Shown here: positions 1-49,134 of the stretch, in pieces
How the letters are laid out: every line of letters starts with the position of its first letter
Position numbering within the stretch: the first letter of the stretch is position 1
Source: Planctomycetota bacterium
GTDB lineage: Bacteria; Planctomycetota; UBA11346
Direction of reading: 5' to 3'
DNA length: 49,134 bases
Assembly: GCA_038213805.1 (NCBI GenBank)
Contig: JBBQSO010000037.1
Coordinates: 1 to 49,134 of the forward strand
The notes under the pieces: model-generated
Database searches by the model: none
Told to the model about the DNA's origin: nothing
What the model saw: only the letters and a program-made list of their open reading frames with translations
Made by a program: the position numbers and the translations under genes

Positions 1-31
1 AACAAAGAACCCACGGTTTTCACCGTGGGTT
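1..31 (-). terminator. Rho-independent terminator of the tRNA-Val/tRNA-Asp unit
   Basis: Minus strand reads AACCCACGGT-GAAA-ACCGTGGGTT then CTTTGTT, just 3' of tRNA-Asp. Confidence 0.75.
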
Positions 32-37
32 TGATGT

Positions 38-114
38 TGGCGACCTGGATGGGACTTGAACCCACGACCTCCGCCGTGACAAGGCGGCGCTCTAACCAAC
101 TGAGCTACCAGGCC
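38..114 (-). tRNA. tRNA-Asp(GTC)
   Basis: Reverse complement GGCCTGGTAGCTCAGTTGGTTAGAGCG...CCGCC-TTGTCAC-GGCGG...GTTCAAGTCCC...GCCA; anticodon GTC, encoded CCA. Confidence 0.97.
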
Positions 115-146
115 AGAATGTAAAGAAAAGCCCGCAGAAACCTGCA

Positions 147-223
147 TGGTAGGCGATGAGGGATTTGAACCCCCGACATCTTCCGTGTAAAGGAAGCGCT
201 CTAGCCAGCTGAGCTAATCGCCC
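147..223 (-). tRNA. tRNA-Val(TAC)
   Basis: Reverse complement GGGCGATTAGCTCAGCTGG...CTTCC-TTTACAC-GGAAG...GTTCAAATCCC...ACCA; anticodon TAC. Confidence 0.97.
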
Positions 224-247
224 ATGCTGCAGGCGATGAGGCGGGGG

Positions 248-275
248 ATTCTGTGATGGGTCCCAAGGTCCGCAA
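248..275 (-). promoter_or_regulatory. Putative sigma70-type promoter of the tRNA unit
   Basis: Minus strand TTGCGG-16 nt-CAGAAT followed by GC-rich discriminator CCCCCGCC upstream of tRNA-Val. Confidence 0.4.
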
Positions 276-494
276 GGGGGAAGTCTGGAAACGGGCAAAA
301 GCCCTGCTCTTGGTGCTAAAGCTCCTTCATGGCGCCTTCACATCGTGTGACATGGTCGGTTGTACGCCTTGGGGCTGCCCCGCTTGATCCCAGCGGGGTA
401 TTGGCTTATAGAACACCTGTGGGGAAGCCTGCTGGCAAATGGCCACGCGGGTCGACCTCGCAGTCGCATTGGCTGGAAAGCCAGGAGAAGCCAC

Positions 495-2546
495 GTGGCC
501 GCAGAGGTTCTGCACGTCAACGACGGTGACTCCCATTGCCGGGTGGCCGATCCGACCAACGGCGCGGTCGTCAACGCCCCGGTCATCGAAATCAGCCTGC
601 AAGGCGTGCTGATCGGCACCCAGATCCAGTTCGAAGCCAACGCCTACATCGATATCACGCTGGCGCTCAAGGACCTGGCCCCGCGCCAGCTGTTCGCCCA
701 TGTGGTGACCTGCAGTCCAGACGGGTTGCGGCTGCGCTGGCTGCACTTCGATCCGGGCGAAGAGACCCGCCTCAAGGGGTTGCTCGATTCCTACACCCGC
801 CTCCATCGGGGTGGCAAGGGGCCAGCGGCGAGTTCGGGCCGGTCACCGACAGAAGGCGCCCAGAACAACACCCGGCGCGTGGTCAAGCCGCGCACCAGCG
901 GGGTCGAGGAGGGGGGTCCGATCCTTGACGGCAGCGTCCCCGCTCCAGGCGCTCCGGTCACCGGCACGCGCCGCCTGGTCCGTCCCAGCGCCTCGGCGAT
1001 CACCCCCTTCAGCGACGCGCTGCCGCCCGAGACCGGCAGCGAGCGCGTCGGTTCGCGGCGCGTGGTGCGCCCGAGCAACTCCGTCATGGCCCCGGTCGAC
1101 CAGGCCAAGGCCGAGGCCGCCCGCGACCCCTTCGACGACTCGCGCTCCCACCAGGTGGTGATCGCGCCCACCGAGCGCTTCGAGGAGCTGCGCGACGTCA
1201 GCACCACGCGCTCCGAGCACAAGCACCCCGCAGAGGCGGGCGCCGTCCCGGCTGCACCGGCGAGCGAGGAAGCGCCCGTTTCCGCCCTGGCGGCGTCGGC
1301 CACCACCACCGGCGATCCGCCGACCTCACCCTTCCCGGGCGACAGCACCGACAAGCACGTCGCCGGCGGCAAGACCGCGGTCATCGGCCGCGACGGCCGC
1401 ATGGACATCGGCGCCAGCATCCGCAGCCACGCCAAAACCGTGCGCGCCTCCGAGCTCGCCGCGCGCCACGACCGCGTGCGCGTGCTCAACATGGCGACCA
1501 TCCGGACGCTGATCGTCGAGGCCGTCGAAGAGGCCGCGGCGCATCTCACGCGCTCGCTGAGCGAGGGCGAGCGCAAGCGCCTGCTCGAAGAGGCCGAAGA
1601 GGGCTTCCAGGAGCGTCTCAAGTCCTTCGAGGTCGAGAAGGCCAGCGCAGAGGAGAAGGCCAAGCGCCTCAACGATCAACTTGAGACCGCGCGCAAGCTT
1701 CTCGAGGACGAGCGCAAGCGCACCATCAAGGCCGACCAGTTCACGGTTTCTGCGGAGGGCCTCGGCGAGATCGAGGACCGCTTCCAGCGCCTGCTCACGC
1801 GCTCGCTCGCCGACGGCGGAGTCTCGCCGCAGCTCGAGGACGAGCTGCGCAAGCTGATCTCGCGCATCCTCGACAGCGAGCGCGAGAAGATCCGCGCCAA
1901 GGAGCTCGAGGCGCAGAATTCCAAGATCGAACTGCTTGAGCGCAAGATCAGCCGCCTCGCCGGCACCCTTGAAGAGACCGAGAAGCAGCGCGACGACGCC
2001 CAGCGCTTCGCGAGCTTCCTGGAACAGCAGGGCGGCGGCGCGCTGCGCAACGTCTTCGAGGCCGGCCTGAAGGAGGGCGACCCGAACAAAGAGCGCAAGC
2101 TCGCGCTGATGAAGCACATCCTCGACGAGAACCGCGCGCTGCGCGGCCACCTCGGCATCGCCCTGGCGGACCCCAACGCACCCGACGAGACCCAGGAGCA
2201 GGCCCCGGACTCGACCAAGAATCCGATCAACCAAGCGACGCCCGACACCTCCTCATTCCGCCGCGAGATGAAGGCCGACGTCGCCGAGCTCAAGGAAGCG
2301 GCCTCGCATATCACCGAGCATACCCCGCACGCGCCCGCGGCCCTGCCCGACGACCTTGAAAGTGAGGCGCTCAGCCGCAAGGAGGCCGGCGTCGGCCTTG
2401 AGGTCAATCCCGACGACGAGCCCTGGGAGGTCACCCCGCTGGCCGACGCCGGCGCCGGTGTCAACGCCTCCGGCATCAAGCGCATCAACGTCCCCACCAC
2501 CTTCGCGCCGCCACCCATGGAGCGCCAGGGCAAGGGGGACGTCTAG
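495..2546 (+). CDS. PilZ-like N-terminal domain / long coiled-coil protein (~683 aa)
   Basis: GTG at 495 with AGGAG at 483-487; N-terminal beta-rich segment with EISLQG (PilZ [D/N]xSxxG-like); Pro/Ser-rich linker; E/K/R/L-rich heptad region; acidic C-terminal tail. Confidence 0.75.
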   Translation: MAAEVLHVNDGDSHCRVADPTNGAVVNAPVIEISLQGVLIGTQIQFEANAYIDITLALKDLAPRQLFAHVVTCSPDGLRLRWLHFDPGEETRLKGLLDSYTRLHRGGKGPAASSGRSPTEGAQNNTRRVVKPRTSGVEEGGPILDGSVPAPGAPVTGTRRLVRPSASAITPFSDALPPETGSERVGSRRVVRPSNSVMAPVDQAKAEAARDPFDDSRSHQVVIAPTERFEELRDVSTTRSEHKHPAEAGAVPAAPASEEAPVSALAASATTTGDPPTSPFPGDSTDKHVAGGKTAVIGRDGRMDIGASIRSHAKTVRASELAARHDRVRVLNMATIRTLIVEAVEEAAAHLTRSLSEGERKRLLEEAEEGFQERLKSFEVEKASAEEKAKRLNDQLETARKLLEDERKRTIKADQFTVSAEGLGEIEDRFQRLLTRSLADGGVSPQLEDELRKLISRILDSEREKIRAKELEAQNSKIELLERKISRLAGTLEETEKQRDDAQRFASFLEQQGGGALRNVFEAGLKEGDPNKERKLALMKHILDENRALRGHLGIALADPNAPDETQEQAPDSTKNPINQATPDTSSFRREMKADVAELKEAASHITEHTPHAPAALPDDLESEALSRKEAGVGLEVNPDDEPWEVTPLADAGAGVNASGIKRINVPTTFAPPPMERQGKGDV

Positions 2547-2655
2547 CGCGGCCCCGCATTCCAAGCTAAAGTATCATCCACCGACCATTCCTTGAACCAC
2601 ACCATGGTTGCCTCCCGTACGGCCAACCACCATCAACGTCCCAGGAGCACGCATC

Positions 2656-3711
2656 ATGTCTGAAATCGTCTATCTCGGCATCGACCTTGGCACCAGCCGC
2701 ACGTCGATCACCTCGTCCACCGGCGTCCGCCAGACCGCTTGGTCCTACGTCGGCTACCCCAAGGACCACGTCGCCAAGAAGAAGCTGGGCGGCCGCGACA
2801 TCATCTACGGCCAGGAGGCCCTTGAGAACCGCATGTCGGTGAACCTGTTCCGCCCACTCGCCGGCGGCTCGATCAAGGCCAAGGGCGCCAAGGACACCTC
2901 CGAGACCAAGAAGGCGATCAAGGACCTGCTCGAGTTCGTGGTCAGCATGGCCAAGTCGCCCAAGGGCTCGACCATCTACGCGGTGATCGGCGCCCCCGCC
3001 GAGGCCAGTGTCGAAGGCAAGGCCACCATCCTCGAAGCCGCCGCCAACTGCATCGACAGCGTGATCGTGACCTCCGAGCCGTTCTCGGTCGCCTACGGCC
3101 TCGACTTCCTCGATGACACCCTGGTCATCGACATCGGTGCCGGCACCACCGATCTCTGCCGCGTCCACGGCAAGATGCCCGAGCCCGAGGACCAGCGCAC
3201 GCACACCGTCGCGGGCGATGCCCTCGACCAGACCCTGGCGAACCTCATCAAGGAGAAGTACCCCGAGGCGCAGTTCTCGATCAACATGGTGCGCGCCATC
3301 AAGGAGCGCCACGCTTCGGTCTCGCCCAAGATGGAAGAGGCCATGGAGACCCTGCCGGTCGCCGGCAAGCCGACCAAGTTCGACGTCACCGATCTGGTCT
3401 ACAAGGCCTGCTACACCCTGGTGCCGCCCACCGTGGCCGCGCTCCAGGACCTGATCGCCACCTACGATCCGGAATTCCAGGCCAAGATGCGCAACCACAT
3501 CCTGCTCGGCGGCGGCGGCAGCCAGATCAAGGCCCTTGGCCTGGCCATCGAGAAGGCCATGGAGGAGTACGGCGGCGCCAAGGTCAAGACCGTCGAGGAG
3601 CCGCAGTACGCCGGTTCGAACGGTGCGCTCAAGATCGCCCTCGACATGCCCGAGAGCTTCTGGAAGGAATTCAAGTCGACCAAGTCGGCTGCTCCGGCCG
3701 CCAAGGCCTGA
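2656..3711 (+). CDS. mamK: MamK-family actin-like ATPase (~351 aa)
   Basis: ATG 2656 with AGGAG; LGIDLGTS (phosphate 1), VGYPKD, AVIGAPAEAS, SEPFSVAYGLD, DIGAGTTD (phosphate 2), PEPEDQ, AGKP, GGGSQI, GALKIAxxxPxxxW: the MamK signature set rather than MreB (MamK-like; function not shown). Confidence 0.85.
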   Translation: MSEIVYLGIDLGTSRTSITSSTGVRQTAWSYVGYPKDHVAKKKLGGRDIIYGQEALENRMSVNLFRPLAGGSIKAKGAKDTSETKKAIKDLLEFVVSMAKSPKGSTIYAVIGAPAEASVEGKATILEAAANCIDSVIVTSEPFSVAYGLDFLDDTLVIDIGAGTTDLCRVHGKMPEPEDQRTHTVAGDALDQTLANLIKEKYPEAQFSINMVRAIKERHASVSPKMEEAMETLPVAGKPTKFDVTDLVYKACYTLVPPTVAALQDLIATYDPEFQAKMRNHILLGGGGSQIKALGLAIEKAMEEYGGAKVKTVEEPQYAGSNGALKIALDMPESFWKEFKSTKSAAPAAKA

Positions 3712-3739
3712 TTCCGCACACGTCAGCAGTGACGCGATG

Positions 3740-3770
3740 GCCCCACTCCGCTCTGCGGGGTGGGGTTTTT
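3740..3770 (+). terminator. Rho-independent terminator after the mamK-like gene
   Basis: GCCCCACTCCGC-TCT-GCGGGGTGGGGT followed by TTTT. Confidence 0.8.
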
Positions 3771-3783
3771 CGTTGAGAGGTTC

Positions 3784-4067
3784 GAGCTACGAGTCACGAG
3801 TCACGAGTCACGAGTCACGAGTCACGAGTCACGAGTCACGAGTCACGAGTCACGAGTCACGAGGACAGCCTGCCTCTGCTACGCAACTCGTAGCCCGCAA
3901 CTCGTAGCTACCTCAGCGCAACGGAACGACGAGCTGCGAGTCGGGAGGACCGCCTGCCTCCACTCGCAACTCGGAGCTCGCAACGCGTGGCTTTCTCCGC
4001 GCAACGGAGCTGCGAGTCGCGAGGACAGGCGGTCTTCCTCGCGACTCGCGACTCGTGACTCGCGGCT
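3784..4067. repeat. Heptamer tandem repeat (GAGTCAC)x10 at 3791-3860 within three heptamer-armed hairpin units
   Basis: 10 perfect GAGTCAC; degenerate GAGCTGC/GAGTCGC left arms and inverted GCAACTC/GCGACTC/GTGACTC right arms around GAGGAC...CCTC cores. Confidence 0.9.
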
Positions 4068-4184
4068 TTCCCAGGCAACGGTCTCTCCGGAGGTTCCGCG
4101 ATTGTCCCGGTCGTGGCTGATGCCCGTAACTGGCGTCGCCCATTGAAATTGCGGGAAAATGCAGGGATTTCCGCGATATTTTCC

Positions 4185-4213
4185 TTGCCCTGCGCAGTCG
4201 CCCTGCTCATAGT
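4185..4213 (+). promoter_or_regulatory. Putative sigma70 promoter of the leader-peptide unit
   Basis: TTGCCC (4185-4190), 17 nt, CATAGT (4208-4213); ATG follows at 4223. Confidence 0.55.
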
Positions 4214-4222
4214 GCCGCCACG

Positions 4223-4344
4223 ATGACCCGCTGCATTCTCATGAAGTCGCTCTCCGCCGTTTCCAGTGCCTAGCACCGGAAGGACGACTTCTAGCGCATC
4301 CAGCGCGGGGCGACCTTCTGAAGAAGGCCGCCCCGCTTCGTTTT
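4223..4344 (+). promoter_or_regulatory. Leader peptide (MTRCILMKSLSAVSSA*) with transcription attenuator
   Basis: 16-codon uORF 4223-4273; terminator GCGGGGCGACCTTCT/AGAAGGCCGCCCCGC plus TTCGTTTT (4305-4344); alternative pairings GAAGTCG:CGACTTC and GAAGGACG:CGACCTTC. Confidence 0.6.
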
Positions 4345-4373
4345 CAGGACCACGTAACCACCCAGGAGTTCCC

Positions 4374-4478
4374 ATGCGCAAATCCCTCTCCCAGCGTATT
4401 TCCGTCGGCGCCGCCGTAGCCGATCGCCTCGACGCTTTCCCCCATCTCACTCAACGAACCACTAGGCACCACCGATGA
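4374..4478 (+). CDS. Small hypothetical protein (34 aa)
   Basis: AGGAG RBS before ATG 4374; stop overlaps next start (ATGA). Confidence 0.45.
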   Translation: MRKSLSQRISVGAAVADRLDAFPHLTQRTTRHHR

Positions 4479-4897
4479 ACCTCACAGCCAACCCTCCGAC
4501 TCCGACCACGCCGCGCGCGCCGCAGGCGCCACCCGCGCCCACCACCCGCACGCGCCGCCGCTTCACCGCGCGCGCTGCGCCGTTCCGGCCAGAGGCGGAA
4601 TCGGCGACCCCGCAGGATCGCCTGCGCGAGGCGCTCGCCGTGCTCGCCCAGGACCGCGCCCCGGGTGGCGACTACCATCCCGCCGATGCCGAGATCCTCG
4701 CCGCCTGGGATGACACCACCCGCCGCTGCGCCGATGATGGCGCGCTGGCCCTCGATCACCTCGACCAGTTCCTGCGCACCCATCTCGGCACGCTCCGCGA
4801 CCTGATGGTGCGCGCGGCTCACGGGCATGGTCCGCACCGCCTGCTCGACGATGTCCACACCAGCGTCGCCGCGCAGCTCGCGCTCGATGGTGGGTGA
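4475..4897 (+). CDS. Hypothetical protein (140 aa)
   Basis: ATGA coupling to upstream small ORF; host-like codon usage; helical C-terminal part. Confidence 0.6.
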   Translation: MNLTANPPTPTTPRAPQAPPAPTTRTRRRFTARAAPFRPEAESATPQDRLREALAVLAQDRAPGGDYHPADAEILAAWDDTTRRCADDGALALDHLDQFLRTHLGTLRDLMVRAAHGHGPHRLLDDVHTSVAAQLALDGG

Positions 4898-4976
4898 GGG
4901 GAGGGCACGACTGGCGCCTGACGACTGACGTCCGACAGCCCGTTAATTCCCGCCATCGTCTCCGCACCTGCATGCA

Positions 4977-5013
4977 TGACTCGAACCCGGCGCTTAGCGC
5001 CGGGTTCGAGTCA
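4977..5013. repeat. Perfect 18-bp inverted repeat (REP-like / bidirectional terminator)
   Basis: TGACTCGAACCCGGCGCT-T-AGCGCCGGGTTCGAGTCA between convergent genes. Confidence 0.8.
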
Positions 5014-5032
5014 GCCATCAGCCGTCCCCACG

Positions 5033-5806
5033 TCAGAACGCCGTGGTCGGCTTTGCGAAGTCCATCTCCTTGATCCAGATGTTGCGGTAGCGCACGTCCC
5101 AACCCTCGCACTGCAGCTTGATGCCGCCGGGCGTGTCGGTGATGCCCTTGCCGTGGTCGTTGCCGCCGTCCAGGCCGGAACGCGGGCCGCCGTATACCTG
5201 GGTGATGGCGTGGTCGCTGTGCGCCTTGACGCCATTGAAGTACATGGTCGCCAGTGGCCGCTCGGTCAGCTTGCCGTCGACGAAGCGCGCGGCGCGGAAC
5301 TGCACGTCGTAGGCGTTCCATTTGCCGAGGCCCGTATAGGCGTCGTAGGGGCCGGCCTCTTCGTTGATCAGCGCGGCTAAACCGTGCGTGCCGCGATCGC
5401 CATCCAGCACCTGGATCTCGTAGCGGTTCTGCAGGTAGACGCCGCTGTTGCCACCCGTGACCATGATGGCGAACTCGACGTGCAGGCGGAAGTCCCGGTA
5501 GCCCTTCTTGGTGACGATGTCGGCGGCGCCGTACTTGCCGCCGGCCGCCGCCGGATCGTCGGTCATCAGCGCGGTCCCGGCATCGACCGGGTCCTTCACG
5601 ATCTGCCATTTGATGGGCAGCGCCGAGGCGAAGCCCGGACCCTCCCAGTAGGTCCATTTCTCATCGAGCATCTGCCGCGTGCCGTCGAAGAGCACTTCGG
5701 CGCCGGCGATGGGCGCGGCGCCCACGCCGAGTTCGGCGGCGTGCGCGGCACCCGCGAGCGCACTCGCCAGCAGCAGGAAGGAGAGGATGCGCAGCGGTGC
5801 GGCCAT
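5033..5806 (-). CDS. DUF1080 (3-keto-disaccharide hydrolase-like) secreted protein
   Basis: Signal peptide; LFDG, DFRLHVEF, GNSGVY, YEIQVLD, WNAYD, GGIKLQCEG, VRYRNIWIK motifs; AGGAG before ATG 5806. Confidence 0.9.
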   Translation of the reverse strand: MAAPLRILSFLLLASALAGAAHAAELGVGAAPIAGAEVLFDGTRQMLDEKWTYWEGPGFASALPIKWQIVKDPVDAGTALMTDDPAAAGGKYGAADIVTKKGYRDFRLHVEFAIMVTGGNSGVYLQNRYEIQVLDGDRGTHGLAALINEEAGPYDAYTGLGKWNAYDVQFRAARFVDGKLTERPLATMYFNGVKAHSDHAITQVYGGPRSGLDGGNDHGKGITDTPGGIKLQCEGWDVRYRNIWIKEMDFAKPTTAF

Positions 5807-6000
5807 GATGGGCTCCTGACGTCTGGGTGATCGCGAGGCGGACCGCATGTTTCACCGCTCCCCATGCGGGGACAAGCGCGAAGGCAGGTCTTGAGCGGCG
5901 GTGCGATGCGCGGTCATGCCATCCGCCGAGCCGGCGGGAACTCCGCTGCGGTGTGGTTGCGTTCTTGATCAGACGCCGGGGCTCATAGCGTGGGCGTGCT

Positions 6001-6867
6001 ATGCATGCGACCACCGGCCGTATTCCAGCACGATCGCACCGCTTCCGGTGCCAGGCCGCACTTGGTCTCGCGCTGCTCCTTTCGGGCCTGGCGCTGGGTG
6101 AGGATGCGCCGCCGGTGCCGCAGGATGTAAGCGTGCCACCGGCACCCGCTCCAGATCCGGTCCCGGCGCCCTCTCTGGTGCCCGCTTCTGCGGCGCCGGC
6201 GAGTGCGACCGCCGGCGAACCGGGGGCGTCGCCTGCCATGGACCAGGCTGCTCCACAGCACCAGGAAGAGGGCGGTTCCCGGCGCATCACCGATGGCAAT
6301 CTCATGTTCCTGATGGGCAGCCTCAGTCCGCAGATCGACAGGATCCAATACGTCGACCGCAACGACAGCGCCACCTTTGCGGATTCTTACGGACGGCGTT
6401 ACGGGCTTGCTCTCATGGGCCTGACGCCCACCCGGCCGGGCGAGCCGACCACGCCGTACGTGTCCGTCACCTTCGAGATGGACTACCGCAGTGCCCGGAC
6501 GACGGATCAGCGCTCCGTGACCGAGATCGATCCCAGCATCTCGCTCGGCGTTGGTGTCCTGCAATGCCTCGGCGAGCATGTCGCCTGCTATGTCGGACCG
6601 CGCATCGGCATCGGCTACGTCTTCATCTCTGACCAGCGCCTGACCGGTGATACCTCGTACCAGTACAGCACCAATGGCACGACCCTCCGCCTCGGGGCCG
6701 ACTTTGGGGTGGTCGCCGACTTTGACGGAGTCGACCTGATCTGGCAGGTCGGCTATGAAGTGAAGCTCACCGAGGCCCGCTTTGGCGACGCGACCCAGAA
6801 TTTCGGCACCGCGGATTATATCACCCGTGGCTTGGTGTTCTCGTTCGGAATCGGCGGAAGGTTTTGA
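6001..6867 (+). CDS. Putative outer-membrane beta-barrel protein
   Basis: Signal peptide, Pro/Ala-rich linker, amphipathic beta-strands, C-terminal FSFGIGGRF (terminal Phe). Confidence 0.65.
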   Translation: MHATTGRIPARSHRFRCQAALGLALLLSGLALGEDAPPVPQDVSVPPAPAPDPVPAPSLVPASAAPASATAGEPGASPAMDQAAPQHQEEGGSRRITDGNLMFLMGSLSPQIDRIQYVDRNDSATFADSYGRRYGLALMGLTPTRPGEPTTPYVSVTFEMDYRSARTTDQRSVTEIDPSISLGVGVLQCLGEHVACYVGPRIGIGYVFISDQRLTGDTSYQYSTNGTTLRLGADFGVVADFDGVDLIWQVGYEVKLTEARFGDATQNFGTADYITRGLVFSFGIGGRF

Positions 6868-6874
6868 GCGCTGG

Positions 6875-6923
6875 AAGCCGCGAGCCGCGAGTCACGCGTC
6901 AGAAAATTCGTGATTCGCAGCTC
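6875..6923. repeat. Second heptamer-armed hairpin (same family as 3784-4067)
   Basis: GAGCCGC-GAGTCAC-G ... C-GTGATTC-GCAGCTC imperfect inverted repeat between convergent genes. Confidence 0.65.
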
Positions 6924-6958
6924 CATCCGCCGGTGTTGGTGGGTGGGGCTGCCACACC

Positions 6959-9900
6959 TCATTGCGGTGGCCGACCGCTGCAGCCCAACCCCCACAGCTG
7001 CTCCAACGGCGCGACGAGCGCCACGCCCATGCGCGTCGCGCCGTAGCCCCAGTCGTAGCTGCGCAGCTGCAGGCGGTGCCAGCCGGCGGTCAGGGTCGCC
7101 GGCACGGTGGCGGACAGCCAGGATTCGGCGGTCTCTTTTTTGGCCATGCCGTCGAACAGGATGGCGTTATCGAGCGTCAGCCTGACGCGCGCCTGCGGCA
7201 TGCTGTGTACGATCACCGTCAGCGGGGTGGTGGCCTCGGCGTGGACCCACGAACTGGCGTACCAGACCTGGGCACCGCCCTTGCCGAGCAGCAGGCGCGA
7301 ATCAAGGGCCTCGACCTGGGCGGGCTGCCAGCGCACGTCGCGCTCGGCCTTCCACCAGCCCGCGATCGGCGCGCCTGAGAAGACCGCCTGGGCGTCGAAG
7401 GGGCCGCTGTCCGGCGGGTAGACGGCCTGATCGAAGAAGGCGCGCACCGCGTCCTTCATCTCGCCCGGCGGATCCGCGACGAAGCGCTCTGCACCCGGGC
7501 CGCCGAAGGGCCCGCACACCAGCCAGTGGCGCAGCACCAGCCCGCCCGCGGCCGGGGCGGAGAATTCCGCCGGCGCCCAGGCGCCGGGATAGAGCCGCGC
7601 CTCGGTGGGTTCGTCAAAAGTCTCGCGGCTCGCTGAGCCGTCGGTGTCGGCCCACCACACCTTGGCGTGGCCACCGAAGGTCGCCTCGAAATCAACGGCG
7701 GTGCGCAGGGCTGGCGACAGCACCGGCAGCCCGGGGATGGCCTCGCGCGGGATGCTGACGCTCACCACGTAGCCCTTGCCGTCGGCATCGCGTCGACCGC
7801 CGAGGACGGCGCCCTCCAACTCGCCGACGTGCGCGAACTGCGTCTGGCCCACCGGCGTGCGGTAGGCTTGTGGGCTGGCGCCGGACCGCGACCAGGCGGG
7901 ATGGAAGCCGATCGCCGCGGGGCGGACCGTGCCGCCATCGTCGAACAGGCCGAGCACGATGCGCAGGTCGCCAACGCGTCCGCCGGCCTCGCCGCCCGGC
8001 TTGGCCGCGGGATCGCCCTGCAGATAGAAGCTCACCGCGTCGCTGATGCGGTCGTGGGCGAAGACGCGTTCGAGCGGCCGCAGCGCGCGCGGCGTGAAGT
8101 CCGTGCCGGTGCGTGCATGGATGCGCAGGTGGAGGTGGCCGGGATCCCATAGACAGCGCACCTCGACGGTGCGCTCGCGGTCGGCCTGGAAGGTCAACGG
8201 ATCGCACTGCTCCCAGCCGGCCAGGGAGCCGTCGTGCTGGACGCCACCGAAGGCGGGTGCGAAGCGCGCGAGCCGGGCGTTGCCGGCGCCGCCGCGCAAG
8301 GCCAGCGCGACCTCGGGCGGGCTGACGATCTGCGCGAGGCCGATCTCGACCTGCGCCTGCAGTTCGCTGAGCTGGCGCACCGGGTTGTCGTGCAGTGACC
8401 AGCCCAGACAGCGGAACACCAGCGGCGTGTCCTTGCCGACCCCGACGAAGATGCCGCCGTCCTGGGGGTCGCCATAGACCATGCCCGAGAAGAACTCACC
8501 CGGCAGATCGTAGATCCCCAGGCGGCTGCCGCCGGGCGGGAACAACGTGTCGACGTAGAGTCCGTCCTGGTCGTAGAGCAGCACGCCGCAGCGCGTCTGG
8601 TCGAGGACCGGCAGCAGGCCGTTCAGCGGCGCGCGGATGTGCATCGCGCCGACCGTCTCGCCGGGCTGCGGTGGTCCGTTGATCGCGGCACGCCCGACGC
8701 GCCAGCGCAGGCGCATGCCGCCTTTGCCGTCGGGCACGTAGGCCGAGACCTTCTCCTGCGCGGCGAAGTTGGCGCTGAAGTTGCGGCCACCGCGGGCGCT
8801 GACCCAGAAGCCCTGCTCTGGAGTGCCGTCGCACTGTGCCCAGTCGCTGCTGTAGCTGTCGGCGGTCTCGTTGCCGCCAGTCAGGGCGGTGGCGGTGCCG
8901 GCGGCGCGCGCGGTGAAGACCGGGTCGGTGAGGATGCGCTCCCACGCGCCGAACTCCGGGATGCCGCGCTCGTCACAGCCGGTCACCGGCAGCCGCCAGA
9001 CGTCGCGCCCGCCCTGGTTGATGGCGAGCAGCGCGAGGTCTGCGCCGACCTGTTCGCCGTGGTAGCGCAGGATGGTGCCGGGCAGGGTCATCGGCGTGGA
9101 CCGGAATTCGCTCTCCTCGACCTTGCCGTCGCCGTCGCTGTCACGCCAGGCGAAGTGCTGCGTCGGGCCCGCGTCGCTGCGCACGCCGACGATGCCGGCC
9201 GCAAGCTTCCAGCGGTCGCCGTCGAGGCGGTAGATGGCGTACTGGCCGCGCGGTGTGCACACCAGGTACGGCCGCCCGCCGCGCGTCACCATGCGCACGT
9301 GGTCGAAGCCGGGCAAGAAGGGATCGGTGCCGACGTCCGGCCACACTGCGTCGACGGTGAAGCTGCCGCTGGTGTAGTCGATGGCGAAGCGCGTCAGCCA
9401 GCCTTGTTCGCCGGCGATGTAGGCGTGGTGCGGATCGGCGGGATCAACCGCCCAGCCGTCGTTGGCGCGGGTCTGCAGGCTGGGAAATTCGCGCAGCAGC
9501 TCGCCCTCGGCGCTCCATTCGCTGGTGCGGCACGGACCGGCCTTTTCGACCACCAGCAGACGGTCGTGACCCTGCGCATCGGTCCACGAGGCGAGTTTCT
9601 CCGGGTACATCAGGGTCTCGCGGTCGTAGGCCCCCGGCTGCTGGCGGTCGCCGCGGCCGAAGCTGCGCAGGCGCTTGCCGTCGGCGGCGTACTGGTGCAC
9701 GCGGTTCGCGGCGGGCTCGCTGACGTAGATGCGGCCGCTGCCGTCCACCGTCAAACCGCCCGGATCCATGGCGGCGGGCAGCTCAAGGACACGCTTCCAG
9801 CTGCCGGTGGGTCTGCCTTCCGCCAGCGGCATCGCGCTGACGGCCCAGCCGGCGTCGGTCCCGTGCAAGCCGTAGAGCTGGCCGCCGCGCGCGGCCAGGC

Positions 9901-10897
9901 CGCGCGGACGCGTCAACGGCAGGGTCGCGAGCAGTGCACCATCTTCGCCGGCGTGGACGGTGACGAGGTCGACCGGCGTGGACGATTCCACCCAACCGAA
10001 CTCGCTCTTCCGCTCCAGCCGGCCGCGCTCGGCGATGAACACGCTGGTACGTCCGGCGGTGCGCCACGCCGCCATCGCGATGACCTCGCCCTCGGGTGCG
10101 TAGCTGTTCTTGCGCATCGCCCGCGGGCTGGAGCCGAAGCCCTTGCCATCGGCGCGGTAGACGTGGCAGCCGCCATCGGTCGAGTAGCTCCATACCGTCT
10201 CGCCGTCGGTGCAGGTGCTGCGGCCGCCGCCCGCGCCGCCGGACGGGAAGGAGCGCAGGAACTGGCCCATGCCAAGCGGCTTGCGCAGGTCGAAAAGGGG
10301 ATTGCTGAGCCCGTTCTCGAGGTAGCTGTAGTAGAATACCGCGATGCCTTCGGGGCTCACCGCGACGTCGCCGATCGGCGCATTCACCGGATCGCCGTGG
10401 AACGGCTCGCCCTGCCGGCCGGCGTCCGCGGGCGACGGCAGCCAGGCTGACACTCCGCCAACGAAGCGCGGCACCACGGAATGGAACTCGCCGTCGACCG
10501 GCCAGCGTTCCGCCGGCATGCAGATGCCCTTGACCGCGTAGGTGCCGGGCGGGACCGGCATGAAGTTATCGTCGAGCCCGTTCCAGATCTCGCTGAAGTG
10601 GCCGTGATTCTCGGCGGTGACCGTGCGCGGGACGCCGGCGGCGAACTGGCTGATGATCCAGTCGGGGTTCTCCGCGTCGACGATCGCCAGAGTTACGCGC
10701 CAGGTCCCTGACGGCGAGCCGTCCGCAGGCAGCGCGTAGCTGATGGGCACGCCGCTCGGGGCGGGCGTGGGCGGCGCATCGGCGGCGGGAATGGTGGCGA
10801 CGGACAGTGCCCACACCAGGGCGGCGGCGAGGCGCAGGGATGTGCCCAAAGTTTCAGCAGCGCCCACGACGTGCTGGAATCGGTCCCGTGCGGTCAT
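6959..10897 (-). CDS. Large secreted protein: FlgD-like Ig domain, NHL/beta-propeller repeats, CBM9-like sugar-binding domain
   Basis: Signal peptide; WNGLDDNFMPVPPGTY (FlgD-Ig), PGGLTVDGSGRIYVSE (NHL), DSDGDGKVEESE, DGSLAGW...WDPGHLHL (CBM9-like), WLVCGPF; start uncertain. Confidence 0.75.
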   Translation of the reverse strand: MTARDRFQHVVGAAETLGTSLRLAAALVWALSVATIPAADAPPTPAPSGVPISYALPADGSPSGTWRVTLAIVDAENPDWIISQFAAGVPRTVTAENHGHFSEIWNGLDDNFMPVPPGTYAVKGICMPAERWPVDGEFHSVVPRFVGGVSAWLPSPADAGRQGEPFHGDPVNAPIGDVAVSPEGIAVFYYSYLENGLSNPLFDLRKPLGMGQFLRSFPSGGAGGGRSTCTDGETVWSYSTDGGCHVYRADGKGFGSSPRAMRKNSYAPEGEVIAMAAWRTAGRTSVFIAERGRLERKSEFGWVESSTPVDLVTVHAGEDGALLATLPLTRPRGLAARGGQLYGLHGTDAGWAVSAMPLAEGRPTGSWKRVLELPAAMDPGGLTVDGSGRIYVSEPAANRVHQYAADGKRLRSFGRGDRQQPGAYDRETLMYPEKLASWTDAQGHDRLLVVEKAGPCRTSEWSAEGELLREFPSLQTRANDGWAVDPADPHHAYIAGEQGWLTRFAIDYTSGSFTVDAVWPDVGTDPFLPGFDHVRMVTRGGRPYLVCTPRGQYAIYRLDGDRWKLAAGIVGVRSDAGPTQHFAWRDSDGDGKVEESEFRSTPMTLPGTILRYHGEQVGADLALLAINQGGRDVWRLPVTGCDERGIPEFGAWERILTDPVFTARAAGTATALTGGNETADSYSSDWAQCDGTPEQGFWVSARGGRNFSANFAAQEKVSAYVPDGKGGMRLRWRVGRAAINGPPQPGETVGAMHIRAPLNGLLPVLDQTRCGVLLYDQDGLYVDTLFPPGGSRLGIYDLPGEFFSGMVYGDPQDGGIFVGVGKDTPLVFRCLGWSLHDNPVRQLSELQAQVEIGLAQIVSPPEVALALRGGAGNARLARFAPAFGGVQHDGSLAGWEQCDPLTFQADRERTVEVRCLWDPGHLHLRIHARTGTDFTPRALRPLERVFAHDRISDAVSFYLQGDPAAKPGGEAGGRVGDLRIVLGLFDDGGTVRPAAIGFHPAWSRSGASPQAYRTPVGQTQFAHVGELEGAVLGGRRDADGKGYVVSVSIPREAIPGLPVLSPALRTAVDFEATFGGHAKVWWADTDGSASRETFDEPTEARLYPGAWAPAEFSAPAAGGLVLRHWLVCGPFGGPGAERFVADPPGEMKDAVRAFFDQAVYPPDSGPFDAQAVFSGAPIAGWWKAERDVRWQPAQVEALDSRLLLGKGGAQVWYASSWVHAEATTPLTVIVHSMPQARVRLTLDNAILFDGMAKKETAESWLSATVPATLTAGWHRLQLRSYDWGYGATRMGVALVAPLEQLWGLGCSGRPPQ

Positions 10898-11261
10898 CGC
10901 ACTTGCCGCTGCGGCGCCAGCGGTCCATCGGCTGGTACACTGCGCTGGCGCGTGCCGGCAATGTCGGGGATGGCGTTTCGGATGCACCGCGAGACTGGGC
11001 GCGTGTGGAGAATCAGCTGCGGCATGCGCGACCTCGCACGCATGCTGCGCGTGCCCGGGGCTGCTTCAAGTCGACAACACCGACCGCCTGCCTTGCAGCG
11101 GCTGCCCACCGATGCCGGGCACGGGGGCGCAAAGCGCAATCCGTCCGTCAGGACTGGATTAAACTGCCCGAAAAACCACCGTCGCTCCGGTTACGGAGGG
11201 GTCGAACGGCGTTCCTAGAGCAGGCGGAGAATGCTATGCGTCTTGCATACATTCTCACGTA

Positions 11262-11407
11262 GTGGTCACCCTCACCGCCGAGTGGCGCGCGTACACCATC
11301 GATGTCGCCGGCGCCGACCTGACACGCATCAAGACCGGCTTTATGGGGGTGGTGGCGGGTAGGGGCAGTCTTTGGCCCTCTTCATGGATGACATCCGCTG
11401 GGAGTGA
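11262..11407 (+). pseudogene. 3' remnant of a carbohydrate-binding-module gene with a 1-nt frameshift
   Basis: VTLTAEWRAYTIDVAGADLTRIKTGF..VVAG then shifted frame GQSLALFMDDIRWE*; typical CBM C-terminal strand (..DDIRWE); no upstream body. Confidence 0.55.
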
Positions 11408-11573
11408 GACGGCAGCGCGTGACGGTCGGCAATCTGCAAACGGGGGAGGCATGAGGGAAGTTGGTCGGACCAGGTATCTGTGACCGCCCTCTGCGGGCAC
11501 TTGCACTACATATTCAATTGATAACAATTAGTCGGATTCGCGGCCTGCTACGATGTGCAGCATAAGGATCCCA

Positions 11574-13022
11574 ATGTCCCTTTTTTCAAGCGCCGCTGCC
11601 GTTGCGCCGCGTCATGGCCCAGCGCTAAGCGGGGCCGGGGCGACTCCAAACGCGCCGCTGCGCATCGTCCTGATCAGCCCGAAGGGCCCGCTCTACCGCC
11701 ATCGCGGCGGCATCTTCGGCAAGGGCCTGCGCTACATGCCGCTGACCCTGACCACACTTGCGGCGCTGATCCCCACGGACCTGCCGCACACCGTCGCCTG
11801 CCTGGATGAGGGCATCCAGGACGTACCGGTCGACACCCTGGAAGCCGACCTGGTCGGGATCACGGTGATCACCGGCACCGCGCCGCGCGCCTACGAGATG
11901 GCCGCGGCGCTGCGCGCGCGCGGCATCGCAGTCGTGCTGGGCGGGCCGCACCCGACGCTGATTCCCGACGACGCCCAGCCGCACGCCGACGCGGTGGTGG
12001 TCGGCTATGCCGAGGACGAGTGGCCGCGTCTGCTGCGCGACTTCACCGCCGGAACCATGCGCCCGCGCTACGTCGCCAGCCGCGACCTGGTCATCGGCGG
12101 CCGTCCAGAGCCGCGCCGTGAGCTGCTGCCGCGTCGGCGTTATCTGATGGACGATGTCTTCGAGGCGACGCGCGGCTGCGTGCACGCCTGCGACTTCTGC
12201 GTGGTGCCGGCGGCGTGGCCGGGCCGGCCGTGGCAGAAGCCACCCGAGGAGGTCGCCGAGTCGATCCGCCGCAAGGGCTCGCGCCGCGCCCTGTTCGTCG
12301 ACCTCAACATCATCGCCGACCGCGGCTACGCGCTGCGCCTGTTCGCCGCGCTGAAACCGCTGCGCATCCACTGGTTCGGGCTGTCCACCACGCTGCTCGC
12401 CGACGACCAGGAGCTGCTTGACGCCGCCGCCGGTTCCGGCTGTCGCGGCCTGCTCATGGGCCTGGAATCGATCGATGGCGGGGCGCTCAAGGGAATGCGC
12501 AAAGGCTTCAACGACCCAACGCGCTACGGCGAGCTGGTGCGGCGCCTGCACGAGCGCGGCATCGCCCTGCAGGGCTGTTTCGTATTCGGCGGCGACCATG
12601 ACGGTCCGGACATCTTCATGCGCACCGCGCGCTTCGCGGTCGAGGTCGGCATCGACCTGCCGCGCTTCGCCATCCTGACACCCTTCCCCGGAACCGCGCT
12701 CTACCGCCGGCTGCTCGCCGAGGGCCGCCTGTTGCACCGCGACTGGGAGAAGTACGACGGCCAGCACGTGGTCTTCCGTCCGGCGCGCCTGGGCGTGGAT
12801 GAACTGCTGCGCGGCACCGAGCAGGCGTGGAAGCACTGTTACTCGTGGTCGGCGATGTTCAGCCGCCTGCGCCGTACCGCGGCGCCGCTCCACGTCGCGC
12901 TGGTCACCAACCTCGGCTACCGCTTCTACGCGCACCGCCTGCACCGCTTCTACAGCTGCGACGCCTTCAGCTGGGACGCGGCGCCGGCGGCGGCCGAGAC
13001 CGCCAGCTCGGCGGCCGGATGA
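11574..13022 (+). CDS. B12-binding domain radical SAM enzyme 1
   Basis: PLTLTTLAAL, DLVGIT, VVLGGPHPT, GYAE (cobalamin-binding fold); TRGCVHACDFC; GLES; TPFPGT. Confidence 0.92.
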   Translation: MSLFSSAAAVAPRHGPALSGAGATPNAPLRIVLISPKGPLYRHRGGIFGKGLRYMPLTLTTLAALIPTDLPHTVACLDEGIQDVPVDTLEADLVGITVITGTAPRAYEMAAALRARGIAVVLGGPHPTLIPDDAQPHADAVVVGYAEDEWPRLLRDFTAGTMRPRYVASRDLVIGGRPEPRRELLPRRRYLMDDVFEATRGCVHACDFCVVPAAWPGRPWQKPPEEVAESIRRKGSRRALFVDLNIIADRGYALRLFAALKPLRIHWFGLSTTLLADDQELLDAAAGSGCRGLLMGLESIDGGALKGMRKGFNDPTRYGELVRRLHERGIALQGCFVFGGDHDGPDIFMRTARFAVEVGIDLPRFAILTPFPGTALYRRLLAEGRLLHRDWEKYDGQHVVFRPARLGVDELLRGTEQAWKHCYSWSAMFSRLRRTAAPLHVALVTNLGYRFYAHRLHRFYSCDAFSWDAAPAAAETASSAAG

Positions 13023-14392
13023 AGCCGGCTCCGTTCCGCCTGACCATCATCCATCCCTGCGTCGGCCGGCGTGTCGGGCAGCGCGGCTACATCCGCACCT
13101 GGAAGATGGAGCCGCTGCCGGCGGCGACCATCGCCGCGCTGACTCCGCCGGACGTCGAACGGCGCTTCTACGACGACCGCCTTGAGCCGATCCCCTTCGA
13201 CGAGCCGACCGACCTGGTGGCGATCAGCGTCGAGACCTATACCGCGCGCCGCGCCTACCAGATCGCCAGCGAGTATCGACGCCGGCGCGTGCCGGTGGTG
13301 ATGGGCGGCTTCCACGCGGCGCTGTGCCCCGACGAGGTCGCGCGCTACGCCGACGCGGTGGTGATCGGCGAGGCCGAGGAGCTCTTCCCGCTGATGCTCG
13401 ACGATTGGCGCCACGGGCGCGGCAGCCACGTCTACCGCGCCGAGAGCCGGCCGCGCAGTCTGCGCGTCGCGCCCGACCGCAGCATCTTCCGCGGCAAGCG
13501 CTACCTGCCCATCCGCCTGGTCGAGACCGCGCGCGGCTGCCGCTTCGCCTGCGAATTCTGCGCCATCACTGCGGTCTTCACCGCGACCCAGGTGCGCGCG
13601 CCGATCGAGCGCGTGCTTGGTGAGGTGCGCGCGCTCAAGCGCCCGGGCCTGCTGTTCTTCTTCATCGACGACAACATCGTCTCCGACCTGGCGGGCGCGA
13701 AAGAGCTGTTCCGCGCCCTGGCCGGCGAGGGCATCCGCTGGGTGGGGCAGGCATCGAGCACGGTGGCCTGTGACGAGGAGTGCCTGGCACTCATGCGCGC
13801 CTGCGGCTGCCAGGGACTGCTGATCGGCTTCGAATCGCTGGGCGCGGAGCAGCTCGGGCAGATGAACAAGGGCTGGAACCTGGCGCGGGGCGGCCCGTCC
13901 GCGGCGATGGCGACACTGCGCCGCCACGGCATCCGCGTCTATGGCACCTTCATCTTCGGCTATGACCACGACGACGCTGCGTCGTTCGCGCGCTCGGTGG
14001 GCTTCGCGCGCGACGAAGGCATGTTCATCGCCGCCTTCAACCACCTCACGCCCTTCCCGGGCACGCCGCTGTACGCGCGGCTCGAGGCCGAAGGGCGGCT
14101 GCGCTTCCCGGCGTGGTGGCTGGATCCGGCCTACCGCTATGGGATGGTGCCGTTCATCCCGCGCGGCATGCCGGTCGAGGAGCTCGAGCAGCGCTGCAGC
14201 GCGGCGCGGCGCGCCTTCTACGGCTGGGACAGCATCTTCGCGCGCGCCCAGGCGCGGGTGAACCGTCACGACCCGTGGATGCTGCTCAATTTCCTCGCCA
14301 TCAACGCCATGCACCGCGCCGACGTGGTCGGGCGCAACCATCTGCCGCTGGGAGACGCCGCGTGGACCGGGGAACTGTTGCGCGTGTCATGA
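13019..14392 (+). CDS. B12-binding domain radical SAM enzyme 2
   Basis: ATGA overlap; DLVAIS, VVMGGFH, GEAE; ARGCRFACEFC; FFIDDN; GFES; TPFPGT. Confidence 0.92.
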   Translation: MKPAPFRLTIIHPCVGRRVGQRGYIRTWKMEPLPAATIAALTPPDVERRFYDDRLEPIPFDEPTDLVAISVETYTARRAYQIASEYRRRRVPVVMGGFHAALCPDEVARYADAVVIGEAEELFPLMLDDWRHGRGSHVYRAESRPRSLRVAPDRSIFRGKRYLPIRLVETARGCRFACEFCAITAVFTATQVRAPIERVLGEVRALKRPGLLFFFIDDNIVSDLAGAKELFRALAGEGIRWVGQASSTVACDEECLALMRACGCQGLLIGFESLGAEQLGQMNKGWNLARGGPSAAMATLRRHGIRVYGTFIFGYDHDDAASFARSVGFARDEGMFIAAFNHLTPFPGTPLYARLEAEGRLRFPAWWLDPAYRYGMVPFIPRGMPVEELEQRCSAARRAFYGWDSIFARAQARVNRHDPWMLLNFLAINAMHRADVVGRNHLPLGDAAWTGELLRVS

Positions 14393-15438
14393 GCGGCGGG
14401 CCGGCGCAGGCGCCGCGCGTCGCCCTGGCGCTGCCGGGCGACGCCGCGGCGATCGCGGCGCTGCTCGCCACGCCCTTGCCGGGCGCGCTGCGCCTGGTGC
14501 TGGCCGCGCCGGCGGCAGCCTGCGCCCCGCACGAGGATGCCGGCGTCCGCCATCACGCGGTGGTGGTGCGCAGCGCCGCCGGCGCGGTGCTGGGCCACGG
14601 TGCGCGTACGGTGCGGCGGCTGCGCGGCGCGGCGGGTTGGGGCTGGACCGGCTACCTGCACGGCCTGCGTCGCAGCGATGACCTGGCAGGCGACGGCCGC
14701 CGCCTGGCGGCGGCACTGCACGAGCTGCAGGCGACGCGGCGCGACGACGAGTGCGCGCACGACCTCACTGCCATCCTCAGCGCGAACCGGCGGGCGCGCC
14801 GGGTGCTGGAAGGGGGGCTGCCCGGCGCGCCAGCCTACCGCCATCTCGGCGATTACCGCACCGTGGTGCTGGTCGCTGCCGGCGCGGCGCGCTGGCAGGC
14901 CGCCGGCATCACGCTGCGCGCGGGTCTCGCACACGCCGCCGACGCGGTGCGCGCCATGGTCGCCGAGCAGGCCGGCGGCTACGCGCTGGCGGCCGATTTC
15001 GCGGCGGCCGGTTGGTGGACGGCGTGGCGCGGCGAGCGCCTGGTGGGCGCGGTGCGCGCCGTCGACCGCCGGGCCGAGCAGGTCGCGGCGGTCGACGGCT
15101 ACGCAACGGGGCTGGGTTTGGCGCGCCCGCTGCTCAACGTCGCGCTGCGCTTCGCGGGCCGGCCGACCCTGCCCGCACCCGGTGCGGACCTGGGTCTGAT
15201 ATACGCGGCCCATCTGACGGTGCCGGACGCGGACCCCAATGTGGTGCGCACCCTGCTCGCCGCAGTGGCGCGTGCCAGCGACGCTCGACGGGTGGTCTGG
15301 GGACTCGGTGCCGGCCATGCGCTGCGAACTGCGCTCATGCGCCTACCGGGCTGGAACCTCGACAGCCGCCTCTACGCGGTGGGCGGGCCCCCGTCCGCCG
15401 GTGCGCCCGCAGCGAGCCCGGAGGCGGCGTGGCTGTGA
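14389..15438 (+). CDS. Putative tandem GNAT-fold protein
   Basis: ATGA overlap; DAAAIAALL, GYLHGLR, TAILSANRRARRVL (GNAT motif B-like); second lobe with LVGAVRAVD. Confidence 0.6.
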   Translation: MSGGPAQAPRVALALPGDAAAIAALLATPLPGALRLVLAAPAAACAPHEDAGVRHHAVVVRSAAGAVLGHGARTVRRLRGAAGWGWTGYLHGLRRSDDLAGDGRRLAAALHELQATRRDDECAHDLTAILSANRRARRVLEGGLPGAPAYRHLGDYRTVVLVAAGAARWQAAGITLRAGLAHAADAVRAMVAEQAGGYALAADFAAAGWWTAWRGERLVGAVRAVDRRAEQVAAVDGYATGLGLARPLLNVALRFAGRPTLPAPGADLGLIYAAHLTVPDADPNVVRTLLAAVARASDARRVVWGLGAGHALRTALMRLPGWNLDSRLYAVGGPPSAGAPAASPEAAWL

Positions 15439-16169
15439 ACGTGCGCCTCGACGCGATGGACAGCCTCGACGGCGCGGCGTGCGACGCGCTCGTCGCGCTG
15501 CTGCAGCGGCACTTCGAGGGCGTCGACGCGGTGGGCTTTGCCGCCGACCTCGCGGGCAAGACCCACGTGCTGCGCCTGGTGGCGGACGACGGTGCCGGGC
15601 TGGTGGGCTTCACCACCCTCGACTACCGGCGGCGGCCGGTTGGCGGTGAGCCCGCGGCGCTGCTCTATTCCGGCGACACCATCGTCGACCCGGCGGCATG
15701 GTCGGATGCCAGCCTGGGCGGGGCGTGGATGGCGGCGGTCCTGGCGTTGCACGCGGGGGCCGGGCCACCGGTGCCGTTGTGGTGGCTGGTGCTGACCTCG
15801 GGCGTGCGCACCCACCGCTATCTGAGCGCGTTCGCCTGCCGCTATGCGCCGGCCACGGCGGAGCGTCTGGACGGCGACGCCGCCCGCTTGCTGCCAGAGC
15901 TGGTGCGCGAGCGCTTCGGCGCCGACTACGATCCCGCCGCGGGCGTGGTGCGCTTCGCCCGGCCGCAGCGCTTGCGCGGACACCTGGCTGGTTTGCCCCC
16001 GCACCTGCGCGGCGATCCGGCGGTACAGGCGTTCCTGGCGGCGAACCCGCACCACGCCGCGGGTGACGAGCTCCCCAGCCTATGCCGGCTTGAGGAGGCC
16101 AACTTCACCGCGGCCGGCCGCTTCGCCCTGCGCCGCGGGCGGCGCGCCATGGCAGTCGCAACGCAATGA
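15435..16169 (+). CDS. GNAT-like hypothetical protein
   Basis: GTGA overlap; LVGFTTL, LLYSGDTIVDPAAW, WWLVLTSGVRTHRYL, FLAANP..GDEL. Confidence 0.65.
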   Translation: MNVRLDAMDSLDGAACDALVALLQRHFEGVDAVGFAADLAGKTHVLRLVADDGAGLVGFTTLDYRRRPVGGEPAALLYSGDTIVDPAAWSDASLGGAWMAAVLALHAGAGPPVPLWWLVLTSGVRTHRYLSAFACRYAPATAERLDGDAARLLPELVRERFGADYDPAAGVVRFARPQRLRGHLAGLPPHLRGDPAVQAFLAANPHHAAGDELPSLCRLEEANFTAAGRFALRRGRRAMAVATQ

Positions 16170-17761
16170 TCGCCGGCGCTCTCAACCGGCTGTGGCACAT
16201 CGCCTGCCTGCCGGGCGCGCGGCGCTTCGCGGCGGCGCTCGCGGATCCGGGCGCCGTCCAGCGTGCGCGCCTGCTGGCGCTGGTGCGTCGCCACGCGTCC
16301 AGCGCCTTTGGCCGTGCCCACGGCTTCGCCGCGGTGCGCAGCGTCGCGGATTTCCGCGCGCGCGTGCCGGTGCAGGAATGGGCGCAGGTGGCGCCGTGGG
16401 TGGAACGCATCCGCCGCGGCGAGCAGCACGTGCTTGGTGCTGAGGCAGTGACGCGGTTGCTGCCCACCGGCGGCAGCGGCGGCGGCAGCAAACTGATCCC
16501 GTGGACCGCGGGTCTGGCCGGGGAGTTCGCCGCGGTGCTGGCGCCGTGGATCGCGGATCTCCAGCGCCGCCACCATGCGGTGCTGGATGGGCCGGCCTAC
16601 TGGTCGGTGTCGCCGCGCATCCCGGAACTCGCCGGCGGGGCGCTGCCGGTCGGCTTTGCGGACGACAGTGCCTATCTCGGCGGCGTGTGCGCGGCGCTGG
16701 TGCGGCCGCTGCAGGCGGCGCCCGCGGCGCTGCGCGGGTTCGCCAACGTCGAGGACTTTCGCTATGCCACGGTGCGCTGCCTGCTGGCACGTCCGGAGCT
16801 GCGCCTGATCTCGGTGTGGCATCCGTCCTTCCTGGGCCTGCTGCTCGACGCCGCGCGCACCCACCGCGCGCGCCTGTTGCGCGATGTCGCGCACGGTGGT
16901 CTCGATCTCGCAGTGCCGCCCGCGCTGCTCAGCACATTGGCGCCGTGGTTGGGTGCGCAGCCGCGCCGCGCCGCGGCGCTGGCCACCGCCGACTGGGACG
17001 ACGCGCGTCAGCTGTGGCCGCACCTGGCGGTGGTCAGCTGCTGGGCCGACGGCGCTGCCGCAGTGCCGGCCGCGGCGCTCGCGCGCAGGCTCGGCGGTGC
17101 GGTGCTGCAGGCCAAGGGGCTGCTCGCCACCGAGGGGGCGGTGAGCATCCCGTGGGGCGGCCGCACCGTCGCCGCGGTGACCGGCGCGGTGCTCGAGTTC
17201 CTCGCCGCCGACGGCACGCCGCACTGGCTGGATGAGCTCGACGACGGCGCCACCTATACCGTGGCCATGACCACGGCGGGCGGGCTGTGGCGCTACCGCC
17301 TCGGCGATCTGGTGCGCGTGGAGGGCTTCGTCCAGCGCACGCCGTGCCTGCGCTTCCTCGGCCGCGGCGATGCCACCGTCGATCTGGTCGGCGAGAAGCT
17401 CGACGAGGCCTTCGTCGCCACCTGCCTCGCGCAGGCGGCGCCGCAGGCCGGCTTCGCGCTGCTCGCGCCGGCGCCGGGCGGCAAGACCGGCTACATCCTC
17501 TATAGCGACCAGTGCGATGCCGACGTCGCCGTCAGACTCGAAGCAGCGCTGGCGCGCAATCCCCATTACGCCCTGGCGCGCAGCCTCGGGCAGCTCGCGC
17601 CGCTGCGCTGCGCGCTGGTCGGTGCCGGTGCCGAGGCCATCGTCCTGGCGCATCGCGCGGCGGGACGGGTGCTGGGCGCGGTCAAGCCGGTGGTGCTCGA
17701 CGGCGATCCGGAATGGGGGCGGCGCCTAGCCGCGGTTCACGTGGAGGGCGCGCCATGCTGA
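16166..17761 (+). CDS. GH3-family acyl-adenylate forming (acyl-amido) ligase
   Basis: PTGGSGGGSKLIP (P-loop TSGS-like), GLLATEG (YxxSE-like), TTAGGLWRYRLGDLVRVEGF, FLGR, GEKL. Confidence 0.88.
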   Translation: MIAGALNRLWHIACLPGARRFAAALADPGAVQRARLLALVRRHASSAFGRAHGFAAVRSVADFRARVPVQEWAQVAPWVERIRRGEQHVLGAEAVTRLLPTGGSGGGSKLIPWTAGLAGEFAAVLAPWIADLQRRHHAVLDGPAYWSVSPRIPELAGGALPVGFADDSAYLGGVCAALVRPLQAAPAALRGFANVEDFRYATVRCLLARPELRLISVWHPSFLGLLLDAARTHRARLLRDVAHGGLDLAVPPALLSTLAPWLGAQPRRAAALATADWDDARQLWPHLAVVSCWADGAAAVPAAALARRLGGAVLQAKGLLATEGAVSIPWGGRTVAAVTGAVLEFLAADGTPHWLDELDDGATYTVAMTTAGGLWRYRLGDLVRVEGFVQRTPCLRFLGRGDATVDLVGEKLDEAFVATCLAQAAPQAGFALLAPAPGGKTGYILYSDQCDADVAVRLEAALARNPHYALARSLGQLAPLRCALVGAGAEAIVLAHRAAGRVLGAVKPVVLDGDPEWGRRLAAVHVEGAPC

Positions 17762-18402
17762 GCCCGCGGCAGACCGGCGACGGCCCAAGCGGCCGCGGCG
17801 AGCAACGCGCCGCCGAGCACGTCGACCAGCACGTGCTGGCGCGTGGTCAGCGTGGCGATGGCGATGGCGGCGCCCCACGCCCACACCCACCACGGCCACG
17901 AACGGCAGGCCAGCACCACGCCGACGTAGGCGACGTGCAGACTGGGCAGCGAATTGTAACCCTGGTCGGCGCGGTGCAGCGCGGTGAATATCGCGCGGCC
18001 GAACGCATCCTCGGGCAGCGGCCCCGCCACCATGGTCAGCGGTGCGGCGAGGAACACCGCGTAGGCGGCGACCATGGCCAGCAGCGCGGCGCGCAGCAGG
18101 CGGCGATAGGGGATTGCGTCGGCGCACCAGGCGGCGAGCAGGGTGTAGGGTCCCAGGCTGAGGTAGACCGCCACGGACAGCGGCAGCCACGGCAGCAGCC
18201 CGTCGAGCGGCGAGATCCAGGCGGCGGGCGGTCGCGGGTGCAGGTGGACGGCCAGGGTGGCGACCGCGGGATAGGTGGCCGAAGCCAATCCCCACATGCC
18301 GAGCATGGCCAGCACGCGGGTGCGCCGTCGCGAGAAGCGTCCGTCCGGGGCGTGATCACCGCCGTCCGCGTCCTCCGCTGCTGTCGCGCCGCTCCATACC
18401 AT
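17737..18402 (-). CDS. PAP2-superfamily membrane protein (AUR1/IPC-synthase-like)
   Basis: Multiple TM segments; NSLPSLHVAY and TRQHVLVDVLGG catalytic motifs; true start may be 18306. Confidence 0.8.
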   Translation of the reverse strand: MVWSGATAAEDADGGDHAPDGRFSRRRTRVLAMLGMWGLASATYPAVATLAVHLHPRPPAAWISPLDGLLPWLPLSVAVYLSLGPYTLLAAWCADAIPYRRLLRAALLAMVAAYAVFLAAPLTMVAGPLPEDAFGRAIFTALHRADQGYNSLPSLHVAYVGVVLACRSWPWWVWAWGAAIAIATLTTRQHVLVDVLGGALLAAAAWAVAGLPRAQHGAPST

Positions 18403-18515
18403 GTCTCCACCTCATCGGCGCGGACGTGCGGTCAAGCTCCTGGTCCGTCCTGGCGCAGACGCGCGCGGCCCGCACCATCTGCTGCAGCGGCCCGCGTCCC
18501 AATCATGGAGGCCTC

Positions 18516-19124
18516 ATGAAACCGTTCCTGCGCGCACTCGCGCTCTGCTGGCTGCTGATGACCGCACTCGCCGCGGTCGAGGTCGAGGTCGAGGCCGCGC
18601 CCGATGACGGCCGCGCTGCCGACCACGCCGCGCTGCGCGCCCTGCTCGAGCGCGCGGTGGCCGCGCTGAACAGTGGCGACCCCGCGCGCCTGGGCGACTG
18701 CCTGGCCCCGGGCCTCGACCTGACCTTCGCCGACCAGCATCACTTACGCAGCATCGCCGAGCTCACCGCCTACGCGACCCGCCTGCGCGTGGAGCACGAC
18801 ATCACTGCGATCACCTTTGCTCCAACGAGCGACGGTCCTGCGCGCTTCCTTGGCGAAGATGTGGCCATCGCCACCGGCACCTCGCACGACACCTTCGTCG
18901 GCGGCGGAGCGCCGCTGGTGATCGACTCGCGCTGGACGGCGACGCTGCAGCGCAGCGCGGACGGCTGGCGCATCGCCACCCTGCACATCGGCGTCGACCT
19001 GATGGACAACGCCATCCTCACCGTCATCCGCCGCACCGCCCTGATGTGTGCGCTGGGCGCCGCGGTGGTGACCCTGCTCGTTGGCTTCCTGCTCGGCCGC
19101 TGGCTGGGCCGCCGCCGCGCCTGA
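18516..19124 (+). CDS. NTF2-like (DUF4440/SnoaL) protein with signal peptide and C-terminal membrane anchor
   Basis: GGAG RBS; AALNSGD, SRWTATLQR..DGWRIATLH; C-terminal TM helix plus RRR. Confidence 0.75.
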   Translation: MKPFLRALALCWLLMTALAAVEVEVEAAPDDGRAADHAALRALLERAVAALNSGDPARLGDCLAPGLDLTFADQHHLRSIAELTAYATRLRVEHDITAITFAPTSDGPARFLGEDVAIATGTSHDTFVGGGAPLVIDSRWTATLQRSADGWRIATLHIGVDLMDNAILTVIRRTALMCALGAAVVTLLVGFLLGRWLGRRRA

Positions 19125-19128
19125 CGCC

Positions 19129-20067
19129 GTGGACCTGCGCCACTCCTGGTACCCGCTCGGCCGCAGCGCCGATCTCGCCCGCGGTGCGGTGCGCGCTGTC
19201 GAGTTGGCAGGCACGCGCCTGGCGCTGTTCCGGGGTGCCGACGGCGCGGCCGGCGCCCTGCTCGCGCGCTGCCGTCACTTCGGGGCGGACCTCGTGCACG
19301 GGGCGGTGGTCGCGGCCGGCCTGCGCTGTCCGCTTCACCACCGCTGCTACGGCGTTGATGGTGGCGCGACCGGCGCCGTTGGCGCGGCCCAGCCGGCGCT
19401 GCCTGTGGTGGAACGCTGGGGGCTGGTCTTCGCGTGGTGCGGCCCACTGCCGGCTGCGCCGCTGCCGGAACCGGACGGCATCGCAGCCGGCCTGGCGACG
19501 CGGCCGTCCTTGACCATCGCCGACGCGCCGCTCGGGCTGATCGCCGCCAACGCCTTCGACACCGCCCACCTGGCGCCGGTGCATGGCCGGAACAGCGTCG
19601 GCGCGGCGGTGGTCACCGAGCTGGGGCCGCGGCGCATCCGCATCGCCATCACGGCGCAAGTGGCGGGCCGCACGCTGCGCGACCGCGCGCTGCGCGCCAG
19701 TGGGCTGGCCGCGGTGCGCATCGAGACCGATTGCTGGGGCGGCAACCTGCTGTTCTTCCACCACCGCGCAGTGGGCACCTGCACGCTGCTCGCCCTGCGC
19801 CCCGAGACCGCCGAACGCACCGCGGTGCACGCCGTGAGCATGCGCGCGCGCCCCGCCGGCGCGCTGGCGCCGTGGGACGGCCGCCTGCGCCTGGCGGTGC
19901 AGCACCGCGCGATCATGGCCTTCGCCCGCCAAGATCTGCGCGCCCTGCGCGGTGCGCGCAGCGGCCCGGTGGAGCCCGATCCGGTGAGCGACGCCTGCGT
20001 GGCGCGCTTCCTCGCCCACGAGCAAGCGCTGCCCAGCGGCGGCTGGGATGCGTGGGGGCGGTCGTGA
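19129..20067 (+). CDS. Rieske non-heme iron oxygenase
   Basis: SWYPL; CRH...CPLHH Rieske ligands; NAFDTAHLAPVH mononuclear Fe motif. Confidence 0.85.
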   Translation: MDLRHSWYPLGRSADLARGAVRAVELAGTRLALFRGADGAAGALLARCRHFGADLVHGAVVAAGLRCPLHHRCYGVDGGATGAVGAAQPALPVVERWGLVFAWCGPLPAAPLPEPDGIAAGLATRPSLTIADAPLGLIAANAFDTAHLAPVHGRNSVGAAVVTELGPRRIRIAITAQVAGRTLRDRALRASGLAAVRIETDCWGGNLLFFHHRAVGTCTLLALRPETAERTAVHAVSMRARPAGALAPWDGRLRLAVQHRAIMAFARQDLRALRGARSGPVEPDPVSDACVARFLAHEQALPSGGWDAWGRS

Positions 20068-21014
20068 GCTGGCTGTTCAGCGAAGCCCACCGCGATGAGG
20101 TCGCGCTGTTCGCAGAGGCCGACCGCCTGCTCGCGGCGCGGCCGCCCGGTCGCCTGGGACGCGAAGACCTGCGTGCGGCGACCGTGGCGCACGGCTGCGA
20201 CCTCGCCACCGCGCTGGCTTATCGCGCAGCGCAGGGCGAGCCGGCCAACGCCACCTTCCTCGCGGCGCTCGCGGCGCTGCCGCTGCGCGCCGACGCGCAG
20301 GTCGGCCACGGCCAGCGCCTGCTGTTGGTGCCGACCATGTACTACCGTGAGCGCCCGGAGCTGGGTGGGGATGGGCGCCTGATCGGCGCGATCGCCGCGC
20401 GCCTTGGCTTCACCGTCGAGACCGCCGCGGTCGCCAGCCTGGGCGCCATCGCGCCCAACGCCGCGGTACTCGCTGAACACCTGCGCGGCTGGGATCGCCC
20501 GGGCTGGGTGGTCTCGCTCAGCAAGGGCACCGCTGACCTCAAGCGCGCGCTGCTGGTCGAGCCGGGGCTGGCCGCACGCGTCGCGGGCTGGATCTCGCTC
20601 GCCGGCATGCCGGGCGGGACGCCGCTCGCCGATGCGCGACCGGGGCGGCCGATCGCGCACGCGCTGCTCGGCGCGTGGCTGCGCCTGCGCGGTGCGGATG
20701 GCGGCATGCTGCCGGAGATGGGCCGTGAGCACGCCTTCAGCCGCGCCGTGCTCGCGCTGCCCGCCGGGATTCCGACGGTCGATGTGGTGCCCATGCCGCT
20801 CGCTTGCCACCTGCGCAGGCCGGTGGTGCGCAGCGCCGCGTGGCTGGCGCGTAGCGGCCCGAACGACGGCTACGTGCTGCTCGAGGACGCCTGCATCGCC
20901 CCCGGCCACCTGGTGCCGCTGTGGGGCGCCGACCACTACCTGCGCACGCCCGAGCTGCCACCGCTGCTCTACCGCCTGCTGCGCTGGGCTGCTGGACAGC
21001 GCCGTGCGGGCTGA
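20064..21014 (+). CDS. Alpha/beta-hydrolase (lipase/acyltransferase-like)
   Basis: GTGA overlap; VSLSKG nucleophile elbow, GTPLAD, PNDG, ADH. Confidence 0.7.
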   Translation: MSWLFSEAHRDEVALFAEADRLLAARPPGRLGREDLRAATVAHGCDLATALAYRAAQGEPANATFLAALAALPLRADAQVGHGQRLLLVPTMYYRERPELGGDGRLIGAIAARLGFTVETAAVASLGAIAPNAAVLAEHLRGWDRPGWVVSLSKGTADLKRALLVEPGLAARVAGWISLAGMPGGTPLADARPGRPIAHALLGAWLRLRGADGGMLPEMGREHAFSRAVLALPAGIPTVDVVPMPLACHLRRPVVRSAAWLARSGPNDGYVLLEDACIAPGHLVPLWGADHYLRTPELPPLLYRLLRWAAGQRRAG

Positions 21015-21942
21015 GGCGACCGTCATCCCCGGCCGCCTCAACGCGGCGCTGGTGCTTGCGGTGTGCGCGCTCCAGATCGGACTGCTGATCTGCGCCTCAC
21101 GGTTGCACGGCTGGTGGCTGCTCGCGCCGGGCGTGCCCTTCGCGCTGCTCTTCCTCACCAACTACGCGCTGATGCACGAGGCCTCGCATGGCTCCCTGCA
21201 CGCGAATCCCCGCCGCAACCGGCTGCTTGGGGCGGTCACCGGCCTGACCTTTCCAACTTCCGCGACGATGATGCGCGTGACCCACGCCGTGCACCACCGC
21301 TGCAACCGCACCGATCACGAGATGTTCGACTGCTACTACCCCGGCGACCGCGTGTGGCTCAAGCGCGCGCAGTGTTACAGCATCCTCACCGGGTTGTTCT
21401 ACGTGATCATCCCGCCGGGGGCCTTCGCGGTCGGCTTCCTGCGCCCGCTGCTGCTCAGCGGTCCGTTCAAGCGTGCGCGCAGTGCGGCGGTGCTGTTCGA
21501 CGACTTCACCGCCGCTGAACGCCGCCTGGTGCGCCGCGAGTGCGCAGCGCTGGTCGCCCTCTATGCGCTGCTCTTCGCCAGCGGCGCACTCAGTCCGGGG
21601 CCGGTGCTGCTGCTCTTCGCGCTCGGCGGCTGCCACTGGTCGACCCGCCAATATGTCACCCACGCGTGGAGCCGGCGCGAGGTCATGACCGGCGCCCACA
21701 ATCTCACTCCGGGCGCGCCGCTGATGCGCTGGATCCTGCTGAATGGGCACTGGGACCAGGCGCATCATCGCTGGCCGATGGTGCCGTGGATCCACCTGCC
21801 CGGGCTGGCGGCGGAGTGCACCGCGCCGATCCCGTTCTGGCGGCAATACCTGAGCCAGTGGAGGGGGCCGCGACCAGTGGCACGCCCTGGACCAGTGGCG
21901 CTGCCGAACGTGGAATGGCGGCGCGAGGAGGTCTTATCCTGA
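21004..21942 (+). CDS. Membrane fatty-acid desaturase family protein
   Basis: His boxes HEASH, HAVHH, HWDQAHH; TM helices; GTG start inferred. Confidence 0.88.
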   Translation: MRAEATVIPGRLNAALVLAVCALQIGLLICASRLHGWWLLAPGVPFALLFLTNYALMHEASHGSLHANPRRNRLLGAVTGLTFPTSATMMRVTHAVHHRCNRTDHEMFDCYYPGDRVWLKRAQCYSILTGLFYVIIPPGAFAVGFLRPLLLSGPFKRARSAAVLFDDFTAAERRLVRRECAALVALYALLFASGALSPGPVLLLFALGGCHWSTRQYVTHAWSRREVMTGAHNLTPGAPLMRWILLNGHWDQAHHRWPMVPWIHLPGLAAECTAPIPFWRQYLSQWRGPRPVARPGPVALPNVEWRREEVLS

Positions 21943-21996
21943 GCTGGGGCGGGATCGCCGTGGCGCGAGGAATCAGTCTGGCGCGCTCTTAGGAAA

Positions 21997-22030
21997 CGAC
22001 GCACCCCCGGTGGTCGCCGGGGGTGCGTCG
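21997..22030. terminator. Hairpin between convergent genes (probable terminator)
   Basis: CGACGCACCCCCGG-TGGTCG-CCGGGGGTGCGTCG. Confidence 0.6.
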
Positions 22031-22049
22031 ATCGCGCACATGCGGGAGG

Positions 22050-22340
22050 TTACTTCCCGGCCGCTTCCTGGGCGATGGTCTTGTCGTCCATCGCAGCCTT
22101 GACGTACTTCGCCGGGTCCTTCTTGATCTTGGTGGCCGAACCTTCCGAGCACACGCCGATCCAGATGGTCTTGCCGTCGGCGGTCTTGGCCTCGACCGGC
22201 GGGATGCTGGGGTCGATCTTCTTGCCCGAGATCGGGCACACGGTGTTCACCGGCTTGTGCTCATCGGCGGCGTCGGCGGCCCAGGCGGTGGCGCCGAACG
22301 AGAGCGTGACGAGCAGGCAGAGCGAGGAGCAGAGGCGCAT
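22050..22340 (-). CDS. Small secreted YHS/TRASH-like protein (96 aa)
   Basis: Signal peptide; NTVCPISGKKID...IGVCSEGS..KIKKDPAKY. Confidence 0.7.
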   Translation of the reverse strand: MRLCSSLCLLVTLSFGATAWAADAADEHKPVNTVCPISGKKIDPSIPPVEAKTADGKTIWIGVCSEGSATKIKKDPAKYVKAAMDDKTIAQEAAGK

Positions 22341-22530
22341 GGGGTTTCCTTGGTCGGAAGATGGAGGTGACGGAAGCGCTTGGCCGGTCCGGAGGGATCC
22401 GACTCGGCAGCAGGATATGCACGCAGGAGTCAGGGCCAAAGGGAAACCACGTCCTCGTGGCGCAGCGGCCGTGGGTCTCTGACAATGGCGTCGGCACACG
22501 GCCAGCACGCCCGTGCGTGGCCGCGGACGC

Positions 22531-23910
22531 TCAGCCCAGCTGGGTCAGGAACTTCGTTCCGATCCCGATCGGCTTCTCCAGCGGGATGCCCGCAGCGACC
22601 AGCAGCGAGCTGACCAGGTCACCCTGGTTGCCCTGGCAGTCCGGCACAAAGCGGCCCGGCCGGATGGTGCCGCCGCCCTTGCCGGCGATGATTGCGGGCA
22701 GGTTCTTGCGCGCGTGCTTGTTGCCGTCCTCCAGACCTGAGCCCCACATCATGATGCTGTGGTCAAGCAGCGTGCCGTCGCCCTCGCGCAGCTCGTGCAT
22801 GCGGGTGACGATGTGCGCAAACTGCGCGATGTTGAACTGGTTGATCTTGGTGAGCTTGTCGACCTTGACGGGGTCGAAGTTGTGGTGGGTGAGCGAGTGG
22901 TGCTCGTCGGTAAAGCCCAGCTCGGGGTAGGAGATCCCGTTGGGGGTCGAACCGATGAGCGTGGCCACGCGCGTGGTGTCGGTCTGGAAGGCGAGCACGA
23001 TCAGGTCGCCCATCACCCGCATGTACTCGCTCAACTTCGGCTTGCCCTCCGGGATGTCGACGTGGATGGTCGCCGACGCGCTGCCGTCCGCGGCGGCCGC
23101 GGCGCGCGCCGCGGCGGTCTGCTGCTGCCGCTCCAGGGCGGCGACGCGCCGCTCAAGGGTGCGGATGCCCTCCAGGTACTCGTCGAGCTTGCGCTGGTCG
23201 CCGCCACTCAGGCCGCCGCGCAGGTCCTTGGCGCCGCCCAGCACGAGATCGAGCATGCTGCGGTCGAGGTCGTCGCCGGCGGTCGCGCCGCGGCCCAGTG
23301 CCGCCGCGGTCAGCGGCCGTGAGGTGAACAACCGCTTGAAGGCGTTCGCGGGACTGGTCTCGGCCGGCACCGGCTGGGTCGACGAGCTGAAGCTGCAGTG
23401 CGAATAATAGTTCTCGTTCAACCCCTCCTGGTTCTCTTTGTGGTTCTGCGGCATGGTCGCCAGTTCGAGCGACGGCAGCGCGGTGTTGGCGCCGATGTGG
23501 TTGGCCGCGATCTGGTCGGCGGAGATGGCGATGTGGATGGTGTCGCGCCGATGGACGTCCGGCAGGGTCGCGGTCAGCCAGGTGGACAGCTCAAGCGCGT
23601 GCGGCGCGCCGCCCAGGCCGGTGATCGGCACGCCTTCGATGCCTTTCAACGCCAGACACTGGCCCATCAGCGGGCGCAGCGCGTCCCAGGCCGGTGGCGG
23701 TGCCGTCAGGAAGGTGGCGGGATCGGTCGGCCAGAATGCCGTCTCGATGACGCCGTGCGGCATGTACATGAAGCCGAGGCGCACCGGCGGCTTCCACGCG
23801 GTGCCCGAGGGCGGGTCAGCCCAGCCCATGGTCTCGAGCAGGGGCAGGGCCAGCGCCACGCCCAGGCCCTTGAGGCAGGTGCGGCGGTCGATCAGCCAGT
23901 TCTTGCGCAT
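22531..23910 (-). CDS. DUF1552 family protein
   Basis: Tat-like [59 protein letters not shown]. Confidence 0.9.
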
Positions 23911-23927
23911 GGGTTGGTCTCCAGGGC

Positions 23928-25949
23928 TCAGTCGGCGAGACGGCGGTTGAGGAAGGGATAACTGGTGACCACCGCCATGACCAAGCTCTGCAGGCGGTAG
24001 CCGTCGTTGGCGATGGCCGCGGTCAGCTGATCGACCACGACTTCGTCATAACCTTCGAGCTGGCGGCACAGCGCATAGGCGAGCAGGCGGCCGGTGAGGT
24101 TGCGACAGAAATCGTCCTGGCGGCCCGCGATGATGCGCTTGAGCTCGGCGGGCGAGGTGAAGCGCTGATCACCCGGCAGCTCGCCGCTGGCGTCGACCGC
24201 GCCGCCGGCCTCGTCCTGCGTGCGCCAGCGTCCGATGGCGTCGAAGTTCTCCAGGCCGAAACCGATCGGGTCGAGGATCTTGTGGCAGCTCGCGCAGACC
24301 GCGTCGCTGCGGTGCAGCTCGGTACGCTGGCGCAAGGTGAGGTGGGCGACCTTCGCGGGATCCTGTTTGTCGAGCGGCGGCACGTTGGGCGGCGGTGGCG
24401 GAGTGGACTCGCCCAGCACCTGCTCCAGCACCCACACGCCCCGCTTGACCGGGCTGGTGCGGTTGGGGAACGACGTCATCGCCAGGATCGCCGGCATCGC
24501 CAGGATGCCGCCGCGGTTGGCGTCACGCAGCGCGACGCGGCGCAGCTGCGGGCCGCTGGCCGCGTCCGGGATGCCGTAGACCGCCGCCAGCGGTCCGTTG
24601 AGGAAGGTGTAATCACAGTCGATCAGCTCGCGCACGCTGCGGTCGCCGCGCAGCACGCTGTCGAACAGCAGGCGCGCCTCGTCGTACATGGCGGTGCGCA
24701 GCTCACGGGTCATCTGCGGGAACTTGCGCTCGTCGAAGGCCTTGTCCGCGAGCTTGTCGATGCCCAGCCACTGCGCGCCGAAGCCGTCGAACAGCGCACG
24801 GGCGCGCGGATCGGCGAGCAGCCGGCGCACCTGCGCGGCGAGCACCGCCGGCTGGTGCAGCGTGCCGGCGTCGGCGAGGCGGTCGAGCTCGTCATCGGGC
24901 ATGGTCGCCCACAACAGATAGGACAGCCGGGCGGCGAGCTGGTGGTCGCCGAGCGGAACGATCGTCGCGCCGGCGGCCACCGGCGCATCGGGCGTGATGA
25001 AGAGGAACTGCGGCGACACCAGCACCGCCTTCAGCATCAGCCGCACCGCTTCGCTGAACGGCGCGCCCCGGGCGTCGGCGAGGGCGAAGACCTTGAGCAG
25101 CACGTCCAGCTCGCCGGCAGTTGGCGGCCGACGGTACGCACGCCGCGCCACCTGCGCGGCGATGGCGCGCGCCGCCTCCGCCGTGCCGGAGCGCGCAGCG
25201 GGCAGCGCCGGGATCAGCCGCAGCTGGGCCGCGGTGGGCGGTGCGCCCGGCGGTGCGATGACCTGGTCAAGCACCGCACCGGCGACCAGCAGGTATTCCT
25301 CCATCAGCAGCGGCGAGATGGTGTTGGTGTAGCCGGCGCCGAAGATCTCGTCTGGCAGATCCTTCGCGATCTGCGGGTCGACGTCGAAGAGGTCGTGCAG
25401 CGAGTTGGCGTACTCCACCTTCGACAAGCGGCGGATGACGAAGGTACCGGGATCGCGCGGGCTGAGGTGCTTGAGGCTGGCCACCCACGTGGCGATCACC
25501 GCGCGCTCGTGCTCGGCGGGCTGTTTCTCCGCCTGCTCCGGCGGCATGTCCTGGGCATGGATCTTGGTGATCGCGAGCTTCCACAGCGGCCGGTAGGCGA
25601 CGGCGAAGGGATCCTTCAGCGCGTTGACGAAGGTGAAGTCGCCCTTGCGCTTATTCTCGCCGTGGCAGCGCTCACAGTAGGTCATCACGAACGGGGAGAT
25701 GTCGTGGTCGAAGGCCTGTCTGGCACTGGCGCGAAGGGCGTCACTGGTCGCTTCCACCGCAGGCTCGGCCGCCAGCGCTGCCGCACTGCCCATCGCCAGC
25801 AGCGTCACCAGCGCCGTGACCGCCAGCCGGGTGTGTCCGGGGCGCCATGAGCGGGCGCGCGCTGCACGGCGGAGGACCATGCAAAGGATTACCGCCCGCG
25901 CAGATAACGTTGAGGAGTCGACGCCAGCGACGGGGTGTGTGATAGTCAT
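23928..25949 (-). CDS. DUF1592/DUF1588/DUF1585-type planctomycete cytochrome c protein
   Basis: CERCH and CASCH heme motifs; [45 protein letters not shown]; start uncertain. Confidence 0.9.
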
Positions 25950-26506
25950 GACGCCAAGCAGTACGGCGCCCGAAATCAGGCCCTGGTCGCCGCGCCTGAG
26001 GCCAAGGCGCTGGATGATTTGGCCAATTCGGAAGCAGCGATGCGCTCACCCGGGCCATGGCGGAAGCATGGCCTCGCCAGTCCTCCCAGATGATGCAGCC
26101 GATTCAGGTGGGCAGCGACCGCACGCCCTCATCGGCGTGCATTGCTGTGCGATGTGGCACCCTGCTCCGAAGTCGCCCAGCGCGTGATGGGGCATGCTGC
26201 GCGTCTGTGTTTCTCACGTCAGATCCGCACTGTGCTCGACAAATTACCAGGTTCTTCCAGGCACACGACGCAGGTTTCCGATCTTCGCGCACGGGAATTC
26301 AGGGGATGCTCGGCGTCACGGCGGACCGCGTGAACCGCGGCTCGCCGCTCGACGTGTGGGGTGGCGCCGGTGGATGGGTCCGGATCCGACGCAGGCCTGC
26401 GTCTCTTGGACATGAGCATGACGCGCACGGACTGCGGCATCTGATGCATTCCCGGCAGATTCCTGGTATGCTCTCCCGCAGACCTCACCTCCCAGCCCCA
26501 CGCACC

Positions 26507-28726
26507 ATGACCAAAGCCGCATCCCCGCGTGTGATCCTTCCGGCCACCCGCGCGTCCCGCCAGGGCTTCACGCTCTTCGAGGTCGCGATCTCGCTCGGTC
26601 TGGTCGCCTTTGGCGTGGTCAGTGTGCTGATGCTCTTCCCGAGCGGCCTCAAGGCGCAGCAGATGGCGCGCTTCCAGATCTACGCGGCCGCCAAGGCCGA
26701 AGAGATGATCGAACAGTTCAATGGCGTGCAGACCAGCAACCCCGCCGTCGATTCCGAGGGCCTGGAGATGTGGGACCAGCCGGTCTCCTACCGCGCGCAG
26801 ACCTGCGACCTTGAGTCGAAGCTGTCCAGCCACCGCTATGGCATCATGCCGCTGCCGCTCGAACTGGCGCGGCGCCTTGACAGCGATGGCGACGAGATCA
26901 AGGACATCCTCGACCAGGGCGGCTACATCTACTTCTCGCAGCCCCTCGCCAGCACCGGCACCGAGGAGCAGGGCGCCGCGCAGTCGCCGCCCAACGAGGC
27001 GCAGCGCATGATCTTCGCCGTGAAGGGCTTCGCCCAGGAGAACTGCATCGCCTCGTTCCCGATGAAGAACTGGCCCTACCACACGCCTATGCCGTCGCCG
27101 CCGCTGCAGTTCAGCCACATGGCGGACAAGTTCCTGCCCCTGCGCAACTACACCGAGTCGGGCTACTCGAACTACTACTCTTGGCCGTGGATGGACATCG
27201 ACGACCAGAACGCCGTCAGCGCGAACGTGCGCAACAACGCCGAAAACTTCTGCTTTCCGTGGGAATGCGCGCTCGGCAACGGCGATCCCGACATCCAGAA
27301 GGTCTATGATTGGCCGGACACCACCAGGCCCGGCAAGCACGTCGGCTACTTCCCGTACGCCTGCGGGCGGCTGTGGGAACGCAGCGGCTTCAACGGCAGT
27401 GCCAACGAGTTCTACCCGACCCACCTGACCACGGACGCCACCCCGGGCTCGACCACCACCGGCGGCGACAAGGGCGAGTATCCTTCGCGGCCGAGCGTTT
27501 TGCGCTACGTCGCCTGCACGCTGTGGTACGCGCACACCAAGAACACCCTGCACGCCTTCGGCAGCCCCATCGACACCCCGGGCGATCCGTACGCGGCGCC
27601 CACGTGCGCCGAGGAGTACCAGTGGGAAGAGGTGCAGGCCTTCCGCTTCCTCTCGCACGCGGCCACCTGCCTGACCGGCTGGTACTCGTACAGCAATGCC
27701 GCCGAGACCGAGGACCTCAGCCGTGGCGTGCACATCACCGCCGGCCTGGTCTCCTTCAACGGTCTGCCCACCCCGGCCGGCCTGATCACGCACAATCTGG
27801 TGCAGTACTACCACGAGCGAGCGCTCTTCCTGGTCAACCGCTTCGCCGCCAAGTATCCGTACGACTGGGCCGTGCCGCGGCCGCTGGCGCGCGTCACCAT
27901 GATGGACTTCCCGCTGCTTGAAGCCGATCTCTTCAGTCCGGCCCTGCCGGCGGGGCTGCCCGCGAATCCGCTCTACAACTCGACCAACTCGACCGGCGCC
28001 ATCACCATCGACAACTCGTCGTGGACGCACATCTTCGGCCGGACGAACACCGATAATCCCCAGCAGTGGCGCGCGCTCAGCCCGGAACCGATCCGTCACG
28101 TCGGCACCAGCGCGACCTTCCCCACCAACCCCATCACCACTCCGATGCAGGTGGGTGGCTACGATCCCACCTCGCAGTTCGGCGACATCGACCACTTCAA
28201 CCTGACCGCCAAGTTCGAGGCCGCCGAGCGCTGCCGCGAACTGGTGTTCTGGACCGCCGATTGGCAGTCCTACGAAGACTTTGAGACCCTGCCGAGCGCG
28301 CCGGTCGACGCCAGCAAGTATCCCTTCGCCTCACCGCGTTGCGACTGGCACGCCTTCAACAATCGGGTCTACACGCAGATCACCCGCCAGTTCAGCGATC
28401 GCCTGTGGGACGTGCAGTTCCGCGACGAGCAGCTGTGGTCGTACCGCAATCCCGAAAAGACGCTGCTCTATTTCGTTGATCCCACCAACCTCGCCACCGG
28501 CACCGACATGTCGAACAACATGGTGCTGAACAAGCCGTGGACCGATTATCCGGACAAAGGCACCGCAGACCAGAACCGCAAGACCTTCAATGGCATGTTC
28601 GGAGCCGATCGCAACTATAACAAGAAGCTGGACCGCGGCCCGGTGCCGAAGTCGGTGCGCCTGCGCGCGACCAGCGTCTCCCGCTTCAATTACTACGATC
28701 CGCGCGTCCAGGCCATCCTACGCTGA
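26507..28726 (+). CDS. Large prepilin-type (type IV minor pilin-like) protein, ~739 aa
   Basis: RQG|FTLFEVAISLGLVAFG class III signal with E5. Confidence 0.85.
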   Translation: MTKAASPRVILPATRASRQGFTLFEVAISLGLVAFGVVSVLMLFPSGLKAQQMARFQIYAAAKAEEMIEQFNGVQTSNPAVDSEGLEMWDQPVSYRAQTCDLESKLSSHRYGIMPLPLELARRLDSDGDEIKDILDQGGYIYFSQPLASTGTEEQGAAQSPPNEAQRMIFAVKGFAQENCIASFPMKNWPYHTPMPSPPLQFSHMADKFLPLRNYTESGYSNYYSWPWMDIDDQNAVSANVRNNAENFCFPWECALGNGDPDIQKVYDWPDTTRPGKHVGYFPYACGRLWERSGFNGSANEFYPTHLTTDATPGSTTTGGDKGEYPSRPSVLRYVACTLWYAHTKNTLHAFGSPIDTPGDPYAAPTCAEEYQWEEVQAFRFLSHAATCLTGWYSYSNAAETEDLSRGVHITAGLVSFNGLPTPAGLITHNLVQYYHERALFLVNRFAAKYPYDWAVPRPLARVTMMDFPLLEADLFSPALPAGLPANPLYNSTNSTGAITIDNSSWTHIFGRTNTDNPQQWRALSPEPIRHVGTSATFPTNPITTPMQVGGYDPTSQFGDIDHFNLTAKFEAAERCRELVFWTADWQSYEDFETLPSAPVDASKYPFASPRCDWHAFNNRVYTQITRQFSDRLWDVQFRDEQLWSYRNPEKTLLYFVDPTNLATGTDMSNNMVLNKPWTDYPDKGTADQNRKTFNGMFGADRNYNKKLDRGPVPKSVRLRATSVSRFNYYDPRVQAILR

Positions 28727-28736
28727 GGGGGACCCC

Positions 28737-30167
28737 ATGAAACGCATCGACCTTCCAGCCGCCGGCTTCACCTTGATCGAGATGATGATCGCGATCGCGC
28801 TCGGCATGCTGATCATATTGACCGCAGTCGCCGGCTTCCGCACCGCCTCAACGGCGGTGACCTCTGCCAACCGCCTGTCACTGGAGAACAACCTGCTGCG
28901 TGCCGGCTACTGGGAAGCGCAGAACCAGCTCGACTTCTGGACCAACCTCGACGATCCCAATCAGCCTGATGCCGGCCGCCCGCTCAAGGCCATCGGCCTG
29001 ATCACCGACTGGACCGGGCAAGGCCGCCAGCACGGCATGCCTTTCACCCCGATGTACGGATCGACGTCACCTAGCCTGGAATCCACCGGCATTTGGCCGC
29101 GTGGCGGCACGGTCCCGCGCAACGCCCCTTCCAGCGGTCTGAACGGCATCATGCCGGGCCCATCCGGCCACCCGACCGCGACCGACGCCCAGACCACTGA
29201 CACGCTCGAGCTGGATAAGGGCTGGGACCCGACCTTCGCGTGGGCGCCGCACGATCCGCGCACCTGGTCGCGCGCCAACATGGCCGAGAAGGATCGTGAC
29301 GGTTCTCTCGAACGCTCCGACATCATGCCGCCGATGATCAACGGGCGCTACGCCATCTTCGGCAACACCGGCCCCGGCGCGACCCTGCGGTCGTACAACA
29401 TCGTTCCTGACTTCAATGATCCGATGACGTCGCAGACGCCGATCAACGTGACCTACTCCGGCTATTCCAGCGGCGGCGTCCACCCGTGGTACTACCGCCA
29501 GCTTGATGGGCTTATCAACGCCATGGGCTATGCCGCGTTCTGCGACTACCTGCCCCCAAACGCGATCTACACCTGGTACTCCGACAGCGGCGACCGCACG
29601 CCGGGCGACATCAACAAGTTCGGCATCTCGCCCAACTACAATTTCTGCAACTGGGACGGTAACCAGCGCAGCTCGCGCGGCATCTACCGCAACACCTACG
29701 CGACCTCGTTCGGCTATCTCAATCCGCGCTCGTCCGATACCTATCGTCAGACTGGGACCCCCAGCCCACCCGGCGGCAACAATTTGCGTCAGTGGCATTA
29801 CCAACACTACGAGTCCGACTATAACGCCTATGACACCGCCGCGGGCGGCTGGAGCGGCGTGGTCGACCTGCAGTGGTTCCTTAGCCACACCTGCATGCCC
29901 GAGAAGCTGATGACCCAGATGCCCGCCGCCTGGCCGCAGGTGCAGGTGTGCGTGGGCCGCCTGGTGAAGAACGCCCACTTCGTCGCGGTCGCCAAGGTGC
30001 GCCGCACCGCGCCGCTCACTGGCGAGGTCATCGAACTGTCGTGGTGCGGCCTGGGCACCTCGCTGCGCGGGGCCCGCCAGCAGCGCCTGCGCGACGGCCA
30101 GGGCTGGGCGCGCTGGGACAACGCGACCTCCGCCACCATCGACCCCAACCTCGACTCCCCACCGTGA
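28737..30167 (+). CDS. Prepilin-type protein (PilW/GspJ-like), ~476 aa
   Basis: AG|FTLIEMMIAIALG with E5; GAGGGGG RBS. Confidence 0.85.
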   Translation: MKRIDLPAAGFTLIEMMIAIALGMLIILTAVAGFRTASTAVTSANRLSLENNLLRAGYWEAQNQLDFWTNLDDPNQPDAGRPLKAIGLITDWTGQGRQHGMPFTPMYGSTSPSLESTGIWPRGGTVPRNAPSSGLNGIMPGPSGHPTATDAQTTDTLELDKGWDPTFAWAPHDPRTWSRANMAEKDRDGSLERSDIMPPMINGRYAIFGNTGPGATLRSYNIVPDFNDPMTSQTPINVTYSGYSSGGVHPWYYRQLDGLINAMGYAAFCDYLPPNAIYTWYSDSGDRTPGDINKFGISPNYNFCNWDGNQRSSRGIYRNTYATSFGYLNPRSSDTYRQTGTPSPPGGNNLRQWHYQHYESDYNAYDTAAGGWSGVVDLQWFLSHTCMPEKLMTQMPAAWPQVQVCVGRLVKNAHFVAVAKVRRTAPLTGEVIELSWCGLGTSLRGARQQRLRDGQGWARWDNATSATIDPNLDSPP

Positions 30168-31201
30168 TGCGACCCGCCATGAACCACCCGCGCCGCGGCA
30201 CCATCCTTATCGTCGTTGCCGGCATCTCGGCCCTGCTCGCCTCGCTGGCGCTGACCTTCCTGGTGCGCATGCGCAGCGATGTCGAGGAGTCGCAGCTGGT
30301 CGTGCAGTACGCCCAGGCCAAGATCATGCTCGCGGCCGCCTGCAACTATGTGCAGGAGTCGTCGCGCATGGGCTGGGACCGCTACCCGCTGAAATCGTCC
30401 GGCGCCTCGCCAAGCACCCCGCTGGTCGATGGCCTGCACATCCACGAGGAGGCCTTCGGCTGGATCGACGAGCGCGATGGCCGGCTTGGGCCGCTCGACC
30501 GCAACGGCCAGCCCTTCGCTGATCTCACCCCGGGCGGAAAGTGGCCCGCGGTCGGCACCTCGGCGCGCTGCCCGATGTACGTGATGAAGCGCCCGCCCTA
30601 CGCCACGCAGTTGACCGCCTGCTACAATCCGATGAACCGCGACTCGACCTCGCCGGACTTCTGCTGGCCCCTGCTGAAGTACCCCGACCCGCAGCCGGTG
30701 ACCTCCAACGGCTGGACCAGGGCTGGCGGCCCGAGTAGCGCGACCAACACGCGCTACGTCGACTTCGAGACCGGCGACCGCACCCCGCAGCCGCAGACCA
30801 CGGGCAAGTCGTGGTTCCGCGTCTACCGCGATGGCCCGGGCACCTTCGTGGTGACCTGCGGCTCCGGTGGCACCCTGGGCTTCCGCGACTGGACCACCGA
30901 GGTCGTGCCCCAGAACCAGACCGGACTTTTCGGCGGCCCCGGTGGTCAGACGCTGTTTGACGACCTCAAGTCGACCGAGATCCGCATCTGGTACCGCATC
31001 GAGTGGACCGCGGCCTCGACCGAGGTCTCGTACCACAACCTCGATCACGATTTCGGCCACATCTGGGAACATTACGAGAGCTGGCCGCCCAACGCCAGCC
31101 ACACCTGGAGCGGCGCCGTGCGCACCCAGACGTGGATGAAGAACCCGGTCGGCACCATCCGCTGGATCCAGCGCCTGGTCACCGAGCCGACCAGCTGGTG
31201 A
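30167..31201 (+). CDS. PilX/GspK-like pilin (no E5), ~344 aa
   Basis: TGATG overlap; RRG|TILIVVAGISALLASLAL; QAKIMLAAA helix. Confidence 0.75.
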   Translation: MRPAMNHPRRGTILIVVAGISALLASLALTFLVRMRSDVEESQLVVQYAQAKIMLAAACNYVQESSRMGWDRYPLKSSGASPSTPLVDGLHIHEEAFGWIDERDGRLGPLDRNGQPFADLTPGGKWPAVGTSARCPMYVMKRPPYATQLTACYNPMNRDSTSPDFCWPLLKYPDPQPVTSNGWTRAGGPSSATNTRYVDFETGDRTPQPQTTGKSWFRVYRDGPGTFVVTCGSGGTLGFRDWTTEVVPQNQTGLFGGPGGQTLFDDLKSTEIRIWYRIEWTAASTEVSYHNLDHDFGHIWEHYESWPPNASHTWSGAVRTQTWMKNPVGTIRWIQRLVTEPTSW

Positions 31202-31220
31202 CCCTGCCCAGCGCGGACGC

Positions 31221-32171
31221 TCAGACGAACGCGAAGACGTAAGCCGCGAACACCACGGACACCAGGCCGGCGGCGGCGGCGAAGCCCCACAGCAGACTGC
31301 GCTTCCGCGCGGCGATGGCCATGGTCGCCACGATCACGCCCAGCTGGGCGGCGAGCATGCCTAGGAAGAACCGCGCGCTGCGCGCATGATGGTGCTCGGC
31401 GGCGTGGTTGCTGCGCGCGACCGACAACTCTTCGAGATTGGCGATGGTCTGGTTGAGGTGCGCCTCGCTCGCATAGCGGGCGGCGTTCCAGCGCAGCCGG
31501 GCGGCGAGCAGGCTGCGCTGCAGCAGCCGGGTCTGCGCATCGCCCGCAAGCGCGTGCAGCTGCGCCTCGCCCTGATCGATGGTCTGGGCGATCGGCCTGG
31601 TTGTCTGGTCGTAGGCAAGCGCCAGGTCGCGGGCGCCGCGCAGCGCCGCCGCGACTTCCGGGTCCGAGACCGGCTCGTCAGCGACGCGGGATTCCGTGCC
31701 GGTCTGCAGCCCGGCGATGCCGGCGGCGATGCCCGGTGGCAAGGCCGCGGCAGGGGGCGCGGCGGTGGCGCCCGCGGCAAGGGCCTGGAGCGCCGCCTGC
31801 CCCTGCGGCGCATCCATAAGCTCGATGAGGCGGTCGCGCGCGCCCCCCGCCGGCAGCCCCTTCACCGCCGTGGCGAACGCCGCGGCAGCGAGCGGCTGGA
31901 CCTGCTCGCGGTCGTTCAGCAGGTCGAACTCCTGCACCAGGATGGTCTCGCGCAGGCGCTTGGCTTGGTAGTAACCCCATTGATCGCCCGCCTTGGACTG
32001 CTGCTGGGCCGCCAGGGAGCGCAGGTACTGCGCCTTCGACATCTCGCTGGAAGACAGCCCCGCCAGCGCGGTCGCGACCACCGCCATGATCACCGGCGTC
32101 GATGCCAGCACCTTGCCCCAGCGCGTCGGGGGGATGTCCGCTTTCACCGCGTCGGGGATCTCGACCTTCAT
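31221..32171 (-). CDS. DUF4337-like membrane protein
   Basis: TM helix, then KAGDQWGYYQAK motif, helical region, two C-terminal TM helices. Confidence 0.7.
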   Translation of the reverse strand: MKVEIPDAVKADIPPTRWGKVLASTPVIMAVVATALAGLSSSEMSKAQYLRSLAAQQQSKAGDQWGYYQAKRLRETILVQEFDLLNDREQVQPLAAAAFATAVKGLPAGGARDRLIELMDAPQGQAALQALAAGATAAPPAAALPPGIAAGIAGLQTGTESRVADEPVSDPEVAAALRGARDLALAYDQTTRPIAQTIDQGEAQLHALAGDAQTRLLQRSLLAARLRWNAARYASEAHLNQTIANLEELSVARSNHAAEHHHARSARFFLGMLAAQLGVIVATMAIAARKRSLLWGFAAAAGLVSVVFAAYVFAFV

Positions 32172-32294
32172 GGGCACCACCTCATGCCGGGTCAGGTAGT
32201 CGGCTTTCCTGGGCGGGTCAAGGCGGGATGGGGAGAGGAATAAACCATCGGTGTGGCCATCAGCCGTCACGGACGGGAGTGCCATCGCGGAAAC

Positions 32295-32346
32295 AAAAAA
32301 CCCTCGGCTTGCGCCGAGGGTTTCCACGTGGTTGACCAGGCGGGAC
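32295..32346 (-). mobile_element. Probable att site: orphan tRNA 3' end followed by its terminator
   Basis: Minus strand GTCCCGCCTGGTCAACCA (32346-32329) then AAACCCTCGGC-GCAA-GCCGAGGGTTTTTT; coincides with abrupt drop in GC. Confidence 0.65.
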
Positions 32347-32574
32347 GAGTGCCGAGCAATTCTCTGGTTGTAAGTCCTTTGATGACAATAGGCCCGATAA
32401 GCATGTAGCCTTAAGCTCAACACTTGGGGAGGGGGAAGGGAACGATCTACGACGGCCTTTGGCGAGTCTGTCTTGACAGGCAGGCGGACTATTGCGTCAT
32501 TAGTTCGCATTCAATCACTTACTAAGCAGTGGCCGCTTTTCAGATTGCCGAGACGATCCGGACTTTATCCACCC

Positions 32575-33378
32575 CTAAGGTACTTTTTTCGAAAGAACGA
32601 CAATGTGGGATAGTGAATTCGACATGAAGACGAGGTGAGGCGTGCCATTCAAATCGCCGACGTGTATTTCTCTGACTCCATTATTTTCATCTTCCTTATT
32701 CTCTAACCTTACGAACACCATGTCTGGTCGACTATTATAGCATTGCGCATGACCTGCAATAAATTCTTCCGCAAAATGAATATATTCCTTAGCCAAGGAA
32801 TGATCATCTTTCGCCGCGTTCAATATTTTATCTGTATCCTCCACTTTTATGTGCAAAAGTGCATATAGTATATGAACGCTGGCGCGGTATTCTTCCGTAG
32901 ATTTCGAGGTTAGTCCCATACGCAGGTTTAAAAAAACGGCATTTAGAATTCTCAGCGTTTCCGCATCAGCGGGCGTCACCTTGCGATCCGGCCCAGCAAT
33001 GGGCGTAGCTACGTATTCTTCACGAGATGAACCTGGAACCAGCGCGTGTATTGAGGCATAAAATTCATGACGCTTAGATAAAAAGCGTTGAAAGTCTTCG
33101 GTTTGGGCGCTGTGCATCATCCAATTTCTGCTCAAATCAATGTATTCCAACATCTTGTCGGCAAAGTTTTGATCCTGTAATTCCGCATGGAGCTGACGAC
33201 TGCGCTCATCCGTTGCCTTTGAGGTAGCCTGCAGCTCATCGGCGTATGTCCAGGCATACTCAATACTGTGCTCAGTGGGGTTTCCCGCCGCAATTAGTGC
33301 CAAGTAGTCAGCCTTTGTGTGCTCTTCTCCATGGCACGGAAGATGAAAAAAAAGTAGGTAAGGGAAGAGTGCGCGCAT
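32575..33378 (-). CDS. Hypothetical protein, candidate immunity/accessory protein
   Basis: 267-aa ORF in AT-rich DNA, 9 nt after the upstream stop; hydrophobic N-terminus. Confidence 0.65.
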   Translation of the reverse strand: MRALFPYLLFFHLPCHGEEHTKADYLALIAAGNPTEHSIEYAWTYADELQATSKATDERSRQLHAELQDQNFADKMLEYIDLSRNWMMHSAQTEDFQRFLSKRHEFYASIHALVPGSSREEYVATPIAGPDRKVTPADAETLRILNAVFLNLRMGLTSKSTEEYRASVHILYALLHIKVEDTDKILNAAKDDHSLAKEYIHFAEEFIAGHAQCYNSRPDMVFVRLENKEDENNGVREIHVGDLNGTPHLVFMSNSLSHIVVLSKKVP

Positions 33379-33387
33379 GAGGTATTC

Positions 33388-34152
33388 CTATTCGACAATG
33401 ATTCTGAATGAGCCATCAATGTCTCCTGGGCCATGGGCCGGACGCAGGACATGGTTGGCTAGGTTCATGTAATCGTAGACCCGTGATCCGTAGCCGCAAC
33501 CACAGACAACACCGCAATTTCCTTTATCATGGTAATAATCATCGACCTGAGCCCCAGCTGGGGGATATGAGCCGATATCAGGATACGGAGCATTGTCCGA
33601 CATATCATATCTATCTTGCACCCAGTGCGAAGCTATGCCTACCATGTCATATAAGCCAAACGGGTTTGTTGGATATTGACCAATTTTCCTGACGGTCCGA
33701 TGTCGGTCTCGCTCTTCGCCCCTCCAACTCTCGCGAATAACTGGAACAAATTGAGCCGTCCGCTCTTCGTTTGCAATCTCGTGGTCCGATGTGGCCCAGT
33801 ATGCTGGATTTCTTGTTCCTCCGCTGCATGCCAAAAGCCACTGAGCGCACGTAGGCAACGAGAATGTTTTTCCATACACCTTTGATATTTTTTTGAGGAA
33901 TAAATCAACTTCCGACCGACCGATTCCTGTGGCGGGGCACAATTGGTCATCGGATTTAATTAGTGGCATTGACGAGAAGCTATATTCACCCATGAATTCT
34001 CGCCATTGACCACGTGTGATGAGATATTTACTGATTTTGAACGGCTTGGTCACCCTTACCGTGAATGCTTTGGCAACGAGATTTGATTCCATGCAAGGAA
34101 CGAGACAAGTTCCCGGAGGAATTTCGGCAAATTGCAGGTCCGTAGAATACAT
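33388..34152 (-). CDS. FGE-sulfatase (SUMF1) domain protein, candidate immunity protein
   Basis: IPPG, FKISKYLITRGQW, FSLPTCAQW, NPFGLYDMVG, terminal SFRI. Confidence 0.85.
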   Translation of the reverse strand: MYSTDLQFAEIPPGTCLVPCMESNLVAKAFTVRVTKPFKISKYLITRGQWREFMGEYSFSSMPLIKSDDQLCPATGIGRSEVDLFLKKISKVYGKTFSLPTCAQWLLACSGGTRNPAYWATSDHEIANEERTAQFVPVIRESWRGEERDRHRTVRKIGQYPTNPFGLYDMVGIASHWVQDRYDMSDNAPYPDIGSYPPAGAQVDDYYHDKGNCGVVCGCGYGSRVYDYMNLANHVLRPAHGPGDIDGSFRIIVE

Positions 34153-34157
34153 AGGTA

Positions 34158-36479
34158 CTATTTCACCGATGTTCCGAATATTTCCGCGAGTTGCGGAAAT
34201 ATTTCGTCATTATAGAGGTCAGTTATGAGTTGGAGTCGTTTTGCTTTATCACTGTCTCTGAAAAACTCACGGTTTATCAATGCTATGGTCTTTTTATAAT
34301 TGGTCAGATCGAATTTCAAGACTCCGCGTTCCAAAATGGCAGCATCCTGAAACGCGTCTTCGATGAGTCGATGGTAAGCTCCAGAAAATTCAGTGGAGAC
34401 GCTCGTACTTCCGGTTGCGTGCCCTAATGCGATTTTCCCAATAGCATTGTCAGCAGGAGCAAATCCTAAGTTTTTTGCTGCTAGCTCAGGCGTTGGCCAA
34501 TGACGACTAGCTTTGTTGTTGAACCGCACGGCGTCGACCGAGATTCGCGTCTCATCTATGGCTCGCAAGCACTTCAAAGCGAATGGAGCCTCGGCTTGGG
34601 TGCGAAAATTCTGAATAATCCAGGCAAAGGTTTCGCGCGGGACTGCTTCGTGATATCCGCCCTGTTTCAATGCTAATTTCTTGAATTTAGTGTACAGCGC
34701 CGTATTCATTTCAAGCGTGCCATCAGGCAAGAACCTCCCGGCCATGTTAACAAATACCTCCCATTTGTCTGAGTATGTCCGAATGAAATTGAATATTCCG
34801 CGATTTCCCTTTGCCAAGAAGGCCAGCCATTGCTTGGTAAAACAAGGACCATTGTGAACCAGAATCGGAAATTCACCGACATAATAATCGTGAAAATCCT
34901 TTACGATGAGGGTGTAGCAAATGCCTCCAGCGATACCCCTAGAAGATCGGAGAGATGCATCCTGGGTTGTATCAAACGGAATCAAGTGATCAGCCGGAAG
35001 AAGATATTGAGCCGGGATCCATTTTATTTGTGATCTATCCTCACTCCTTACCGCAAATGGATGGATGCCCGTGGGGTGCACTTCCCCAGAATGACCATCT
35101 GCGAGTTCATAGTTGAAGGAAAGAAATTCTGATGCTTGATTGACAATTACATCCGACACGATTCCGTCGACATGTTTTTCATTTTCGACATCGTACGATG
35201 TCACGATATCGCCTACGCGGATTTCACTAATTGGCCTCAATCCTTTGGGGGTTAAGACGGGATCGTCTCCCCTAAAGCAATTAATATCTCGGCAGACTAT
35301 GCCAACGAACTCGAGCGCATCATTGCTCAACCGCGCAATTGTCCTGACACCCTCGGCATTTTCCAACTCCGCAATAAAGCGAGCCGAGTTTTCAGCCAGG
35401 TCTTTAATGCCAGCCTTCGCAGTCCTTGCAAATGCTACGCAGACCTTGCCAGTTAGATTTAGAACGCGCGACCCTCCCCTTGTCACGACTTTGAGCAGCA
35501 GCCCTTGGACTGGAACGGGAATTGCGTTTATGATGGCCTCCACGGGATCAATCAACCCTTCATCCCATAGAACAAAATTCACAACAATTGCTGATCCGGC
35601 ATTTGCAGTAGAAACTATCGAGAAGAGTGATGCCACATTGTGTGCGACTGCAGTTCTTTGCTTTTGGCATATTTCATCAACTATTTTCCTAATATCATCA
35701 GTCTTCGTCGGATCGGCAGCCGCTTGATTCAGCGTCATTGCGAGGTTCTGCTCTTCCGTTCCCGGCCTCAGGGCGTTGGCATAGGCATTGATCATAGCAT
35801 TTCTTGACTCAACCGAAACTAGAACGCCATTATCGTAAATATCTTTTTGGAAGAATTGCTCTACGATTTCCCCTGCGATCGTCCATGGATTCGCGGTATC
35901 TTGCACAGTTATAGTGATTAGATTGTCCGCATGCGGGTCTTTATCGACAGATGCGGCACTACCGAAGATATTGAATGCACTGGGGGTATATAAGGAGAAA
36001 GTCCCCCATGGGACTCCATTTCGGAATTGAGTTGTATCCATGTATTGAAGCATGGCTTCGCCCTGCACGCCCCCGAGCGCCTTAATTGCCAATCGCAAGG
36101 TCTTTTTATCGAGTTTGGTGGCTGTGGCGCCCGTCTTTAACGGGTCTACTGGACTCGAAGAAAAACGAATCGAGACGCCGAGCCGTTCCAGATCTGTTTT
36201 ATTGTAGTGTATGCCGCGAATGATGACTGTTCCGTCGGCCAATTTGCTCGCACTGTTGTTTATTTTATCTATGACAATGCATTCAGATCGAAGCCAACCG
36301 GATTGCTGCGCATCTTCACCGAGGAGCACGAATCCGCTCGGAAATCCCTCGTTATCTACAATGGGATATTCGTTGTCTTGGTCGTCGCCGCGCACAAGCG
36401 GCATGGCCACGAAGAGTATAAACGCTAGACTAAAGAGCCGTATAGGCACGGCCCAAAATAATGCATGTGCACTTTTCAT
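34158..36479 (-). CDS. Secreted polymorphic toxin with Hint (BIL/PT-HINT) domain, ~773 aa
   Basis: GAAGGA RBS, signal peptide MKSAHALFW...LVRG; Hint CFRGDD...HPF...ILVHN (35279-34851); ~230-aa C-terminal domain with GGYHE, GH, YH. Confidence 0.85.
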   Translation of the reverse strand: MKSAHALFWAVPIRLFSLAFILFVAMPLVRGDDQDNEYPIVDNEGFPSGFVLLGEDAQQSGWLRSECIVIDKINNSASKLADGTVIIRGIHYNKTDLERLGVSIRFSSSPVDPLKTGATATKLDKKTLRLAIKALGGVQGEAMLQYMDTTQFRNGVPWGTFSLYTPSAFNIFGSAASVDKDPHADNLITITVQDTANPWTIAGEIVEQFFQKDIYDNGVLVSVESRNAMINAYANALRPGTEEQNLAMTLNQAAADPTKTDDIRKIVDEICQKQRTAVAHNVASLFSIVSTANAGSAIVVNFVLWDEGLIDPVEAIINAIPVPVQGLLLKVVTRGGSRVLNLTGKVCVAFARTAKAGIKDLAENSARFIAELENAEGVRTIARLSNDALEFVGIVCRDINCFRGDDPVLTPKGLRPISEIRVGDIVTSYDVENEKHVDGIVSDVIVNQASEFLSFNYELADGHSGEVHPTGIHPFAVRSEDRSQIKWIPAQYLLPADHLIPFDTTQDASLRSSRGIAGGICYTLIVKDFHDYYVGEFPILVHNGPCFTKQWLAFLAKGNRGIFNFIRTYSDKWEVFVNMAGRFLPDGTLEMNTALYTKFKKLALKQGGYHEAVPRETFAWIIQNFRTQAEAPFALKCLRAIDETRISVDAVRFNNKASRHWPTPELAAKNLGFAPADNAIGKIALGHATGSTSVSTEFSGAYHRLIEDAFQDAAILERGVLKFDLTNYKKTIALINREFFRDSDKAKRLQLITDLYNDEIFPQLAEIFGTSVK

Positions 36480-36480
36480 A

Positions 36481-39400
36481 TTAAGGTCCTTCATTTTCGA
36501 GAAGTTGCGATATCGGCTTCTTGGTAGGCGCGTAGTCGGTGCCATTTATAATGACATGGTTGGGATTCGGGAAATTTGCGTCCTTATAGATCGTAACGGG
36601 ATAATAAACTCGCAACGTCCCCAAGGGCGTCCTCGTGGATTCAACCGGCTCAAGAAGGTACCTATAGTGAGCACCGCTTGGCTGAGTGCGCGAATAATCA
36701 GTCATAATAGGAATGTTCCAGGTCGAATAGCCTCGGTACCCAGCGGCATTTGTTGCTTCAATTTGGAAGAATACATTGTCATAGGGAACGCTATCAAAAT
36801 GCACTGAACCGGAATGGTTATAATCCAAAGACCTTGGCTTTAGGGCATTGCCTGGATTATAAAGCAAGGGTATATTTCCCAAAATAATGTCATTGGCTGT
36901 AATCTTAACCGATTGTATTTGCTTTCCCTCTATCGCATAGTCCGAAGATGGATCAGTAATCGTAACATCATAACTAATGTCGATCCCATTTTGGTTTCCT
37001 GAATCGTCTGTTGAAATTGTTGCGGAAACAACAGTCAAATCGATATTGGGATATGGGAGATCCACTGTCGGAGTGTAGTCATTTGATGATTCCGTTTTTC
37101 CGGTCTCTTCGTCGATATAGACGATTCGGGAATCCCATACGGTCACGCTCAACGTTTTGCTCATTCGATGTGCCCCGTTTTCCCCCTTATACGGGTCAGG
37201 ATTTTCTGGACTCGGGCTCTCGAAACCGGGCGTTGGGGAATGAAAGTAAACTGCGCCAAGTTTGATATCTATGTCGCATATCTGCGCCGGTGCGTCACGG
37301 GCAATATCGAGATCCAATTCAAGCGCCTGAACGAGCGACCCATTTTTTCCCTCAACAACAAGACGTTGAGCAACTATTGCGATCTTGCCGCTCCGGGTCA
37401 ATGGATCCGCCTGCGGATCGTAGGATGACGCTGGCTGTGTTATATCGACTCCATTGCCAAGAAAATGCACATAATCGCCTTTTGGATTAAAGTTATTTAT
37501 AGTCAGCGTATCGTTGAGGAAACCAGCCTCAATCCTGACAGTCATAGTAGTACCTGCAAGCAAGACATCTGGACTCAACTTAACAAAGTTTAACCACCGA
37601 AATCCCGCTCGTGAGTTGTAAGCCTTTGCGGGATACGTAAACAGACTTGATGTTCCATAAATTAGGCGAGTGAAGCCAGGATCGATCGCATCGACCATTC
37701 TCGCCGGCTGCCCCGGTACTTGAGAAATGAGCGGGTCGACGATCGACCGGCTAAGCGGCAGCGTGCCGCGCAATGCGGGCTGCCCACTCACCGTCACCAT
37801 TGAAGGAGTCAAAAATTGTACTGAGGCGTGGCTGTCTGGATGAACGCTTTCGACAACCATGGTTTTTTGTGTTGGGTTCGCCCCAATTGCGATGATTCCG
37901 TGGTCTTGGACTTGAATCGGAATCGAGTTAGTTTGAGTTTGCCAGGATGGGGGAACGGAAATCACTGCGGGCGCTACTGATATCTGGGGATCGACCCCGA
38001 CATCGATAGGATTGACAAGAAGACTCGTATATTGAACAACACCATCTGGAGAATCGATAAGCTCCACGTTGTTCACCCTTGCCCCATTCCAATAATCATT
38101 GGGGTCGGTGGTGTAGTCCAGCCATCCATCGCGTATTCCGTCTCTGAAGTTTCCGAGAAGCTGCAATTCGATTTCCGCTAGAGTCACATCGGAACTTTTC
38201 CCAATAATGAATCGGTAGGCATCCTGGGTGGGCGGAAATAGCTTATCGAAAATTGGACGCTCCGACGCGCTTGCGTTATTGCCGTATCCTGAAGTATCGA
38301 ATATATAGTCCTTCCCCCCATGGCCATTAGGCGGTCCGTGATAACGGACGTCTAATCGTTTCCGATTCATGTCGCGTGAAATGGGAGCCGATCTGTTTCC
38401 GAGGAAATCTTCCACGATTACTGTCACCTTTCCGGCCCCCGATCCGGGAATCTCCACGGGTTTGAGTAGCCTCCATCCGGAGACTGAGGGTACCCCCAGC
38501 CCAGTAGAATCGGGATTATTTGGTCCAGAAAGTTCGCGGGGTAGGATTTGGGCATCGTCCACTGAATCTTGCCAGACGACCGCGGCGTCTGGTGTACTGA
38601 CTACCCATCGTGCTGGGCTTATCTCAACATAGGCTCCTAAGCTTGTGTAACGATTGACAAAATCGCCGTACTGGCTCGAAAGGAATGCTCCGACTTGTGC
38701 GGAAGGCTTCTCGCGTTTGACCCACATCTTGAACTGATCGCTTTCGAGAGTGTTTCCTGCCCTGTCCCTGAGGTGCACGTGTAAGGCATAGCGCCCCTTC
38801 TGGGTCAAAAGCGCCAAGGTGTTTGGATCATATTGAACGCTGTCTTCGAGACCGGAGAATCCTGTTATCGTCAAGGTTTGCGCACTTCCATCCGATGAAG
38901 GCTCTGTTGATTGCACCGTAAATGCGGACGAAGACGGTGAAGCGGTCACCGAAGCCTGATCAGTCGCGCTTGAAATACCGCTGTCATCGATGACGGTTGC
39001 CTCTGCCGTGAATCCAGCCGCATCATATACATTCATGTGACGTTTATCTCGTAACGGAATATTTGTTTCGTCAGAATTCGCATTGAGCAAGATCAAGTCT
39101 TGAACATTGGTCGTTGTAGTACGTAGAGGGAATGTCAGGGGATTCGCCAAGGGATCCGAACCGCGCGTTCTGTAGCGCTGCGGAATAGTAAATGCGAGAA
39201 GAGGCGGTTTGGTATCCACGATTAGAACCACTGGCACCTGGGTGGTTCCTTTCGCAATGCTATTTCCATTTGTGGCGATCGCCTGGGCCGTAAAGGAGTG
39301 TCTACCTTCCGCTAAGGCTCCCAATGGTACTATGCCGTTCGTCACGTCATAAATACTTCCATCATCGCTCAATACCTGAGTGGCTGTTATCGCGCCGGGA

Positions 39401-42400
39401 ATCGCCACTGCGGAAACGGATAGCACGACCGGCCCACCGCTATTGTTCGTGAAGAAGACGGACTCCCCATTGAGCTGGCCGGTTCTGTCACCCGTCAACC
39501 CAGATGAAACTCTCAACGTAACCTTGGGAATTCCAGCGGGGAGATTACTGGAATCTCCAGTGATTACTGGCTTACCCGTACTATCGCCGAACGTGATGGT
39601 GGCTGTCGTCGCCGGGCTGATGTGGCCAGAGTCGTCCGCGAAATTCAGGGTCAACGTTGACTGTTGTGATCCCGCAGATGAATTCTCGACATGTGCATCG
39701 AAACCGCCATTTGCGGTGATTTCACCACGAACTGCAGTGAAGGAAGCGGACGCACTGACAAGGAGATGAGTGATGCCGTAGCCATCAGGGACGAAGCCTA
39801 GGGCATCTCCTCCGGCAGTGACTCCCTGGGTGAATTGCACCGATGGCGACGGTAGGTCATCATTGGTAATGGTGTAGAGGAACGTTGCCTGCGATCCGAG
39901 GGTCACTCCCGGTGACGCATCGAGTTGCAAGACGATGGTCTTGGCGAACTCCGGTATCGTGCGGTTCACGACCGTGATCGGGATCATCGCCGAGGTCTCC
40001 CCGGCCGGAACGGTCACCGTCCCGGTGCTCAGCGTGTAATCCGTAGTGGGGTCGGTCGCAGCGCCATTGATGGCCGAGCCACCGGCCACATGGAAAGGGA
40101 CCACGAGGGGCGAGGGGCGCGCCTGATCCAGGATCACTTGCACGCTGACGGAGGTAACCGCGTCATCGCCTTGGGCGGCGGCGGCACCGAACGACACCAC
40201 CGCTGGGCGGCCTGTGCCGTGAATGGTAATTGTGAGCGTCGCCTGGGCGCCGGCGGTCGCATCTTGCAGGCCGGTCAGCTGGAGGGTGAGGGTGCGATCA
40301 TCGGCCGCCCCGCTGGCGAGAATGGTCAGCGGGAGCGAGGTCGAGGTGGCGCCGGGCGCGAGGACGACGTTGGCGGAGGGAAGGATGAAGTCGGTTCCGG
40401 CAACCGCGTTGCCGCCGGCAACCACTACCATGGCCGTGGCGGGAACGCCGCTCGGACCATTGAGACTCAGGGGCAGCGCAATGGTTCCCGCCGTCTGCTC
40501 CGCGGCGACCGTCGCTTGGCTGAAGGCCAGCACTGGGAGCGGATCTGCATCATGGATGGTGAGGACCGTGCTTGCGGTCGCGCCCAGCGTGGCACCAACC
40601 GGCTGGGACAGGGTCACCACCAGCGTCAGGTCAGGATCATGGAGATGATCATCCAGCAGGGTTACCGGCAGCACGACGCTGGGGCTACCGGGTGGGATGG
40701 TGAGTTGGCCTGCGGCCAGGGGCGCAAAGTTGACGCCGGCCTGAGCACTGCCGGCGGTGACCGCATACGCGACCGTCACGGGTAGGCCGCTGGCGGTGCT
40801 CAGGGTCACTGGCAGGGCAATCGTACCCGCGGTCTCGAGTGCCTGGATGGCCCCCAGTTGGAAGGCGACCACCGGAAGGGGGTCGGTATCCACGATGGTG
40901 ACCGTCGCGATGGTCGTCGCTCCCAAGGTGGCATTGGCAGGAGCGCCCAGGGCCAAGGTCACGCTGGTATCCAGGGTATGGATGTGGTCATCCAGCGGCG
41001 TCAGTGCGATCGTCTGGTGGGTGCTGCCGGGAGCGAACGTGAGGGTGCCCGCGGGAAGGAGCACATAGTTCGTGCCCGCGACCGCAGATCCTCCGGTGAC
41101 CTGATAGGCGATGGTGACCGGCAACGGATAGGCATGCGTCAGATCGACGGCGATGAGCGCGGCTGAACCGGCATTTTCCGGAATGGCCGAGCTGGGATCG
41201 GTAAATGCCACCAGCGGCGGGAGCACCGGTGCTGGGGCGATGTCGACGAACGCGAGGCTGGCCCCGATAGCTCCAGGACCGGCAACCACGCTGAGCCGGC
41301 CATCCGCAACCGTGACCCGCGTCGTCGACTCCACCCAATGCCGTGATCCGGTCAGGGTTCCCGCAAGTGCGGACACGCCTTCGCAGAAGACCTGCTCGCT
41401 GGCGATGGAATTGGTGGCGTCGCCGGCAACCACGTGGACGAGGTAGTCGCCATTTGGCACCGCGATCTCCCACAGGGCACCGGCAGGCGTCGGGACGCCG
41501 GTGTCGTAGCGCTGATCTGGGGATGCAGCGCTGGCGCGCGCGAAGGCCGTCGCGGTGGAGGTGGCCCAGCCATACTGGAAGCCATTGCCCTGATCCGCAA
41601 AGGGCTGACCGCTGTCCGGCAGGTAGCCCGCAGGGGCGGGGATTCCAGCCGGCTGGAAATTGACATGGAGTTCCTGGCCAAGGACAGAGATCAGGACCGT
41701 GGCGCTGGTGCTGAGGATCCCATCGCTGGCGGTCAGGCGCAGGCGATACAGACCCGGAACCGTCACGGTCGCCGTGGTCGCCGCCTGGGCTGCGTTCGTG
41801 AATTGCACCGGCCCGGGGCCCGAGTCGGCCGTCCAAGCGACGCTCAGCGTGGAGCCAGCCGGCAGTCCATCGTCGTGAATCGTTCCGTTCAGGACGATCG
41901 GCAACGTCAGCGCCAGGCTCTGCGTGGGTCCCGCATCAACCACGGGTGGCAGGTCAGCGGGGCCGGCATGGAGGCTTCCCGACAGCGAGCTGATGCTCTG
42001 CGCCGGCAGGGTCAGCGTCAGCTGGCCGGCGTGCGGCCGGCGACCGCCCAGGTCCAGAAGACTTGCGGTTTGGCTCGTCCGCACCAGGGCAAGATTCCGG
42101 TCCGGCAGGCCGGTGATGCGCACCCGGGCCGGGCGCGCGCTGGTGTTGATGATCTGCGTCATGAAGGTGTTGCGGCCTTCATCGGCGGCAGCGAACGCCT
42201 GCAGGACGGGAACCGTGGGCGTAGCGGCGACGAGATGCATCCCCGGTGTAAGGCGGTCTGCGAGCTGTTTAACCACCACTCCGGACGGGTAGAGCCGGCC
42301 CGTCGCCGGGTCGGCGAGCGGGAAATCGTTCTGGTAGGACCAGAAGTCGAGCACGGACGCTTGGCCGACGCTCAGCGTGCGCTGCGTCACCAAGGCCAGG

Positions 42401-44823
42401 CGCCAGGCGTTGTCCCACGTCGAGAACGTGCCGGGATTCGTGCGATAGACCTGGGCGTCGTAGCCGATCTCGGTCGCCCATACCGGCAGGCCATGGCTCG
42501 CTGCCAGGGACGCGGCGCCGGCGAAGGCGGCATCGGGACGCGCTTCGGCGTCCCAGGTATGCAGGCCGAGGGCCAGGAGCAGCGGGCGTGCCTGGGCGTC
42601 ATCCAGGGCAGGCGCGGCGTACGGTACGTCGGAGGCGATGCTGGTGGCATCGCCAGCCACCCAGCCTGTCGTCAACCCGCGGGCGCGGAAGCCCAGCACA
42701 GCGCGCACGGCCAGCGGAGCAACCTGGCTGGACGGGACCAGCAGATTGAATCCACCATCCGCTTCATTGAGGGACACGGCCTGGATGTCGATACCGTACA
42801 GGTCGTGGGCATGGAGGAGGAAGGCGGTGATCGCGGCGGTGAAGGGCACCTCCATGCCGGGTGCCAAGGATCTGGCGGTGACCGCGCTCGGATCGGTCAC
42901 CATCCAGTCGGGGGCGTCCCAGATGCTGGCGATGATCGGGATGTGGCGTCGCTGGAGGTCCTGCAGCAACAGGAAGACGTTGTGCACGTCCCCGGCATCG
43001 CTGTAGCCCAGGTCGGGTGCCGCCGGATCGACGGCGACCGGTGCCCAGCCCTTCAGCGGAATTCCGATCCGGGCGTGCGAGGGCGATAGCTGCGCAAGCG
43101 TCGCTGCGCCAACGCTGTCGTTGGGCTGGGCCGAGCCCGTGAAACGGCCATTGGCGAAGTTGCCACCGATGCCAGTGATGGTTTGGAAGCGTGTGGCTTG
43201 GTCGATGGCGATCTGGGCGCGCGTGATCCGATCGTCATCGCGGAGGAGGACAGTCGCGCTGGCAGGCGTGCCGACGGCGACGCCAGACCCTGCTGACACG
43301 GTTACCACCACCGACTGGTTGCCATAGGCGATGGTATCCTGGATGGGCATGACATCGATGGACGCCGAGGTGGCTCCTGCGGGGATGACCACCGTCCCTG
43401 AGAGCGGCACGTACTCGACACCGGGCTGCGCGGTGCCACCGACCGTGTAGGCAACTGGCAGCGAGGCCGAGGTGTCGCCGGTACGGGTGACCACCAGGAT
43501 GCCGGGGCGTAGGTGGCGTTCCCTGGCCACGGCGGGATCAGCGATGATGCCGACCGTCGGCAGCGCTGCGGTCGTCCCGACATACCGCACCCGCATGACG
43601 TGGGCGCCCGCATCATCGAAGCGGCTGCCGGAATCAGCGAAGAAGTCGGTAAAATAGAGGCCATCGGAGCCAGCTGCCAGCCCGACCGCAGTGGCCTTGC
43701 CGGTGCCGACGTATTCTACCAGTGGCACCGGGCCACTGACGAGCTGCGCGTTCCCATCCAGGGTGAATTCACTGATGCGCTTCCCATTCGCGAGCGGGCC
43801 ATTCACCCAATACGAGCCAAACTCGGAGACGAACGCGTGATCGCGCTTGTCGATCGGAAAGCCGCTCCCCGAGAACGTGCTGGCCTGCACGAAGGCCAGG
43901 TTCACCGGGGCATGGGCGGGGCTCCACGTGTAGCACGCGCCAATGGCCATGCTCGCATCGGACCCATCATAACCGAAGGATTCCCCGGAGAGAACGCGTG
44001 CGAAGCGATCGACGGTCGGCCCGTTCTCGACGCTGTAGTGCTGCCCATCCGCGGCACGCCAGTCGCCGCCGAAGGGATTGCGCAGGCCACTGGCGAACAC
44101 GTAGTCGCGGGCGGTGATGCCATCGCTGGCATCGAAGAAGGGATTGTCCGAGGCCGGCGTGCCATCCGCGTTCATGCGCAGGATCTTGCCGCCGAACGAA
44201 TCGAGGTTCTGCGCCAGGAGCGGACTTCCAGCGTCGCCAACATGGACGTAGAGCTTCCCATCCGGCCCGAAGCTCAGTGAGGAAGCCATGTGCGAGGTGG
44301 TGAGGGCGAGCGCCGGCATCTGCAGGATGACGGACTGCGAGGCTGCGGTCGCGCCGCCATCAGTGCTATGGAGGCGCAGGACTTCGGGATGGAGGGCGCC
44401 GCCATCCTGGTAGGCGAGGCTGACCAAGACATCACCGGTCGCTGGTTCGACGACGATGCCGGCCAAGCCGACCTCACCCGCCCCTGGAAAACCCGAGCGG
44501 GGGGCGAAATTCAGCAGACCGGTCGCATAGGTGGAGACATCGCCATCACGGGCCACGACCTTAATGTTCCCGGAGAGCTCCGTGACGTAGAACCACGGCG
44601 AGTCCGGATCAGAGCCAGGGTGAGGAATAAAAGCGATGTCAACCGGCAGGCGCAGGCCGCCGGCCACGGTCTCTACGACATAGCCGTCCTGCCGCGGTTG
44701 CCAGCCGGCTTCGGGCCCGCTTGCCGCCTCTGCCCGGTGGCCCAGGGATGCCGCGCTGAGCGCAAGGGAACCGAGTCCCGCCGCCAGCTGGCGGAGGCGG
44801 GAGGAACGGGCGCGCATCTGCAT
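36481..44823 (-). CDS. Giant secreted multidomain protein (~2780 aa): PQQ/GSDH beta-propeller, Calx-beta, GH30-like TIM barrel, PKD, malectin-like, Calx-beta repeats, unknown C-terminal half
   Basis: Signal peptide; FGPDGKLYV.VGD, GKILR, GLRNPF (GSDH); VTRTGD..L.V.Y..GGTA (Calx-beta); NE and WATE (clan GH-A glutamates); VDAGP..DDGLP; VNFQP..GYLPD. Confidence 0.85.
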   Translation of the reverse strand: MQMRARSSRLRQLAAGLGSLALSAASLGHRAEAASGPEAGWQPRQDGYVVETVAGGLRLPVDIAFIPHPGSDPDSPWFYVTELSGNIKVVARDGDVSTYATGLLNFAPRSGFPGAGEVGLAGIVVEPATGDVLVSLAYQDGGALHPEVLRLHSTDGGATAASQSVILQMPALALTTSHMASSLSFGPDGKLYVHVGDAGSPLLAQNLDSFGGKILRMNADGTPASDNPFFDASDGITARDYVFASGLRNPFGGDWRAADGQHYSVENGPTVDRFARVLSGESFGYDGSDASMAIGACYTWSPAHAPVNLAFVQASTFSGSGFPIDKRDHAFVSEFGSYWVNGPLANGKRISEFTLDGNAQLVSGPVPLVEYVGTGKATAVGLAAGSDGLYFTDFFADSGSRFDDAGAHVMRVRYVGTTAALPTVGIIADPAVARERHLRPGILVVTRTGDTSASLPVAYTVGGTAQPGVEYVPLSGTVVIPAGATSASIDVMPIQDTIAYGNQSVVVTVSAGSGVAVGTPASATVLLRDDDRITRAQIAIDQATRFQTITGIGGNFANGRFTGSAQPNDSVGAATLAQLSPSHARIGIPLKGWAPVAVDPAAPDLGYSDAGDVHNVFLLLQDLQRRHIPIIASIWDAPDWMVTDPSAVTARSLAPGMEVPFTAAITAFLLHAHDLYGIDIQAVSLNEADGGFNLLVPSSQVAPLAVRAVLGFRARGLTTGWVAGDATSIASDVPYAAPALDDAQARPLLLALGLHTWDAEARPDAAFAGAASLAASHGLPVWATEIGYDAQVYRTNPGTFSTWDNAWRLALVTQRTLSVGQASVLDFWSYQNDFPLADPATGRLYPSGVVVKQLADRLTPGMHLVAATPTVPVLQAFAAADEGRNTFMTQIINTSARPARVRITGLPDRNLALVRTSQTASLLDLGGRRPHAGQLTLTLPAQSISSLSGSLHAGPADLPPVVDAGPTQSLALTLPIVLNGTIHDDGLPAGSTLSVAWTADSGPGPVQFTNAAQAATTATVTVPGLYRLRLTASDGILSTSATVLISVLGQELHVNFQPAGIPAPAGYLPDSGQPFADQGNGFQYGWATSTATAFARASAASPDQRYDTGVPTPAGALWEIAVPNGDYLVHVVAGDATNSIASEQVFCEGVSALAGTLTGSRHWVESTTRVTVADGRLSVVAGPGAIGASLAFVDIAPAPVLPPLVAFTDPSSAIPENAGSAALIAVDLTHAYPLPVTIAYQVTGGSAVAGTNYVLLPAGTLTFAPGSTHQTIALTPLDDHIHTLDTSVTLALGAPANATLGATTIATVTIVDTDPLPVVAFQLGAIQALETAGTIALPVTLSTASGLPVTVAYAVTAGSAQAGVNFAPLAAGQLTIPPGSPSVVLPVTLLDDHLHDPDLTLVVTLSQPVGATLGATASTVLTIHDADPLPVLAFSQATVAAEQTAGTIALPLSLNGPSGVPATAMVVVAGGNAVAGTDFILPSANVVLAPGATSTSLPLTILASGAADDRTLTLQLTGLQDATAGAQATLTITIHGTGRPAVVSFGAAAAQGDDAVTSVSVQVILDQARPSPLVVPFHVAGGSAINGAATDPTTDYTLSTGTVTVPAGETSAMIPITVVNRTIPEFAKTIVLQLDASPGVTLGSQATFLYTITNDDLPSPSVQFTQGVTAGGDALGFVPDGYGITHLLVSASASFTAVRGEITANGGFDAHVENSSAGSQQSTLTLNFADDSGHISPATTATITFGDSTGKPVITGDSSNLPAGIPKVTLRVSSGLTGDRTGQLNGESVFFTNNSGGPVVLSVSAVAIPGAITATQVLSDDGSIYDVTNGIVPLGALAEGRHSFTAQAIATNGNSIAKGTTQVPVVLIVDTKPPLLAFTIPQRYRTRGSDPLANPLTFPLRTTTTNVQDLILLNANSDETNIPLRDKRHMNVYDAAGFTAEATVIDDSGISSATDQASVTASPSSSAFTVQSTEPSSDGSAQTLTITGFSGLEDSVQYDPNTLALLTQKGRYALHVHLRDRAGNTLESDQFKMWVKREKPSAQVGAFLSSQYGDFVNRYTSLGAYVEISPARWVVSTPDAAVVWQDSVDDAQILPRELSGPNNPDSTGLGVPSVSGWRLLKPVEIPGSGAGKVTVIVEDFLGNRSAPISRDMNRKRLDVRYHGPPNGHGGKDYIFDTSGYGNNASASERPIFDKLFPPTQDAYRFIIGKSSDVTLAEIELQLLGNFRDGIRDGWLDYTTDPNDYWNGARVNNVELIDSPDGVVQYTSLLVNPIDVGVDPQISVAPAVISVPPSWQTQTNSIPIQVQDHGIIAIGANPTQKTMVVESVHPDSHASVQFLTPSMVTVSGQPALRGTLPLSRSIVDPLISQVPGQPARMVDAIDPGFTRLIYGTSSLFTYPAKAYNSRAGFRWLNFVKLSPDVLLAGTTMTVRIEAGFLNDTLTINNFNPKGDYVHFLGNGVDITQPASSYDPQADPLTRSGKIAIVAQRLVVEGKNGSLVQALELDLDIARDAPAQICDIDIKLGAVYFHSPTPGFESPSPENPDPYKGENGAHRMSKTLSVTVWDSRIVYIDEETGKTESSNDYTPTVDLPYPNIDLTVVSATISTDDSGNQNGIDISYDVTITDPSSDYAIEGKQIQSVKITANDIILGNIPLLYNPGNALKPRSLDYNHSGSVHFDSVPYDNVFFQIEATNAAGYRGYSTWNIPIMTDYSRTQPSGAHYRYLLEPVESTRTPLGTLRVYYPVTIYKDANFPNPNHVIINGTDYAPTKKPISQLLENEGP

Positions 44824-45204
44824 AGTGAAATCCGATTCGTCATGAAGGAGGGGCTGAAACGGGCAGAACCATAGTGCATGAGGGTCCCGAGGCAACCATC
44901 GGTCAATGAGGCAGGTGAGAGAGTCTATGGGGTCGCGCGAGAAGATGCTGTAAGTGCCATGTGAGGAAACGGTTTGGACTTCCTCCCGCGATGGTCCGCA
45001 GTGGGAAGTGAGAGTCGCAGTCTTCCGGGCGGGCGTCAGATGTCGTCCGGCTATCGCGCTGCTTTACAAACGCAACTATCAGTAGTTATACACATGGAGG
45101 GGCCCTTTCCGTCTGCATAGCTGCGCGAATCAGCGGTCCCTCTCCGCCAAGCCTCTCGACTTCTAGGCCCTCGTCCCATCAGGATTTGTGCCGTTCTACA
45201 AACG

Positions 45205-45675
45205 CTAAACGGTCTCATGGCACAGCCACGCAGGCACCTCCGCCCTGACCTCAGCAGGAAGTGCCTCCCGCGCTGCTGCCGGCAGCGCCCCATAGAGCGC
45301 CACGGCTGCGATGCCCGCGAGCTGCCCAGCAGCCTTCGCCACACCCTGGCGTCGGGGGCTATGCAGCAGCGCGGCGTCGATGGCGAGGAGGATGCGGAGG
45401 ATGTCGCCGATCTGCTCGACGTTCAGGTTCTCGGGCGGGGGATTGGGGGTGGTCGGGAAGATGGCCGTGGGGTCGGCGGTGCCCATGCCGGTGCAGCGAG
45501 CGGCCAGCAAGATGGCCGCGACCGGACGCGGACCGTGCTGCCGGAATTCGGGCACGAAGGGCAGGGCGGGCGCCGACTCGGCGCTCAGGGCGCTGGAGAG
45601 GTAGGATCGGTTGACGCCGATCCACCGCGCGGCGGATTCGAGGTTACGGGCCATCCAGGGGGCGGTGGTGCTCAT
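45205..45675 (-). CDS. HTH-containing phage-like protein (possibly Nu1-like)
   Basis: NLESAARWIGVNRSYLS helix-turn-helix pattern at the N-terminus; ATG 45675. Confidence 0.5.
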   Translation of the reverse strand: MSTTAPWMARNLESAARWIGVNRSYLSSALSAESAPALPFVPEFRQHGPRPVAAILLAARCTGMGTADPTAIFPTTPNPPPENLNVEQIGDILRILLAIDAALLHSPRRQGVAKAAGQLAGIAAVALYGALPAAAREALPAEVRAEVPAWLCHETV

Positions 45676-45986
45676 GGGGTGGACTTCAGTGGGTGTGGAC
45701 GGGGAGGACGGAGTCGAGCCACGACAGTGGGCGGTTTGGAGCGCAGATCCGCGGCTATGGGCGCAGGTTCGCGTGCAGGTGAACGGTCCTTGGAGCTGGT
45801 AGCCGCGACGGCTGACGACTGATGGACCCCGCCAGCGGAGGGAGGCTCGGCACACGTGCCCTGATGTGGCCAACACCTGCGCCACGATGGCGCACCGTGG
45901 GCGGTCCTGCGGGAGCGACGGCGCACGCGTTGTTGTTGTTCAGGCCGTTTTCCCCAAAGTTTGCGCGCAAAAAAACCGACCTATGC

Positions 45987-46027
45987 GCGTACCGACCCAT
46001 CGAGCCTGGGGCCGGCCGGGAGGACCC
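45987..46027 (-). other. Lambda-type cos-like packaging site (cosQ + cosN-like)
   Basis: Minus strand GGGTCCT, 22 nt, GGGTCGGTACGC, then GC block and T-run; lambda has GGGTCCT about 23 nt before GGGCGGCGACCT. Confidence 0.4.
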
Positions 46028-46435
46028 GGGAACGGAGTGCGCTGCGAGGTTCCATGTGGGACCCGTTGCGGTCGCAGTGTGGCCACGCTGCGGCGAATGG
46101 GGGTCATGGTCACACATCGCGAGCGTTCGAAGCACGACGGTGGCGAGCAGGGTCACAGAAGTCTGCGGACATTGGCCGTGTGGTGTGCGTTGGCAGCGAC
46201 GGTCGTTGGCCGGATCTGTGACCACCCCTGACGAACGATCGGGCCTGTGGCGGGCCCCCCGGGGCAACGTTGCCCAACGTGTCGGGACTTGGGACGATCG
46301 CGCAGTTGTTGTTGTTCGCAGGTGTGACCATGTGGCGGGGGATGGTGTGTGTAAAAGGGCCTCTCGATCGGCGTAGCCAACCGCTCAAGGGTCCCCCGCT
46401 GAAAGGAACCGTGGCTCGCTTCTTGGGCAGGTGCT

Positions 46436-46852
46436 TCATGACCGTCCTCGCGCGTCGCCATCGGTTGCCACCTGGACGGCGTGGCTCTCGGTGCTGGTGG
46501 GTGCGCCGGTGACGACGGTGATGCGCTGCTGCGACTGACTGAGCACCTGCTCCAGGGTTGGCGTCGTCGCGGGATCCACGGGCTGCTTCTCCCGCCAACC
46601 GGCTCTGGCCTTCAGCCAGAAGATGCAGGCCGCCAACTCACGGCCCTCGGTGGCGCGCTGGAAGAGCGTCTGCGCCACCTTGGCGGTGGCCTTGGCCTCG
46701 CCGTCCTTGAGCTGGTCGTCGTAGTACTTGCGCAGCGTGAGCTCGGCGACGCCGATGATGCGGGCGATCATGTGGTGCGGCACGCCATAGCCGGCCAGCG
46801 CTTCGACTTGGCGACGGCCTTGGGCAGTGGGTTCATAGGGAGGACGACCCAT
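46436..46852 (-). CDS. Phage terminase small subunit-like HTH protein
   Basis: GRPPYEPT..RRQVEALAGYG, IARIIGV..TLRKYY, LFQRA, ACIFWLKARAGWRE; directly after ParB-MTase as in many phages. Confidence 0.7.
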   Translation of the reverse strand: MGRPPYEPTAQGRRQVEALAGYGVPHHMIARIIGVAELTLRKYYDDQLKDGEAKATAKVAQTLFQRATEGRELAACIFWLKARAGWREKQPVDPATTPTLEQVLSQSQQRITVVTGAPTSTESHAVQVATDGDARGRS

Positions 46853-46894
46853 GGGAGCCTTTCGGGCAGTGGGGAAGGCAGACGGCAGCGCGGG

Positions 46895-48187
46895 TCAGAG
46901 GCGCCATTCCAGATCGGGCAGCGCCACAGCGAGCCCTGTCGCCTCGGTGGCCTTGGAAGGGGCCGTGGCGCCCTCCAGGGCCGACCACGGCGTCTGGGTG
47001 CCATCCGGTGCCACGCGGACGGGATCGGTGGCAGCGTAGGCCGCATAGCGGCGCACGATCACGTCGGCGTACCGGGGATCGAGTTCCACGAGGTAGCCGC
47101 GCCGACCGGTCTGCTGGGCGGCGATCATGGTGGTGCCCGAGCCGCCGAAGGGATCGAGGACGATGCCCCCGGTGGGGCAGGAGTTGGTGATCTGGTAGGC
47201 GATCAGCTCGACCGGCTTCATGGTGGGATGCTCGGCGCTGCGGCTGGGCTTGTCGTAGGCCAGCACCGTGGTCTGGCTGCGATCGGACAACCAGGTGTGG
47301 GCTGCGCCGTTCGCCCAGCCGTAGAGGCACGGCTCGTGCTGCCACTGGTAGTCCTGCCGGCCGAGCACGAAGGTATTCTTGGTCCAGATCAGGCACTGCC
47401 GCACGGTCAGCCCAATGGCCGCACAGGCGCTGCGCACCGCCAGGCCTTCGGAGTCGGCGTGCCAGATGTAATAGCCACCCCCGGGCTTCAGGACGCCCAC
47501 CGCGTTGCCCAGGGCGGCCACCAGGAGGCGCCGATAGGCATCATCGCCCAGGTCATCGTTGGCGATGGTCAGGCGATCCTCGGTGCGGCCCTCGTAGCCG
47601 ACGTTGTAGGGCGGGTCGGTCAGCAGCAGGTCGGCCTGCGCCCCGTCCATGAGCCGGCTCATGGTCTCCGGCGCCGTGCTATCGCTGCACAGCAGGCGGT
47701 GATGACCCAGGAGCCACAGGTCCCCGGGGCGTGTGATGGCTTCCCCCAGGGCCGGTGCCGCCGGCACCTCGTCGGGCTCGCCGCCTTCCAACCCGGAGAT
47801 CAGGGTCTCCAGGGCGTGCTCGTCGAAGCCGAGCAGCGCGAGGTCATAGTCCTCCACGCGCAGCTCCTTCAGCTCGGACGCGAGGAGGCCCTCGTCCCAC
47901 CCCGCGCCGAGGGCGATCTGGTTATCGGCGATCACCAGCGCCCGGCGCTGGGTGACGGTGAGATGGTCGAGAACGATGCAGGGCACCTCGGTCATGCCGA
48001 CCTGCTCAGCGGCGGCGAGTCGCCCATGCCCGGCGATGATGCCGCCATCGGGGTCGATGAGCAGCGGATTGGTGAAGCCGAACTCCCGGATGCTGGCCGC
48101 GAGGAGGGCGAGCTGCGCGGCGGGGTGCGTGCGGGGGTTCACGGCGGCAGGGCTGAGGGAGGTGAGGGGGCGGGTAATGATCTGCAT
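46895..48187 (-). CDS. ParB-N domain / DNA N6-N4 methyltransferase (phage-type)
   Basis: NPRTH, FGFTNP, IIAGHGR, ADN (ParB-like); TDPPYNV, HPTMKP, DPFGGSGTT. Confidence 0.92.
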   Translation of the reverse strand: MQIITRPLTSLSPAAVNPRTHPAAQLALLAASIREFGFTNPLLIDPDGGIIAGHGRLAAAEQVGMTEVPCIVLDHLTVTQRRALVIADNQIALGAGWDEGLLASELKELRVEDYDLALLGFDEHALETLISGLEGGEPDEVPAAPALGEAITRPGDLWLLGHHRLLCSDSTAPETMSRLMDGAQADLLLTDPPYNVGYEGRTEDRLTIANDDLGDDAYRRLLVAALGNAVGVLKPGGGYYIWHADSEGLAVRSACAAIGLTVRQCLIWTKNTFVLGRQDYQWQHEPCLYGWANGAAHTWLSDRSQTTVLAYDKPSRSAEHPTMKPVELIAYQITNSCPTGGIVLDPFGGSGTTMIAAQQTGRRGYLVELDPRYADVIVRRYAAYAATDPVRVAPDGTQTPWSALEGATAPSKATEATGLAVALPDLEWRL

Positions 48188-48218
48188 GGCGGGTTCCAGG
48201 AAGGAGGGGGTCAGAGGC

Positions 48219-48402
48219 GAGGTGGGGAACGTTCCCGAGCGCGGCAGCGCGGGAACAGGGTGGGGAACATTGCCCCCCGTTCCCCGTTCCCCAGCTCTGC
48301 GCCCTTAAGGGCGCGCAGAGACCTGGGGAACAGGTCCGGGGTGTACGGTTTGGGTGGTGTTCCCCACCTCACCGCGAGGACGGGAACAGGGGTGGGGAAC
48401 AT
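48219..48402. repeat. Iteron-like cluster (putative replication origin)
   Basis: Ten GGGAAC/GTTCCC hexamers in both orientations around palindrome GCGCCCTTAAGGGCGC (48299-48314), right after the helicase gene. Confidence 0.6.
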
Positions 48403-48428
48403 CGGGAAGTGGGGCTGCGAGAGGCAGG

Positions 48429-49133
48429 TCATGGCTGTCCTTTCGCCATGCGGAGGGCCTCGCTTGCGGTGTCGCTCCGGCAGCCGGCGCGCTCCTTGAG
48501 GGTGCGCACCGACAGGGTCGGGTCCTCCTGGGCGAGGCGGTGAGCCCGCTCTTCAGGGGATTCGGTGCGGCTGCCCGGAAGCCCCACCATCGCACACCCG
48601 TGGGCTCCGGACCACGTCGTGATGATCGGTGTCTGGCCTTCCAGAAGGTCACTGATCGCCAACTCTACATCCGCCTTCCGCAGACGCGGCTGCTCCTTCC
48701 GCAGGGTCGCCACCACCAAGTCGCAGGTTGCACGCGTGGACCGTGGTCCCGTGGTCAATATCCCGATGACGGCAGTGGCGAGCGCATCGCGATCGACGAC
48801 GGGTGTCCCGCCCTTCCTCCCGGCGTCCTGGGCTGCATGGGCATCCCCGGCATGAGCCCACTCAATGCGGGGCACCTCGCTGGCGCCCTCGGTGAAGGGG
48901 TCCGCCCACGCGAAGCGCCACGTCCAGCCGTTCTCGTCGATTCTGCCGAGGTTCGACTTCACCACGCGGAACCAGCGCTCGCCGTCCTGGAGCCCCTTGT
49001 CGAGCAGGCTGGCGACGCGCACCCCCGCGGTCATCTGTGCTGACCCGGCGATGGCGTCCATGGCATCGCCGTCTCCCTGGCCGGACTTGCGCAGGTGCGC
49101 GACGACGACCACCGCCGCTCCGGTCTGGCGGGC
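48429..49133 (-). CDS. AAA_25/RepA-type primase-helicase, C-terminal part (5' truncated by window)
   Basis: ARQTGAAVVVVAHLRK, AIAGS, R....VKSNLG motifs of RecA-like SF4/RepA helicases; frame open to the window edge. Confidence 0.75.
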   Translation of the reverse strand, partial: ARQTGAAVVVVAHLRKSGQGDGDAMDAIAGSAQMTAGVRVASLLDKGLQDGERWFRVVKSNLGRIDENGWTWRFAWADPFTEGASEVPRIEWAHAGDAHAAQDAGRKGGTPVVDRDALATAVIGILTTGPRSTRATCDLVVATLRKEQPRLRKADVELAISDLLEGQTPIITTWSGAHGCAMVGLPGSRTESPEERAHRLAQEDPTLSVRTLKERAGCRSDTASEALRMAKGQP

Positions 49134-49134
49134 C

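Follow-up and report, generated by a model that had tools for sequence, protein, structure and literature searches.

The two genes studied here, one for an actin-like protein and one, directly upstream, for a large partner, probably form a dedicated cytoskeletal module of Planctomycetota without any relation to magnetosomes. In the window, i.e. the whole stretch of 49,134 nucleotides of planctomycete DNA that was analysed, the partner gene (P0122; 495 to 2546, plus strand; 683 amino acids) is part of an open reading frame (360 to 2546, plus strand) that contains a GTG codon at position 495. This start position is the same in the homologues, and a Shine-Dalgarno-like AGGAGA can be read 5' of it (483 to 488, plus strand). 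According to the coordinates, a spacer of 109 nucleotides (2547 to 2655, plus strand) separates the partner gene from the actin gene (P0001; plus strand; 351 amino acids), which extends from the ATG at 2656 to the stop codon ending at 3711. A terminator-like hairpin of 13 pairs, nine of them G-C (3739 to 3767, plus strand), then TTTTCGTT with its T run, follows. Genes for tRNA-Asp (38 to 114) and tRNA-Val (147 to 223) lie upstream of the pair on the minus strand, and an Rfam scan of window positions 1 to 5000 retrieved these two tRNAs only and no riboswitch. Coordinates, tRNAs, and hairpin all bear out the original prediction of a terminator-closed two-gene unit beside tRNAs; as a whole, the observation behind that prediction is confirmed and its interpretation is partly supported. 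A repeat array occurs at 3789 to 4023, just 3' of the pair. As a weak hint only, an RNA-library contig of a relative (281 nucleotides) covers positions 2496 to 2775 across the gene junction. Metatranscriptome contigs (libraries X17 and X19; 85 – 99% alike) lie mainly over the actin gene, one of them crossing the junction. Such contigs were given no weight, as DNA may occur in these libraries and a contig is no proof of a transcript.

A first line of evidence concerns the actin, whose assignment to the MamK superfamily, and not to MreB or ParM, is supported by sequence comparison. Indeed, it matched the NCBIfam MamK profile (NF040964) over its full length (residues 6 – 341 against profile positions 2 – 332 of 335) with 387 bits (E 6.4e-116; cut-off 400), versus 208.5 bits for BeeR and 59 bits for MreB, so that the view of a protein of the MamK type along its whole length rather than a generic MreB holds. 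Similarly, the best match in the PDB was MamK (5JYG, E 8.4e-75), and the only chains at E ≤ 0.001 were those of MamK (255 bits) and BeeR (135 bits), with none of MreB, ParM, or FtsA. Pfam returned a weak ParM_N match (23.7 bits, below cut-off) and one to Alp7A_like_C (22.8 bits). The same genome also encodes a canonical MreB, on which the actin tree was rooted; ParM and FtsA sequences were not part of this tree. The actin did not branch with MreB, as had been anticipated, and occupied its own starred clade within a MamK-like assemblage, apart from canonical MamK. Members of this clade are all uncultured MAGs. The MamK anchors P0279 and P0321 (463 and 416 bits to 5jyg, respectively) made up another starred clade, and BeeR-like proteins a separate basal one. 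Forcing the actin into one clade with the MamK anchors was rejected in an AU test (delta lnL 90.96, p 0.007) for a group that was named after the tree had been seen. Given the separate clade and the rejected union, MamK in the strict sense, i.e. the canonical magnetosome protein, is not supported as the identity of this actin. Furthermore, magnetosome and non-magnetosome members are not told apart by their NCBIfam MamK scores. Scores of the relatives ran continuously from 174 to 508 bits, one 51%-identical relative reaching 420.5 bits; and of five loci retrieved with P0279 from a metagenome collection, the sole long one (L071) had housekeeping neighbours and a MamK score of 489.6 bits away from any magnetosome island. 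Nine residues (D10, G12, E141, D159, G161, G163, D166, G286, and G287) were invariant across the 45 rows of the actin alignment and aligned with MamK; we take them to be the phosphate, catalytic, and adenosine motifs of nucleotide binding. The fold begins at residue 5, without a disordered N-terminal domain.

A second line of evidence is the pairing of actin and partner, which is far beyond chance. At E ≤ 1e-40, the actin is present in 104 of 301 genomes sampled from the phylum, and all 15 genomes of the window's family have it. The 120 relatives listed are 72 – 100% identical and stem from many uncultured lineages, which places the module among the most strongly conserved cytoskeletal candidates of Planctomycetota. 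Profile A1 of the partner matched in 37 of the 301 genomes and upstream of the actin in 50 of the 65 loci fetched. In the rows inspected by eye, a partner that had a contig in common with an actin always lay immediately 5' of it in the same orientation, and this held for both copies in genomes G081 and G037. With profile A3, at least 81 of the 132 actin places, in at least 72 of the 104 genomes, had a match immediately upstream, with gaps of 19 – 761 nucleotides; this tally is a lower bound, as 64 matches lie beyond those listed. The raw A3 count (126 of 301 genomes) was inflated by GGDEF-only matches and only actin-adjacent ones were kept. A profile of the docking region (76 columns; see below) matched within 900 nucleotides upstream in 62 of the 77 loci with at least 300 nucleotides of upstream DNA. 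Among the flanking open reading frames, the actin and the partner were the only genuine gene families common to more than 20 of the 65 related loci, none of which comes from a cultured organism, and no third conserved gene was retrieved. The adjacency was retained at an actin identity of 45 – 57% to the window's copy, so that a cognate partner is kept beside the actin even at about 50% identity. The pair is thus conserved phylum-wide, as predicted, though not universally. Among the matches listed, 51 of the 132 actin places had no partner upstream, including those of all 12 actin-bearing genomes of family f54. The second actin copies of family f49 (42 – 46% identical) were also without a listed upstream partner, and upstream profile searches found none at loci L054, L064, L086, L087, and L090. 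Neither A1 nor A3 matched anything resembling the partner in the N-terminal extensions of those MamK-family proteins that are fused among 150 representatives, and Pfam found nothing in 17 scanned extensions; hence, partner and actin were not encountered as a Rosetta-stone fusion.

The partner itself had no Pfam or NCBIfam match at E ≤ 0.1, and no published description of it was found in the literature. At least 188 homologues were retrieved at E ≤ 0.001, the 120 listed ones being 40 – 100% identical; in a protein atlas queried with residues 295 – 683, the top score was 0.85, too low to be meaningful. Its AlphaFold2 model as a whole had a pTM of 0.28, with a pLDDT under 50 in 281 of the 683 residues. 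All parts described below are on the plus strand. The head (residues 1 – 108; 495 to 818) was modelled as a beta-barrel plus a helix with a pLDDT above 90, and Foldseek returned the PilZ domains 4xrn and 4rt0 as top matches (E 3e-6; TM 0.71 – 0.73 by target length). Long helices were modelled at residues 333 – 354, 357 – 415, 420 – 440, 445 – 511, and 532 – 553, and together with the PilZ-fold head they agree with the predicted PilZ-like coiled-coil protein. The head has the same fold as PilZ receptors of c-di-GMP (Alg44 PilZ, 4RT0 and 4XRN; YcgR, 5Y6F), but differs from them in its motifs. The RxxxR motif before the barrel is absent, an RxxxR-like RRVVR being present only in the linker past the barrel, and a histidine replaces the single R7 of the family. 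The second motif, canonically D/NxSxxG, reads E-I-S-L-Q-G here and E-[IL]-[SGN]-x-x-G across the family, the serine not being conserved. Also, Pfam PilZ (PF07238) was found in 12 of the 36 aligned homologues at E ≤ 0.01, whereas the window's copy is below its reach. With RxxxR missing and the second motif degenerate, the gating by c-di-GMP that had been put forward as a possibility for this protein is not supported. In partners of relatives, a degenerate GGDEF head takes the place of PilZ, with RxxD in that other family.

Beyond the head, a disordered linker (residues 109 – 294; 819 to 1376; pLDDT under 50) contains three (T/S)RR(V/L)V(K/R)P motifs (residues 126 – 132, 158 – 164, and 187 – 193; 870 to 890, 966 to 986, and 1053 to 1073), of which R159, R160, and R189 are invariant in the 36 homologues. 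Conservation is strongest in the core (residues 295 – 561; 1377 to 2177), which consists of a head segment, HDRVRVLNMATIRTLIVEAVEEAA, and long coiled-coil helices. This core is the sole part common to the window's partner and the distant partners, which are 260 – 400 amino acids long and terminate just past a putative docking helix (residues 532 – 553, KERKLALMKHILDENRALRGHL; 2088 to 2153), predicted from conservation and the complex model. Residues K535, M539, N546, R547, and R550 of this helix are invariant among the homologues, and G524, K535, and N546 are invariant in the distant partners too. The disordered C-terminal tail (residues 562 – 683; 2178 to 2543) contains an NPDDEPW motif (residues 638 – 644; 2406 to 2426) and a GIKRI...PPP motif, with D640, D641, W644, K662, and P673 invariant; it is missing from the distant partners.

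A third line of evidence, from complex modelling, supports direct binding of the partner to the actin. The actin modelled with partner residues 295 – 683 gave scores of 0.67, 0.72, and 0.72, versus 0.00 for the best of three controls, which answers the proposed check by a multimer prediction in favour of binding. This score represents the self-confidence of the model on our own supplied alignments; in its calibration, which is rough here given the use of these alignments, 116 of 157 solved complexes attained the mark, as did 2 of 215 mismatched pairs. The runs had at least 70% of their contacts in common, with a partner pLDDT of at least 59. The contacts of lowest error were predicted between partner residues 535 – 550 and actin residues 137 – 139, 147, 152, and 327 – 339, and include columns that are invariant in the independent partner and actin alignments. 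In the model, the docking helix sits in the cleft between actin subdomains Ia and IIa, beside the C-terminal helix of the actin, and tail residues 640 – 676 contact the actin by wrapping subdomain IIb. Eukaryotic WH2 motifs and the C-terminus of ParR likewise place a short amphipathic helix in the Ia/IIa cleft of their actins. As the predicted docking mode resembles these solved actin-peptide complexes (ParM-ParR and actin-WH2), part of the complex score could mirror known complexes.

The preferred explanation combines computed elements, namely the family placement, pair conservation, domain architecture, and predicted interface on invariant residues, with polymerisation, dimerisation, end-binding, a signal, and a cellular role, which we infer. 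The 351-aa protein would be an actin of the MamK superfamily that binds ATP and forms filaments, and the 683-aa protein its cognate partner, presumably a coiled-coil dimer. The amphipathic helix 532 – 553 would enter the hydrophobic cleft between subdomains Ia and IIa and hold monomers or filament ends, thereby anchoring, capping, or feeding the filament. The original prediction had the system position some other cargo or compartment; nothing points to a cargo, and the modelled cleft contact suggests a filament end-binder or regulator rather than a cargo tether of the MamJ type. The variable head, a degenerate PilZ here and a degenerate GGDEF with RxxD elsewhere, may serve input or localisation, possibly through c-di-GMP. 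FtsZ was not found in this organism, and the role may be guessed to be in shape, polarity, or division. Two different c-di-GMP-type domains on one scaffold suggest that a second messenger may be linked to a bacterial actin, a link of which we know no description. At its furthest, this would be a MamK-like actin run by a second messenger in Planctomycetota, which lack FtsZ. A dimeric coiled-coil protein would hold the filament ends by a WH2/ParR-like helix, its interchangeable PilZ and degenerate GGDEF heads would couple filament growth or anchoring to c-di-GMP, and the system would drive shape change, budding, or division. Such a system, which in bacteria would correspond to the actin nucleators and cappers under signal control, is a speculative and rather unlikely extension.

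Alternatively, the partner may be mainly a negative regulator without an anchoring or adaptor role, sequestering monomers or capping filaments, so that filaments would be self-limiting and switched by the head. The modelled site would suit this, since the Ia/IIa cleft serves longitudinal contacts in actin-like filaments, as would the predicted wrapping of subdomain IIb by the tail and the sensor-type head. However, a sequestering peptide would hardly need a coiled coil as long as about 250 residues, and the long conserved core before the docking helix implies further functions, which makes a purely negative role rather improbable; one-to-one co-conservation is no guide to capping versus anchoring. 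It is quite unlikely that the two genes are co-transcribed neighbours whose products make no contact and that the complex model passed falsely. Two of the 215 mismatched pairs reached the mark, and the calibration did not cover our own alignments, but adjacency held at the low actin identities mentioned above and in duplicated copies, and the interface lies on invariant partner residues, in the sole C-terminal element kept in the short distant partners. A DNA segregation system of the ParMRC/Alp7 type would have the actin push DNA and the partner bind a centromere-like site, perhaps via the RRVVRP motifs. ParR holds ParM by a helix-in-cleft contact such as the one predicted here, and the weak ParM_N and Alp7A_like_C matches, the three invariant arginine-rich linker motifs, and the repeat array just downstream fit this idea. 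This reading is nevertheless improbable, as the actin groups with MamK, no ParM structure was found at E 0.001, the ParM_N score is below cut-off, and the adaptor gene precedes that of the actin. Also, ParR is a small DNA-binding protein, whereas the partner is a coiled-coil protein of 683 amino acids with a PilZ head and without any DNA-binding family, and the pair is a chromosomal unit common to many families of the phylum, with no mobile-element neighbours.

The preferred two-gene cytoskeletal module is further consistent with the searches for magnetosome genes. As predicted, Pfam found no mam-like family in 33 other open reading frames of the window that were scanned. In the genome, which is about 90% complete, the check for core mam genes yielded nothing above cut-off with the profiles for MamI (NF040963), MamP (NF040965), and MamQ (NF040966): MamI had no match, nor any in the control genomes, and the best scores were 29.9 bits for MamP (cut-off 300) and 83.9 bits for MamQ (cut-off 250). 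The genome check thus covered these three Mam families; the adjacent profiles NF040962 and NF040967 are unrelated families. With some 10% of the genome missing, a magnetosome island could lie on that DNA. The lack of FtsZ cited for planctomycetes is in line with its absence from the search results for this genome. A magnetotactic organism with a true mamK, a MamJ-like partner, and the rest of the island elsewhere or unassembled would agree with the MamK score slightly below cut-off, the incomplete genome, the order of mamJ upstream of mamK in Magnetospirillum, and the magnetosome clusters reportedly present in Planctomycetes MAGs (PMC7602337), but is very improbable given the absence of MamI, MamP, and MamQ above cut-off, the pair standing alone without mam neighbours in 65 related loci, an actin distribution (104 of 301 genomes) beyond the known spread of magnetotaxis, the AU-supported separation from the MamK anchors, and the high off-island MamK score of L071.

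Comparison with known systems places the module beside MamK (5JYG, 5LJV, NF040964), which is the best full-length match and of the same superfamily in the tree. MamK systems share its logic, i.e. a non-enzymatic partner whose gene lies just upstream of that of the actin, but the actin belongs to a separate clade, no magnetosome genes were found, and the partner has no NCBIfam or Pfam family. Coiled-coil partners of MamK, namely Mad20, 23, 25, and 26, have been described in Desulfovibrio magneticus RS-1 (PMC12748827), and MamJ is the partner in Magnetospirillum. MamK-like actins outside magnetotactic bacteria are already in print, as is the case for saltatorellin and BeeR. Saltatorellin, from Saltatorellus, assembles into filaments both in E. 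coli and in M. gryphiswaldense and resembles the window's actin in being MamK-like, from the PVC group, unrelated to magnetosomes, and accompanied by MreB in the genome (10.1101/817700). The C-terminus of relatives of the window's actin reads ...YWE(K/Q)LK, and the saltatorellin reverse primer given there encodes YWEQLK; the start MTDITTD, from the forward primer, was in none of the proteins and open reading frames checked, and no partner protein is named in the accessible part of the report (10.1101/817700). The actin clade and saltatorellin probably belong to one broad group, although their identity is suggested only by this six-residue C-terminal likeness of the relatives. BeeR (PDB 8R2N, NF053558) is a three-stranded tubular actin of Verrucomicrobiota that, like the window's actin, is MamK-related and from non-magnetotactic PVC bacteria, and has a disordered N-terminal domain as its hallmark (PMC11929497). 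BeeR was the second-best family and structure match of the actin. Identity with BeeR was rejected, as the score of 208.5 bits is below the cut-off of 530, BeeR-like proteins branch apart and basally, and the actin has no disordered N-terminus.

The module may bear on cell shape and division in Planctomycetota, which do without FtsZ. It also bears on naming, since the NCBIfam MamK cut-off would name some relatives MamK though no magnetosome genes are present. Databases label relatives of the actin as 'rod shape-determining protein MreB', a name by which genome annotation misnames such actins.

The two genes most likely form one unit, consisting of a filament-forming MamK-like actin and a coiled-coil partner gripping it through a single helix, with a variable head as its input domain. 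The original prediction placed such a two-gene unit at positions 495-3770, and its coordinates were right. The partner gene (495-2546, + strand) encodes 683 amino acids from a GTG start at position 495, a start residue shared with the aligned homologues and preceded by a Shine-Dalgarno-like AGGAGA (483-488, + strand). A spacer of 109 nt separates it from the actin gene (2656-3711, + strand; ATG start at 2656, 351 amino acids), downstream of which a terminator-like hairpin of 13 pairs followed by a T run was found (3739-3767, + strand). Genes for tRNA-Val and tRNA-Asp lie upstream of the pair on the opposite strand. The window represents contig C37 of a 5.5-Mb assembly of 180 contigs that is about 90% complete; its other genes include members of the DUF1552 and DUF1585-1595 families (Pfam), which we take to be typical of Planctomycetes. 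Close relatives carry the labels of uncultured Planctomycetota MAGs, save for some with the submitter labels Kuenenia, Verrucomicrobia or Akkermansia.

The assignment of the actin to the MamK family, rather than to generic MreB, was borne out at the level of the superfamily. Pfam returned a generic MreB_Mbl match alone (64 bits). The NCBIfam MamK model matched across its whole profile with 387 bits (cut-off 400), versus 208.5 bits for BeeR and 59 bits for MreB, and the only PDB chains passing an E-value of 0.001 were MamK (5jyg, 255 bits, E 8.4e-75) and BeeR (8r2n, 135 bits). A canonical MreB is encoded separately in the genome, on contig C3. Nine residues, presumably nucleotide-binding motifs, are invariant across a 45-row alignment. 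Among 1.84 billion cluster representatives, 855 relatives were retrieved at an E-value of at most 0.001. The MamK scores of 69 full-length representatives ranged from 174 to 508 bits with no gap, and a relative 51% identical to the window actin scored above the cut-off (420.5 bits). Furthermore, a MamK-family protein of the metagenome locus L071 (9965-11017) reached 489.6 bits, well over the cut-off; its neighbours are hemL, ATP-synthase, rimO and IHF genes, and the 21 ORFs scanned there included no Mam family. This indicates that the NCBIfam model does not tell the MamK of magnetosomes apart from related proteins, and that a MamK annotation does not imply magnetosomes. A quick IQ-TREE phylogeny (77 rows, none of them ParM or FtsA), with the MreB of the same genome as root, placed the actin within the MamK-like proteins, in a seven-row clade (SH-aLRT 100) apart from the MamK anchors. 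The two representatives that come closest to the solved MamK of Magnetospirillum, scoring 463 and 416 bits to 5jyg, sit in a separate 14-row clade (support 99). BeeR-like proteins lie at the base of the tree, and the backbone among the clades is poorly resolved. Forcing the seven rows and three anchor rows into one clade cost 90.96 lnL units (AU p 0.007), for a group chosen after the tree had been built. Within the superfamily, 14 MamK-family proteins (representatives P0255-P0273 and P0294) form a starred clade; they are 523-1232 amino acids long and have the actin part C-terminal. In the four inspected, the actin is preceded by a helical head, which is conserved, and by a long stretch that is acidic and rich in Pro/Glu. 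In the 13 scanned, no Pfam family preceded the actin, and the fused proteins gave no match to either partner profile. One of them, P0294, is an FtsZ-MamK fusion (ftsZ 351.5 bits).

The absence of accompanying magnetosome genes held as well. None of the 33 other ORFs of the window matched a mam-like Pfam family. Genome-wide, where the search covered MamI, MamP and MamQ, the best scores were 29.9 bits for MamP (cut-off 300) and 83.9 bits for MamQ (cut-off 250), and MamI gave no match in a search run without a positive control. Similarly, FtsZ was not found in this approximately 90% complete genome, with a control that responded in 13 of 14 genomes.

The window partner matched no Pfam or NCBIfam family at an E-value of at most 0.1. 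At least 188 homologues were found at an E-value of at most 0.001, being 40-100% identical among the 120 listed. Modelling with AlphaFold2 on the basis of 36 homologues (mean pLDDT 63.6, pTM 0.28) gave a confident beta-barrel plus helix for residues 1-108, a disordered stretch for residues 108-294, helices from 305 to 553, two of which are long (357-415 and 445-511), and a mostly disordered tail. Foldseek related the barrel to the PilZ domains 4xrn and 4rt0 (Alg44) with an E-value of 3e-6 and TM-scores of 0.71-0.73 by target length, and Pfam PilZ was matched at an E-value of at most 0.01 in 12 of the 36 homologues, in agreement with the proposed PilZ-like coiled-coil protein. Conservation peaks in the head, in three linker motifs of the form (T/S)RR(V/L)V(K/R)P, in the core (298-560) and in the tail motif NPDDEPW.

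A direct contact between both proteins is predicted by a complex model of the actin (45-row alignment) and partner residues 295-683 (36-row alignment), which scored 0.67, 0.72 and 0.72 versus 0.00 for the best of three controls. In the tool's calibration, 116 of 157 solved complexes attained this mark, as did two of 215 mismatched pairs, counts that are only roughly valid here because the alignments were self-supplied. The runs share at least 70% of contacts, with a partner pLDDT of at least 59. The pairs with the lowest error lie between partner residues 535-550 and actin residues 137-139, 147, 152 and 327-339, so that the predicted contacts are held by one helix (532-553), in which K535, M539, N546, R547 and R550 are invariant. 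Of the conserved positions, G524, K535 and N546 are invariant in distant partners too, which terminate just past this docking helix. On the actin side, the modelled surface comprises the cleft of subdomains Ia and IIa and the C-terminal helix; in addition, the partner tail (640-676) contacts subdomain IIb in the model. The Ia/IIa cleft is where WH2 peptides bind actin and the ParR C-terminus binds ParM, and likeness to these known dockings may have helped the complex score.

The gene pair is widely conserved. Of 301 genomes sampled from the phylum, 104 have the actin at an E-value of at most 1e-40, as do all 15 of the window's family; the identities fall into two bands, one of 42-57% and one from 66% upwards. 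A profile of close partners matched 37 of the 301 genomes, being limited in distant families to profile positions of about 270-540. Wherever compared rows had both genes on one contig, the partner was directly upstream on the same strand, and genomes G081 and G037 have it directly upstream of both actin copies. Among 18 distant loci that were fetched, upstream ORFs of 260-570 amino acids have the core in common and end in GL...D....KK.L(L/M)..IF..N..L, including three loci missed by the close profile. A profile that also included these distant ORFs matched directly upstream, on the same strand, at no fewer than 81 of 132 actin places and in at least 72 of the 104 genomes, the gap to the actin being 19-761 nt. 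Across 65 named loci, the close profile matched upstream in 50, only downstream in eight and not at all in two, the remaining five being without upstream DNA; no third gene was conserved beside the pair. Likewise, a docking-region profile of 76 columns gave an upstream match within 900 nt in 62 of the 77 loci for which 300 nt or more of upstream DNA was present. Exceptions are family f54, in which all 12 actin-bearing genomes (G061, G086, G111, G131, G150, G168, G185, G202, G218, G234, G280 and G295) are without a detectable upstream partner and the two loci read (L086 and L087) have no docking motif, the second actin copies of family f49, which diverge more, and a small number of individual loci. 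In MAGs grouped under the labels Verrucomicrobia or Akkermansia, with an actin sharing 75% identity with that of the window, a partner-like gene lies downstream of the actin in eight of nine loci. Locus L015, the one of these eight that was read, has partner-like genes on both sides of its actin (4143-5744 and 7097-8545), each with the docking-helix motif.

The suggestion that c-di-GMP gates the system fared less well. The head of the window partner has no RxxxR before the barrel and a second motif of the degenerate form E-[IL]-[SGN]-x-x-G, which argues against gating. On the other side, three partners of family f5 (L076, 1155-2141; L082, 1203-2585; L089, 2084-3178) have a GGDEF domain (60.7-63.5 bits) in place of the head segment, ahead of the coiled coil and docking helix. 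All three have a degenerate active site (MGDRI, QDDRI or LDDSI), with an RxxD kept five residues ahead, a pattern that we take to be that of inactive, c-di-GMP-binding GGDEF domains. Pfam GGDEF matches number just two in the whole genome, adjoining on contig C125 (3363-4966), and Pfam PilZ matched none of its proteins. These GGDEF-headed partners and the two GGDEF genes count for some link, and a c-di-GMP input to the partner appears possible, if rather doubtful.

The main inference, of an actin that works with a coiled-coil partner outside magnetosomes, is supported by computation; this support does not extend to the positioning of cargo or to c-di-GMP gating. In the proposed unit, the MamK-like actin would form filaments, the cognate partner would grip actin monomers or filament ends via its one helix, and the variable head would serve as input. 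One guess is that the unit acts in cell shape, polarity, budding or division, in an organism with no detectable FtsZ. Actins of this kind are already known; new in the unit are the conserved partner with its predicted docking helix and the interchangeable heads. [quoted passage not shown] Relatives of the window actin end in YWE(K/Q)LK, and the saltatorellin reverse primer encodes the similar YWEQLK. In the literature library searched, no paper combined 'MamK-like' and 'PilZ', two papers alone named saltatorellin, and a 2025 FEMS review of the phylum contains neither 'MamK' nor 'cytoskelet'.

Elsewhere in the window, a perfect heptamer array (ACGAGTC, 10.7 copies; 3789-3863) directly follows the terminator and is overlapped by a looser repeat with a period of 83 (3845-4023). 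A low-GC island (32000-40000; GC 0.47-0.53 versus about 0.68 elsewhere) may have been acquired horizontally; it contains a Pretoxin-HINT protein (34158-36545, - strand) and part of a 2804-amino-acid ORF (36481-44895, - strand) with GSDH, PKD-like and Calx-beta domains. Lastly, a very GC-rich stretch (11553-21942; GC up to 0.76) encodes two B12-binding radical-SAM proteins, a GH3-family protein, a Rieske protein and a fatty-acid desaturase, and may represent a lipid or natural-product cluster.

Follow-up and report, generated by a model that had tools for sequence, protein, structure and literature searches.

The locus raises the question of whether a phage-derived replication module and the genes for a giant secreted protein, a toxin and a candidate immunity protein that lie beside it form one phage satellite with its cargo, or two neighbours. 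The window, by which we mean the whole stretch of 49,134 nt that was analysed, is the complete contig JBBQSO010000037.1 (C37) of a Planctomycetota bacterium (GTDB UBA11346; GCA_038213805.1), a metagenome-assembled genome of 5.5 Mb that is 90.3% complete, and the phage module runs into its right end. We have compared it with 10 other genomes of the genus, two of which (G010, at locus L007, and G001) carry the module in the same truncated layout. The reading that we prefer, tentatively, is that a satellite-like or domesticated phage element adjoins an independent polymorphic-toxin and adhesin island; the element adjoins the toxin block, rather than demonstrably carrying it.

Table 1. Features at the right end of the window, from left to right
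Feature	Position	Strand	Basis
Intrinsic terminator hairpin	32295..32325	-	Fold -27.5 kcal/mol, z -5.6
Low-GC ORF, 267 aa, last gene of the low-GC block	32575..33378	-	ORF list; GC3 0.45
FGE-sulfatase-fold protein, 254 aa, candidate immunity	33388..34152	-	PF03781 1e-19, no signal peptide
Polymorphic-toxin-type secreted protein, 795 aa	34158..36545	-	PT-HINT at residues 430-565
Secreted giant protein, 2804 aa	36481..44895	-	Pfam: GSDH propeller, PKD, four Calx-beta
Motif TTTGTAGRACG, marks module end	45192..45202	-	Three-way alignment, kept in 3/3 copies
ORF156, lineage-specific, last conserved gene of the module	45205..45675	-	Conserved in L007, L008
Conserved 750-nt non-coding region, candidate packaging or regulatory site	45676..46435	-	Two AACAACAACAAC motifs
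terS-like DNA-binding protein, 138 aa	46436..46852	-	phrog_309 1e-16; no Pfam match
ParB-N / N6-N4 DNA methyltransferase fusion	46895..48187	-	PF01555 9e-24, PF02195 2e-5
Iteron cluster, candidate replication origin	48222..48400	.	GTTCCCCAC in both orientations, GGGGAAC variants
Replication protein, C-terminal 234 aa	48429..49134	-	5' part lost at contig end

A replication module with a terS homologue

Read leftwards on the minus strand, the module consists of the C-terminus of a primase-helicase, the iteron cluster, a ParB-methyltransferase gene and a terS homologue (Table 1), which is the order that an earlier sequence-only reading of this DNA had proposed and which the profile and relative matches bear out. 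The replication-protein fragment by itself gives only a weak PHROG match (phrog_239, E=0.0024); it shares 78% identity with residues 524-757 of the 757-aa L007 protein, which bears Prim-Pol (PF09250) and AAA_25 (PF13481) domains. The iterons lie between this gene and that of the methyltransferase. When one mismatch is allowed, GTTCCCCAC has 12 matches window-wide versus 11.6 expected, and the cluster holds all four exact copies and half of the 12 matches (two of its six with one mismatch). Four copies occupy the equivalent position in L007, and L010, a full prophage in G010, has seven copies of its own GTTTCCCAC-type variant, one base off the window iteron.

The ParB-methyltransferase also matches phrog_498 (4e-158) and PADLOC MTase_II (2e-135), and shares 95% amino-acid identity with its L007 counterpart (dN/dS 0.10). 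For the terS-like protein there are 343 homologues; it matches 22 phage records, six of which annotate a small terminase, and in two of the three phage records inspected (phage Y8A, MW202481) an annotated terL follows the homologue at a distance of at most one gene. The window terS is a predicted pac-type small terminase without a terL partner. Its dN/dS against L007 is 0.27, and across the four genes tested the values lie between 0.10 and 0.29, so the module genes are under purifying selection when measured against this one copy (G010), which has 87% nucleotide identity over 45223-49134.

Beyond terS, the conserved non-coding region is 83% identical to L007 with four gap columns; its mismatches and GC are spread evenly over the codon phases, with no codon periodicity, and it has no Rfam match. 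The AACAACAACAAC motif is found in L008 too. A cos-like site had also been suggested, and none could be verified. The next gene, ORF156, is 89% identical in L007 and 59% in L008 and has a dN/dS of 0.17. It has just three other proteins in a 5.8-billion-protein collection and no match in Pfam, PHROG, NCBIfam or PADLOC, and its AF2 model (pLDDT 54) was too poor for a structure search.

Where the module ends and where it continues

The three module copies cease to be homologous no more than a few codons from where ORF156 ends, and differing DNA follows. The motif TTTGTAGRACG lies 20-50 nt past the last shared codons, and occurs once in the 5.5-Mb genome and once each in L007 and L008. In both genus relatives the homology to the window ends at about 45.2 kb with unrelated DNA beyond, and a contig of an unrelated study aligns over 45281-45685 and then shows 324 nt unlike the window on the cargo side. 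In the window itself this junction is crossed by a 2562-nt public record (43301-45862). As far as the data reach, the supposed cargo and the module are therefore unlinked in relatives; the relatives' module-bearing contigs are short (5.9-6.4 kb) and end 0.3-2.6 kb past ORF156, so that G010 synteny past an insertion may continue. In G001 the module gives way to DNA of lower GC that holds a RhuM/PDC-S05 candidate defence gene (PADLOC, 4e-142), an arrangement that fits a cargo bay after ORF156.

In the other direction, contig C154 carries the element onward with genes for an SF2 helicase, RuvC, SSB, Sak4 and an exonuclease. In the G010 copy the element spans at least 12.2 kb ahead of any cargo, and a sigma-like 279-aa ORF lies upstream of exo (seen by eye; otherwise PADLOC only). 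The element extends off the ends of C37, C154 and G010's C678, and its second end was not reached.

The absence of terL, portal and capsid genes after terS, also anticipated by the sequence-only reading, holds assembly-wide: the three terL, one portal and one capsid families searched (phrog_38, PF03237, PF03354, phrog_21 and PF05065) gave no match. Structural and lysis genes are likewise lacking in the window, C154, L007 and L067, and what comes after terS in the window is non-coding DNA, then ORF156 and then the giant gene, not the contiguous terL, portal and major capsid genes of an intact temperate prophage. For integrases, PF07508 has no match in the assembly and none of seven PF00589 matches lies on C37 or C154. 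We recognised no AlpA, MerR or Stl-type regulator in the assembled parts of the element, no capsid-morphogenesis or packaging-redirection gene, no helper phage that could supply a matching terL within the 90.3%-complete assembly, and no usable circular junction in the assembled contigs of the public runs.

A proposed chromosomal toxin and adhesin island

Flank homology with G010 (91.6%) ends at 32387, which places the left boundary of the island at 32388-32389. An att-like site had been proposed near 32329; what stands there is an intrinsic terminator hairpin within the flank shared with G010, and the assembly contains no att repeat matching the 32.39-kb junction. G010 and G003 lack the whole of 32.39-49.1 kb at the orthologous site. 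Next to the DUF4337 gene, exactly at this boundary, G010 instead has chromosomal genes enclosing a 2191-aa Rhs toxin (TIGR03696, 4e-13) and lacks the phage module there.

The genes that the sequence-only reading took for cargo are real (four in Table 1). The giant gene has a GC3 of 0.77-0.82 as far as about residue 1630, beyond which it falls to 0.48-0.55; the break, near 39900-40000, is bridged by a 5.1-kb public contig with one differing letter. With the module at 0.83-0.89 and the cassette at 0.45-0.55, the cargo is a compositional mosaic whose low-GC block starts inside the giant gene. The low-GC half has relatives (28-35%) within giant ORFs in 5 of 23 family genomes, and no module-protein homologue was found in the five loci examined that hold relatives of this C-terminal half. 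There is no close DNA-level orthologue of the giant gene in the 10 other genus genomes, so that this gene too is part of the flexible genome.

The 795-aa protein, whose gene overlaps the stop of the giant gene, comprises a signal peptide (by eye), a domain of about 400 aa, PT-HINT (PF07591 1e-7; 32.7 bits, Pfam cut-off 27.7) and a C-terminal domain of 230 aa that is nearly an orphan. A match to the bacterial intein-like domain 2lwy (E=0.006) was also obtained, and a word-based search returned no homologue. The C-terminal domain has one homologue, of 190 aa, in 1.84 billion representatives, belongs to no recognised toxin family and gives a poor AF2 model (pLDDT 51). The FGE-fold gene starts 6 nt past the toxin stop, immediately downstream. 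For this fold one immunity family has been published, that of Tsi3 (bioRxiv 10.1101/2021.05.21.445229), and by this analogy the FGE-fold protein would be the toxin's likely antidote. The 267-aa ORF has no family match in Pfam, PHROG, NCBIfam or PADLOC.

One element or two neighbours

In the two-part arrangement that we prefer, 45.2-49.1 kb would be the terminal arm of a phage-derived element that continues on C154. The element would replicate from its own iterons and methylate its own DNA, and, if mobile, its terS would direct packaging by the terL and capsids of a helper phage. Own origin, own methylation and terS-led helper packaging would make it satellite-like, or else a domesticated defective prophage. 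The stretch from 32.39 to 44.9 kb would be a variable locus of the chromosome that encodes a giant adhesin-type protein and in which a 7.6-kb low-GC cassette may have replaced the 3' half of the giant gene and brought in the Sec-exported PT-HINT toxin, the candidate immunity protein and one further ORF. HINT autoproteolysis would free the toxin, and the FGE-fold protein would neutralise it in the producer. We observe the gene content, the origin repeats, the lack of structural genes in the assembly, the stop of homology at 45.2 kb, purifying selection and the compositional mosaic; mobility, helper dependence, toxin activity and immunity are all features that we infer. Against this arrangement, the element has no defined end on either side, the searches turned up no integrase, regulator or att repeat, and exo, Sak4, SSB and RuvC form a set expected of prophages more than of the satellites described so far. 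What stands of the original proposal of a satellite or decayed prophage is a phage-derived replication, origin and terS module without structural genes; what lacks support is the assignment of the 12.8 kb of genes as its cargo ending at an att site.

We consider it unlikely that a single mobile satellite-like element, starting past the end of the contig, reaches down to 32.39 kb, with the giant, toxin and immunity genes in an accessory bay after ORF156. Accessory genes typically come after terS in published PICIs (PMC10085698); together with the candidate defence gene of G001, this makes one element with a variable cargo bay possible. All three copies are followed by different, partly lower-GC DNA; the absence of the whole stretch in G010 and G003, the lack of a genus orthologue of the giant gene at the DNA level and the reality of the 45.2-kb junction also speak for such an element. 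It is opposed by the left junction, where no repeat was found and the supposed att hairpin is a terminator in conserved flank, by the G010 toxin island with the identical nucleotide boundary and no phage module, and by three compositional classes inside the supposed element. Element and cargo would also exceed 25 kb, about double the satellite medians given in PMC10085698 (P4-like median 10 kb).

A little less probable still is an inert remnant, left when an L010-like or pac-type prophage lost its late genes by deletion; its remaining genes would be not yet decayed or kept for host benefit, nothing would be mobile, and the toxin island would be an unrelated neighbour. The finding would then be ordinary. 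The full prophages L010 and L012 have exo, Sak4, SSB, RuvC, helicase, Prim-Pol/AAA_25, iterons and ParB-methyltransferase in this order before they proceed directly to terL (GpA-type), portal-protease and decoration genes, and the early and replication genes of the window element are colinear with theirs at 59-74% amino-acid identity. A remnant would also account for the missing integrase, regulator, capsid-redirecting gene and helper, and defective prophages that have been domesticated and are kept by purifying selection are a familiar phenomenon. However, ORF156 and the window terS were not found in L010, L012 or L013, so the element is not merely one of those with a deletion. The common end after ORF156, in three genomes with three different flanks, would require either that the element moved once truncated or that three events coincided, and low dN/dS extends even to terS, a gene with no obvious host use.

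Doubtful, and ranked below the remnant, is the boldest proposal, a first Planctomycetota satellite lineage. It would have joined the early, recombination and replication arm of a prophage to a foreign pac-type terS, a long non-coding packaging site and ORF156, followed by an open cargo bay filled differently in each host, by a candidate defence gene or by an adhesin-toxin-immunity weapon of more than 12 kb. Were it true, a helper phage would be the vehicle for interbacterial weapons in a phylum that so far lacks any description of satellites or of such transfer.

An assembly chimera of a phage and a chromosomal contig, which the metagenomic source, the contig end inside a phage gene and the composition shifts might suggest, is very improbable, since public contigs of two runs span the 32.39-, 40.0- and 45.2-kb junctions with at most one differing letter; these contigs are only partly independent, as the two runs may be the source samples.

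Relation to known systems

The element resembles PICIs and SaPIs in having its own primase-type replication protein with an adjoining origin, its own terS without terL, no structural or lysis genes in the assembled parts, and variable DNA beyond the terS end. It differs from them in the lack, as found, of an integrase, an AlpA/Stl-type regulator and a capsid-morphogenesis gene, in its prophage-like exo, Sak4, SSB, RuvC and SF2 helicase together with a ParB-methyltransferase, and in its length of at least 12.2 kb before cargo (G010 copy). PMC10085698 lists five core components of a PICI, namely an integrase at one end with specific att sites, a regulation module (an AlpA, MerR or Stl homologue), a primase-replicase with origin, a gene for capsid morphogenesis or redirected packaging, and a small terminase subunit, of which the element shows the primase-replicase with origin and the small terminase, and it places >99.9% of predicted PICIs in Proteobacteria or Firmicutes; the host phylum here lies outside those. 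The early and replication gene order is identical to that of the siphovirus-type temperate prophages L010 and L012, both from this genus, and unlike them the window element has a pac-type terS, the 750-nt non-coding region and ORF156, and then stops. Among the papers searched, none has both 'Planctomycetes' and 'phage satellite', and the SatelliteFinder survey does not mention 'Planctomyc' in its main text. Should the element prove to be a functional satellite, the known range of phage satellites would grow by a phylum for which we found none reported, and by a build that is probably missed by current detectors requiring integrase, AlpA and capsid genes.

The candidate toxin has the layout of Rhs/PT-HINT polymorphic toxins: a predicted secreted multidomain protein with PT-HINT directly before a variable C-terminal domain, a small gene immediately downstream, a low-GC cassette, and an Rhs toxin at the equivalent locus of a relative. 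Unlike in those systems, its C-terminal domain has a single detectable homologue and its gene overlaps the stop of a giant gene. For an FGE-sulfatase-fold protein whose gene directly follows that of a toxin, Tse3-Tsi3 offers a precedent; so far as tested, the window toxin and Tse3 are unrelated. The island documents that the 3' half of the gene for a giant surface protein was swapped cassette-style along with a candidate toxin-immunity pair. Such cassette replacement and toxin hotspots are useful for understanding competition among uncultured planctomycetes, and the hotspot documented here holds differing polymorphic toxins, of the PT-HINT type in the window and of the Rhs type in the relative.

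A phage-type replication arm with terS and no late genes

Read leftwards from the contig end, the stretch from 49.1 to 45.2 kb has the gene order of a phage module: replication protein, iterons, ParB-methyltransferase and terS are confirmed, and no terL, portal or capsid gene lies within the window, so that the sequence-only reading, which had described such an arm, was largely right here. Profiles for the large terminase (three families), the portal and the capsid (one family each) likewise matched nothing in the whole assembly. There is support for the terS identification: 343 members of the family can be detected, and 22 phage records match it, six of them annotated as small terminase; in two of the three records opened an annotated large terminase and portal lie just downstream of the homologue, the third record being unannotated.

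Compared with L007, the copy in the same-genus genome G010, the conserved stretch after terS shows no codon-phase bias in its substitutions or GC. The AACAACAACAAC motif occurs in it twice, at a spacing of about 370 nt, and the motif is present in the copy of a second relative, G001, as well. A relaxed Rfam search over 44.7–46.5 kb gave no match, and a promoter/terminator consensus scan of 44.6–49.1 kb gave 0 sites. ORF156, which closes the module, is confined to this element lineage, with three other proteins found among 5.8 billion. Its AlphaFold2 model (3 sequences, pLDDT 54) was too poor for a fold search, and the best ESM Atlas score of 0.85 is a lead only. The dN/dS values against the G010 copy (replication fragment 0.29, methyltransferase 0.10, terS 0.27, ORF156 0.17) indicate that the module genes are held by selection and are not decaying.

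Coordinates and properties of the features discussed
Feature	Location (window unless stated)	Strand	Size	Remarks
Replication protein fragment	contig end	-	last 234 aa	78% identical to C-terminus of L007's complete 757-aa Prim-Pol + AAA_25 protein
Iteron cluster	intergenic		180 nt	holds all four exact GTTCCCCAC copies in window
ParB-N/methyltransferase fusion		-		
terS-like protein		-	138 aa	phrog_309, 1e-16
Conserved non-coding stretch	45676-46435		750 nt	next after terS; 83% identity to L007
ORF156	45205-45675	-		after non-coding stretch
Giant surface protein	36481-44895		2804 aa	GSDH propeller, PKD domain, Calx-beta domains
GC3 break in giant gene	39900-40000			near residue 1630, directly past last Calx-beta region
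ORF267 (cargo)	32575-33378	-	267 aa	
Pseudopilin-type genes	29200-31200			adjoin island
Radical-SAM/GH3/desaturase genes	11553-21942			
Rhs island	L026 (G010:C85) 7599-15428			
RhuM-family gene	L008 (G001:C575) 17-1027			1.5 kb past ORF161 of the G001 copy
Prophage L010	G010, 39-kb contig, 2303-21640			
L013 module	second locus of MAG OFTM264, 9977-18335			
80–100-nt sequence	G000:C30:41-160; G000:C121:1581-1677; L026:15208-15288			93–94% identical

Continuation and relatives of the module

The source genome is metagenome-assembled (180 contigs, 90.3% complete), and since window and contig C37 coincide, the continuation that had been proposed for annotation lies outside it. The ends of C37 overlap no other contig at k = 21–127. 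A 4.7-kb contig of the same genome, C154, codes for an exonuclease (cut short), Sak4, SSB, RuvC and an SF2 helicase. Its end aligns to L007 immediately upstream of the replication gene, so that the element goes on in C154, with about 1.6 kb missing in between. The G010 copy covers at least 12.2 kb on contigs C678 and C680 at 86–87% nucleotide identity; upstream of its exonuclease gene it has an extra low-GC 199-aa ORF and a sigma-like ORF, and no integrase was reached on the two contigs. Two candidates for the missing end were discarded: C108, with an integrase and an exonuclease paralogue, does not fit in orientation or in its 27% identity, and the start of C30 is instead the orthologous tRNA site, empty of prophage L010.

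L010 is a complete-looking prophage inserted in a tRNA 3′ end. Its genes run from a large serine recombinase through sigma factor, exo, Sak4, SSB, RuvC and helicase to Prim-Pol/AAA_25, seven GTTTCCCAC iterons (one base different from the iteron of the element), ParB-methyltransferase, terL, portal-protease and decoration. The early and replication order of L010, and of L012 from another planctomycete, is the same as that of the element; both prophages, however, then run directly into GpA-type terL, portal-protease and decoration genes, whereas the element does not, and its terS and ORF156 were not found in either.

Two of the 10 other genomes of the genus have the terS–ORF156 layout, as do 2 of 47 in the order; among 400 sampled across the phylum it was not seen, the terS alignment matching nothing there except the source genome. 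When viral contigs were scanned with the replication protein and the terS alignment, no relative came up (one weak, unrelated T4-like context), and two metagenome-contig scans, with the terS and the ORF156 alignments, found nothing. Searches for att-type repeats gave short, chance-level repeats only.

Two further loci were seen in passing. L011, a 5.2-kb contig titled as a Nannocystis MAG, has a replication-protein relative (70% amino acid identity) and early-gene relatives (about 71% nucleotide identity), which points either to wrong binning or to a phage relative in another phylum. In L013 a replication-protein/ParB-methyltransferase pair is followed by a 797-aa CBM96-domain protein instead of terL; it may be a second example of such a module without late genes.

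The conserved module ends at about 45.2 kb

The homology of the three copies ends within a few codons of the ORF156 end, at about 45,225 in the alignment. A TTTGTAGRACG motif lies 20–50 nt past this point in 3/3 copies, and the sequences beyond are unrelated: the giant gene in the window, an unrelated 141-aa ORF and the contig end in G010, and, in G001, DNA of lower GC. The latter encodes an uncharacterised 358-aa ORF, a small HTH-like ORF and a RhuM-family protein whose PADLOC match is the candidate defence family PDC-S05 (E 4e-142). An IS66-like reading of the ORF in G010 was dropped, as this ORF matched 0 Pfam families. A relative's contig from an unrelated study aligns to 45281–45685 at about 90% identity, and its next 324 nt are unlike the window. 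So far as public contigs show, the junctions are not assembly artefacts; the runs behind these contigs may be the source samples. Runs X3 and X4 do not cover 32.5–45.3 kb, and neither this nor the depth of four runs was given weight.

A satellite comprising 45.2–49.1 kb plus C154 is plausible but unproven: searches turned up neither an integrase nor a regulator for the element, no gene for capsid redirection, no att sites and no helper. The weakest point of the sequence-only reading is its assignment of the toxin and surface genes to the element as cargo. It fails the check which that reading itself had set, since module and cargo are unlinked in relatives as far as the short contigs reach. 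A single mobile element including the cargo is rather unlikely but keeps some probability, because PICIs carry accessory genes after terS (PMC10085698) and because the G001 copy has a defence-type neighbour.

The left boundary lies in a toxin hotspot

Over the stretch that ends at 32,387 the window and G010 share 91.6% identity, and the hairpin near 32329, once taken for an att-like site, falls inside this shared flank and folds as a textbook intrinsic terminator; the att reading was dropped. One base further on, a different island begins in G010, likewise of lower GC. It encodes an Rhs protein of 2191 aa (Rhs core 4e-13), and downstream of this lies a small ORF, about 115 aa long and a likely immunity gene. 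An AT3-SGNH acyltransferase gene follows, whose orthologue in the source genome is on C17. In a third relative, G003, ilvA adjoins the DUF4337 gene. The Rhs island in G010 and ilvA in G003 mark this site as a chromosomal hotspot that takes polymorphic toxins without the phage module.

The 80–100-nt sequence found at three places adjoins, in one copy, the tRNA that is the L010 attachment site and, in another, the right edge of the G010 Rhs island; it could be a leader or promoter common to the three places, or a short repeat by which variable regions are marked.

A chimeric giant gene, a putative toxin and a candidate immunity gene

GC is 63–76% in the left 32 kb, 46–54% from 32.5 to 40.0 kb and 65–69% from there to the contig end. 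Within the giant gene GC3 falls from 0.77–0.82 to 0.48–0.55, and it is 0.45–0.48 across the 795-aa PT-HINT protein, the 254-aa FGE-fold protein and ORF267, so that the low-GC block is a single 7.6-kb unit beginning within the giant gene. The gene is a compositional chimera, and it looks as though a foreign cassette had replaced its 3′ half; the break is spanned by a public contig of 5.1 kb.

The low-GC half has relatives (28–35%) within giant ORFs of 5/23 sampled same-family genomes, each followed by a coupled, unrelated secreted ORF. These partners resemble neither one another nor the three cargo ORFs, and have no FGE domain; the five fetched loci contain no homologues of the window's module proteins or other cargo proteins.

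A word-based search gave no homologue of the PT-HINT protein, and its C-terminal 230 aa (residues 566–795) have one 190-aa homologue among 1.84 billion representatives. The two have an LGHxT...TEFSxxYH stretch in common, with a conserved His and Glu. The AlphaFold2 model of this domain (2 sequences, pLDDT 51) was too poor for a fold search; the best ESM Atlas score, 0.89, is a lead only, the neighbours being PT-HINT-linked HNH/SHH-type clusters. The FGE-fold gene starts 6 nt past the toxin stop, and since an immunity family of FGE-like proteins, Tsi3, has been published (bioRxiv 10.1101/2021.05.21.445229), it is a reasonable candidate for the immunity gene. A predicted complex between the C-terminal domain of the toxin and the FGE-fold protein scored 0.01 and spoke neither for nor against binding.

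Chromosomal surroundings

Ordinary chromosomal genes fill the left 32 kb (two tRNAs, PSD/PSCyt and DUF1552 proteins, B12-radical-SAM enzymes and a pseudopilin set), and an Rfam scan of the whole window found the two tRNAs at the far end and nothing else. The pseudopilin-type genes have many paralogues, 64–76% identical, across the source genome and the genus. A very GC-rich stretch (up to 76%) holds two adjoining B12-binding radical-SAM genes, a GH3-family (acyl-adenylate-forming) gene and one with a fatty-acid-desaturase domain, perhaps a cluster for modifying lipids or natural products.
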